A stretch of 64,000 bases of DNA from Bispira polyomma (GCA_965649765.1 OZ287748.1:58156001-58220000); one strand, 5' to 3'. Numbered from the stretch's first letter, positions 1 through 64,000 are shown. Notes: generated by a model not told the origin, from the sequence alone. Numbers and translations are program-made.

Positions 1-1231
1 ACGAACCCACACTTAGTGCATTGTTTACAACCCAAATCATCACCTTTAACAAAAGTTGGGAAAACTCCTTCAAAAACTGCCACAAATGAGAACAGTTCCA
101 ATTTTGTGATGGAGTTATTAATCCTCACTTGCCAAGAGGTTTCTAAAACTTTTTGAAACTTTTAGTCACGGAGGGGCGACTTTTCACCCTCACAGATTTG
201 TTTGTCATACATTCGATGCGGCCATTCCATGTTGAAATGAGACCTACATATTGAGTATCAGAAATATATAGTACATTTTTGTTATCTTTTGCATTGATCA
301 AGTACAACTGTAATCTCTTTTTGCAACTTGTCCAAAAAACCTGTCAATTTAAATATCAAGTTTATGTTTTAGGCTATATGTTTTTTATTTTGTATTTAGT
401 CATATTAGTAAAACATACTGGAAACAAAAAAAGTAATTCTAACATTCATTACAGATTTTGCAACTGAAGAATGGAATGAGGTTTTCTAACAGTAACATTA
501 GACTCGGAATGAAGGTACGTGACCTTAATTTTGTTAATTACTTTTAAAATGTTTCACTTTTGCTTTTCAACAAATTCAATATACTAATACATATATAATG
601 TCTTACTTTTTACTTTGACTACACAAGGTACAAAATGTGTTGCTGGTCAGGGGAAAATGTGTGCATTGTAGAGGTGAATGGAATATACTTTAAAAGTGTG
701 CATTGTAATATCACTGAACCACAAAAAATCAATACTTCTAAGCATCTGTTTATCTGGGCTATAAGGCCTTGGCCTTTGAGCTCATACATAACATGGTGGA
801 CTTTTAATGATTAAAGTATTGTCTATTGTAAGGGTATAATGTAGCTTTCACTTCTAAGTACTCTAAGTAACTACTGTCTTTTATAAATATAACAAATGGC
901 AGATGGTTGATTAAAGTGGCTCCAAATGGCTCAAGTTAGAAGACTGTAACTGGCTGCACTTGGATGGTCAAGAAAAGCTACACTAATTCTCGAAAATACT
1001 TACCTTAAGGTAAGTTGACTTTGACTTGAGGTGTTAAATATATGTTGTATACTTAAAAGTCAAGTATGTAAACCTTAACTTAAGGTTTTAAAATGTGGTT
1101 ATATACTTAAAGTTAATTGTCTAAACTGTAAAGAGATGTAAATATACAAGTAGTTAGATTTATACTTCTACAATTTTACATATCTATGTACATATATATA
1201 ATAAATTCAATATACCCTCATTTAGCTTTTT

Positions 1232-1490
1232 GGGGCTGCGGTGGCCTAGTGGTTAGCAAGCACTGCGCTTTACAATCACTGGTCTCTCACCTCTGGGATT
1301 GGTTGGCATGGGTTCAACTGCCGTCGATGCCTATGTGGGTAATGTGGTAGTTCCTTACTGTGGGCTGCTGGTTTCAGTGTCGAACCTTGATCAACTGTAT
1401 GCAGCGTTTCCTCCAGCGTTTCCAACTACCTATCCCAATATAACCTAAACAGGTACTAGAGTGGATGTTAAATATCCCAATCAAAAAAAA
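1232..1490 (+). mobile_element. tRNA-derived SINE family 1
   Basis: A-box TGGCCTAGTGG, B-box-like GGTTCAACT; near-identical to 23607 and 29978. Confidence 0.88.
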
Positions 1491-3258
1491 TTCACTTTGC
1501 TTTATAATTCGGATGGGGCGTGTTAGGGGCTGCATACAGAAGACGAATCTGGATCCACCGATCTGGTCCAGTAAAATTCACACTGATTTTTTTTTTTTTT
1601 AAATTTGGTCATATTAGTAAAACATAAATAATAAATGCTATTTGCATAGAGCTACAAAGAATAAAAATAAAGACAAAACTAGTTTCACACAAAAAATTAA
1701 AAGTTACACATGCAATTTTTTTAGGAAGCTCTGGTGCTGGTCTTGATACGGGACGGCACTTAGTAAAAATGTCTATAATTTTCCTTTAAATAGTCTGGAA
1801 TAACTGTTTTATTGCATTCCATTTTTTCTCAAAAAATCGCTTATGATTATTTCTATTTTTTTCGGATCTGGATCCCTACCACACACCTGCAAAGTAGCAC
1901 GAAATTTAACATAATTCCGCCGAATTCTCTGTCCGGTGGGAATAGGAAACAAACAATGTATCCATTTTCGGATAATTATCCAGATCTTGATCCTGGTTAG
2001 CTGCAGTGTGGATCTACTTTAATGAAAAAATAAATATACACTAGAATTAAGTATAATATAAATGAAGAAGAATATAATACAACCCCATAACTGTGTGTTT
2101 ACCATTGGTGTATGAAGGCTTCTAATTTGTTTAATGTAACTTTATTGCAGGTTCTTCTGATTTTATGTTTTAACTCATTTGAGATGAGATCTATAAGGTT
2201 CTGATGGCAGTAACTTTCAAATTAAAGGGAAGTATATTTGTTTTATTTTCTTGTGATAAAATGTATTGTTGTTATTGTCAATCTATTTAGTAGTAAATAT
2301 AAAGACTACTACAGTCAATAGCTACTATAAAAGGTGAAGAACTTAGTGACATATAATTTGAGCTAGCAGTAAGGATGATTAGAAAACCCACTGCTAGATA
2401 AAGTTCTTACAAATCCACTGCAAGTTAAGGCACATAGTTTAAGGGAAACTGTTCTTAGAATAGATTCTTGTTTCTGGCTTAAATTACATGTCACAATTTG
2501 TTACACTGTTTGGTCTTTTTAAAAGTCTGGTACATTTATTTTTTATTTAAGTTATTTCTTGAACATATAGGTGTTTGTCCAGAAATGTGTAAATTAATTA
2601 TAGAATGCAATTTCTTGTAATTAAAATGTGATCATTAAGTTGGGTTTTATGTTGTCTTAACTTTTGCCTTTTTTTGAAGGAATCTAAAATTCGCCACTGT
2701 ATCGGAAATTCACCACCTTTAAAATTTTAGCCAAATCAATAAATACTGGCAGAAAATACCTAGAATTTAGGTAATTAAAGCAAAAGAGTAAAGAGTCGAA
2801 TATTACTCAAAATTCTACCCAAAACAACGTGTTGTAGGTAGCTAATATTTCAAGCCATTTCATTAAAAACTGGCAAAAAATAGCTGGAATTTAGGTAAGT
2901 AAAGTAAAATAGTCACAAAAATCTCAATTTTAGCAAATATTACTTACAATTCTACCCAAAACAACATGTCGTAGTTGGCTAATTTTATATACAGGGTTTA
3001 TTTTACATTCCTGACATTAGTAATCATTTTTTACATTTTAGGTCTACTTCTGGAGTCCAGCATGACCCAGTACAGTTCAGTACACAGATTCTGCTTCAGG
3101 GGTTCTAACTAAATTAAGATCCACCCCCTTTAAGACCGCAGTGTAATCGGTGAAATGCATTTCCTATTTGATTGTCCCCATTATTTATTGATCTGCATAG
3201 AACAAAACACCTAATCCAAGCTGCTGTTGATAAAAATGTTAAATTTCATGATTGTTAA

Positions 3259-3510
3259 CCCTTTCGACCCCAGGAGAATACTATTATCGGCAACCTGATG
3301 AAATATTTTTGGTAATAGGTTACAGAAAGGTGGGAGTCGTTAAAACACTCGCCACACACTAGTTCCGACATTCAAAAACAACATTTCACATATTTTTAAA
3401 AGGAAAGAATTCCTCTGCACTAACAATATTTTTGGGGGTGTTGACTGCTAGACATCTAGGTTCTGGGAGTAACAAATGTCATCGACGTCTGGTCTACAAG
3501 GTCAAAAGGG
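3259..3510. mobile_element. piggyBac-like MITE
   Basis: TTAA|CCCTTTCGACC ... GGTCAAAAGGG|TAAA. Confidence 0.6.
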
Positions 3511-4927
3511 TAAATAACAAATTTTATTTACATTCCAGGTTACCTTCATGGAAATGAAAGGTGGATCCTTCCAATTGTGCGTAATGCAATTTACTTTTGA
3601 TGGCAATAACAAGCAGATGGAAGTATTATTAATCAGATGGAAGTATATCATTCTTTAGTCCTTTTAATGATTCTACCAAATTGCAGTATGTACTTTCTTC
3701 ATCCGTTTAATTAATTTTACGGATATAACTGAATTTTGCTTATTTAAAAAAAAGTTTCATGTAATTTGAGTCAGCCATAGGAAATCCACTGCAAGTTAAG
3801 GTGCTGCAGAAAAAGCTACTGGCATATAGATGATTGAGGTTGTTAGAAAGTTCACTGGTAGATAGGGTTCTTGTAGATAAGGTTATCATAAATCCACTGT
3901 AAGTTATAAGGTGTTAAGCATACTATAAGGAATGTGTTATGGCTAGCTTGAATTACATGCAATTTTTTCGCTTTGACATGTTGTATAAGAATATTTATGT
4001 TTTGGTAGTGTCTTTCACTGCCCCTCATGACAGTAAACTAGAAAATGTACTACCCAGTAAGCAAGCGGTTATAAGCACCTACCACCAATGTGGGTTCCAA
4101 CCCTGTTTGTTGCTTGAAGTGTTAAAATTTGTCTGGTACTTGCCATAGGTCAGTGGTTTACACTAGCTTCAGCACTTGTTTCTTCCACCAATAAATCTGG
4201 CCATCATGATATGACCTAAGCTGTTAAAAGCAAGATAAAACCGAAATCAAATATGAACAATTGAAATTCTTTTATTTGAAATTAAATTTATTTGATAACA
4301 GATGTGGATTTAATAAAGTAATTGTCTTTTTATTGTCAGTACAATGGTGTTCGTTGAATGTAGCGCTATGCTGTAGTCCCTTCCTGTTGGATTGCAGACA
4401 TGGAAGTTAAAGTGAATCATTTTTAAAGGTAATCCTGATGGAATGAATCTGTGGAAACCAAAACAGTCATTCACCGAAAATAAGAATGCAGACTCCGAAA
4501 AAGGCTTTAATAATTTCTACCAAAAATAAGAATGTCAAAAGGGGGGTTTCAACTCTTACCAAAAACAGTTTGACCTGTTCAGACACTTGAGATCTGTATG
4601 ATTAGCAAGATCAAAAGGATATTAATCCTTCAAATACAAACAAATGCCCACCACCTTTGATTTGATAGAGTTGGATGTGGTGGTGGCCTAGTGATTATAA
4701 GCGTCTGCTTTAAAATTACTCGCCTCTCTACCTCAAATTCTTTGCATGTTCCACTTTCTTATTTTCATTGAATAACTCTAAGATATCTGATGTTCTTTTC
4801 TTTTTGTTTTAATAAATTTTTCGGTAGATAACTAGGTGTGTTATTCAGAATTTTGCATACAGTCAATTTGAGTGAAACCTCTTAGGAGAACTATATGAAA
4901 CAAGACCTTTCTTTTAAAATCTTGTTC

Positions 4928-5240
4928 TCCCCGTGATCTAGTGGTTAGGGAGTTGGCCTGGTAATCAAAAAGTTCTGGGTTCGACTCCTTGTCCAGGCCG
5001 CTAGTTTCCTGTGGTTGGATAACATCCTTGGGCAACAAGTGAACACGTGTTGCCTTGTGGCTCAGATGACCATTTAAAATGACGTTCTGCTCTCACTGAG
5101 TTCTATCTCCAGTGGCAGATTAAAGATCCTTATAGAAGGTGGTAAATGGTGTCATCCTTAAGCCTTGGTGCCCATAGTGGCTTCCCATAAGTAAGCGCAG
5201 TTGAAATAATCCTGTGTTGTATAAGTGAGCAGTTACCAAT
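4928..5240 (+). mobile_element. tRNA-SINE family 3 (ATCCTTGGGCAAG core, L2-like tail)
   Basis: A and B boxes; homologous to 59108-59378 (-); partial relatives at about 30420-30585, 35774-35925, 43838-43950, 60355-60500 and 61140-61330. Confidence 0.78.
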
Positions 5241-8109
5241 ATCACATGTTATGTTTCATAATCTACCCCCTAAAGAATGAATCCTGCTTAAGTAGAGGTT
5301 CTTCGATCCCTTGAAGTTCACCTCATATTTAGCAAGTTATAACAGTCGTTTTATGTTTGGAACTTCATGAATATGTACAATTATACACGAAAAATGTGGC
5401 ACTGTTAACAATTGGTGATCTAGTCAGCACATATTTGTATTTATAGTGGATAATGTTTCAGTATAGTTAATAGTGTTTCAACATACAATTCAAAACAAAG
5501 TTAAAATGAATTTCAAACATTCTGCAATGGAGAGGTTCATTATACGTTATGTGACGTTCCATGATGTTTTTCGAGGTTTGAAGGAAATATGATATAACTT
5601 AATACTGCTTACTGCTACTTCAGTGAAAGGGTTTGTGACGAATACAGACAAATACAGAAATGAAGAGCTCTGCCATGATTATTTAAAAAAATTTGAAATA
5701 TTCGTCGCACCTTCTTAAAAGTGTCCGGAACTACAACAAGTGCAGACTTACCACCAAGATATTGGAAGGAACTCTCACTTTGTGTGACGTTTTAAATACG
5801 TAAACAAAGTAGTACTGTCGTAACGTCTCAGCGGAGAGGTGTGGCTGGGAAATTTGTCAGATCAGCTAGCGTTTTAATATGCCCTCATATGTACAAATTA
5901 ACCTTTTCGCAACTGGTAGAAAACTACCGCCAAGAACAGAAGAAAATTTTATTGATAAGAGGTTACAAATTGCTGAAGTCACTAAGACACAAACTACTGC
6001 TGGGGTTTCAACTAGTTGGCAACAGACATAGGTTCTGTTAGTAACAATTGCCATCGGTTGCTTGCCGACAAAGTAGACTTTTAAAAGCACTTAACCCTTT
6101 CGAGACCCAGCAGTGGCGGACTGTATGAAGTTCTTACTTAAATAATACACTATATATTAGACCAATCATCAACTATTTTCTATTTCAGTTAACCTGGAGA
6201 TGGAGTGACAAGTAGCTGTGTAACCGTTGTATGGTACCTGACCTCAATCAGATGTCCCCAATAATCAAAAGGAAGTAGTATTCACTTTAAAATGTTTCTT
6301 TCATAACTAAGTATATTACATTTCTGAAAAATACAGTATTAAGTGGCTGTTAGCTACACATAATTGTAATAACGTTAGTTCATTTTAGGCAAAAAAAATT
6401 TCATAAGTGTGTTGTGTAATTTGAGTTAGCCATGATATAAGTTTGTCAAATCCACTGCTAGTTTAAGGGTCTTATAAAAACATCCACTGCAAGTTAAGGC
6501 ACATAAGGAATTGTTGTGGCTAGCTTAAATTACACGACAGTTTTGTACAAGACAATGTATGAGATTGTATATACATGTACATGTATAGTAAAATGCTAGC
6601 TAGATATACATGCCAAGTAGCATTATTAAGACCAGGATTTGTATTCTTGAAAGAACTATTGCTTAACCTCATACTCCTCAAATATGGGCTATGTAGAACT
6701 AATGGCAATAATCTATATTTCAGCTATTCTTTGAGCGTGAAAGTAATAACCATAGCCCTGTTGTAATAGCACATTACATGGCCTATGAATGTGACAACGA
6801 TGTCCTCTATCTTTTCACTGCAATCATCAGTTTGTTGAGTGACATAAAATGTCAAAGAGAAAACACCAGGTATTAAACACAGTTTTTAGCTTTTTACCAA
6901 GTGCAGTCTGGTATTGATTTCCTTCTGTAAATTGCGCCCGCCATCTTGAAAATATGTAAACCCTTCATGGTTTGGTTGAAGCAATCGACCTGACTAATCC
7001 AATGGGTGTTGGCCTAATATTATCAGGTGCTGCCTGATATTGCCGCCATGTTGGAAATAATATGTAAGGCCTTCATAAATTGGTCGGATGCAATCGACCT
7101 AGCAAAGCTGAGGAGTGTCAGATTGATATCTCTCAAAATCCCTGGTCTATCACCAATGTGGGTTTGTATTCTGTTCATTGCATCATGTGGGAAGTTTGTC
7201 AGGTACTTGCTAGAGGTCAGTGGTTTACAGTATGGTTTCAGCATGTTTCTTCCACCATTAAATATGGCCTTTGTCATATGACCCTAATCTGTTACAAGCG
7301 ATGTAAAACCCAACTTTTTGAGGACTTTTTCTGTGATTATTATGTTTCATATGCCTATTATGAATTGTGTCTTGTCCTGTATATGTGGAAATAATTTAGC
7401 ATTTTATTCACTTAATTGCAGATTCTTCTGGTTCATGTGACAAACTGTGTTCAATGCTGGGGGTGAACTCATGAGATGGCATTTAAATGGACAGTATTTT
7501 TTTTATTATTTGTATTCTGTTCACATAGCCACATATGGAAGTTTCTCCATTAAATTAGTTAAAATTAAAAGTGTGCACTTTTCCACAATAATTTCCATGA
7601 TAATTTTAGACAATTTTTTTTTCTATTCCAGACCAACTTATTTTGCTGAAAATTATGAACATCATTCTCTACTTGAAATTTAAAATTTATCGTGCAAATA
7701 TAAGAAGGTTTGTGAAAATCAAAGTCATTTAATATATGTAATGAGTAATTTAGTTAGTGATATAATATATAACTGATAATATTTTGTTATCGTTTTAGAT
7801 ATCCAGATGCTGTAAAGAAGAATACTACCTCGGTGGTTGTTAAGAGAAAAGCAGTGATAGTGACATATACAGAATGTGTTCAAAGTTATCTAGAATACAG
7901 AATAATATATATTCACAAAACGTCTTACACCTATTTTAGACCTAAATGTATGTTAAGCTTAAGTTAAGACTAAGTTATCACCACTGTCATTAAGACCGAA
8001 ATCTTAATCTTTGTGGCCAAAATCTTATGACTAACTTAAGACTGAGACGTTCTGTATTGGAAAATGTACGTAACAGTTGATTGTGTAGATTGTGTAATAA
8101 ATAGTGGAG

Positions 8110-10260
8110 CAGTGGTAGTTAAGTGTGTAGATTAGTTGGAAGTATATACAGTGGTATTTTATGTTAGTGTAGTTGTAAGTTAATGCAATGGTATTTTATG
8201 TTAGTGTAGTTGTAAGTAGTATATTAGTACAATATGTATGTATTATGTATTTGTAAATGGGTGTAGTTGTACGTAAATGCAGTGGTATTTTAAGTTAGTG
8301 TAGTTGGAAGTAGTATATTAGTACATTATGTATGTATTATGCATTTGTAAGTTAGTGTAGTTGTACGTAAATGCAGTGGTATTTTAAGTTAGTGTAGTTG
8401 TACGTAAATGCAGAAGTATTTTAAGTTAGTGTAGTTGTACGTAAATGCATTGGTATTTTAATGCAGTGGTATTTTAAATTAGTGCAGTTGTAAGTAAATG
8501 CAATGGTATTTTAAGTTAGTGCAGTTGTAAGTAAATGCAGTGGTATTTTAAGTTACTGTAGTTAAGTGGTATTTTAAGTTAGTGTAGTTGCAGGTTATTA
8601 CAGTGGTATTTAAAGTGGTGTTTTATTGCAGAGCTATTTTCAGTTAGTGTAGTTGTACATTAATGCAGTGGTATTTTAAGTTAGTGTAGTTGTAAGTAAA
8701 TTCAGTGGTATTTTAAGTTAGTGTAGTTGTAAGTAAATGCAGTGGTATTTTAAGTTACTGTAGTTGTATGTAAATGCAGTGGTATTTTAAGTTAGTGTAG
8801 TTGTAAGTAAATGCAGAGGTATTTTAAGTTACTGTTGTTGTACGTAAATGCAGTGGTATTTTAAGTTAGTGCAGTTGTAAGTAAGTGCAGTGGTATTTTA
8901 AGTTACTGTAGTTGTAAGTAGAATATTAGTACATTATGTATTATGTAGTTCTAAATGGGTGTAGTTGTATGTAAATGCAGTGTAGTTGGAAGTAAATGCA
9001 AAAGTAGTTTAAGTTACTGTAGTTGTACTTTAATGCAGTGGTATTTTAAGTTACTATAGTTGTAAGTAAATGCAGTGGTATTTTAAGTTAGTGTAGTTGT
9101 ACGTAAATGCAGTGGTATTTTAAGTTAGTGCAGTTGTAAGTAGATGCAGTGGTATTTTAAGTTAGTGTAGTTATACCTGAATGCAGTGGTATTTTGTTGC
9201 AGTGATATTTTAAGTTAGTGTAGTTGTAAGTAAATGCAGTGGTATTTTAAGTTAGTGTGGTTGTAAGTAAATGCAGTGGTATTTTAAGTTAGTGTGGTTG
9301 TAAGTAAATGCAGTGGTATTTTAAGTTACTGTAGTTGTACGTTAATGCAGTCGTATGTAAATGCAGTGGTATTTTATTGCAGTGGTATTTTCAGTTAGTG
9401 TAGTTGTAAGTAAATGCAGTGGTATTTTATTGCAGAGCTATTTTCAGTTAGTGTAGTTGTACATTAATGCAGTTGTATTTTAAGTTACTGTTGTATGTAA
9501 ATGCAGTGGTATTTTAAGTTAGTGTAGTTGTACCTTATTACAGTGATATTTTAAGTTAGTATAGTTGTAAGTAAATGCAGTGGTATTTTAAGTTAATGTA
9601 GTTGCAGGTTATTACAGAGGTATTTTAGTTAGTGTAGTAGTAAGTATTGTATTAGTACATTATGTATTTATGTTGTTGTAATTTAGTTGTAATTTAGTTG
9701 TAATTAGCAGTGGTAGTTAGGTGTGTGGATTAATTGGAAATACATGCAGTGGTATTTTAAGTTCTTGTAGGTGTACCGTGTTACAGTGGTATTTTAAGTT
9801 AGTGTAGTTGTAAGTAAATGCAGTGGTATTTTAATGCAGTGTATTTGTGTGTAAATGCAGTGGTATTTTAAGTTAGTGTAGTTGTACCTGAATGCAGTGG
9901 TATTTTAAGTTACTGTAGCTGTAAGTAAATGCACTCGTAATTTAAGTTAGTGTAGTTGTACGTAAATGCAGTGGTATTTTCACTTAGTGTAGTTGTAAGT
10001 AAATGCAGTGGTATTTCAAGTTGGTGTAGTTGTAACTAGCACATTAGTAAATTATGTATGTATTTTGTACTTGTAAATTAGTGCAGTTGTACGTAAATGC
10101 AGTGGTATTTTAAGTTAGTGTAGTTGTAACTAGTACATTGGTACATTATGTATGTATTTTGTATTTGTAAGTTAGTGTATTTGTAAATCAATGCAGTGGC
10201 ATTTTAAGATAGTGTAGTTGTAGGTAGTATATTAGTACATTATGTATAAATTATGTAATA
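8110..10260 (+). repeat. Minisatellite array, about 37-bp unit GTAGTTGTAAGTAAATGCAGTGGTATTTTAAGTTAGT interleaved with GTAGTATATTAGTACATTATGTATGT variants
   Basis: Dozens of directly visible degenerate copies. Confidence 0.92.
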
Positions 10261-10261
10261 A

Positions 10262-10790
10262 TCTTGTATAAATTTCTCAACTTCTGTTAATACTGTTCTC
10301 AATCTTTGTATCCATGCTCATTGTAATATTAGATATAGCTTGTTCCTCTTTTTCTGTATGCCACTCTATGGCTGTCAACTGTGGGACGTAAGAAGAAATT
10401 TATTCCACTTAATGGAGGAAAGCACTGAGACGCATATGGAGGTTGCCATATACCACACACAGTCTGTACCTATATATTACCTGTAATGCCTGTCATGTTG
10501 AAAAACACAACTATTTATGCATTCTCTTAAATTTGTACATCAAATATTCAAGGATGAAAATGACAGTGTCTTGTTCTGTGGTAAATAGCCACCAGTGCTA
10601 GCTCTTTAGATGTATGCAACAATATTAATTGTATCTTTGACATACTTAAAATTAACGAATACAGCTTGTTCTTAAATAATTGCCACTCCTTTGTTCATCA
10701 ATTAAAAGTATGTGAAGATGATAGTGATTTTGACATTATTACATGCAGTGTGATTAGAGACGCTGTAACTTTAAAATAGTGCATAGCACA
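10262..10790 (+). mobile_element. Degenerate non-LTR ORF2 C-terminal fragment (RTEX/Proto2-like; clade uncertain), duplicated at about 12692-13112
   Basis: FFCMPLYGCQLWD...WRKALRRIWRLPYTTH motif with frameshifts. Confidence 0.65.
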
Positions 10791-10799
10791 GTGAATAGT

Positions 10800-11455
10800 A
10801 CATACATAATGTACTAAAATACTATTTACAACTAAAAAATGCATAATGTACTAATCGACTACAACACAATACATACACAATGTACAAATATAATACTTGC
10901 AACTACATAATACAAAATGTACTAAACCAATACTGCATAATGTACTAAGATACTGCTTACAACTACATAGTGTACTAATTACAACCACTAATTTACAACT
11001 CCATAAATATATAATGTACTAATCCACTACAACAGAATACATGCATATTGTACTAATATACTAATGACAACTACACTAACAACTACATAATAAACTACTT
11101 GCAACTACATTAATTAACAACTAAATATATTCTAAACTAATGAACTACAACATAATATATAATGTACTAATCCACTACTACATAATACATACATAATGTA
11201 CTAATATACTACTTACAAGTACACTAATTTACAACTAAACAATACTTGATGTACTAATCCACTACTGCATAATACATACATAATGTACTAATGACAACTA
11301 CGTACATCATAAACTAATCCACTACTACGCAATACATAATGTACTAATCCACTACTACAAAATACATGCATAAATGTACAAATATGCTACTTGCAACTAA
11401 CTAACTTATGCCATAATACATAATGTTATAATGTACATTATTTACACAACACAAA
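10800..11455 (-). repeat. Same minisatellite family in inverted orientation
   Basis: ACATAATGTACTAATATACTACTTACAACTACACTAA is the reverse complement of the upstream array motif. Confidence 0.85.
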
Positions 11456-11765
11456 TTTACTGGACTCCATTGCATACAAAAAGTAGCCAGAATGATTACA
11501 AACACTGCTAAACTCTCGCATATGACTAGCCTGTTTTCAGAAGTCCTCACTGGTTACTCTTTAGATATTGGGTTATGTTAAAGACTGCCACATTACTCTA
11601 TAACTTTTTATACACAGGACCCCCATGTTATTTCAGTCCATATTTGTGTAATATCATTTTAATCATAGTTTTTTTCCTACAGTGCACTAAAATTATGAAC
11701 CAGTCTGCTGCCAGAAATTTGTGCTGCTCCTACTTTGTCATCCTTCCTTCACAAGCAAACTAAAG
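11455..11765 (+). mobile_element. Degenerate L2-like ORF2 C-terminal fragment
   Basis: ARMITNTAKLSH..., LKTATLLYNFLYTGPPCYFSPYL aligns by eye with [12 protein letters not shown]...[23 protein letters not shown] of the intact LINE. Confidence 0.75.
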
Positions 11766-11850
11766 ATATACTTGTTTGCCAAAGTTTTCCCTCCCTAGTT
11801 ACATATTCATTCCGGTGTCTTCTGGGATATGACCACCTTCCAGAAAAAAA

Positions 11851-12690
11851 ATAGTGGTATTTTAAGTTACTGTAGTTGAAAGTAAATGCAATGGTATTTT
11901 AATGCAGTGTAGTTGTAAGTAGTATATTAGTACATTATGTATGTATCATTCAGTTGTAAATTAGTGTAGTTGTGAGTAGTTTATTAGTACATTATGTATG
12001 TATTATATACTTGTTTGCCAAAGTTTTCCCTCCCTAGTTACATATTCATTCCGGTGTCTTCTGGGATATGACCACCTTCCAGAAAAAAAATAGTGGTATT
12101 TTAAGTTACTGTAGTTGAAAGTAAATGCAATGGTATTTTAATGCAGTGTAGTTGTAAGTAGTATATTAGTACATTATGTATGTATCATTCAGTTGTAAAT
12201 TAGTGTAGTTGTGAGTAGTTTATTAGTACATTATGTATGTATTATATACTTGTAAATAAGTGCAGTTGTAAATAAATGCAGTGGTATTTTAAGTTAGTGT
12301 AGTTGTAACTAGTATATTAGTACAATATGTATGTATTGTGCATTTGTAAATTGTATAGTTGTACGTAAATGCAGTGGTATTTTAATGCAGTGGTATTTTA
12401 AGTTAGTGAAGTCGAAAGTAAATGCAATGGTATTTTAACGCAGTGTAGTTGTAAGTAGTATATTAGTACATTATGTATGTTTTATGTAGTTGTAAATTAG
12501 TGTAGTTGTAAAAAATGCAGTGATATTTTCACTTAGTGTAGTTGTAAGTAAATGCAGTGGTATTTCAAGTTTTGTAGTTGTAACTAGTATATTAGTACAT
12601 TATGTATGTATTTGTAGATCAATGCAGTGGCATTTTTAGATAGTGTAGTTGTAGGTAGTATATTAGTACATTATGTATAAATTATGTAAT
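11851..12690 (+). repeat. Second forward minisatellite array, including an exact 239-bp tandem duplication (11766-12004 / 12005-12243)
   Basis: Same motifs; duplicated block starts ATATACTTGTTTGCCAAAG. Confidence 0.88.
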
Positions 12691-13114
12691 AATCTTGTAT
12701 AAATTTCTCAACTTGTGTTAATACTGTTCTCAATCTTTGTATCCATGCTCATTGTAATGTTAGATATAGCTTGTTCCTCTTTTTCTGTATGCCACTCTAT
12801 GGCTGTCAACTGTGGGACTTATGTGAAAATTAATTCCACTTAATGGAGGAAAGCACTGAGACGCATATGGCAGTTGCCATATACCACATACAGTCTGTAC
12901 CTATATCTGTAATGCCTATTTATACATTCTGTTAAATTTATACATCAATTATTCAAGAATGAAAATGACTAGTCTGTGGTAAATAAGCCACTAGTGCTAG
13001 CTCTTTAGATGTAGGCCACAATATTAATTATATGTTTGACAAACTTAAAAGTAATAAATACAGCTTGTTCAATAATAATAATCTCCACTCCTTAGTTCAT
13101 CAATTAAAGGTATG

Positions 13115-14745
13115 CAAATACATAATATGCTACTTGCAACTACACTAATTTTCAACTAAATAATACATAATCCACTACAACATGGTGCATACATAATGTA
13201 CTAATACACTACAACATACATTATGTACTAATACACTACAACATACATTATGTACTAATCCACTACTACATAATACATACTGGATATAATGTAATGTACT
13301 AATATACTATGTACAACTACACTAATTTAGAACTAAATAATACATTATGCACTAATCCACTGGTGCAACCTACATGCATTATGCACTAATCCCCTAGTAG
13401 GACCTACATGCGTTATGCACTAATGCACTAGTACAACCTACATGCAGTATGCACTAGTCCACTAGTACTTGCATAATGCACTAGTCCACTAGTACTTGCA
13501 TAATGCACTAGTCCACTAGTACTTGCATAATGCACTAGTCCACTAGTACTTGCATAATGCACTAGTCCACTAGTACTTGCATAATGCACTAGTCCACTAG
13601 TACTTGCATAATGCACTAGTCCACTAGTACTTGCATAATGCACTAGTCCACTAGTACTTGCATAATGCACTAATCCACTAGTCCACTTGTACTTGCATAA
13701 TGCACTAGTCCACTAACTACACTAATAATACTTGTATAATGTACTATTATGCTACTTACAAACTACACTAATTGACCACAACTACATAATACAACTACAC
13801 TAATTCACCAGAACTACATAATACAACTACACTAATTGACCACAACTACATAATACAACTACACTAATTGACCACAACTACATAATACAACTACACTAAT
13901 TGACCACAACTACATAATACAACTACACTAATTGACCACAACTACATAATGCAACTACACTAATTGACCAAGCCACAACTACATAATACAACTACACTAA
14001 TTGACCAAGCCAAGCGTGTGTGTTGCTTCCATTGTAAGGGTGAATTTGATGTTTCTAATTCAGTGAATGTTTACTAATGCTACTTTGCATTTATGGGTAA
14101 TGTGTTGTTTGAAGTTGAGGTGGTTATCTAAATAGACTCCAAGATACTTAATGTCAGCACTTGAATTAACATCTTCACCATTCACTTTTAAACTATGTAA
14201 GAAACATTTTCTGAGTTGCTTTAGATGGCCAAACAGAATGAATTCGGTTTTAGAGCTATTCATTTTAAGACAGTTGGAATCCATCCACAATTTTATATCC
14301 TCAGCACAATTTTCTAATGATCTAAGAGTGGTGGCTTCAGCTGAGATGTTGTTGGCTGAGAATGGCAATTTGATTGCATGGTCGTCTGCAGTGACATATC
14401 AGCTGGAACTACGTATTTCAGGGTACTTGCATAGCTAGAGAGTTGGACAATTATAGTACATAAAAAATGATGTAGTAATCCACTACAACCTACATAGTGC
14501 ACTAATCCACCACACTAATTAACAATACTTACATAATGTACTAATATGCTATTTACAACTACACTAACAACTACATATTACATAATGTACTATTATGCTA
14601 CTTACAACTACACTAATTGACCACTACATAATACATACATAATGTACTAATACACAAAATAATACTAAATGTACTAAGCCTATTCTACATAATGCTACTT
14701 ACAACTACACTAAATAACAACCACATAATACAAACATAACCATAC
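13115..14745 (-). repeat. Second inverted minisatellite array with homogenised sub-arrays (27-bp GCACTAGTCCACTAGTACTTGCATAAT x about 8, 13450-13680; 32-bp x about 7, 13760-14005), interrupted by a LINE fragment
   Basis: Directly visible perfect tandem units. Confidence 0.9.
14010..14435 (-). mobile_element. L2/CR1-group LINE RT fragment
   Basis: ADDH..., [37 protein letters not shown] (ORF 14060..14368). Confidence 0.85.
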
Positions 14746-15561
14746 AAACTGCTGAACTGTATGAGAAGTAACCCATAAGGTCACAATTTAAACAAAATAT
14801 GATGGATACATCTAAAAACGACTGTTATGATAGTAAGTTTTCGGTAAAAGTGTCTCCTTGGTGCGTACTAAAATCCGTCTGACGTAGAAGCAGGAGTATT
14901 TGCTTTTCTGTTGTAAAAAAAAAAAAACGGCTGTGCCTATAACATATAACATAATAGTTTATTGAATCATACAGAAAACCCATGGAAGCTATCTTAAGAT
15001 ACTTGTCCCGTGCCTTAGGACAAGTGCGATTTGTGATCCTAGTTGCGGCCCAATAAAGTCAACCAAATAGTGTATGCAGAATATCATGAATTTAGTTGTT
15101 ACTAACTTCCACTAAAGTATATCTGGGTTGTCTGATGTCGATATCGCTCTGGTACTGGTTTGTCACTTGTAATATATGTTTCAATATTAACCAATAGTGC
15201 ATTACAAGTTTCTCTATAGAGTAAAAAGTTAACACAATAGGCACCTTATCCTGTATTAAAGTCTGAAATTATATTTATTATCCTGCATTTTGAACACGCT
15301 TTATTGATGCAAGGCATCTCCTATGGCGCAACAGCAGAATAATAATAATCCAACTTTTTCACTGCTGAAGACTGCCCTAGGTAGTGATAGCATGTGTTAC
15401 AGTAACTTGCAGCCTCTTCCTTATGATGCTAAAACAATGCTCTATAGTGGTACTAAGGATTACTTCACAAATGCATGCCAGGTCAGTAGAGCAAATGGCA
15501 GAAAAGAGTTCAAGTCACTGCATTTGTCGGTATAAATGGAGATACAAAATATTTCTGTGTC

Positions 15562-16190
15562 ATGCTTTGGTCACACTGAGTATGTTCACGTTACGTTGTT
15601 TTTTTCATAAACAGGAGAAAACGAAGTGAAAAACTGGGAAAATCGGGAAACATAGCAAAAATCAAATGTATGGGGTGTTTTGTGCATGTTCAGTACGCAT
15701 CTGTACACATTTATTTGTACACGCATTTGATACATTTCAATAGCCGTTTCAATTATGTTTAACTTGTTGGCCACGTTTTAATAATATGGTCACCTCGTTA
15801 GCCACGTTTTAGAAATACGTTAGCGACGTTTCTAAACTTGTTCTCATTTTTAACATTTGTAAACCTGTTTCGTTCTCGTTTTCCTCACTTTTAATATTAT
15901 CCGTAGGTGTAGTTCATTTTACTCCCGTCCTTTATGCCAAATACGCATTAAATACGTGTCCTACGTTTGCCGCGAATGCACCACCCATTTCCGCAAAATT
16001 TTCAGCAAATGGCTAAAAACGTAAAAAATTTTGAGCAGTCCTAAAATTAAGATGTTTTTTTTTTAAAAACAGGAGATAACTAAACTTAAGGTACCATCTT
16101 ACTCAAGTTTTGCTTACGTTTACTACGTTTAGCTTACGTTAGCCATTTTTTGTGGGTAATCGAAACGTAAGGCCAGTGTGACCACAGCAT
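15562..16190. mobile_element. MITE, PIF/Harbinger-like TIRs; shorter inverted copy at about 34669-35017
   Basis: ATGCTTTGGTCACACTG ... CAGTGTGACCACAGCAT. Confidence 0.78.
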
Positions 16191-16440
16191 AAAAGACACT
16201 GATAAACAATACTAATTACACCAAAAAACCTGTAAAATATAAATGTACTGCAATTTGCTGAACTGCTTAACATTTCTATCTATTTAATATGTGATTTGAA
16301 GTTAATTGAACTGTGACATTTGTTGTATTGCCTTAAGTTAAGGGAATGACAGTTACTGATGCTGGTTGGCTGTACTTGGGTAAAGGCTGAATAATACACC
16401 AAGATGAATTACTTGCCATACAATACAATTTCAAGTGTTT

Positions 16441-16965
16441 TATTGTATCCACTGATCCGGTGGATACTTTGGTTTAGCGTTCGCAACGCTGCCGCCGCCC
16501 CCGCCGCAGAGAGATTTTCATCGTTAACACTCTCGGGGGGGGAAAAACTAGACCAGCTAGCTTCACCAAATTTGCAGGATATCTTCATTGGGTGGTAAGC
16601 TTCTCTGCGACTGAAATTAGCCTTATTCTGAAAAACAAGATGGCCGCCTATATCTGGAAATCATGGGCTGGGAATCTTCTGATGTGGTTAGCTTTAACCT
16701 TGGGCCCCTCATTCAAGGCCAAACAAGGTATCCAAACTTAAAAGTGCTTATAACTCTCTTATTATTGGTCCTAGGGGTTTGCATTGTGAAACCAACTTCT
16801 AGGTAATCATGGACTGGAAGTCTTCTGATGTGGTCAGATTTGACCTTGGGCCCCTCCTTCAAGGTCAGACGAGGGTAGCCCTAGCTTGGGTACTTCCTAT
16901 CTAGGGTGCTCTGTATTTTTAGTGGATACAAATATGCATCGGTTCTCCAATGTGCTAGGTCTAGT
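16441..16965 (+). mobile_element. Helentron-associated non-autonomous element (HINE/DINE-1-like)
   Basis: 5' sub-TIR TGTATCCAC with nearby inverted GTGGATAC, GCC microsatellite, two internal repeats of about 145 bp, 3' GTGGATACA + hairpin + CTAGTT end. Confidence 0.75.
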
Positions 16966-17159
16966 TACCCATTGGCAAACATGTAAACCCAAAATATGAT
17001 GCACCAAATCAAAAGAAATAAAATAGATTTCTATAAATCATGTATTTTCAGACACAGTTCCATCAATGATGAAAACAAAAGCATTGCCTTCAGCAAGCTA
17101 AATATATCTTGGTGCTTATTTATCCATAGGAAAACAACTATCGCTAAAATAGTTAACCC

Positions 17160-17580
17160 TTTATTTCAGTGATTGAAAATGCCAAAGCAGTTCATTACCA
17201 TATTTATTTAGATGGCTTGCAATTGTGTATTCAACCCTCTCCAAATGACTGCTTAACATTATTTAACACTCTGAAAGTCTGTCTCAGTGATGTTTGCACC
17301 TGGGTAATGGAAAACAATAATAAATTCAATATTCTTACCTGGGTAATGGAAAACAATAATAAATTCCATTTTTTTACCTGGTAATGGAAAACAATAATAA
17401 ATTGAATATATTTTGTTGGGTTTCAAGACTAAGTGGAACAGTGTTGTTTATTGTCTACGGGTAAACAAACTGTAACTAATAATTAGCTGTAACTTAATGT
17501 TGTTTTCTTTGATTCAGATTTTCCCTTTATCAATCGGGTCAATTCTATTACCAAATTTGTAAGCTTGTTTGTGTGATTTA
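17160..17580 (+). mobile_element. Highly degenerate L2-like RT fragment containing a 3 x about 39 bp internal tandem repeat
   Basis: HYHIYLDGLQLCI...LKVCLSDVCTWVMENN resembles [12 protein letters not shown]...[16 protein letters not shown]; repeat CCTGGGTAATGGAAAACAATAATAAATT at 17299-17403. Confidence 0.6.
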
Positions 17581-17823
17581 CGCCCCATTTTTTGGGGTTT
17601 GAATGTTAATTTTTGTGCTACTGGATTCTAAGGCACGTCATTCAAATAAAAAAAACATACACTTGGCTACATTATCGATTGATTAAATTCAATTAAAGAA
17701 AATATTTTTCTGGCTCGCAGATGCTGGAAAATGACTTAGTGCAAAGAATACAATAAAACTAGAAAGAAAGAGCATAATTAGAAATTACTATCCAAAAGAA
17801 TGATGTTTTACAATGTTTGAAAA

Positions 17824-18198
17824 TTAAGCAATGGTAATAATGAGATAGAAGCCAAGAAGCCATACAATAAGGCTGCCAGCACACGAGTTGACACCATTGT
17901 TTCTTCTAGTTCGACCTTCATCATCAGTGGTTTGGTAATTGTCAACACCTTTATCAGTTGTGGTCACATCCAGAATACCCTCAACAGGAAATGACATTTC
18001 TTCATGTAAAGGGGTGAAAGAAGCACCAGTATTCAGTGATTCAAACCACCTCTGATAGTGAGCTATTTTAGCATAAGCTGCCAATTTAAAACAGCCAATG
18101 TTATAAATAGGAGAACTAGAACTCCAGCTGACCACACCGGCCTGTGTCCAAGTGTTTGTAGAGCTGCTTCTGCATACCAAAGGACCACCACTGTCTCC
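17824..18198 (-). CDS. Gene A terminal exon: GDSGGPLVC..., linker, RTRR, hydrophobic GPI-like tail
   Basis: TAG|GGAGACAGTGGTGGTCCT; stop TAA at 17824-17826. Confidence 0.92.
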   Translation of the reverse strand, partial: GDSGGPLVCRSSSTNTWTQAGVVSWSSSSPIYNIGCFKLAAYAKIAHYQRWFESLNTGASFTPLHEEMSFPVEGILDVTTTDKGVDNYQTTDDEGRTRRNNGVNSCAGSLIVWLLGFYLIITIA

Positions 18199-21100
18199 CT
18201 AACAGAAAAAAAGGCATAGGTAATAGGTAGTGTGAACATTGGTGGTTGTAAAACATAAACTCCAAAACTAAACTCAATACAATAAAGATTTTTCTCCTTG
18301 ATACTGAGAAGTGCAATATTTCTTAAAACTAAGTAACTAAATAGTTCCATCACATCATGAATAGGTATTATCTGATGATTTGGAACGCTAATGTTATGTT
18401 GGCAGCAAACACAGGCTTTTAGTGTACATAATGCAGATATTTGGAGCTGAACATCTAGAGAAAATAACTACATTGTCTTTGGCATAGTGTGAAATTTATA
18501 ATGACCTTCTTTTAGTATATGTACATAATAATAATGGTAAAACCCCTAGAACATGTCCGGAGAGCATGATTTTGGTCGCATGATAGAAGGTCATAAACTA
18601 AACGAGGCATGTCTGTATAAAACAATAGGAAAACATAAATTTGAGAGAGTGAAAATGAGTTCATAAAATAGAATATTTGAATAATGGATTTTTGGATAAT
18701 TAGATAATACACATTGACAGTCGGAACCCCTGTTAATATTTATATGCAATGTTAATAAAGTCTTGCAAATATCTGAGAAAGGTATTTTACAGTTTATCAA
18801 ATGTTAAGCCATGATATATACAGCTAACATCACTGAATGATGCATGACTTACCTGACAGATATGTGCAAACTCCACATAACCAGCACAAACCATAGTCAC
18901 ATTGTCATAAGGAAGCCTGCCAAAGGTGTTCGCACACCGAGTGTCATTGTACAGTTCAACCTTGAGTTCTTGCAGTTTGGTCGGCATTGAATTGCTGTAT
19001 TTATCTGTGTATATATAACTATAAATATACTGGTCAAAATAAAATAGGACTCGGACATATAAATGTTAAAAATATGTTACTAATTTTAAATATTTAGATA
19101 TATATTTGTATTAACATATCCATTTTCCTTATTCTAAGCTATTGTTGGTTCCAAAATTTTTTTTCCTTAAAACATTACTCAGAAAATCATGCGATGGGCG
19201 AGAAATCTAAATTCACAAGCACACAGATTTACAGTTGTCAAGAAAATGAAAGTTGTCTTTAACTTGCCAATTTATTGAAAAATTACCTCTTAATAGTGGG
19301 TTCTACTCACATTCAGGTTTATCTAATCCGTACAATATTTTTGAATAGTCACAACAGTGTTCCGGATGACTTGCTTTTCCAGGTTTTTCCCACTCTTTCC
19401 TGAGGGCCTGGATCAGCATGGCCACATTGGAACAGATAGATTATAATTCAGAATACTGTTGTGACTATGCTAAAACTGAGTTTATTAACCTGAGTGGGGC
19501 TACAACCCACTATTAACAGGTATTTTTTTCAATAAATTGGCAAGTGAAAGGCTACTTTCGTTTTTGCATGATTATGCCAATGCTTATTGGCATAATCATG
19601 CTTTCATGGAGAAAGGGAATAGTAGAAGAACCTTGGTTACGCATGGTTACAACGTGTCAACAGGGTAATCTCTGAATCTGTGGGGAGTTGTGCTCTTAAA
19701 TTTGGTATATATACACTTTTTAGTCTCTAGTTGGTCCAAAATTAATTTGGTGTGATTGTATGCAGTATAGTAGAAGTTATTCAAGTTTTAAATATTAGGA
19801 TCCTCAGATTTGACTGAAGGTTCCATTACAGCCCATTTCAAATGTTTCAAAAGAGATATATACTATACATGACAAACATTAAGTTTGGAAAGATATTTAA
19901 CATATATATACATACTTTGGTTAATGGGTGGTTGTGGCTGTAAGGAATATAAAATTTGCCACCATCTGAAATTCACAACCTAGAAAATGTTATGTTTTAG
20001 GTAGAATTGTGGCAAATAATTGCTTAAATTAATATTTTTATGATTAATTTGCCTTCCTTACCAGTTATTTTTCGCTAGTTTTTATTTATTTGGCTTAATT
20101 CATAGGGGTGGTGAATTTTAGATACAGGAGCAAATTTTAAATTCCTTACTGTATCAAGCTGAGAAAAAAAATTATAGTGAACCCAATATATTGCATACAG
20201 GTTAACTGGAATATTTTAAAGGATAAAAATTACAGAAGCTATATGTGTCACAATAGGAATAAACCATATGGGGTCAGAAATGGATGGTTTTTGATGGCAG
20301 GAAATATATTGTTTTTGTTTGGTAACAATTATAATTGAACTAACTGTACCAGTGTAGCGCTGAAAAAAGTGTATGGGGATACAAAATATGGCCAGGGGGG
20401 GCTTGCCAAATTTTGTATCCCCTTGCAATATAATGTATCCCCTGCAAACAAATAAATTTATTCTCTGACAATTTATATATGTGTATTATATAAAAAGCTT
20501 AAAACTTATAAGCCATTTTAGCTGAGTGCTATTTTATTTACCTTTTGTGATTTAGATTATTAAAGGATTCAAGTGAGTGTGACAAAAATAATTCATCTAT
20601 GTACACCTTCTGTGATTTGTAAAATGTTTGTGCATAGAACAGTGACAGTTTAGTAAAAAAAAATCTGTAATTGGATTGAACATGGGCTTTGATTAGCAAG
20701 GAATTATTTTAAGTAATAGATTTGTTGGGGGTGCTATAGTGGCTTCTGTACTGATGACCAGTACTTTCTTTTATCTATAGGGATAGTAACTAGTGGTTCA
20801 CTATCTAAAAAAAGGGTGGGGGGGATACAAAATATGGCCAGGGGGGCTTGCCAAATTTTTGTATCCCCTTGCAATATAATGTATCCCCTGGAAACAAATT
20901 TATTCTCTGACTATTTATATATGTGTATTATATTTATAAGCTTAAAACTTAGAAGCCATTTTAGCTGAATGCTATTTTATTTACTTTTTGTGATTTAGAT
21001 TATTAAAGGATTCAAGTGAGTGTGACAAAAATAATTTATCTATGTACACTTTTTGTGATTTGTAAAATATTTGTGCATAGAACAGTGACAGTTTAGTAAA

Positions 21101-24100
21101 AAAAAATCTGTAATTGGATTAAACATGGGCTTTAATTAGCAAGGAATTATTTTAAGTGATAGATTTGTTGGAGGTGCTATAGTGGCTTCTGTACTGATGA
21201 CCAGTACTTTCTTTTATCTATAGGGATAGTAACTAGTGGTTCACTATCTTCGGACTAATTTCGGACGTTTTGCAAGCTATAATAGCTAAAAATGAAAATA
21301 TTTAAATTGGAAAATAAATTATGGCTTGGTCGTTTCTAAAGCTGTCAAAAAACCCGATAATTTTGTAGGTAAACAAACCAACTTTTGTGAGCTACCAAAA
21401 TATATAAAAAATTATTTTTATCAGTTTTTAAAGCAAACTTATGTGAAAAATAAATTATCAAAACATTTTTTATACATATGTTTCAGATTTTACTTTGAAT
21501 TTTGCTTTTGGTTTACCTAACTGGGTACCCACAGTAGGTGGTTCTCGAAATCCATTTTGATCACTGACTAGTGACTGGTTCACTATTTCCAGACTCGTCA
21601 GTAACCTGCTTTGTAGTGGCATTTTCCTCTTGTCTTGACATCTGTGTTCCTGTCCTTGTGAATTTGGATTACTAGCCCATCACATTTTTTGCTTGGGAAT
21701 TCCTTAAATCTATTTTTTGTTTTTAAAGCAACAATAGGTTAAAATAAGAAAAATTGATATGTTAATACAAATACATATCAAAATAATTAAAATTCTTTTG
21801 AAATTATCAACAATAAAATGTGCGAGTCCTATTTCATTTGACCAGTACCAGTGTATATACATGACACTTCTGAGAAATTGCTTAGAATAGTTCCTTAAAT
21901 GTGTCTTTAACATTTATATTTACACGTCTTAAAATGCAATATTTTGACATGAGTTCTAGTCAAAAATATTCACAACATTTTTGTTTGCATTTTGAAGAAA
22001 AGATAATTAGCCATATGTCACGTGTGACTGCCACCTTCAATTAATTTTTGCTGACACAAATAAGTAAAATTTGACCCTATTGCAGTAATTTTGTTGGGAG
22101 CTGTAAAAGTAATGTATTAAAATATTATGTTTAATATCCATTCTCTCAGTGAGGCAATTCAATTTCTATATTATAGATTTTATTTGGATAATGTATGTCT
22201 GTGTAAAACATTTACAAAAATCATAATATTTGGACAGTTAGATTGAGTTCATATAATTAGAAATTCGGAAAATAGGAGTTCCTATGATAGATGACAAGCT
22301 TAGCTGAGCAATTAATAATTTACTTAAGGCACCCCATCCAGTGACATAACATTCCACAAATTCATGAGGCTGAAAAGTCTCATTTTGATTGGCCAGACAA
22401 ACTGGTCTCACATAATCATTGATCTCTACAGGTTCAGCCAGCTGTAACAGTGCCACATCATTGGCTTTGGTATCTGAGTTGTATTCCTGAAAAAATACCT
22501 CCGACACTTTTCAAACATATACTGTACAATATCATTGCTGTGTACAGGCTATAAACCATGAATTAGTATGTAAGAATGAAAATCAAAGTTACACAGGAAG
22601 TATTTTGTGTGTATTTGGTTTTACTTCAGTTCAGTTGTTAATGTATGCATATTACAAATTTACTAAAACTGACAATATGTTGTTTAGTTTGACTAGGTAT
22701 TGGTATATATAGACAGATGCTGAGCTTTCTGGTGAAAAAATATCTATTAAGTGACAGAGGTTATTAGGCAAAAGCCTTGTGCACACAGTATTCCCAGATG
22801 TTCACCTATCCAAGTAGGACATGCGTTCTATTCACTATTTAAAGCTACAGTTTATTTTTAATTCATATTTTTAATCTCTCATTAATTTAAGTAATTAATT
22901 AATGAATTGATAAAATATTGATATAATATGCAGTGGCAAAAAGCCCGCTGCACATGGTATTTCCAGGTGGTCACCCATCCAAATACTAAGCGGCCTTCAG
23001 CAAGACTACTGCTTACTTTCCTACATACATCCAGTGCTGAAATTCAAACCAATGACTACAGAGGTGGGATGTAAGTATTTTACCACTAAACCACCTAAGT
23101 GTGTTAGGATGAAGGATATCATTTTTGAGAACTGAACAGTAAAGAGATATTTGAATAAATTTTTCAACAAATGATACAATTTCTAGTTCTTTACAGTATT
23201 TTATAGTTTGATTGTTATTATCAAACTAATGCTGTCAAGATTAAGTGGATTTATAAATGTATACATCTATTTTTATAGTTATTCTATCAAAAAAATGGAA
23301 CTGTTGAAATATGTATATCACATCTTTTACCTGCATAATAATCTGAGCCAGTCCCCGTTTCTGTAAATTCTCAGAGTGTCCATAGTTGAATGTGGAGCCC
23401 AGTCTTACAGTGTAGACACTGTAATTTAAATCTCTAAATACACAATGGGCAGCTGTCACAACCCACTGACTAGATATGAGAGATCCACCACAGGCCAATG
23501 ATCTGTAAAGGATACAATATCTTTGATCAGCGAATGATATTAAAGGATATTAATTTTATTATTCTAGAATGCTTATGGATCATGTCATATTTGCCTCACT
23601 TACACAGGGGCCGCAGTGGCCTAGTGGTTAGCAAGCTTTGCGCTTCACAATCACTGGTCTCTCGCCTCCGGGCAGCGTGAGTTCGAATCCTGTTGATGCC
23701 TATGTGGGAAAGGTGGAAGTTCCTTACTGTGGGCCGCTGGTTTCAATGCAGAACCTTGATCAACTGTATGCAGTGTTTTCTCCAGCGTTTGCAACTACCC
23801 ATCCCAATATAACGTAAACAGGTACTAGAGTGGATGTTAAATATCCCAATTCAAAGAAAAAAAAATTGCCTCACTTACTTGGACATCGTCTACTCACCAA
23901 CAGCTATTCTACATGTGCCCGCTAAGGATTTATTTGTAGGTATTTGTGACAAAATACAGTGACATAGTATAACTTTGTTTTGACTTCCCTGACTTGTATT
24001 GGGGGTGTTTGCTGTTGGAAGATGTATCGTCTTTCTCATTCCATTATTTTATTGAAGTACTAGAGTTTTCAACATTCACTAAACATTACCATAGCATAAA

Positions 24101-27100
24101 ACAATTTACACAGCTTATCATTGTTAACTCACAAACTCTTTACTCTGAATTAACTATTCCTAAATGTAGCATTTCCTTTTTAAGACTGTTTTAAGACTGA
24201 CTTAAGACTTATTTTGGACTGCTATATATGTAAATATATTTGAGTAGACATTTAATCAGTAACAGCTGTGAAAACAAGTAAATCCTAAAGGAATACTGAT
24301 TGAATGGGATAAAGGTAAATTTCTTATTTGTTTCTATTCTTTGATAAGTCTCAGTGATGTACCTTCTATAAACATTGAGATTTACTTGTTAGAGTACAAA
24401 AGAACATGTATTACGGACAACACACAAACCAAAAAGCTATAAAATCACGTCACAATAATTTAAACTCAGATTAGAAGTTGATGATATATATTATTTACAC
24501 CAAAAATACAAGTTAGAAGATACACAAAGCATTCGGCCTTATTAGGGATAATAAGCAGATTTAGACAAACAAAAGTTGTCTTTTAAAAAAGACACAGGCT
24601 CACAGTGTGAAATACACTAACATTGATATGGTCACTGTATACTCAATCTCCAGGCTGTGCCTGATAACAATGGATCGGACACTCCTCAGTATGTCATTAT
24701 AACCACTTAGTATGTCGACTTACTATGGCGTTATTACAGCTTAGTATGTCATTATAACATTTTTTCCTTAGTTGACCCTAATAGGCTCCCATACATATAT
24801 ACTTCTAGCTTGTCTGTAGCACTTGATGGTATGTCTAAACTACAAGAATTGTATATCATGTTACATATAAACAGTCTTCATTTACTGATTTGTGCTCAAT
24901 TTAATAACATGTGGCATTAAACACTGTGAATAAAATTAATATCATCATAGAAAAGGTGACAACCTTAAAGCTATAGTGGCTATAATATGCTATAAATAGA
25001 GTTGTATGTGATCAAAAAATGAATATGTAAGGTCACATGTGAGGTATTTATTTTGCCATATATAGCCAACATGATCGCCTTTATGTGTATTTATAGCAAA
25101 GGAAACTAAGAACTGTAGTTACATACAGTTTTAAATATAAACAGAATTCTTCCATAAATGGTTTTATGCGAAGTCATAGTGTACATAACTTAAAACAGTT
25201 ACATGTGGTAGTCAAGTTTTCAATATTTGATATCGTACCCAACACAAGTCATCTATAACCGGTCTATTCATATATTTAAAGATGCTTGTTTCCCAGGAGA
25301 TGTTTTCAATGTGGATACCCATTCCACAAAAAACATTAAGTTTAGTCAAAATATTAGCTTAGTTTTAATCATGTAAATATTGATGGTCATGCCTGAAATG
25401 ATAATGATAATGCATCTACATGGTCATAATTGTTTCATTATTTTAAACATATAAAACACCACAAAGATGTGATGTTCACCATACTTAAAACTTACATATA
25501 TAGCTAAACACAAATAATCTAATCTAATCTAATCTAATCGTACTTTTATAGCGCTTAATCTTTGTACAACAAATTCTAAGGCGCAACAAACCCAAAACGT
25601 TAATCGCAAATCAAAAATAGTGGGCGGATGGAAGTCGTAACCAGGGAGACTACCGTAGATGGTTGCGACGGCTTAGGTGGAAAAGTCTGTTCAAAAAGAT
25701 AGGCCTTCAGCTTACTCCTGAAAGAGGAGAAAGTTTGAGCCAGGCGAACATGATCAGGTAGGCTGTTCCAAATGAGGGGGCCATCATGAGCTAGGCAGTG
25801 ATTGAACTGAACTTTGGATTTGTGGATGCGAGGGTCGAAAGTGGGAATGTTAAGGTATAATTTATCAGGGTTACTGCGCCTAGTCCTGACTGAGCATGTA
25901 TATTTGGATAGATGGGGGCTAAAATAAGTGGGTAATCCAGAATTTAGAAATTTATATATTATTGTTGCTGTTTTGAAAGCAACACGATATTTTATTGGGA
26001 GCCAGTGCAGTGACTTGAGTACAGGAGTAATGTGGGAAAATTTAGATGTTTTGGTCACAATACGTGCCAAGGAGTGTTGGATATTCTGAAGGCGTCTGAG
26101 ATCACTACGAGATAAGGAACGGAACAGAGAGTTGCAGTAATCAAGCCTGCTGCTGACCAAAGCATTGGCAACAGTGATTGCAGTGGATTTGGAAAGATAG
26201 CGTCGAATCTGCCTGAAATCACGGAGGCCAACAAAACATGATCTACACACCGATGCGACATGGTTCGAGAAGGAAAATTCAGAGTCGAACACCACACCCA
26301 GGTTTTGTACTTTGTCAGCTGGAAAAAACCTGCTGCCAAGAATGTCAAGTGGAAAACAGCTGGACAATTTTTCCCGTTGTGACTTGGAGCCAAACAAAAT
26401 AAACTCAGTCTTCTCAGGGTTCAGCTTGAGTTTATTTGCTGCCATCCAGTGTTGTACATCAACAAGGCAGTTCTGTAAGGAAGTGAAAGCTACCTGGGCA
26501 GAGTCAGGTGTAAGGTGGATGTACAGTTGGGTATCATCAGCATAGAAGTGAAAGTTTATGTTTTTGTATGCAGCAATAATCTTGCTGAGTGGAGTGGTGT
26601 ACATGGAAAACAAAATGGGACCCAGGACGGAACCTTGGGGAACACCAAATTTTAACCATGTTGGGTCGGATAAGATATTGCCAATTTTGACTGATTGGAA
26701 TCTATCAGATAAATATGCCGTGAACCACTTAAGCGCCATACCGCTGATACCGAACCAGGACGATAGGCACTCAAGAAGAACTTTGTGATCAATAGTATCA
26801 AAGGCTGCTGACAGATCCAGCAGTACTAAGGCAGTAGGCATACCTTTGGATAAAGATGTATGAACATCATTTTTGATGCAGAGAAGTGCAGTCTCAGTAG
26901 AATGACCACTTTTGTAGGCTGACTGATACTTATTGGACAGATTGCTGACGTCAACATGTTGTTTGATCTGTAAGGCAACCGCGCGTTCTACTAACTTAGA
27001 GATATAGCAAAGGCCTGAGACAGGACGGTAATTTTTCAAGTCAGCCTTTGGAAGAGAAGGTTTTTTTATTAAAGGAGTGACAATAGCCTTTTTAAAATCA

Positions 27101-30100
27101 TCTGGAAAGACGCCATTTATCAACGAGAGGTTGATAAGTTTTGTGATTGAGGGCAATAAAATGTCAATACATTCTTTGACAAGGAATGTGGGCCACGGAT
27201 CTAGCAAGCAAGATTTTACGGGTGATGCCAGTATAATTTTCCTGACTTCATCAACAGTTACTGTGGAGAAACAGTTGAAGACGGTTGGTGGAGCTGTTGG
27301 TAAAGGGGCATTTGGGGCAGCTAATGTAAAACCGTCACGGATTCTGGTAATTTTATCAGTGAAAAAAGTACTAAAAATGTTTGCCAGTGATTTGCTATTG
27401 GAATTTTCGGGTAGTATAGTCTGTTTTTTGCGGTGGAGGGTGTTATTTAGTTTTTGCCAAAGTTTCTTTGGGTCACCCTCGCTTTGAGATATCATGTTAG
27501 CATAGTAGGCACGTTTTGAGTCATTTATAGTGTTATACCAATAGCACATTACACCCACAAGATTTATCAGACCAAGACCCAGCCTGTGTAAGTATGCCAC
27601 ATACCCATCATATTCCAAGACTACCTGCCAAGGCCAGAATCCTTCTGATGCATCATCACCCTGAGCTATCTTACGTCTCTCCCTGTTGATCACAGTCTCG
27701 CTCCTTGATCCACATGCTACAGAAAGTCAAGAGTAAAGTCCCATTTAACTTCTGAAGTATGTCATTAGAGCAACCTCCCATTTAACTTCTGAAGTATGTC
27801 ATTAGAACTGTAATTACCTTGGCCAAGGATGTTATTTTGGTCTGTGTGCATCGGTTATAGTCTGGCGGTTTTTTGGTCGCCAGGATTACACAAGAATGTA
27901 TTCATTCAATTTACAAGACCAGTTCATAAAATTTGGATTGGATCCCAGTATAAAGGCAGATCCGAGAATTGTATCACTTGTGAAGACACTGAGGCGCCTT
28001 GTAGGGTATGTGCTACACAGTATGCCATTTCAGGTCTAGATGCAAAGCACAATTGCACCATGGCAAGGAAGTACTGGGAATTTGTAAGAGAAAACTGCCC
28101 TCCTTCAATTTTGTGGGGGTGGAAAACAACCCTCCCAGGCAGAACCCATTGAATCATGATGTGTTTGAAGTGTGCTATGAATTAATTTTTCTACTTACTC
28201 GGGCTTTAATAATCAAAGGTACAGTCCTTTCATGTAGCTCCTCACATGTTATTGCAGTTAAAAGTATGTGCTTTTAAAGTGTGCTATGGATTAATTCTTT
28301 CACTTACTCAGGCTTTAATAAACAAAGGTACAGTTGCAATCAACAGTAGACCTGGTTTTGTCATTTGTCAATCAATGTATATAAAAGTGGGCAGCTATGG
28401 TAAGTTGTCATTATCTTTTATTAGAGTAAAGTATTTAAGAGCACATTCACCTCACTAATTAATTATGGAAGAAATAAAAAATACCAGACAAGGATTGAAA
28501 ATTTGTTTTGAGGGCTTTCTTTACACCAAAAAGTCCGTAAAAAAATGTTATTCAGTGGGAGTGCTCTTATAGCCGAAAGTACCTCTGTAAAGTATAGGCT
28601 TATACACTGGATTTAATGTAAGTTCATATTAAATTCTAGATAAATCATAGACCATTGTAGTTTTTTTCAATCTTATGTGGAAAGCAATAAAATGTTTCCC
28701 AAGTATATGAACTGAAGCAAGGAGGGCAGTTTTCCACCCCTACAAAATTAAAGGAGGGCAGTTTTCTAGGAGGACAGTTTTCTAGGAGGGCAATTTTCTA
28801 GGAGGGCAAATTTCCCGGATTCATTTGAAAGTCATTTTAATCTGTATACTTAACTGTGTAACAATATTTCAAAGTTGAGGGATCCAAAATATAGAACTCT
28901 CTAAATAATGATCTAAAATTATGCAGGACATTCAATACTTTTAAATAATATTATAGATTAAAGAATAATATATCACATAGTATCATACAATTAAAAAGAT
29001 CTAAAGTAGTGATATCAGTAAAACTTTCATATTTACTTTTTTTTGTTGTTAATGTGTACATGTCTTTTTTGTATACATTTGTAATTATTTTTTTTTCTTT
29101 CTGTCAAAAGTGGGTTAATAAACCTTGTAAAAGCTATAGCTTATGTTTAGTGGCCTTTCAGTGCACTACAACCCTGTTTTTTATGTTTATATAAGTTTTG
29201 TTACTAAATGTATCTTATGGCACTAAATAAATTATTATGATTATATGGCACACTCAAATGCAACTAATATCGTTTTTCCTGTCACAAAGTATATATATTT
29301 ATGCCTTATTATTTATATAGTTCAATATAATTATCATACACCAGTCTTTATCTATTTATATTTAACTATATAGTCCACTCTATTCCAACATTAACTGAAT
29401 TCAATGGGTTTACCCGTAAAGATATAGATTATACACATTCATCATCATTTATTTTTCCAAGCTAGTAATTTTCTACACCAATAAAGTGCAACAGATTAGG
29501 TGGTATGTTAGAAAAGACTCTATATGTGCTGAATTACTTACTTAGTCTATTACATATTGGTTTTCTTACCATTGTATGTGCACGTCATTGTCAATGCCTC
29601 CCCATTACAAGTATGTCCACTAAAACATATAATACAGCAAGTCATAATACAGCTATCTCCCACTGTGTGTTAACTTGTATATTTGCATATTTTACATGAA
29701 CAAAATAATTAGGTGGGTGTTGTGGAAGATTTGCATTATTTTGCCTACAATATTTAAAATCTTTTAGTCTATCTCTTAAATATATGCCCCAATTCTTTTT
29801 CTGTATTTTTGAACTCTACCTTCATCTTTACCTTGTCACTGGGGACTGACTAGTGTTACTTCAGTTAAACATCAACAAATCATACTGTACCCACACTCAC
29901 ATAGTGTATTAGATGAGTATCATGGAGTTGTTATCTATAAACCTTAATAGTTTTCATATTCCTACTACACCTTTGGTGGGGGCCGCAGTAGCCTAGTGGT
30001 TAGCAAGCATTGCGCTTCACAATCACTGGTCTCTCACTTCTGGGCAGCGTGAGTTCGACTCCCGTCGATTCCTATGTGGGAAAGGTGGTAATTTCTAACT

Positions 30101-33100
30101 GTGGGCCACTGATTTCAGTGCAGAACCTTGATCAACTGTATGCAGTGTTTCCTCCAGCGTTTCCAACTACCCATCCCAATATAACCTAAACAGATACTAG
30201 AGTGGACGTTAAATATCCAAATTCAAATCAAATTCAACTACACCTTTGGTCATGATAATCCTAGTATACCATATGTTCACCATTTTTGTAGCATATCCTT
30301 CCTCTGAATGTTAAAACTTGTTCATCTTGTATATCTTACAACATGGCTCGGTGGACTAAGTTTTTTTTGAGGCATGTATATAGCCCTGAATGTATGAATG
30401 CATTCTCTAAGGCACTTGTTCTTAGGGAGCGATAGTCCTACAGCATAGCATCGGTCGTTATAACAGCCAATGACGTGTTCACATCTTGCTCTAAGATATT
30501 ATCACCCAGTAAGCATAATGTCATTACCTGGAATCCAAACCTGTGACCTTCACTGGACTAACTCCCTAACCGCTTAGTCATGGCAGACAACATCAGATTC
30601 ATAGAAAGTATTGTCAGCATTTTGAGTGTGAAAAGTATAGTACTAGTCGAAAAAATTAAAATACATTGTCTATTGTCCAATACATAACACCAGGATATCA
30701 AATGTAAATGAAAATTTACTTTGATAATATAGATGTTCTAGGCGGTGTGTTCGTGACTTCAGATGATTGGAAAAGTATACTAATGGACTAACACAACTTC
30801 AGTAATGAAACTGTTAAACTGCTTTGGATGTTTAACTTCAGTTGTTTTTATTCACATTTGACCATTTCAAATATATATTCATCGTAAACTGATGCATTCT
30901 AACATCTTTCTAAACCAATTATCTATATATGTTTATATATGGTGTAATTTTGTGTGGTTAATAAACAATTCCATATAGAACAACCGCCTAAAGAAATTCA
31001 TCCCTTATTTTGCATTTTCAAATAACTTACTGAGAAAATACCCCCTTTAAGGTTGAAGTGAAGTTCTGTTGCTGTGGTAACAGAAACCCATTGGTGACAT
31101 ACTGAGACACACTGCTAAGGTCTGTGGTTCCACTGGATACAGCAGTTCTTTAACACATAGATCAGACATACAAGATATACTGTTCATTAAGTGGACCTGT
31201 TCGCTGGATGCAAATAGTATTAAATTAAAATTTGCTATGTTAGAGAAACACACTCGAATTATTTCAACTCTTTACTTAGTCTCTAGTTTTAAATCACAAT
31301 GATAAATACAAGTTTAAATTCTAACTTTGAATTAATTTTTACCTTAAAAGCAAACTAGCTAAAATATCTAAAATTAATTCCTAGTGAAAATTTTTACCTA
31401 TGGCGTACTAAACAGAGTCCTAACCACAGTTTGTATCAAACTTCTAAACAGACTAAACAGTATCCAATCACATTAGATCAGTAATATACAATACTGACAG
31501 AACTGATGTGGTACAAATTGCAGACTTATTCTTTACAAATCTGTCATACTTTCTCTACAAATTCACAATAAAGTGAACACTCACCCATATCTCATGACTG
31601 TACAGGTGTGGTCATTCTATCCCTCATTCCAGTCATTACACAATAAAGTGAACACTCACCTGTATACCATGACTGTACAGGTATGATTATTCCATCCCTC
31701 ATTCCAGTCAGTACACAATAAATTAAACACTCACCCGTATCCCATGACTGTACAGGTATGATTATTCCATCCCTGGTTCCAGTCAGTACACAATAAATTA
31801 AACACTCACCCGTATCCCATGACTGTACAGGTATGATTATTCCATCCCTGGTTCCAGTCGGTACACAATATATTAAACACTCACCCGTATCCCATGACTG
31901 TACAGGTATGATTATTCCATCCCTCATTCCAGTCAGTACTACACACTGGGGTCTGAACTCCTTGATACATCACAAGAAGGGCTTTTGTTGAGTGATCAAG
32001 ACTCACTACAATTACATTGGTATATAATCATGTGACGTGTGTTGCTAAAAATAGCAGACAAAGGAATACACAGGCCTGGGGTGATGAATAGTCCATTGAG
32101 ACAAGCCAAACTTACCTTATCGGTAGTATTTCATAGAAATGTAATTTTTAAATTATCATTTAATATAGATGCTTTTCTATTGTATTTAGTCACTGAGACA
32201 TGTCTGATTAAAGTTGTGTCTTGACTTATTCAATATTTGACACATGCAAGTATTTCTCTAGCCACATATTAATGGACTTAACAAAGGATTAGTTACTCGC
32301 AAAAGGTTTTTTAAAAAATTAAACATGTAATATAATGCTCAATTTGTCAGTGCCATTCATGCTGACCTCCATTATCTGATTTCTTCAAAAAGTATAATAT
32401 AATACTCTGTAACAATAGAATCTTTATTATTCGACCATGTTAGAAGAGCAAGAATTATTATTCGACCACGTTGGAAGAGCAAGAATTATTTTTCTTAAAT
32501 TAGAAGGGGTAATTCAGTATCAAGAAATAGGAAAACAAAAAATTTGAGTAAAAATTAGTTCCTCAAACCATGCATTTGTACAATTATTATAGAAGTTTGG
32601 ATACTAGGTATTCTGCTGTAGTTGGTCTACTTACCACAATACCATTCATCTGAGCCATCCTTGCAGTCTCTCTCTCCATCACACCTGACAGATAAACTGA
32701 CGCAACTCTCGTAATCTAAACAGGTAAACTGCTGGACAGTACAAACTGGACCACCTGAAGCAGATGCATGGTAATTGTATAGACATAATAAAACATTGTT
32801 TCAAGGGTTATCAAATACAGTCAATTTTGTTATTTTATAGAGAATGTACCCAATATTCAAAACAATTTACTGGATTCTACACAACTAAAGGTTTTTTTCA
32901 TTGGCTATTGTGGAAGCACTTTTTATCAATGGTATGGTTGCTTTGATAATTTTTGAGGGCCTGAAGGGGTTTACAAATCATTGACGACACGACACTACAC
33001 CACAGGGGACGACACGCCACTGCATGACAGTAATATACACACCAAACACGACACCACACTAAATAATACATATAAAAGTGTGAATGTACCTCCTCTGTGC

Positions 33101-36100
33101 CCCCTCCCCCCACAATACTTTTAGTACATAATGCATATGAGTTAACTCGTAACGACATAATGTTTGTTTTAGAGATTTCTGCAAGTTAAATTGCATATTA
33201 ATCTTCAATATTTTAATGTTGCTTTGACTTGTCTTTGATAAAAATGTTTATAAAAAGGAGTAGATAACAACAAAACCCCCACTTATTATATACCCCACCT
33301 TGATTGCCGAAGAGAATTTGAGCTAGTCCACCAGTAGGACTAGTTCATTTGACTAAACTCTAATGCATATCTTGTTAGTGTGTATGTGGCTTATCACCCC
33401 CAGCTTACAGTTACTCTCATCCTCCCCACTTGGACAGTCTCCTTCCCCATCACAGACCAGGTCATCAAGGATACAGGCCCCATCATCACACTCAAAATGG
33501 TGGTTCTCATCACAAGCTAAACAGATAAACAAAATATAGTGATCATGTTTTTAAAACCCATCATGACGTCCAAACTGATGCCTCTCATCACAGGTTTAAA
33601 TGTGTAATGGAAGTATATTCATTTTTAATGACAAATATAAAGACTACAAGTGATGCAAAAACTTTATCAAGTCTGTTTAATATAACAGGTGCTTAAATAT
33701 TTTAAGTTTCTGAATTTTATCATTTTAAAATACATCTATCAAATTGTGCATTCAGTTAAAATCTTGATAAACCATACTTCATTTGCAAATGCAGACTTTT
33801 AAACATTGTTTCATTTGTACAAATTTTATAAAACCATAATGCATGGATATTCAGTTATTCCTGCCCATGAAAGACATTTCAATTATATCAAAGAATGAAG
33901 TAGTAATATTATTTCAGGAAATGGCTTTCATTTTGAATTTAAAGTAACACATTAGCTTTAAAGGTCTATCTTGAACATAAGTAGATAAAAATGATTCAAA
34001 TATCCAAGTGGAGTTCAATTTTGCAATAAAACTATAAAAAACAATCTGACCACAGTTGACTTCATCACTGCCATCATCACACTGTGTATACCCATCACAG
34101 ACATGTCGGGACCTCAGGAGACAGAGTTTGGAGAAGGGACACTCGTAGTACTGAGACGTGTCACTGCAGTGAGCTGTGAGGTAAATGACATAGACTTTAA
34201 CATGTGTATTGTAATGAATACACATCTCTTACTAGTACCGGGATGTATCACTGCAGTCATAGTCATGACATAAAGTGTCACAGATGTAGTAAAACTAGAG
34301 TTTTAAGCATTTACTTTTTACAAATTAGTACATAGTATACAGGGTAAAGAGGATTAAATAGTAAATTTTTAAAATTTGAATGTAATTTTAAAACACCCAT
34401 AACAAGCAAAATATAATCATACATAAAATGTACATAACAAGTAATCACTGTATGCAATCAAAACTAGTCCGAAACCAAAAATTTACTATATAGTTGTATA
34501 TATTTCCAACTTTACATTGGAATTTGTAAATAAACTTAGCCCAAACAACATCAGACTTTTTAAACATCACTACTACATAAAACTAAAAATATCACATTGG
34601 TATGAAACTTCAACTTAATTATTTCAAAACAGTTTGGAGACTGTTTCCAAAAAACAACTAACTTCTAATACTGTGGTCACACTGGGCCAACATTTTGATT
34701 ACGCACAAAAAATTGCTAGTAAAACGACGACAGTAAAACAAACTATACATCCAAATAATACTTAAAACGAAGCGAACGAAAACGAAACTGGTTTAGAAAC
34801 GTAGCTAACGTATTTTAAAATGTGGCAAATAATACAAACACAATTGAAACAGCTATTAAAACATGTTAAATGCGTGTTCAAATGTGTACAGATGTGTACA
34901 GAACGTGCACAAAATGGCCCATACATTGATTTTTTGCTTTATCTCGTTTATTTCTGTTTTCTTACGTTTACGGAATTTTAAACGTATCGCAAACGTGCTC
35001 AGTGTGAACACAGCTTTAAATTCAAGTTTCAGACTAGCCGATTAATTCTAATTTTTTTTTTAATAAAATACAGTTTAAAAAAAGGTCGAAACCCACCTCA
35101 CTGAGACAATATTTAATTGTATAAGCATAGTTTCTAATTTCCAAATAACAACTTTTATAGCAATGTATTGGCCAATATACAAGGAAAATTCATCAGGTAC
35201 TTGTCATATAGGCTGGTAGTTCACAGTGATTCAGTTCTGGCTTTTTCTGGTAAATCTGGCTGTCATGATCTGACCTGTGCTGTTGAAAGTGCCGTACAAA
35301 CCAAGTAAATCGAAATTTAAATCAAATACTTTTTTTTAACTTTAGTAGTTAAGAACTTACCACAGTTGATTTCATCTTCCCCTGAGATACAATCACCATA
35401 ACCATCACACACAACATGGCTTGTAAAAGATTCACCTGAACTACAGTGAAAGTCAACCTCTGTAATATATATTCAAGGTTACAAATCACCATTAAATGTA
35501 TCAATGACAATTTGGTATCACAGGAAAGAATATCCAATGTGATTAAGAGTAATACCACATTGATCATCATGAGATCCACAATTTACTGTGAAATGCCTAC
35601 TTCAGATAGAAAGTTTTATCGCCGAAAATCATCCACACATTACACCTCACTTCACAACTTGGCGTCACCTTTTAACTCTGACTTTTATAACATGTCATAC
35701 TTGGTAACTGGAGGTAAATCCCAACTGGCCAAAGACCACTTTATCACCTTCTCATTACTGATCTACACAAGGTATGTAGTGACCTAGTGGTTAGGAAGTT
35801 TGTCTGGTCATCAAAAGGTCAACGATTCAAGACCTTCTAATGCTGCAACGTTTATTGGTGAGATACCATCCTTGGGCAAGAGGTGAACATGCCGATAGGC
35901 GCCAAGACTATGTTCTAGGACTATCCCTTTTGGGGGAAAAGTGCCCTACATGGTAATATATCAATAGAAAGTTTAATTTATACAAATGCTTTAATAATAA
36001 TAATACATCAAATAACAAGACCAAGCTTTCCACATTCAACCTTTCACTAAGACCACTTTAAATTACACTTGATGACCACACTGATAACATTTTTAGTGCT

Positions 36101-39100
36101 TGGTGGTAAATTCAAAAAAGACATGACAAGAGCACTTAAAGTAGAGAGTATACCTCCACCAGGTTGCCACAGTGCCCTATTTCCCCCCAAATATGCTTGT
36201 GTTTTGGGCCTGAGGTGTCTTGGGGAGGCATGTACTCCACAAAAATATAATGGTTTCTTTCTTGGTACAATGCTCTAGACCTCCACAAAGTCAGGTCAAA
36301 AATTAGTTTGGCATGAATGGGTTGGGGTTTTTTTCCCTTTTTTTGCCTTGTGGTGCCTTGTGGTACCTTGGCTAGCAATGCTACTCACTAATTTTGATGC
36401 CCTAGCCTTTCACCAACAAAGCTTTGTCAAAATTGATTTAGCAGTTTTTTGCATGATCCTGCTAACCAGCACACAAATAGGGGTTGAAGGTGGCGAGAGT
36501 TTACTAATATTGCAGTACAACATTTGTTAAAAAATACCAGAAGTACTTGCCACAGTTTATTTCATCACTTTCATCGTCACAGTCAGGATATCCATCACAA
36601 ACATAAACAAATTTAAGCAGGCACAATTTAGTAAAGGGACACTCGTGAAAAGCTACAGTGTTGTTACAGTGACCTGCGAAGAGAAGTTAAAACACAAACA
36701 AGTCTTAGGCCATTGTAATTAGTCCAAACAGTAGTTCATTCGGTTACAGTTATGAAATTGGACAACATTCACGAGTTAAACTTTGGAATATGTACAAGTG
36801 GAAATACCTATACTATATGTATTTGAATTTTGTCAGGGTTTTCTGCAGCTTAGGTCATATCGCGACCGCTAGATTTAATGGTGGAAAAAACCCAAACCAC
36901 TAGCCTATCACAAGTACCTGACAATCTTTCCCACATGAAGGAACAAACAGGATTTGAACCCACATTCATGAGAGGCAACTGATGGTGAAGCAGGCGCTTT
37001 TAACCACTAGGCCACGCCCCCCCCCCCCCCCTGCCACCTGACCTAAGTAACATTAATACAAATTCTTATTTGAACTGTGAATTAATTTTTGTCATTTGGT
37101 AATATTGCTAAAATTTATTCCTGATGAAAATTCCTTAATAAATTTAGCATTGATATCTGAGGAGCTTAATGGACGTCACAACATAAAATGTCTATAATAT
37201 AGGAAAAGTATATACAGGAATATCATAAAAATATAAGCGAAATCAAGGAAATCATAATGAAAATACAGGAAAAATTATAGGCGCTTAGGTATTGATTTGA
37301 AGTCCTATTGCACTACATTAATTTAAGAAGTAAACACGTGAGAAAGTGATCATAATAACTTAAAACCAAAAACAATAATCTTACTTCTTTATATTAACAG
37401 GGTTTGTTCTTTTAGACTTTTATTGTTCCATTCTATGTACAACATTGTCATATAAAAATAGTGACATATGTATTAATAAATTAAATATAGACAGACAAAA
37501 TAAAAGAGAAACATGAAGTTTACTATTTTTGACCAGCATTTTTTTCCACAGTCTAAGCCAGTGTCCTTGTGTGACTTTAGAATCAGAAGACCAACTTGTG
37601 GGTAAATATTTTGTTCATTCTAATTACTTTATATACATACAACACCAGAGTAAGTATTTATTTACAGGTTTAAGGTGACCTTAACTTTTAAGGTCACCTT
37701 AACATGAGGTTTCAGATCACTAGGGATAATTATAAATGTAATAATTGATATTAAATGATTACCAATAGGTGAATCCGTTGGCGGTATAGTTTATTTTACA
37801 TCTAAACAGCACTTTAACTACTTAAGTTTAATTAGGTAGGGTGGCTTTAGATGTTTAAGGTGACACTACCTTAATGCAACGGGTACACTTTGAGGATAGT
37901 TGATTTTAAAGTGAATAAAGTGTGGCTGTTTTAAGCACTGAGCGATGTTAAACAGAAAGCCAATGCAATTTCTTAAGAACAGGAGTTATACTGGTGTATC
38001 GACTGGTGTTTGACACAATTCTAGCCACACTATTTTGAATATATTGTAATTTGCGTAGATTAAACTTGGAGAGACCCCTGAAAAGTAATCCAACTGACTA
38101 CTGACGAGAGCATTGGCCACATATATAAAAGCATCATGAGTAAGAAACCTGTACAGGTAAATAATGTTCCTTATATATATATATATATCTTGACAATATT
38201 AAGGTACCTAGTACTTTACTGTAGGAGTACATTATTTTAACTATATAGTATTAGGTATATCTAGATTACATTCTAAAAAAAACATCTTTGTGTTAATAAC
38301 AGGTCGACAACCTGCTGGTGCCAAAATGAAAAAGAAAATTATCATTTAACTCTGACAATGGTTTGTTGTAAATAGCACATACCACAGTTTACTTCATCGT
38401 CACCCCCTTCACAGTCTAGGGTTCCATCACACACCCATGCACTTGGCAAGCTGAAACCAGATGCACACTGATAGTCTGCCCCTGTAAATATGTCAAAAAA
38501 TATGAATTGATATCCTGTTATCCAGATACAAATATCTCAATCTCTACATTGGCTGAAGGTCAACTCTGAGTCATATATCAAGACATGGTGTGTATTTGCA
38601 ATCAGTGCAAATAGTTATGTGAAATTAAATGATCACAAGTAGAGATGATTTCATTATGCCATGAGATTTAAATAGACTTGGATGGAATATTTTGAAATAT
38701 ATATTTAGAAACAGAACTATTCCTTTATATTTAGCACACATATTCATTCTGCAGAGTAAATTTAAGCAAGTTTGACATTCACCCTTTAAAAGCATTGCTG
38801 GATTGTGTGCAAATGAACCCACATTTGACACAAATTAGTCACCATATATCTAATATTAAGTTTTGACCTCATTTTAACCTTTGGACTTCAAATTAGGGCT
38901 CAATATTTTTGGTGTGTTATTTGTGTTATTGTATATAGGTCTTTCAAAGTGTGCCTAAGGCATTTGCTCAATAATGATATTGCATGTTTTGCTTGATATT
39001 CTGAATTATTATACATTTTTAACGTGCTTTATTGATGCTGGGCATCTTCTAAAGCACATCAGAATCAGTGATCTTATCGTGTGATCAATGGACATAGCAA

Positions 39101-42100
39101 GGTCGCAAGGAAGGGTGTGGGTGTACATAAGGGAAACTACGGTGGCAAGTACAGGTTTAAAAGATAGGTTATAAGCTTTTCCCTAAAAGCGATAAGTGTG
39201 TCTGATGATCTGAGGTCAACCAGAAGACTGTTCTATAACAAGGGAGCTGCAATAGATAAAGCTCTGAATCCAGACTTCCTGGAGGGTTTAACAGAAGAAA
39301 TATAGAGTCTGTTCCAAATGAGAGGGCCATCATGAGCTAGGCAGTGATTGAACTGAACTTTGGATTTGTGGATGCGAGGGTCGAAAGTGGGAATGTTAAG
39401 GTATAATTTATCAGGGTTACTGCGCCTTGTCCTGACTGAGCATGTATATTTGGATAGATGGGGGCTAAAATAAGTGGGTAATCCCGAATTTAGAAATTTA
39501 TATATTATTGTTGCTGTTTTGAAAGCAACACGATATTTTATTGGGAGCCAGTGCAGTGACTTGAGTACAGGAGTAATGTGGGAAAATTTAGAAGTTTTGG
39601 TCACAATACGTGCCAACGAGTGTTGGATATTCTGAAGGCGTCTGAGATCACTACGAGATAAGAAATGGAACAAAGAGTTGCAGTAATCAAGCCTGCTGCT
39701 GACCAAAGCATTGGCAACAGTGATTGCAGTGGATTTGGAAAGATAGCATCAAATCCGCCTGAAATCACGGAGGCCAACAAAACATGATCTACACACCGCT
39801 GCAACATGGTTAGAGAAGGAAAATTCAGAGTCGAACACCACACCCAGGTTTCGTACTTTGTCAGCTGGAGAAAACCTGCTGCCAAGAATGTCAAGTGGAA
39901 AACAACAGGACAATTTTTCCCGTTGCGACTTGGAGCCAAACAAAATAAACTCAGTCTTCTCAGGGTTCAGCTTGAGTTTATTTGCTGCCATCCAGTGTTG
40001 TACATCAACAAGGCAGTTCTGTAAGGAAGTGAAAGCTGCCTTGGCAGAGTCAGGTGTAAGGTGGATATACAGTTGGGTATCATCAGCATAGCAGTGAAAG
40101 TTTATGTTTTTGTATGCAGCAATAATCTTGCTGAGTGGAGTGGTGTACATGGAAAACAAAATGGGACCCAGGACGGAACCTTGGGGAACACCAAATTTTA
40201 ACCATGTTGGGTCGGATACTCGGATAAGATATTGCCAATTTTGACTGATTGGAATCTATCAGACAAATATGCAGTCTTTGCATATAATGTATTGATCTAA
40301 ATATGTGATACACTACAGTACAGGGTTTATTGATCGTCTCAACCTTTCGATATCATTTTACGTTTGCATTATCAGTTGAATTTTTATGTATTCTGTATTC
40401 GTAAATTCTGTACTGTATGGTAACTATATATAGCGTACTGTGGTGCTTTTAGATGCAGCTCATACATAACTTAATAATTCTCGTGGGATAAAAATGGAAG
40501 TTGCCAAGTTCTGGATAGAGGCTGGGAGGGATCCCAATTGGTTTGAAATTCGACATTTGCCTGGAGGTCAGTTAAGGCGGTTACGTAGTACATATTTTAT
40601 GTTATTTCATTGTTGGGTGCAGTTGTAGATTTAATTGTCTGGTGTTGTAATTTGCCAGATGTAAGCACCAACATTGGATGCCTTTCACTGTACACTCTCG
40701 AACATATAGTTTGTTGCATTGTATAAATGTTGTAGTGCATATACTGTAGCACAAACTTTAAAAATATATTTTAATGTACTGCTGTTAAAAACTATTTTGA
40801 CGGCGTCTGTCCGACTGCAGTATGATTAAACGACCTCAAGAAAATATATATGTCTCTATCTGGTCATATTACTTTTGTCAAGAATAACCCTTTACATCTA
40901 CACGGGTGGTACGAATTCTGGACAGAATTTGATGTTTTTACTTAAATTTAACTATGTCGCATAAGATATACAGGGGGGGGACTTCGCTCGAAATTTACGG
41001 AAATTTGATAAATATGAGCAAAAGGAAACAATGTTAAGGCAATTCACTGGTAATTTGTGGAGGTCATTCCATTGCATACAAATCAGACTCATATCCAGAT
41101 ACATTAAGGTACTTCTGATGAATTTAATCACAAGTTAGAAACCAAAGTCACTGGGTAATATTGATTAAAAAGTGGACAGCATTTCGCCATTTTCAAACAA
41201 TAGTAAATATTTCGATTAAAATATTACTTATAAGTTTTATTAACAATAATAATTATGTTATGAAATAGTTTATGTGAACGATAGATAATATGAGAAACAG
41301 AAAAGAAACTGCAATACAGCCCAATAGTCAATCATTAGTACTGTCTAATCATCAACCTCAAATTTTGGGCAGTACCACTGTTTATTTAGCTGTGTTGGTA
41401 CTTTAAATTCATTTAAAATTTGTTTAGGCAGACAATAATCTATATATTTGTGGTGTAGGCATGTATTTGTTATATGGATATTATAATGTAAAAATAATTC
41501 CTTTAAAATTAATTTTATACAGTGATTGGGTGTAGTAACCATATTTATGGCGAAATGCTGTCCACCACAAATTGCTGTCCCCCCCCCCCCCCCCCCCCCT
41601 GTAATAAAAAGTCAAGACGATAGGCACTCAAGAAGAACTTTGTGATCAATAGTATCAAAGGCTGCTGACAGATCCAGCAGTACTAAGGCAGTAGGCATAC
41701 CTTTGGATAAAGATGTATGAACATCATTTTTGATGCAGAGAAGTGCAGTCTCAGTAGAATGACCACTTTTGTACGCTGACTGATACTCATTGGACAGATT
41801 GCTGACGTCAACATGTTGTTTGATCTGTAAGGCAACCGCGCGTTCTACCAACTTAGAGATATAGCAAAGGCCTGAGACAGGACGGTAATTTTTCAAGTCA
41901 GCCTTTGATAAGTTTTGTGATTGAGGGCAATAAAATGTCAATACATTCCTTAACAAGGAATGTGGGCTACGGATCTAGCAAGCAAGATTTTACGGGTGAT
42001 GCCAGTATAATTTTCCTGACTACATCAACAGTTACTGTGGAGAAACAGTTGAAGACGGTTGGTGGAGCTGTTGGTAAAGGGGTATTTGGGGCAGCTAATG

Positions 42101-44098
42101 TAAAACCGTCACGGATTCTGGTAATTTTATCAGTGAAAAAAGTGCTAAAAATGTTTGCTAGTGATTTACTATTGCAATTTTCGGGTAGTGTAGTCTGTTT
42201 TTTACGGTGGAGGGTGCTATTTAGCTTTTGCCAAAGTTTCTTCGGGTCACCCTAGCTTTGTGATATCATGTTGGCATAGTAGGCACGTTTTGAGTCATTT
42301 ATAGTGTTGTTGCACCGGGTGATCCATTGGCGTAGTCTAGATCTATTTGTAGTAGTTTTGTTTCTGACTATAGCCTTGAATGTATATTGAATGTATATTC
42401 AATGGGAAGCCAGTGTAGATTTTTAAGGAATGGAGTGATATCGGTGTTATACCCTGGTCCCACCGGCCGTCACGTAAGCAGTCGTTACAAAAATAAATTT
42501 GCGTAGGGTTTGCGGGAGCTGACGTAACATACATAAACATACATAACCTGACGTGAGAGATGACACGCAAGAAATTTATAATTTCAAACTGTTTGAAATT
42601 TGGACACGCAAGAGATGCAAAAGTATGACGTACTAAAACGTGAATATGCGTCACAGTTTGTACATGTGCGTCATTATGACGTCATTTTACGTGTATTTGC
42701 GTACTCATACATGTCATTTCACGTGAAGAAAAGCAATATGTTTGGGTTTTGCATAAACTTTTGCAGCAAATATTTACACAGCCCTTGGGTGACTAACCTA
42801 ACCTAACGTACATCCGGTGGGACCAGGGCATTACTGCCCAGGTGAAAAATCACCCTGCATAAGTAGTGCTGAATGGACTGGAACTTTTATTTGTGAGGTA
42901 CTTTCTGTAGAGTGAAAATGTCTTTGTGCTCAATATGTCGATCTCTTTATATCTTTAATAACCAATTGCAATAATAGACAGCTTTTATGCATTAATTTCA
43001 CATTTAATGTGTATTAGAGTGCCAGATAACATGAACAAACTTTACCACAGTTGGCTTCATCATCTCCATAGTAACAATGTGTCACACCATCACAGACATA
43101 GAGACTATCAATATTGTAGTCACTTTTCAAACAGTCATAACAGAGGTTTGAGACGTCACAGTGTTCTAAATATAAAAAAAGTTACACAAACATATAAACA
43201 ACAATCTATCCATCAATTAGTCATTTATACACAACCAATATACTCTGCCAGTAATATCGTCATTATTTTTAAATACAGAAGAACTCTATCATCCAAGCTT
43301 CTAATTATTTGAATATTCAATTTTACATAGCCATTTTTACTCTCCAAAATGCATGTTTTCTTATTGTTTTCTTACAATAAAATACCTCTTCTATTTTATA
43401 AGCCTTGTATTATCCAAATAAAAACTTGCCCCCCCCCCCCACTCCCCCCTCCCCCCACCCACACACACATATTTAGATAATAAAGGTTCTACTGTAATAG
43501 TACACACACACATTCACACCATCTATAAATGAATTAGTTATTGAAATATAACCAATATATAAAGTGTTCTATTGTAATTTTTTAACAATAATAGCACCGG
43601 TCAATCAGTTGGGAAGGCCAATTCTTATGGTTGAACAAATGAATTATTAAGATATTCAGTTTGCACTTGACAGTTGTAAGGGTTAAAGCATTTTTGTCTA
43701 TCAATGACTTTGATCTCAGTTATACACTTGTTTTAAAGCATTTATATGGCGTCGGTTTATAATGTCAACTTCTATGACTCTTGTTCTCCTAGAAGGGATA
43801 AAAAATATCATTTTTTGTTTGTCACGAAGAAATAATGGCGTGTTCACATCTTACCTAAGGATGTTATCCCCCAGTAACCATAATGGCACTAAAGCGGGTC
43901 TTATCAGGGAACTTCTGAATACCAAACCAATCCTCTAATCATTAGACAACTGGTGACCACTTCCAATTACAACACATTTAAAAGACAACATTCTGACAAC
44001 ATGCTATCTATAACATGATGTCACTTACCTTGTGTTTTTGTAGTCAGTATAAGAGTGGAGAATAATATTCCAGTAAGTCTAAGGAGCTCCATCTTCAT
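17824..44098 (-). CDS. Gene A: signal peptide + 7 LDLa + SRCR + catalytically intact S1A serine protease + GPI-like C-terminal tail (TMPRSS/corin/enteropeptidase-like mosaic protease), about 702 aa, 16 coding exons
   Basis: Manually joined exons (minus strand): 44029-44098, 43046-43165, 38383-38481, 36551-36673, 35361-35459, 34051-34173, 33409-33516, 32635-32754, 31885-32005, 31031-31132, 29570-29619, 27605-27716, 23331-23502, 22324-22486, 18853-19004, 17824-18198. All are flanked by AG/GT (one GC donor) with compatible phases, 2109 nt total. Motifs: TAAHC, NDVALL, GDSGGP. Confidence 0.88.
18853..19004 (-). CDS. Gene A protease exon ([14 protein letters not shown]...[14 protein letters not shown])
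   Basis: 152 nt, phase 1-0. Confidence 0.9.
19028..21852. mobile_element. 2.8-kb non-autonomous Tc1/mariner-like element with TIRs of about 125 bp and nested repeats
   Basis: TACTGGTCAAAATAAAATAGGACTC... / ...GAGTCCTATTTCATTTGACCAGTA; internal IR 19243-19565, MITE 19940-20149, direct duplication 20376-20808 / 20821-21249. Confidence 0.72.
22324..22486 (-). CDS. Gene A protease Asp102 exon (NDVALLQL...PVCL...CYVTGWG)
   Basis: 163 nt, phase 0-1. Confidence 0.93.
22768..23022 (-). pseudogene. Two degenerate 5S rRNA 3'-half fragments (about 22768-22822 and 22937-23022)
   Basis: AAAAGCC..GCAC..GGTATT.CCAGG.GGTC.CCCATCCAA.TACTAA matches the reverse complement of the 5S rRNA 3' half. Confidence 0.7.
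23331..23502 (-). CDS. Gene A protease His57 exon ([17 protein letters not shown])
   Basis: 172 nt, phase 2-0; lies within ORF 23241..23498. Confidence 0.93.
23607..23865 (+). mobile_element. tRNA-derived SINE family 1 with TSD TTGCCTCACTTAC
   Basis: A box TGGCCTAGTGG, B box GTTCGAATCC; TSD at 23591-23603 and 23866-23878. Confidence 0.92.
25514..27536 (-). mobile_element. 5'-truncated L2/CR1-group LINE with uninterrupted ORF2 reverse transcriptase domain and (ATTAG)n tail
   Basis: [48 protein letters not shown] and SRLDYCNSL motifs. 3' GCGC..GCGC stem then ATTAG repeats at 25514-25539. No endonuclease domain. Confidence 0.93.
27605..27716 (-). CDS. Gene A activation-peptide exon ([16 protein letters not shown]|[22 protein letters not shown])
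   Basis: CG linker Cys, WPWQV motif, AG/GT, phase 1-2. Confidence 0.9.
27958..28823. mobile_element. TIR element with sub-terminal GGAGGGCAGTTTT motif arrays
   Basis: GAAAACTGCCCTCCTTCAATTTTGTGGGGGTGGAAAAC (28090) is inverted relative to 28721-28765. Confidence 0.55.
29570..29619 (-). CDS. Gene A SRCR exon 3 ([16 protein letters not shown])
   Basis: 50 nt, phase 2-1; same size as gene B exon 55615-55664. Confidence 0.8.
29978..30236 (+). mobile_element. tRNA-derived SINE family 1 with TSD ACTACACCTTTGGT
   Basis: TSD at 29964-29977 and 30237-30250. Confidence 0.92.
31031..31132 (-). CDS. Gene A SRCR exon 2 ([33 protein letters not shown])
   Basis: CAG/GTAAG, phase 2-2, open frame. Confidence 0.7.
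31562..31938 (-). repeat. 5 x 75-bp tandem repeat made of the 3' end of the SRCR exon plus its GTGAGT donor
   Basis: Exon-side donor positions at 31885, 31810, 31735, 31660 and 31585. Confidence 0.93.
31885..32005 (-). CDS. Gene A SRCR exon 1 ([40 protein letters not shown])
   Basis: PVC..W......C..MGY SRCR motif; phase 1-2; homologous to gene B exon 57142-57268. Confidence 0.85.
32635..32754 (-). CDS. Gene A LDLa exon 7 ([39 protein letters not shown])
   Basis: 120 nt, canonical LDLa DGSDE motif, AG/GT. Confidence 0.9.
33409..33516 (-). CDS. Gene A LDLa exon 6 ([35 protein letters not shown]+C)
   Basis: 108 nt; last Cys codon split T|GT across the junction. Confidence 0.9.
34051..34173 (-). 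CDS. Gene A LDLa exon 5 ([40 protein letters not shown])
   Basis: 123 nt, phase 1-1; lies within ORF 33914..34225. Confidence 0.9.
35361..35459 (-). CDS. Gene A LDLa exon 4, 4-Cys variant ([32 protein letters not shown])
   Basis: 99 nt, phase 1-1, AG/GT. Confidence 0.88.
36551..36673 (-). CDS. Gene A LDLa exon 3 ([40 protein letters not shown]), GC donor
   Basis: 123 nt, phase 1-1 if the donor is TG|GCAAGT. Confidence 0.85.
36822..37020 (-). mobile_element. tRNA-SINE family 2 (Meta-domain-like body); related copies at about 4056-4252, 7100-7312 and 35180-35325 (+)
   Basis: GGCCTAGTGGTTAA...GGTTCAAATCC head; shared GTCAGGTACTTG...TTCCACCA(T/A)TAAATCT.GC...GATATGACCTAAGCTG body. Confidence 0.75.
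38383..38481 (-). CDS. Gene A LDLa exon 2, 4-Cys variant ([32 protein letters not shown])
   Basis: 99 nt, phase 1-1, AG/GT. Confidence 0.88.
38490..39010. repeat. Dispersed repeat, inverted relative to the copy at about 47328-47905
   Basis: Shared TGCTCAATAATGATATTG...GATATTCTGAAT, TGTGCAAATGAACCCACATTT and TCACAAGTAGAG blocks. Confidence 0.75.
39015..39307 (-). mobile_element. 3' end of a different, older L2-like LINE family
   Basis: Reads ...[37 protein letters not shown], then a TGTGCTTTAGAAGATGCCCAGCATCAATAAAGCACG tail. Confidence 0.7.
39308..42345 (-). mobile_element. Second, disrupted copy of the same L2-like LINE (pieces about 39308-40272 and 41613-42345), split by a 1.3 kb insertion
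   Basis: Near-identical to 25765-27536. Has an 83-bp deletion between TTG microhomologies near 41907, frameshifts, and lacks the family's own 3' tail. Confidence 0.9.
40971..41601. mobile_element. Non-autonomous DNA transposon-like insert (TA-CAGGGGGG...CCCCCCTG-TA) nested in the L2 copy
   Basis: Terminal CAG(G)n / (C)nTG with TA flanks; internal inverted pair GTGGACAGCATTTCGCCAT (41172) / ATGGCGAAATGCTGTCCAC (41547). Confidence 0.55.
42452..42828. mobile_element. MITE with 15-bp TIR CCCTGGTCCCACCGG
   Basis: Perfect inverted termini; superfamily not determined. Confidence 0.78.
43046..43165 (-). CDS. Gene A LDLa exon 1 ([39 protein letters not shown])
   Basis: CDG..C..GDDE..C motif, phase 1-1, AG/GT. 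Confidence 0.85.
43273..43495. mobile_element. pogo/Tigger-like MITE; relatives at about 32410-32620, 48800-48984, 53070-53265 and 58645-58812
   Basis: TACAG.AGAACTCTAT.ATCC ... GATAATA.AGGTTCTACTGTA termini. Confidence 0.65.
44029..44098 (-). CDS. Gene A exon 1, signal peptide [23 protein letters not shown]
   Basis: ATG, hydrophobic core, donor AAG|GTAAGT in phase 1 matching the first LDLa exon. Confidence 0.7.
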
Positions 44099-46471
44099 AT
44101 TTAGTCTATATTCATACTCTATGGTGCTGTTAGTCAATAGCCTCCAAGAACCCTTTTTTTTGCTGTTGCAGTTCCCCACCCAGACAAGGTTCTACACAGA
44201 TAGGTTTCTGGCACTAACACTTATGTCAGCTAATAGATTCTGAGAGACAAGGACTAGCCAATGGGGATCGCTCTAAGATCCGGTGTATGACAACAATATA
44301 ACAGACACCTAATGGGACATTTGACAAACCCGTAGACGTAAGAGGCCTTCTCTGTCATTATGTTAAGGTTTATTAAATTGAACAGAATAGGACAAGAATC
44401 TTTGATCTGGAATTCTAATTCATAAATGAAAAGGAATATATAAGCTTATCCATGCAGATGAAACATGTTTTTAAGTTATGTTTCTTTATAGTGTTTGAAA
44501 AAAGGTAATAAAGCTATATTATTTAAGCACTGAGTTTCCCGTGGCTACCTTTAGCCTTTAATAGTAGACCACAGTTCCTTAATAATCATAGACATTATAG
44601 TACAATCATGTTTAGGATATGACTCCATATTTGTCTGCAAAATGGTAGTTAACATCCAATAGTCTGTGATTATGCTTTTGCCATCTTTTCTATTTATAGT
44701 AAAATTAGTTTATTTATTAGAAGTATATACTTATTTCCTGCCACCATTGCCAGAGCCAAATGAGAAGTTTCTTTATCATTTGGCAGCAGAAGGTTGTCTG
44801 TGTAATGTGTGTGTAATTTAATAATACAGATAATAATAATTTTTTTTTCCAAAGACTAAATTTGGGTCTTGCACATACGAAAAATTCATAAGTTCGCAAA
44901 GCATTTAGCAATACCTCTTATTAACATTATAATAATGGCAGAATTATTTGAGGCGTCATATTTATGTGGATCTAAAGATGAAGTTATGACAATATAACCA
45001 TATCCAGCTACACATATTTATTTAACGTGCAATAAACCCCAATCTTTACATTATTCTAAAAAAGGCTCACAAGACACTATGTATATGTGACTGCTTTACA
45101 TCAGTATAAATATCAAGTGAACACATTCTTTCATCTGGCATCTTGTTATTAGTTTTATAAATACATTAGTTGGTGTGAGAAGTCATCTAACCTCTGTTGG
45201 CATAGTACCTGTGCACTCTTCTATAAATGTACTTTATTGATAGACACCTGATCACATACACATCTATAATGACCCCCCGACCACAGCTAGTATGGTTACT
45301 TAGCAGGTTCTACATGGAGATTTATCTACTCAAAAAGTATAAAAAGGCATTTGTTTATAGGGAGGTACGTGGGTAAAGGTGTACAAATTACAAAAGTAAG
45401 TTATACATTCAAATATAGAGGCCACTGTAAAGACAACTTGAAATAATTGTTGTTACTACTGGCTTAACTTAAGATTCCACTGCAAGATCTTTAGGACTCT
45501 AAAGGTCACCTATTATTATTTGGATCTTCAAGTACGCACTGGACACAAACATTCTAAAGACTTTATGAATATTGAACCGAGGTACAAACAAAGTGATTTT
45601 ACATATTGGCTTCCAATTCAACAATGTATTGAATTTAAGAGATAGGTACTATATGTTTCAAGGCCATGCTTGGTCTTGTACCTCACTACATCACCAGTCT
45701 CTTAATCCCATATTGTCCTACTTGTTCCTTGGGCTCAGATTCTCACAAACTGCGGTTAGTCCCAAGAACTCAATGTAAAACCCTTGGATATTGTGCATTT
45801 AGCTCAGCAGCACCACGATTGTGAAACAGTCTGCCAATCAAGTTGAGATGTTGCAACACAGTTTTAGACCATTAAAAACCTACTCATTTAAATAAGTGTA
45901 AAACTGTCAAAAAATTGTAAAGCGCTTACTAATTGGCACAATATAAATATAGATGTAATGTATATACTGTGCTTCACATTCTGTATTTCTTTTAGTTGAT
46001 TGTAACTGTGTTCTTGTCATTGAATCAATTTGTTCAATTTTATTAAAAGATCTTGTCCTGCTACAAATCCCATATGGCCAGTTTTTTCCATTTTCTGTGC
46101 CTTTTTAATCAAAATGTGCATAACGAATCCTTGGGTTAGATTTTGTGGAAATTGTATAGGCAATAATATGCCTAATAATATGGGGAAATTGTATAGGTAA
46201 TAATATGCCAATAATATGCCTATACTTCTTTGTCACATAATCATGAACATATTTGATAAATGCAATACCACAAGAAGTCAATACAATGAATAGATCTCTG
46301 GCCATATTGGATAAATATAGTGTGAATTCTTAGCAATTTGCAGGAAGAAAACCAATTGTCTGCTTTGTTTCCTATGCATAATATACTGAGGCACTGTAAA
46401 CCACCAAGGTACTTGCCATGATATATGTTGGAAGAGATGTAAAATTCAAGTAAACTAAACCATCCGCCCAA

Positions 46472-46981
46472 TGGGGCATTCACACTGTCCACGTTCTCTG
46501 TCCCCGTTCTGCCCCATTCTGAGTACGTGCGAGAACTTGAACAAATGTATGAGAACTGGGCATAAACAGGGGGTACAACTGGGGCAAACTGTGCAAACGG
46601 CAAGAATGGAGCTACAGCCAGAAATTTTGAACATGTTCAAAACTTCCATGGGAGGACAGCTCTGAAACCACATCTTGAGAGAACTTGAGTAAACTTAAGA
46701 AAACGGCAATGCCGGGGCGTGAACGGGAGTTGAACTGCTCAGAACTTTTGTAATCGGGGCTTAAACTGCTTAGAACTTGCGTGATCTGGCCACAACTGGA
46801 GAGATCTTGAGAAAACGTAATATAACCTTGACATAAACGAGGCTAAACGGGTCATAAACGGGGGATGCAAATATATTCAAATGAACATTTTCCCGACTTT
46901 TCTCTCCCATTCGGCCAAGTACTTTAGGTCTTGAGGAAACAGCAATTCTGGGGCGTGAACTTGGACAATGTGAATGCCCCA
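46472..46981. mobile_element. MITE, PIF/Harbinger-like, TIR of about 25 bp
   Basis: TGGGGCATTCACACTGTCCACGTTC ... GAACTTGGACAATGTGAATGCCCCA, flanked by CAA/TAA. Confidence 0.82.
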
Positions 46982-49900
46982 TAAAACTGATAAAAAGCAA
47001 CTAATTCCTACTTATTGGTATTGGGTTGTAAAACACTTTTGAGAATGACTAAATTTTGATCTGTAACCAAAAGTATAGTTAACAAAAACAAATATATGGA
47101 TGTAATCACTGAATTAAAAGTCATTTATACAATATATGGTAATTTTATTCACAATTTACTTCAGTACTCCTGAGCAGCTTTCTCCATCTCATTATTATTT
47201 TGTGTGCCAGGTTAGATTAGTTTGAAAGAGTTTTAATGACCAGATTGTATTCAAAGCATCAAGTGTTGGGTACTGGCCTTTTAATTAGGAGAGGAAAACA
47301 ACATATTTTTGTCCTGGGATAATTATTTTATTCAGAATATCAAACAAAACATTCAATATCATTATTGAGCAAATGCCTTAGACACACTTTGAAAGCCCTA
47401 TATACAATAACACCAATGAGACCAAAATGTTAAGCCCTAATTTAAAGTCCAAAGGTTCTAAATTAGGTCAAAACATAATCTTACAAATGAATTTACATCC
47501 CCTGGTGACTAATTTCATGTTATTTGGTTTAAATGTGGGTTCATTTGCACACAATCCAGTAAGAATGATCAAGAGTGAATGCCAAACCCCAAGGTGAAAG
47601 GTCAAATTATAGGCAACTGTAAACTTGCTCACATTTACTTGGAGGATGAATATGTGTGCCAAACAAACCAATAGCCCTGTTTGTAAATATATTGCAAGAA
47701 ATCCAAGCTTAAATCCAACTCGCCACAAGTTAAATCTATTCGAAAAATCATCATGGTATGATGAAATAACCTCTACTTGTGACCATTCAATTTCAGAGAA
47801 CTATTTGCACTGACTGAAACTATACACTGTGCTGTTACTTAACACTCTTGATATATATCAACCTTAGATTTGACCTTTAGCCAAACCAGAGATTGAGATT
47901 TTTGAAGAATTGGCTGAATATGGAAAATTTTGAATTTATATTTTTAAATATGATCAACTCCTATAATGTTTGGAAAACATGTGGTTGTTTTAACAAGAAG
48001 AGTTTTCAAATGAAGGAATACAGCTAACTGAATATAGTTATTCAGTTATTTTGTTTCTAATGTCACAAAACCTAAATACAGTTGTACCTTTTGTTGTATG
48101 GATAATATTTTTAACATCTACACAAACAAATCACATCAAAAACAGATATTCCTTGTATTACATCCAATTCTTTATATGTATATCATTGTTTGACTGTAAA
48201 CTTTGAATTTGTGTACATTTTACATATCACAGTCACTTTGTCATCCATATTATCTCATTCTACTCCATATTTATTTCATATAATAAAATTAATTTTTATG
48301 CTTTTCAAGAACCAAAAAGGAACGACGCTCATCAACATTTAAAAAAACTGTAAAATAAATTTGTCAATATTCTCTCAAAACTTTCACAAATAATAAACAT
48401 GTACATAAAAATACAATGAATTAAAACAATAAAGAATTAGAACAACACTGCACATTTTCTAGTATACAAGTTTGTAAAAATTATAAGAAATTTAACATCA
48501 TGTATTTTAACATCATGTAATATATATGTTTAACAGACCTTTTGGTATACTAAGTTAAATTACTGCTGATGTCACAAATCACACTTGGTGACAGAAATTT
48601 ATTTATTTGTTTAGTTGAATATTTTATTTGTGTCCATCTTTCTATGCATACAACTCAATAACGCATATCATGAAAGATATTTCAATAAAAACGTTTAAAT
48701 AATGTTACTTTCATAGAAATCGATCACTGTACTAATTTGACATGACTTATTTATTACAGCCACCTGAACTGTCACTCAAACTAATCCTAACCACACAGAG
48801 TAGAGACTCTATTATCTGAACTATGTTAGGAGAACAAGAACTTGTTTGGATAATAAATAGAAGGTTCATAAAATGGGAGAGGCATTTTCCTATAAAACAA
48901 TAGGGAAGCATAAATTTAGGAGAGAGAAAAAATGAGTTTATCAAATCGAATAACAAAAATTTGGATAATAGAGGTTCTACTGTATTTGAAATATGTGACC
49001 ACTGTTTCACAAAGCACGAAGTATATTAAGTACACATCCTACTATTGTAAAGAGTATTCTTGGTGAAAATAGTATCCCATCACAATCTAGTGAATCTACT
49101 ATTTCCTACTAAAGGTAGGACATTGTATGGTTATACCTAATCATTGTAGTAGAGCTTTATGACCCTCAACAGACACACATATTGGTGAACATTGTATCAA
49201 ATTAAAATTTATTTAAACCTATACATACTTTTTGCAAGGTATCTTGCACCTTCTTTGGTAGACTTATTTGATGGTACGAATGTTCCAAATGTGGTAAAAG
49301 TTAATGTTACTGACAACATAAGATTTAAATATATCTTTTTCTAAAAAAGTGTGAATTACTAATGTGTCTAATTTATTTGAATTAGAGAAATTTTATTTTA
49401 TTTTCTTGAACATTATATTAAAGTACAAACATTATTAAATATATATACATGTATATATGGCCACTACAGAAATACTATCTGTACAAAACAATAAGATATA
49501 AAGTACCACAGTTAGTACACAATAAAGAGTATCCCAATCAGTTGTATATACGTGTAAATAGATAACTACACCATGCATTACTTTATAAATAATATCCATA
49601 AATATGTTACTGGTATCACGCTAAGAACATTACAAATATTTTGGTCATGTGGTTATCTAGATATACAACACCTTTGTACAATATTTGGAATAATATTACA
49701 TGCAGGTCAATATGGTGGTTATGCAGGTTAAACTGAGATCAGACCAGGATCAGATAAACAATTTATTGAGACATATTTGGTCATGATATTAGTTTATTTT
49801 TTTTCTTAAAAATTTGATAGTATGGATAAGCATACTCAAACAACACTTCAGTTTATATATTGTATTACATTTAAAACACAACCAGTACATGCATTATCCA

Positions 49901-50324
49901 TACCCTGTTCTTTTTAACTAACCAATGCAGCACAAAATTATATTTCTTTCTGCTGCATAAACACTTTTGAGATTGTATGCCAAATTTAGAGAATCCTTAA
50001 CATTGTTTACCATTAGTTCGATGGTTTTATTAGGCTCAGATCTCCTGTTACAGTGGTATAAGTACATTTCACTTTGGACAGATAATGAATGTTCTACTTT
50101 ACAGGACCTCTCCCACACTCCACCCACAGGTGATTATATCATCCAGATATCACCCACCACTTAATTCATCATATAAAACCAAACGACCCCACCTTGTGCC
50201 CCAAAGTTTTATCAATATCTTTTAATCACTATTGACCTATTACTGCATATCATCTAATCGCTAGCCTCTATTGTGCATCATATTATAAGCTAAGCCACCC
50301 AATATTCTACTACTATTTTAATCA

Positions 50325-50545
50325 TATCATTCACCCGAACACCAATAACTAACATTTTGATCATATCAATAACTAAACTCCAGTTTGATCATATCACCCA
50401 AACACCCCCATTAACCCTATTTTGATCATATCACCCAAACACCACCATTAACCCCATTTTATTCATATCACCCAAACACCCCTAACCCCATTTTGATCAT
50501 ATCACCCAAACACCACTAACCCCTTTTTAATCACATCACCGAACT
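50325..50545. repeat. About 37-bp tandem repeat (CCCATTTTGATCATATCACCCAAACACCACCATTAA) just 3' of the gene B stop
   Basis: 5-6 degenerate copies. Confidence 0.8.
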
Positions 50546-50665
50546 ACCTTATCTCCTACCCCATTTCCATGGCACACCCAACCACACTAAATTCTATCAT
50601 GTCACTCTCCCCACCGATACCATCTTCATTGCTTTACCCCCATCACCAAACACACAGATGCCTCA

Positions 50666-50944
50666 CTACATCTGCTTCACACACCAGTACACTACCAGTA
50701 GATACAAAAGAAGCCTCTCTGGTCCAGTAGAGTGTAATGTCTTGTATCCACTGGCTTCAGTGCCGTACAGCGCAGTATTCAGAGCCTCTGCCACCCAGTC
50801 TGTGTGGGCGCTCATCTCAGTAAACACACTGCGACCTTGACAGGCTTCATCACTGTAGCGGTCAGTCGCCACCCAGCTGGACACACCAGCCAAGGTCCAC
50901 CTCCAGTTCTCATCTCTACACACCAGAGGGCCACCCATATCTCC
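50666..50944 (-). CDS. Gene B terminal exon, Ser195->Met (GDMGGPLVC), hydrophobic tail [12 protein letters not shown]
   Basis: CAG|GGAGATATGGGTGGCCCT; TAG at 50666-50668. Confidence 0.92.
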   Translation of the reverse strand, partial: GDMGGPLVCRDENWRWTLAGVSSWVATDRYSDEACQGRSVFTEMSAHTDWVAEALNTALYGTEASGYKTLHSTGPERLLLYLLVVYWCVKQM

Positions 50945-53900
50945 CTGTACATACAATACAATAGAATGATAGGTATATAAGGGGCAAGAATCTTTTAAAT
51001 CAGCGCCGCTGAAGGCCTCTATTAACATGAATGATTACATGTACATACACAGGGAGTAAGCCTTTATTTGAGTTGTGTTTCAATTTTAGCCTAAGATTCT
51101 TTACAGAATACAGGCTCTGGTACACAAAGAGAATGACTAAGTGTAAGGTTGAAATTTGGTACATTTATTGAGACAGAATTAACACAAGAAATCAGTTGAA
51201 TGTTACTGTGTCACCTGGTAAGTTTGAGAGAAAAATATGTATGAACGCAGAGAAGTATAAAACAAGCATCCAGTGGTACCATCATTTATATTTTAAGGAA
51301 ATGGAACAGATTTTAGCCAGGTGGAGCTAGGATACACTAGGATATTTTATTTCAAAGCATTTCAAAAAATTTCGCTCAAGTTCCTTTCACTTACTTAAAT
51401 AAATGTTGCATTTTCAGGAACTTTGACATTGACATTTGAAAATAAAATAAAGTGTTGTGCAACTGTAACCTCTCCATTTTTGATGGCTGAGAAGTTTACA
51501 TCAGTATACAAATGTAAATGAAATCCACCAAGCAGGCTTTGTGTTACAGTCTGGAAGTAATCAAACATGTCTAACTTTTAACTCATTAGAATACTTTTAC
51601 TGTTAAAAGTTTAAGGTCACCATATAACAGGGTTCCTCCTTAGGTCCATATACATCTGTGTACCAAATATAAATGAAATCCATAAAGCTGTTTTCAAGTT
51701 AGAATCATGGTGACGACAGATGACGACGGACAAAGTAATCCCTATGTTAAATACATTTTTTATGCATTTATCTTGTTATAGTGGAATAAAAGTGTTCAAA
51801 ATAGTACATTTTGCAAGTTGAAAGTTGCCTTATTGATATTTTGTATTGTGGTCCCATTTAGTCTATCCTTTCTAAAACATGTTTGCCGAAAACATGTTTG
51901 CGCGCGGAATAAATGTCACATGACTATACTTACATCACACAAAGACACCAAACCATTGCCGTATCCAGCACACATCATATTATCCCTTTGATAACTGCCC
52001 CTGAAGTCAAAGTTGTCACTTTCACAATCTGAGTCCTCAATCAAAGTCATCTTAGCCTCTTGTAGATACCGAGACCGGTGTTCTCTCCATAGACCTGTCA
52101 CAGTAAAACATAAAGTACGTATTGATCAAAGCTTTGGGTCATAATACTTCAAATTTACACACAGACAGAAGAATCAATTTGTATGTAGAATGCAAAATGA
52201 TAAAACCAAACAAATTACTTTTAGAAGAAATCAAAATGGATGTCAAAATAACCCTTTCAGCATTTTGAGACATACTACAATAAAATCAAATACTAGAACA
52301 GTACTCAGTTTGATGCATTCCTCTGCCAAGGTGCCACTGTGCCAAAATATTTCTTGATCTGCCCTTTTTCTTAAAACTGCTCCAAAATTTAACAGATTCT
52401 TTCTTGGTTCATGTTGCATCCCTCCACCATTGAGTTTCCTGAAAATTGGTTTAATATGTGTTTTGTATAATTTTTGTGATGAACAAACTAACCAATGGAC
52501 ACAGGTCAAAACATAAACTCCTTGGTATAGGTGATATTAGATACGTTAAACCAGGGACAATATATTCATACTTACAAGTCTGATATTATTAGCCTGATTG
52601 TGTCATACAGTTTTCAGATCAGCCATCTAAACTTCATAACAGAACACTAAACTATAAGTGAGCTTGTTTACCTTTTGACCCCCAGCCTGTCACATAACAC
52701 TCCCTCTTTTCAAACATGTTCTCGCTGTCACCAGGCAGACACAGCTGCTTCACAAAGTTATTAGTTGTAAAAGGTAAGGAGAGCCTCAGTATGGCTAGGT
52801 CATTCTTCTTGGTAGCTGCATCATAATCCTACAAAGACAAATCAAACAAGAACATTCAAAATCAGCATCAACCTCATGTTACTGTTTTATCCCTGTGACA
52901 TATCAAACATATCGACATGGCATACAGGATATCGTAATCATTTCCATACTGATCCTGTTGTTGTACTTGTTCTCCTGGACAGATTGAACACATTTTGTAC
53001 GTTTTTGTCAGGATGGTGTTTTTACTGATACAGCAGACTTAGATGTATTACGTTGCAGTAACATGACAAACAATAGAAATTCTATTATCTGAACATGTTA
53101 GGAGAGCAAGGTTTTGTTTCTATAAATAGAAGGATATGAAAATAGAAGTAGGAATTTAGTATACAACAATAAGAAAATGTAAAATTGGGGGAGTGTGAAA
53201 ATGTGCTCATAAAATTGAGCACTCAGATATTAAGAGCCATTCAGATAATGGAGGTTGTATGTTGTACTATATATTTTTAATGCACTTTATTGATGCAAGG
53301 CATCTTCTAAATCGCAACAACAAAATTAATTCAACCAATCATGTGTCCTAAAACATAGCCTGGGTCATCATCAGTAGGCAATGACAGGTTCACATTTTTT
53401 TTTTAGGTTGTTCACATCATGCCCAATAATTTTATCCCACCAATGAACCTAGTGGCATCAGCAGGAATCGAACGAGGGATCTTCTGATCACCCTACACAC
53501 TAGGCCACGGGAGACCACATCATCAATGATGCAATGCAGCCTGGTCACAATGTCTACTTCTCTCTTATTGGACAGACGTTGACCACAAATATCTGCCCAC
53601 TTACAGTCATGTGACTAAATTCTACACTCTAATGATAATGACTGATACATAGTTCTGGAAGAATGGCATTCAGAGAAGACTATAAATCTGTGTTAAGCTA
53701 CTAAAAAAAAAAGTATTTAGTCTAATAGTTGAATCCACCATTGTACGTCATATGTTTTATACCTCATGTACAACTATGGTCTGTACTGATGCCGTCTGTA
53801 GGTAGTCTGTGGGGGCCATCACTTGGATAGTTCCAGCACGTACTGTCCAGTCTCCAGAGTCTGTATCATGCACACACTGCGCCGCAGTCACTACAAACTC

Positions 53901-56900
53901 CTCAGTGATCAGGGTGCCACCACACACATATTGACTATAAGCCAAAAAAAAATAGATATAAATAATGTAAGTTCTGTAATAAACACCTTTGGCCTTTTGT
54001 GGAATTTTTTTAAAAAGGGGCTATTATTCAAGAAAACAATATTGGCATGTAGAGGCGTCACATAATGGTAAATACATAGTAATATATATATGAAATAATT
54101 TAACTACCCAAAGAATATCAGGATGTTTAGGTGTAGGCCAGCACATTTATATGCTTTCAGTCTGAGTTTGAGCAGAATTTCTTACGTCTTAATTTTGTCT
54201 AAGATTTAACACCTTGTATGAATCCCACCATAGAGAGTAAGATTTGAGTAGGTGCATACTCATTGTGTAGAAGGCCGACATGCCAGGGCCAATGTCCATC
54301 CACTGAGGTCAGGGCTCCCACTATCTTAGCTGGGCTCAACACACTCTGGGTCCTCATGGGGGATGTCCCACAGGCTAAAATAAAGAAAAATTGCCTATTA
54401 ATTACAATCCAGTTTAGTTCAAATAATAGCTTAAGATATCAGAGAAGTGACCTATACCTGCCACATCAGCAGAATACCAAAGACACCAAGCAGCAGGTGC
54501 AGTGCCAAGTTTTAGGACAAGCAAGTACTGCCATGCATTAGGTAGCAATGATATAGTTGCGACCACCCAACAGCAAGTCTACTGCCCGCTCCTAATGCTA
54601 TTGCCAACAAGATCAGGGCCTGGGTCGTATGGCACCTAGTCACCTAGCAATGAAGGTTCCCAACTGCAGAGCTTTAATCCCTGGTAGCCCACACCAGGGA
54701 GTAGTTGCAAGGTGGGAACCAGCACCACACGGATCCGAGCCTGGATCAGTTAGCAATGACCTTAGAAGCCAAGTATGCAACATAATCAGCTGCCAGCAAG
54801 TCTGCTGCCCACATAAAGTCAATAACCAGATGAAATAACAAGAATTCTAATTCATTATTTATTTTATTACACACAAACATTTGGGCATATCTCACTTAAA
54901 ACAGGTTAGCGTGTTAAACAAGAGATATGAGGGGAACAAATAAACCCCAAACCGAATAATTTAATTATTAATTATATTGATTTAATTATATTTAATGAAT
55001 TTTATTATCATTAAAAAGTTATATTTTTTCCATAATATTGTATTATGGAATTTTAATTTGCTTTGTTCATTTAAAGCATTACATTACAATCAATAAACCA
55101 TGGGAAAGTCTGAAAAACATGGCAAATGTGCTTAGAAACACGCACTAAATCAATGACATATGATGACAGAGAAAAAATAACCGTCTTAGTTTTGTTATAG
55201 ATCATGGCACTGGGGGATAGTGGGATGGGGGGATTTACTGTTGTCTATTCATCGACAAAAGCCTACGAACCACGATTTACTGATGAATGTCCACCTGAAT
55301 AAGACTAAGCCTTAAAGAAAGTTTAGTGTATTCGGTGTGTTTTTTTCAAAAACTAATGGACTGCAAATCGAAAAAAAGGAGACAAGGGTTTGATACTGTA
55401 ACATATTAAGTGCTCACAAATATAACAAAATTATATGAACACTTCAGTATAGTTCAATATGATAGCAGTTTTGTATATTAAGTTTCTGACATGTAAAGTG
55501 ACAAAAATCCTAAACATCAACAAAACTAACATTAGCATCTTCAACTAACTGATACTAAAAAACACGAAACATGTCGTCCGTCATAAAAATAGGAAAAGAT
55601 AACTTTGTACTCACTATCATCAGAACAGGTCAAGGTCACTAACTGTTCTGAACGGCAGTTGCCACTAAAAAAAACCAGAAACATATTTCCAAAATGGCAC
55701 TTAATTCAATTTAACAGAGTTGAAAATACCATAATTTCTGTAATAAATGCCCCCAGGCCTTTACGTTTACCAAAAGGAGGGGTTCTATTAATAAAGAACA
55801 CCATTTTGATATGTGACAGTGTAACATCTTGTTAAAAAATCATAGTAATATGTAGAAAACAGTTGAACTATCTACAGCAGATCTTGATTCCTAATCATAG
55901 ATAAATGCAATTTACATGCTGACCTGCATTATCACTGAATTATGTAATAAAAATCAGTATTTTATCCTTTTTTAACATTGCCTGAAGAAGAAATGTAAAG
56001 CTGACACAAAATGTAGTTGTGGTGTACCTGCTTAAGTATTGGCACAAAGTCTTGTGGATCTAAAAATCTCTTTAAAAAGGGAGGGGGTATAATTAGAGAG
56101 GTGGAGGGGGCGTTATTACAGGAAATACAGTATATTACATTTCCTTGTTTGGAGGCTTGCAGATATATTGGCCCCATTTTCTGGTGAAATATAATCACCA
56201 GACAATCAAAACAAAATCTGTCACACATATTTAGATTTATATCAATGTTCGTGTTCTGCCAAGCTGATTCTAATAACTTTAGTATATTTTACAGAGAATA
56301 TAATCTTAGTGCTGAAAAAAAACCCAGTGAATAAATAAAACCTATACAGCGTCATATTGAGAAATGTAAACATTACCTAAAATTTTACGAAATGAAAAAA
56401 CCCCTAAATCTCTATAAATTATCTGTATGTGTAGTGTAGTAGAGTAAAAGGAACCATCATACAAACATACATTTCCAGAACATCCAATAAGCTGGTCTTG
56501 AATGTATCATAGTTGGGCACTAAGACACCTGCAGAAAGCTGAAGGACAAGGCTCCCGTCAATGTAGCCATCTGATAAAGCAGATCTGAAAAATATACAGC
56601 TTAAAATGCTGACCCATGATTCAAATTAAGCCCTTACGAAATACTTCATATGCTCACTGACTGCTAGTACCCTAGTAGTTGACAAAACTTTCGTAAAATA
56701 TGCCCTGTTGGCCGAAAATCTCACACAGTTTCCGAGATAACTGACGTTTTCGAAAAAATTCAAGATGGCCGTCAAAATCGGAGCATTTTTGAAAAGTTGA
56801 CAAAACTTTTGTAAAGTATGCCCTGTTAGCCGAAAATCTCACACAGTTTCCAAGATATTTTTAAGTTTTTAATTGTTATATCTCAGTAACGATCGCAAAT

Positions 56901-59900
56901 TTATGGATGGGGTAAAAAATAAATGAAAAATGAGGCTTTTCTACAAAACTTATCTAAATTAGGCCAGAGTTCAAATCCAAGAATTTGAAATAAAAGTTAC
57001 ACTCCTGGTTAAAATAACTGCCAAAATTAATTTTGAACCGGAAAATATTAAAGGAATTATTCAAGAAAGATCAAGCAGCGGCATCAGAGGCGGGCGAGGA
57101 AACTAAGGACGCCTAATTATGTAAAACCCAACTGAACTCACCCTTGTCCGATAATGCCACAGGTCTTATCATTCCAGGAACTGTCCCACCTGTCAGCACA
57201 GACAGGCAGTGTGGAGCCTTGATGGGTCACCAGGAGAACACTATGGCCTTCTACCCTCAATGTGCTGACTGAAAGCAGGCAAAAAAAGCTAGAACATTAA
57301 TCTACATTGTATGTGGATTGAAAGGGTGGCAGGCTTTCTTCAAGTCCTTTTCTCTCAAGCATTATATGAGGACAGTTTTGACTTTGTAAATAGATACTGG
57401 TGCTTTGTATTCCACAGAGATGACTAACCCAATTCACGTAGTGGAATCATAAGATTTGTGAGCCAGTGTAGCTTCGTAGGTCTCTGTTTTTGATGGAAAG
57501 CTGGGGCTCTAGAAACAAATTTTCTATTCCTATTTTTCAACTTAGGTGTAATTTTTACACATATACGCATATTTTTGACAAAACAAGTCCCCATTTTAAC
57601 ATCTGCTAGTGTGGCACGTCACAGTTCTCATCATATTTCCCTTACACAAACCTGTGCTTGTGACAACAGCTGGTACTTAATTAAAGAAGAATACCAACTT
57701 ATAAATACTGACAGATGGCTCAGACTGAACCAAAGCACCAGTGCAATCCAGAAAAGTAATCTCAAAAACAATTGTGAAAACTGTGAAAACTATTTCTCAA
57801 AGATTAACCCAAACAGATGTCATAGAATGACAATACACATCTACAACAAGATTTGTACTGTCAAGGTCAGAAGTTATAGGTCAAATTGTATTGCACATAT
57901 GCCCATGGATCAGTCTGATTGTACACAAAAGACAGGACAAATATAAACATCGGTAAAGCTACAAAGAGTTATGGATTACATTTCTTATCCCCGGTTTACC
58001 TTATATACACTCACAATACATTACAAGGCTCTAAAATCATTAGTACAGCAAATATAAAGAAAAATTATGACAATTTACTCTTTTAGGGTCTCTTTTAAAA
58101 GTGACCTTAAACTGGATCTGTATACTGTTCAGAACCTCAACAGTCAATCTGTGGATCCCTACAGAGATATTCTAGCAAGATGAATCGTATTACAAGTAAT
58201 TGTGTTTGAGATATGACATAAAATCTTGAAATTAATCTTTGTGCCCCTATTTTGACAATAAGCCTGGTGTCACAAGTCAAATGCTCGACACTAGCTTACT
58301 ATATAATAACAATACATTAGAAATATCTAAATTCCTCACTCTAAAACTAAAAATTTGGGCAAAATGCCAAGATTCTCTCATAAACAAAAATATAAATATA
58401 TATATGCTAAGGCATATGTATAACTACATAAAATTGTGTTTGGCATTTCAAGGATTAAATTACACTTCGTATTTAAAAGATTAAATTAGTCTCTATATAT
58501 ACATAAGAGACTCACTGCAGCCTAGCTCATCTGATTCATCCGTACAGTCTACAGAGTTGTCACATTGCTGCCACGAGCTGTAGCAACTGGAATGGTCATT
58601 ACATTCCATATCATCGCAGTCCAAGCCACCTAGGGATATAAAGTAAAACCTCTAATATCTGAAAATTCGATTTGATGAACTTGTGGCTACTCTTCCAAAG
58701 CAAAGTTATGTTTTGCTATTGTTTTACATAGCAATGCCCCTTATATTTTATTAACCTTTTGTTATCCTAACAAAATCTAATTGAGGTCAGTATGCTTTGG
58801 ATAATGGAGGTCAGACCTGGGGCGAATACTTTGAAAAGAACACAAATACTTATACTTTCAAATTTTATTAATACAAATCTGAAAAATAAAAAGGGAAAAT
58901 TACTTAAAAGAGCTCTACTTAAAGGGGTTTGCTGTACTTAGAATTGGTTTAGTATAGTTTTATTGGTGAATTACTTTTATAAGCTCTTGTCTCCTGAATC
59001 AGTATGGATCAGGCCTCGAATTAAAAGTTTGTTAATTAGTGTGTTTTTTGTTGTAGAATGATGATTATCATAATGGCCCAAAAATGTTTGCAAAAGTATG
59101 AAATAGTAAATTTGTTATAGCGCACTTATAGAACACAGTGTCCTTTCAAATGCGCTTCCTCTTGGGCTGCCACTATGGGCGCCGAGGTGCTTGAGGATGA
59201 CCATTTATCAACGTCCCCAAGGATCTTTAATCTGCCACTAGAGATATTACTCAGTAACAGAGGACCACCATTTTAAGTGGTCATCCAAGCCACTAGGTAA
59301 ACTTGTATTCACATCTTGCCTAAGGATGTTATCTCACCAAATGAAACGAGGGGCCGGTACCGGGAATAGAACTGGCACCCAAAAATGTTTCTAACTCATG
59401 ATTACTTCGTGAATAGCAGAGATGGGTCTGTAGTAAGTCATGAATACTAATGATTCCATATGAAAAAAACAACAAAATACTACTGATTTTTCATAAAAAG
59501 AACAATTTTAAAGATTACCTACAAATGCCCTCATGATTGCCTTACAATCAAGTACAGGTTCAGAGATCTTATAGCTTAATATGTAACCTTTTTTCTTAAT
59601 CATACTGTTATATTAAATCACAGATTTGATGACAAAAAACAACACTTACAAACCATATAAACTTAATTAGAGGTAGCTTTAATATTAATGAAGTATTGTT
59701 AAAAATTTTGTCACAATTTTCCATATTATTTTATGCAATGGATTTATTTACATATTTATTTTAATATTAGATATTATAACTTCTCTTGATTGTTCAATTT
59801 AAATAGCATTTTCAGATTGTACACATATTTTGATTTTACTATATTGTATTTATATAAGATGTAATTAAAATTATTACACATCACTGCAATTTGAAACTAA

Positions 59901-62900
59901 CCGGCTACATTGCTTTACAATATGGTTTACACTTGATAAAAATTATTTATCTAAAATGATAAACCAAACTTACAAAACCATTCTTCTTCACCAGAGGAAC
60001 AATCTCTAACTCCATCACAAACCCAGTCATTTGGAATGGTTACTCCATTGGAACAGAGGTATTTATCTGAGTCATTATAGCCTTAAATACAGAACACACA
60101 TACTTAGATCACAGTGCATGTTATTTTTAAATCTACACATTTACTAAAAAAAAAACTTTTTTGAACCAAATAGCATTGAAGGCATGTCACTCACATTTCA
60201 ATAAAACATGTAGGCTTCATAACTGACTGGTTGGAAGAGTTGAAACCTTACTCTTTCATCTCAGTAACATAGTTTTATTTTTGATACTTGAGTTTACATG
60301 TTTAACAATGGATTTCAAGGTATATCCTGTGTGGTATATATCCTAATCAAGGTCCAGGCGGGTAGTCCAACAACACAGCCTTGGTACACAGCATCATCAG
60401 TAGGTGTGTCCACATCCTGCCCAACGATGTTATTCCCCCAATGACCGTTGTGGCTTGTTTTCTGAGAACCAAAATTGGAATCTTCTAATCACCAGACAAT
60501 GGAAGACCAAAGCATTTGAAAACTCAAAAGATAGAACTTGAAAGGTATATGGTCCTGTAAAAAGTTGTGATATTGTTTCTGTACAAAAAACTACCAAGCA
60601 CCTGGCATACCTAAAGGGACGTTAATTAAATAAATATGTTACCTTGATAATACAGCACCCCTCCCCTCTAATGTTAAACCAATTCAGTTGAAGAAAATTG
60701 TGTATAAGTATGCCTTTTATTCATCTGTTGATATCTCTCCAGTTCTTGTTACATTTTAAAAGAGATTCAAGATGGACTTGTGATGTTATTCTGGTAGCAT
60801 TAAGGTAAAATCTGCCCAATGTTGGGGGTTTCAGAGGAACTTACCACACACATATCCACTTTCATCACTGTAATCTGGGCAGTCCATAACACCATCACAG
60901 ACATAAGAATCAGGATAGCAGGTCTTGTCATAGTCACACAGGAAGCCACCAGTACAGTCTGAGGAGGTGAACAAGTTTTAAGTATAAACTCAACAACTTA
61001 GGATGGTACTGTGTTCAAAAATAAGGGACATTCAGCACATGTATTTACCTTTATTTAGTATTTAGCAGTTTGTTAATTTTCTTAAATTCCCAAATACAGT
61101 CACTTGCCAAGATGAGTAACTCTTATTCCTATACAAGAGAGAGGCTTGAGGACGACCATTTATCAACATTCACAAGGCTTTTTAGCCTGGTACTAGGAAA
61201 AGTACACAATGACAGAGGACTGCTATTTTATATGGTCATCAGAATCACATATTTGCTTGTACCTGATCGACTGAGGTATTTCAAAGCATCGAACCCAGGT
61301 CCTTTGTGAGGGTGTTTTACCGCTAGGCAACTAATTAAACAATTTTAAAGCAGATTTTTAGCAACAAAAACAGTAAAACAGTCAGCTGATAAACCAAGTT
61401 ACATCTGAAAGAGTTAGATGACACTATACTGCTTTAGAATTGTTCATGCTTTGAACTATTGGATAAAAACATTGCAACAGTGTCATTGAAGCCATGCACA
61501 GTCTCATCATCTATTACATATGTATAAATATCAATATGCACGAATGTACTACTTTACTGTTATTCTACAAATTGACTAATTATACAACAGAGATTGTGGA
61601 ATTTTGTCCCAAAATCATCCAAATGGTCTTTACAGACAGGTGGTAATAATAAAGCTGAATAAAACATTTCCGGGATCGACTTTTAAAAGGAATTCATTAT
61701 TATAGCCAAAGTGACCTTATTATGAAATGAATATCTCATGTAAATTAAGATATATAATGCATATACATAAATATACTGTAATTGCTGTAATAAAAGCCAC
61801 AAGGCATTGTTTTCGCCAAAAGAGGGACACTAGTAAAGAAAACAATGTGAGGGTGTAACAAAATCTGTTGTTGTGCTTCAGAAGATGCGTCGCATCAAAA
61901 AGGTGCAATTTAAATCCACAATACAGTGTTAGTGTAGTACCTGTTGAAAAATTGGCATTTAGTAATCTAAAATTCTCTTAAAGAGGGAGATTGTTATGAG
62001 AGAAGAGCTAATAGTATATTAAATAACTATGACATTTTATATTATATAGACTTACTGCATGAGATTTCATCCTCATAATATGTACAGTCATTGTAGTTAT
62101 CACACAGGTATTCCATGGGGATCACATAGCCATCAAAGCAAGTGAAAGAATCTGCTCATATTAAAAACAGTTATTAAAACAAAATTACACAGGCGTTGTA
62201 ACAATATTACTATTATGGAAACCCTAAAACAGTGGCAATGATTTACAAAGTAATTAAAATCTGGTGTTCCAAGCCAAAAAGCCTTGCCTTACTTGCTCTC
62301 ATAAATGCTCCTGAGGGCTTTTCATCTTGGCTTAATCCACATTCACAGTGTTATGTCAGCTCTATTGTGGTCAAATGGCAACCTACTATCTTCAAAATTG
62401 CAAAAAGTTACAAAGAAAACAATCTGTCTTCTTGAAATGGGCCTTGACCCCCAAAAATAGACATTTTACCTTTCAAAACCCCAATAGGAAAATAATAATA
62501 TAGGCCCCGTCCTGAGGCAAGGCTTTTTATTCCCCTTGTAATTTTATGCAAATTATTCTTTCCTGTTTTAAAGCCTGCCTTCTATATCAGGAAATTCATC
62601 TATGTGTATGTCTATATATGTATCTGTATGATCTTTCTTATATGTAACAACACTGCAATAGTAAAGTTGGATATAATTAAATCTAATATAAATGTGAAGA
62701 TGCCATAGCAGGAATTTTAGACATAAAAATATGTGATTAGATATTCAACTGTAGTCTATAGGACCGAATAATCTTGTTAATTTTGCTATCTGTTATACTT
62801 GTGTAAAAATCCCATATATCACCCATGGTGGTGCCGAGTTATACTTGATTTGGTGCAGAGTTGGTAAAATTATGGTGACAAGTTGGTATTAGTGCTAATC

Positions 62901-63455
62901 AGCTGATTGATACCTAGATGGTATTGTTGATGACTTCTAAATAACATTTTTTGAACTTAATTAAACATATGTATCAACTAGAAGGACAAAAAGCCACGAA
63001 AACAAGGTATTTAATTGAAAAAATGGATTTCAATTTGAAACTTTTTAAAACACGGCCGTTCTCGGTGAACACCTTTTCAATCTAAATTGAAAATATGTAT
63101 TAACTAGAAGGGCATTCAATATGGTGTATGCAGCCAACAAGGTGCCACAGTGCCACAAAAGTGAACAAATCTTGGATCTGCCCCTCTAACTAGATCCAAT
63201 TTAACATGTAATGGAATCTTCCATGCCCCAACACTCCACCGAATTTCAGTTAAATAAGTCTTTGGAGTAATCCTACGGATAAACAAATTAATCTCAAAAA
63301 TATAAAAAGACACCGGGCGGAAGTATTAAGTATATTAATTCCGTACATACCACAGTCCAACTCGTCTTCTCCAACAGAACAGTCAGTGTAATTGTCACAC
63401 ACCCAGTAGTCAGGGATAACGTCACCATCGTAGCATGTAAACCTGTCACTTCCAC
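50666..63455 (-). CDS. Gene B (5'-incomplete): at least 5 LDLa + SRCR + catalytically inactive serine protease homolog (H57Q, S195M) + hydrophobic tail
   Basis: Exons (minus strand): 63351-63455, 62056-62151, 60845-60958, 59974-60081 (or -60066), 58516-58629, 57142-57268, 56471-56584, 55615-55664, 54260-54374, 53763-53934, 52672-52828, 51934-52094, 50666-50944. Phases are compatible, there are no stops, and the protease cysteines are conserved. Confidence 0.88.
51934..52094 (-). CDS. Gene B exon ([14 protein letters not shown]...[15 protein letters not shown])
   Basis: 161 nt, phase 1-0. Confidence 0.9.
52291..52535 (-). mobile_element. Helentron-associated short element; relatives at about 36121-36500 and 63102-63328
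   Basis: ACTAGAA...CTCTGCCAAGG...CCTTGG.ATAGGT sub-terminal inverted motif and shared body. Confidence 0.55.
52672..52828 (-). CDS. Gene B Asp102 exon (NDLAILRL...QLCLP...CYVTGWG)
   Basis: 157 nt, phase 0-1. Confidence 0.92.
53276..53516 (-). mobile_element. tRNA-SINE with a LINE-derived 3' tail matching the L2 end at 39015-39060
   Basis: GTGGCCTAGTG / GTTCGATTCC head; tail TTAGAAGATGCCCTTGCATCAATAAAGTGCA. Confidence 0.72.
53763..53934 (-). CDS. Gene B exon with His57->Gln ([17 protein letters not shown])
   Basis: 172 nt, identical size and phase to the gene A His exon. Confidence 0.92.
54260..54374 (-). CDS. Gene B activation exon ([16 protein letters not shown]|[21 protein letters not shown])
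   Basis: K|IVGA, WPW motif, phase 1-2. Confidence 0.9.
55615..55664 (-). CDS. Gene B SRCR exon 3 ([16 protein letters not shown])
   Basis: 50 nt, C.S...V.L.C motif. Confidence 0.83.
56471..56584 (-). CDS. Gene B SRCR exon 2 ([37 protein letters not shown])
   Basis: 114 nt, phase 2-2, open frame. Confidence 0.72.
57142..57268 (-). CDS. Gene B SRCR exon 1 ([42 protein letters not shown])
   Basis: 127 nt, phase 1-2, SRCR PVC..W motif. Confidence 0.87.
58516..58629 (-). CDS. Gene B LDLa exon ([37 protein letters not shown])
   Basis: 114 nt, phase 1-1. Confidence 0.9.
59108..59378 (-). mobile_element. tRNA-SINE family 3 copy
   Basis: AGTGGCAGATTAAAGATCCTT...GCCCATAGTGGC shared with the 4928 copy; AAGCGC...GCGCTATAACAAAT tail. 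Confidence 0.8.
59974..60081 (-). CDS. Gene B LDLa exon, 4-Cys ([31 protein letters not shown]+C)
   Basis: Last Cys split T|GT; two in-frame acceptors possible (exon starting at 60081 or 60066). Confidence 0.82.
60845..60958 (-). CDS. Gene B LDLa exon ([37 protein letters not shown])
   Basis: 114 nt, phase 1-1. Confidence 0.9.
62056..62151 (-). CDS. Gene B LDLa exon, 4-Cys ([31 protein letters not shown])
   Basis: 96 nt, phase 1-1; GAGCAG tandem acceptor. Confidence 0.87.
63351..63455 (-). CDS. Gene B LDLa exon, 4-Cys ([34 protein letters not shown])
   Basis: 105 nt, phase 1-1, AG/GT. Confidence 0.87.
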
Positions 63456-63662
63456 CTAATCAAGTACACAGTATACACTATATGGTCTCTTCTCAGTATC
63501 ATAGCATGTAAACCTGTCACCTCCACCTAATCAAGTACACATTATACATTGTATGGTCTCTCCCCAGTATCATAGCATGTAAACCCGTCATCTCTACCTA
63601 AATAAGTACACATTCAGTACACATTATACACTATATGGTCTCTACCCAGTATCATAGCATGT
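63430..63662 (-). repeat. About 3 x 71-bp tandem repeat containing the acceptor and first codons of an LDLa exon
   Basis: AG acceptors at 63456-57, 63527-28 and 63598-99. Confidence 0.9.
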
Positions 63663-64000
63663 AGACTCAATAATCTGTCCCTATTTAGCGAGATTCCTTG
63701 CTGATATTTTGACCACGGACTCACAAAAAAGGGACAGAACGGCTTCCATAAGCTAAATGTTGTAAATCAAAATCAGCATTTATAGAAATAGAATCTGGTA
63801 AGAATAAATGCAACCCGTTATTCCTTATATATGATATAGTTGCCAATTTTGTCTTATTTTGTGCCAACAAGGTACAAATCAATTATTGTAACATTAAAAC
63901 TAAACCACAAACATTGGCACTAAACTGTCGGCCATGTTACGTCAGCCTAAATTTACAACGTTTAGCTATCTTTTTCGTGATACAGGTAAAGCCATGCGCA

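Follow-up and report, generated by a model that had tools for sequence, protein, structure and literature searches.

A conserved, catalytically dead S1 homologue, probably a working non-enzyme, in a cluster of LDLa-SRCR-protease genes of the annelid Bispira polyomma

The stretch of Bispira polyomma DNA analysed here (the window; 64,000 nucleotides, OZ287748.1:58156001-58220000) carries two genes, A and B, which lie head to tail on the minus strand and share a module order: several LDLa modules come first, then an SRCR-like domain and an S1 protease domain, and a hydrophobic C-terminus closes the protein (Table 1). From sequence, we interpret these genes to be members of a tandem cluster of mosaic hepsin/TMPRSS-like S1 proteases, in which A is probably active and B is a conserved protein that would be displayed on the cell surface, probably through a GPI anchor, would still be cleavable, and would act by binding. 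We place the probability of this reading, taken as a whole, at about 0.7.

The two genes are related in structure. The first-pass annotation had listed a shared 172-nt His exon, a shared 50-nt SRCR exon (the last of that domain), agreeing intron phases, and a Cys codon split T/GT ahead of the last LDLa exon (33409/32754 in A and 59974/58629 in B), and all of these were present on re-reading. Scored exon by exon, the Pfam Trypsin family (PF00089) reached the cut-off in three of the five protease exons of each gene, with one more exon of B just under it; the activation exons of both genes are too short for such scoring. Ldl_recept_a was matched by 6 of the 7 LDLa exons in A, the outermost (43165-43046) being recognised by BLAST similarity only, and by 8 of the 8 in B. 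SRCR_2, the type present in TMPRSS proteins and hepsin, was the sole SRCR family matched, below the Pfam gathering score in both genes, and neither Pfam nor similarity between A and B located a middle exon of the SRCR-like domain. LDLa, SRCR_2 and Trypsin were the only Pfam families found on the scanned exons, none of which contained a clip domain. In the PDB, the protease exons matched TMPRSS2, hepsin and tryptases; the best solved relative of the B Asp exon was TMPRSS2 (E = 1e-9), with TMPRSS11D and hepsin next. The stem preceding the S1 domain is composed of LDLa and SRCR-like modules as in the hepsin/TMPRSS subfamily, with the SRCR_2 match sub-threshold.

Table 1 Exons of genes A and B, numbered from the first base of the window unless locus L013 is given.
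Gene	Feature	Position	Strand	Basis
A	Last exon: GDSGGP (Ser195), Thr/Asp-rich stalk, hydrophobic C-terminus	18198-17827, stop 17824-17826	-	Pfam Trypsin E = 4.9e-5
A	Protease exon 4, 152 nt, His at position 189	19004-18853	-	exon reading
A	Asp102 exon, 163 nt, NDVALL	22486-22324	-	Pfam + exon reading
A	His57 exon, 172 nt, TAAHC	23502-23331	-	Pfam + exon reading
A	Activation-site exon, 112 nt, CGS...RRK/IAQG	27716-27605	-	exon reading
A	Last SRCR-like exon, 50 nt	29619-29570	-	exon reading
A	First SRCR-like exon, 121 nt	32005-31885	-	SRCR_2 E = 5e-4, under Pfam threshold
A	LDLa array, seven exons, all phase 1-1	43165-32635	-	Pfam Ldl_recept_a, BLAST
A	LDLa exons	43165-43046, 38481-38383, 36673-36551 (GC donor), 35459-35361	-	Pfam/BLAST
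A	LDLa exons, continued	34173-34051, 33516-33409, 32754-32635	-	Pfam
B	Last exon: GDMGGP, SWV in place of SWG, hydrophobic C-terminus, stop	50944-50666 (coding to 50669)	-	Pfam + exon reading
B	Protease exon 4, 161 nt	52094-51934	-	Pfam + exon reading
B	Asp102 exon, 157 nt, NDLAIL	52828-52672	-	Pfam; TMPRSS2 best solved relative
B	'His57' exon, 172 nt, TAAQC (His to Gln)	53934-53763	-	Pfam + exon reading
B	Activation-site exon, 115 nt, CGTSP...SPAK/IVGA	54374-54260	-	exon reading
B	Last SRCR-like exon, 50 nt	55664-55615	-	exon reading
B	First SRCR-like exon, 127 nt	57268-57142	-	SRCR_2 E = 6e-3, under Pfam threshold
B	LDLa, five in-window exons	63455-63351, 62154-62056, 60958-60845, 60081-59974, 58629-58516	-	Pfam
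B	LDLa, three exons past base 64000	L013 1253-1435, 2620-2802, 3626-3817		Pfam

Gene A retains the full catalytic triad that had been attributed to it, and His57, Asp102 and Ser195 were each read in their exons. Its product is probably an active enzyme with an unusual specificity pocket, as judged from the His at position 189. Gene B, as claimed earlier, has lost both His57 and Ser195 while retaining Asp102, Asp194, the K/IVGA activation site, the cysteines and an open frame. Gly216 has also been lost, and Asp192 is present. The structural cysteines are all in place (Cys42-58, 122, 136-201, 168-182 and 191-220), as is the Cys that links stem and protease domain. In S1 proteases, Asp194 forms a salt bridge with the new N-terminus after cleavage of the zymogen. 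DNA contigs from three runs, representing two samples, cover every B protease exon with zero differences; the contigs of both samples are identical at the dead codons, which rules out assembly errors as their source. With Gln57 and Met195 at two of the triad positions, B is, by its sequence, an S1 homologue and not an active S1A member. The start of B had been placed at 63455, which proved wrong: three more LDLa exons lie past the right end of the window, bringing its LDLa modules to at least eight. All other sequence statements of the first-pass annotation that could be tested, the signal peptide excepted, hold.

An orthologue of B was found in a second species (ENA ERZ22147071, via P0003), the one other species sampled for this gene. 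The locus (L015) contains six consecutive open exons that are 47-68% identical to B, with splice sites at matching places and exon sizes of 50, 115, 172, 157 and 164 nt, compared to 50, 115, 172, 157 and 161 nt in B. We regard it as the orthologue because close paralogues of B are absent from the B. polyomma genome, where the best matches are 36-51% identical. B orthologues with an intact triad would have spoken against the earlier proposal of a maintained dead gene; the second-species gene is instead dead too, with an open frame and matching exon structure, and has Gly57, Asn102 and Phe195 (motifs TAAGC, NNIAM and GDFGGP) where B has Gln57, Asp102 and Met195. It retains every cysteine and the SSWVA motif, and its tail ends in ...KLVFCVIVVLTWCLGSM before the stop codon; both B tails consist of a hydrophobic stretch followed by ...M-stop. 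In a hand count over two exons (109 codons), B and its orthologue differ at codon positions 1, 2 and 3 in 32, 26 and 55 cases, respectively. In two species and two exons, differences are thus most frequent at the third position, a result in favor of the earlier proposal and a codon-position counterpart of the dN/dS check that had been suggested. Synonymous changes were counted by hand in 24 of 61 conserved residues in two exons; therefore the two species are well separated, yet the frames and exon lengths are intact. Amino-acid divergence over two exons is ~44%, and the Asp exon of A is 77% identical to that of its own orthologue; at the sequence level, constraint on B is relaxed compared with A. 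The dead, open orthologue and the third-position excess in one other species bear out the earlier proposal that B is a maintained dead paralogue. Because the orthologue is dead and open, has near-identical exon sizes, and has an intact A orthologue nearby, we interpret B as a maintained pseudoprotease and not as a decaying copy or a polymorphism. The comparison of the two species shows that catalysis in B was lost long ago and that selection retains the gene, and B is probably a working non-enzyme.

The A-like gene in the second species lies ~48 kb downstream of the B orthologue, within one contig and in the same orientation. This A orthologue (P0031) has TAAHC, D102, GDSGGP, the FAH-C motif and a GC-AG intron as in A, and its exon 4 retains AGHV-FAHTC. 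Tracing of the orthologous contig toward the 5' end of A recovered the His, SRCR and LDLa exons of A and ended ~12 kb short. Synteny, which had been put forward as a further check, is conserved as a B-then-A order with an intact A orthologue. The cluster comprises at least nine related genes over ~390 kb, including an active-type, tail-less gene (gene C) directly upstream of B. A young paralogue in the cluster, L007 (~95% identity), has lost 1 bp within GDSGGP and carries a stop; its sequence is what real decay looks like here, in contrast to B. A run search for the stretch returned three DNA-type runs and no RNA run. Word searches gave no match with the last exon of B alone, P0003 only with the B last exon aligned to its orthologue, and P0031 and one small fragment only with the last exon of A; neither a third species nor a transcript-derived protein was retrieved with the last exons of A and B. 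The representative search otherwise matched generic predictions of multi-protease proteins that carry SEA, CUB or lectin modules; these were set aside as uninformative for LDLa-SRCR-protease genes.

The hydrophobic C-termini described in the first-pass annotation were read in both genes. In A, the stalk is followed at the very C-terminus by a hydrophobic stretch of 18-19 residues, a layout that looks like a GPI-attachment signal, and in B the stretch is short (12-14 residues). By sequence shape alone, small residues, a spacer and a terminal hydrophobic stretch, both tails fit a GPI signal. The A tail type is common to the paralogues L008-L010 and the orthologue P0031, and the GPI-like shape at the C-terminus is conserved in the orthologues and in L008-L010. 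At the other end of the proteins, hydrophobic-start scans and ORF lists gave no convincing N-terminal exon or signal peptide for A in 43182-50660 or for B in the window-equivalent interval 66818-68781. A weak signal-peptide candidate at 47124 (MTFNSVITSIYLFLLTILLV...) is followed only by a weak donor and by no good phase-compatible one. A signal-peptide-like ORF (MGSVLVLLCHATFKC...), 35 nt upstream of the outermost LDLa exon of B, was rejected, being out of phase and requiring a 38-nt intron. Either gene may encode a signal peptide, as in the inverted topology (signal peptide plus C-terminal anchor) proposed in the first-pass annotation, or a type II anchor, or may lack both.

In the reading that we favor, B would be displayed on the cell surface, probably through a GPI anchor, and would still be 'activated' by cleavage at K/IVGA. 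The cleaved protein may bind rather than cut, serving as a scaffold, a cofactor or a trap, and its targets could be substrates, inhibitors, or the active proteases of its own cluster. Its LDLa array would contribute ligand binding that depends on calcium.

A rival reading is that B is a non-functional pseudogene which has yet to acquire stops. The catalytic residues are gone, the oxyanion and specificity region is changed as well (SWV, Asp192), amino-acid divergence is high and the run search gave no RNA run. However, ~40% of the conserved codons carry synonymous changes, and neutral sequence so diverged would carry many stops and indels, whereas six exons in two species retain their frame, splice sites, near-identical lengths and all cysteines, and the truly decayed copy of the cluster was frameshifted at ~95% identity. 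We therefore consider a pseudogene very improbable. B might also be functional in the absence of a C-terminal anchor, either as a secreted, LDLa-rich binder whose tail is buried or cleaved, or as a protein anchored N-terminally like type II proteases. The brevity of its hydrophobic stretch, which is followed by polar residues (KQM, GSM), and the N-terminal anchoring of its closest solved relatives, the TMPRSS proteins, are consistent with this idea. Yet both species keep a hydrophobic end and the position of the stop, with about half of the tail residues replaced, and several paralogues show clearer GPI-like ends at the very C-terminus. A B protein of this kind is possible, if on the unlikely side.

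The relationship between A and B is a separate matter. The first-pass annotation treated them as a tandem pair of paralogues; they are not a sister pair but old paralogues, 34-45% identical, inside the larger cluster. The related proposal is that they form a dedicated enzyme/pseudo-enzyme pair, in which B would regulate or decoy A specifically, at the cell surface and perhaps within a heterodimer. Their adjacency, head to tail on one strand, the preservation of their order in the second species, the hydrophobic C-terminus on both, and a similar post-protease stretch (ESLNTGASF in A and EALNTALYG in B) would suit such a pair. The low identity does not, and B exon 4, like the core of the last B exon, is no less similar to the tail-less gene C and to L002/L004/L005 than to A. 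Moreover, the cluster offers an active-type neighbor on the other side of B, and tandem order over such distances is conserved by default. A dedicated pair is thus quite improbable, and the idea that B regulates or decoys A is speculation. A wider proposal, which we hold to be clearly unlikely, is that annelids possess a class of C-terminally anchored LDLa-SRCR S1 proteins, the reverse of vertebrate TTSPs, in which B, an ancient member, would be a dedicated non-catalytic surface receptor or cofactor, switched by cleavage, that controls the surrounding active proteases.

The conserved, surface-displayed binder that we favor for B can be compared with three known systems. A and B resemble the hepsin/TMPRSS TTSPs in the order of LDLa, SRCR_2-type and S1 modules, and in the Cys before the activation site, which can link stem and protease domain. 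They differ in their number of LDLa modules, seven or eight as against one and mostly four-cysteine variants on 99-nt exons, in their hydrophobic C-terminal tail, in that no N-terminal signal anchor was found in the scans, and in the catalytic death of B. In the vertebrate hepsin/TMPRSS subfamily, no dead member is known to us except for the third domain of polyserase-1. Prostasin can work without catalytic activity in the matriptase pathway, and is, by analogy, the closest precedent for cofactor action by a tethered S1 domain. Prostasin (PRSS8) and testisin (PRSS21) are GPI-anchored S1 proteases of the cell surface with a C-terminal hydrophobic signal (PMC3431340, PMC9114714). The S1 domain followed by a C-terminal hydrophobic stretch is similar in A and B, for which anchoring is inferred, but both prostasin and testisin lack an LDLa or SRCR stem and keep the triad. 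In serine protease homologues such as the arthropod clip-SPHs masquerade and scarface, HGF/MSP and PRSS37, triad residues are replaced and the proteins are under selection and act by binding, and many still require cleavage at the activation site (PMC1761132, PMC4338370, PMC9114714). B is similar to these in having an S1 fold with replaced triad residues and retained structural cysteines, and different in that none of their clip, kringle or PAN domains was seen in A or B. In a honey-bee survey, LDLa and SRCR modules were assigned to active proteases and not to homologues (PMC1761132). A literature search returned no paper on an LDLa-SRCR pseudoprotease, nor on any annelid member.

GPI-anchored S1 proteases and non-catalytic S1 homologues are both established kinds (PMC3431340, PMC9114714, PMC1761132). 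The significance of B is limited by this familiarity of pseudoproteases and GPI-anchored proteases, and by the lineage-specific nature of the A/B gene family. If B is expressed and surface-bound, it would be a natural example of an S1 domain that is tethered by a long LDLa stalk and can be activated by cleavage but does not itself cut. With all three catalytic positions drifted in its orthologue, it would then provide a clean system for an S1 fold that only binds. It would also indicate that the TMPRSS-type LDLa-SRCR-protease module can be attached to the membrane by its opposite end.

The window lies on contig C1 (58156001-58220000) of a 1.04 Gb assembly and is AT-rich (G+C ~34%). The exon sets of gene A, with an intact catalytic triad, and gene B, which lacks His57 and Ser195, come from six-frame reading of the minus strand, with splice sites and phases then taken from the DNA. 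Sequence and domain searches were run on single exons. In this exon-by-exon scan, Pfam Trypsin and Ldl_recept_a were supported on most A and B exons, and the sole SRCR match was SRCR_2 (TMPRSS/hepsin type), with a score below the Pfam threshold. An intron splits the sixth cysteine of the penultimate LDLa (T|GT) in both genes. Exons, splice phases and Pfam matches agree with the sequence statements of the first-pass annotation on A and B. Gene B had been taken to start at 63455; it instead extends past the window, with three further LDLa exons beyond its right end (L013, 1253-1435, 2620-2802 and 3626-3817), giving at least eight in total.

Coordinates of gene A and gene B exons and of other features, in window positions
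Feature	Position	Strand
Gene A LDLa exons (n=7, all phase 1-1, DNA reading)	43165 to 32635	-
Gene A SRCR-like first exon	32005-31885	-
Gene A last SRCR exon, 50 nt	29619-29570	-
Gene A activation exon, RRK|IAQG	27716-27605	-
Gene A His exon, 172 nt, TAAHC	23502-23331	-
Gene A Asp exon, NDVALL	22486-22324	-
Gene A exon 4	19004-18853	-
Gene A last exon, GDSGGP	18198-17827	-
Gene B LDLa exons inside window (n=5)	63455 to 58516	-
Gene B SRCR-like exon	57268-57142	-
Gene B last SRCR-like exon, 50 nt	55664-55615	-
Gene B activation exon, SPAK|IVGA	54374-54260	-
Gene B 'His' exon, 172 nt, TAAQC	53934-53763	-
Gene B Asp exon, NDLAIL	52828-52672	-
Gene B exon 4	52094-51934	-
Gene B last exon, GDMGGP	50944-50669	-
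LDLa exons of 99-105 nt	38481-38383, 35459-35361, 63455-63351, 62154-62056	-
LDLa exon of 108 nt	60081-59974	-
Gene A pocket residues	18853-19004, 18100-18198	-
GC donor, TGTG|GCAAGTA	36551/36550	-
Tandem array at first SRCR exon of A	31595-31884	-
Non-LTR retrotransposon, gene A intron	25603-27726	-
Broken second copy	39236-42255	-
27-nt tandem repeat	13428-13670	-
RT fragment	14060-14368	
GC-skewed stretch	8001-10000	
High-copy repeats, gene B introns	51170-51705, 53046-53581	

Three public DNA runs, drawn from two samples, gave contigs that cover every B protease exon with zero differences; the dead codons of B are real, not assembly errors. Variants in these contigs were confined to high-copy intronic repeats. 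Repeats in B introns are of very high copy number, with a summed contig depth thousands of times single-copy and many variant joints.

A full-library search with the last exon of B recovered an orthologue in a second species (P0003, on the 959 kb contig ENA ERZ22147071 ctg30881l) as an 81-residue exon-level ORF with 52% identity, tail covered. Six consecutive exons on this contig match B at 47-68% identity; their sizes are 50/115/172/157/164 nt plus the last exon, against 50/115/172/157/161 in B, and DNA reading places splice AG/GT at B's positions with equal phases. The orthologue is also dead, with Gly for Gln at position 57 (TAAGC), Asn for Asp at 102 (NNIAM) and Phe for Met at 195 (GDFGGP). 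Differing catalytic residues in the two orthologues form the pattern that would be expected once catalysis is unimportant. Common to both are the K|IVG site, Asp194, every cysteine, SSWVA, and a C-terminus of 12-14 hydrophobic residues followed by three residues ending in Met and then the stop. In a hand count over two gapless exon alignments from the two species (109 codons), 37 codons were identical, 24 differed synonymously only and 48 were replaced, with 32/26/55 differences at codon positions 1/2/3. About 40% of the conserved codons are silently changed, so the species stand well apart; despite that divergence, the orthologue exons contain no stop, frameshift or splice loss, which indicates purifying, though relaxed, selection on gene B. 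A rough dN/dS of ~0.5, an order of magnitude only, was obtained on the Asp exon alone. The earlier proposal of a maintained dead paralogue is borne out by the dead orthologue, its open frames and near-identical exon sizes, and the third-position excess. In contrast, the related copy L007 (G000:C1:58007372-58007560; L007 ~1500-1690, -), although young, is already broken at ~95% identity to L004/L005: 1 bp is deleted from the run of Gs that encodes GDSGGP, and a stop follows further on, whereas B frames are open in both species. L007 may be a true pseudogene of recent origin, or its deletion may be a homopolymer error of the assembly.

An A-like last exon (P0031) shares the contig and strand of the B orthologue and lies ~48 kb downstream of it. 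The gene of P0031 has an Asp exon 77% identical to that of A, a TAAHC His exon, the unusual AGxV-FAHxC motif of A with His at position 189, GDSGGP with a hydrophobic tail and, as in A, a non-canonical donor (G|GCAAGT) at the end of LDLa exon 3. The B-then-A order, dead plus live, therefore predates the species split, and the suggested synteny of the pair holds in the second species. Such kept adjacency within a tandem cluster argues weakly for a functional A-B pair.

A and B were not supported as a sister pair. Their protease exons are only 34-45% identical, and a genome search with the last exon of B found nine related last exons at 57.96-58.34 Mb of C1, and others elsewhere; all except that of B carry GDSGGP. 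The best matches of B within its own genome are only 36-51% identical, leaving it no close paralogue. The last exon of gene C (GDSGGP, Asp102) lies only ~5 kb beyond the window's end. The His exon and post-domain stretch of B (EALNTALYG; ESLNTGASF in A) resemble the tail-bearing A-like genes L008-L010, and its exon 4 and last-exon core are similar to those of tail-less genes, C among them; B can therefore not be called A's sister. By these comparisons, A and B are old paralogues within a large cluster.

The specificity pocket of gene A is unusual, with His at 189 (FAHIC-QGDSGGP) and SWS rather than SWG at 214-216; His189 is kept in the orthologue (FAHTC). The predicted substrate preference thus matches neither the usual trypsin-like nor the usual chymotrypsin-like type. 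The GC donor of A belongs to the intron after the third LDLa exon and recurs in the second-species orthologue (L018 ~3992), a conserved GC-AG intron. The 3' end of the first SRCR exon in A, together with its splice donor, is repeated in a tandem array of 3-4 copies (19 protein letters). The intronic non-LTR retrotransposon is oriented like the gene and has an unbroken reverse-transcriptase frame (666 aa scanned, RVT_1 E = 4e-35). It begins directly after the activation exon, and its open frame is continuous with that of the exon, with 708 stop-free codons. If donor 27605 were read through, a protease-RT chimera would result; the in-frame continuity is probably chance. The broken second copy lies between LDLa exons 1 and 2, with RVT_1 pieces across three frames. 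Elsewhere in the window, a perfect 27-nt tandem repeat encodes HYASTSGLV ~8 times in one frame, close to an RT fragment, and one 2-kb stretch has a strong local GC skew (+0.63).

Judged by module order, SRCR_2 type and best solved relatives (first TMPRSS2, next TMPRSS11D and hepsin), A and B most likely fall among the hepsin/TMPRSS-like mosaic proteases. They are set apart by their long LDLa arrays, in which most modules are four-cysteine variants without the first disulfide, and by a C-terminal extension ending in a hydrophobic stretch. The first and third cysteines form a pair in the standard LDLa module; both are absent from most modules here (6/8 in B), which Pfam aligns only from model position 5-7 on. 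These four-cysteine modules are encoded by the 99-105-nt exons, the 108-nt exon and the three L013 exons. The extension of A and its relatives consists of a Thr/Asp-rich stalk, small residues and 16-19 hydrophobic residues at the protein end, the classic shape of a putative GPI signal. The tail of B is shorter than that of A, yet kept in the orthologue. GPI anchoring would be the most economical reading for both. The first-pass annotation had paired a C-terminal anchor with a signal peptide; a search of the DNA located no signal peptide for either gene.

Catalytically dead S1 homologues are already familiar, as are S1 proteases with a GPI anchor. Full-text literature searches found no paper on an LDLa-SRCR pseudoprotease, on a C-terminally anchored LDLa-SRCR protease, or on the A/B family in annelids. 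The predicted B protein cannot cut, but keeps all the parts needed for zymogen-type cleavage and the conformational switch, and the stem-to-domain disulfide. B may therefore be read as a candidate surface-tethered binding module acting as cofactor, scaffold or trap. GPI-anchored prostasin has a non-enzymatic role in matriptase activation, to which the proposed role of B can be likened. The prostasin-matriptase cascade has been described (PMC3431340). As a binding module, B would resemble its analogues among S1 homologues, the arthropod SPHs, HGF/MSP and PRSS37 (PMC1761132, PMC9114714).
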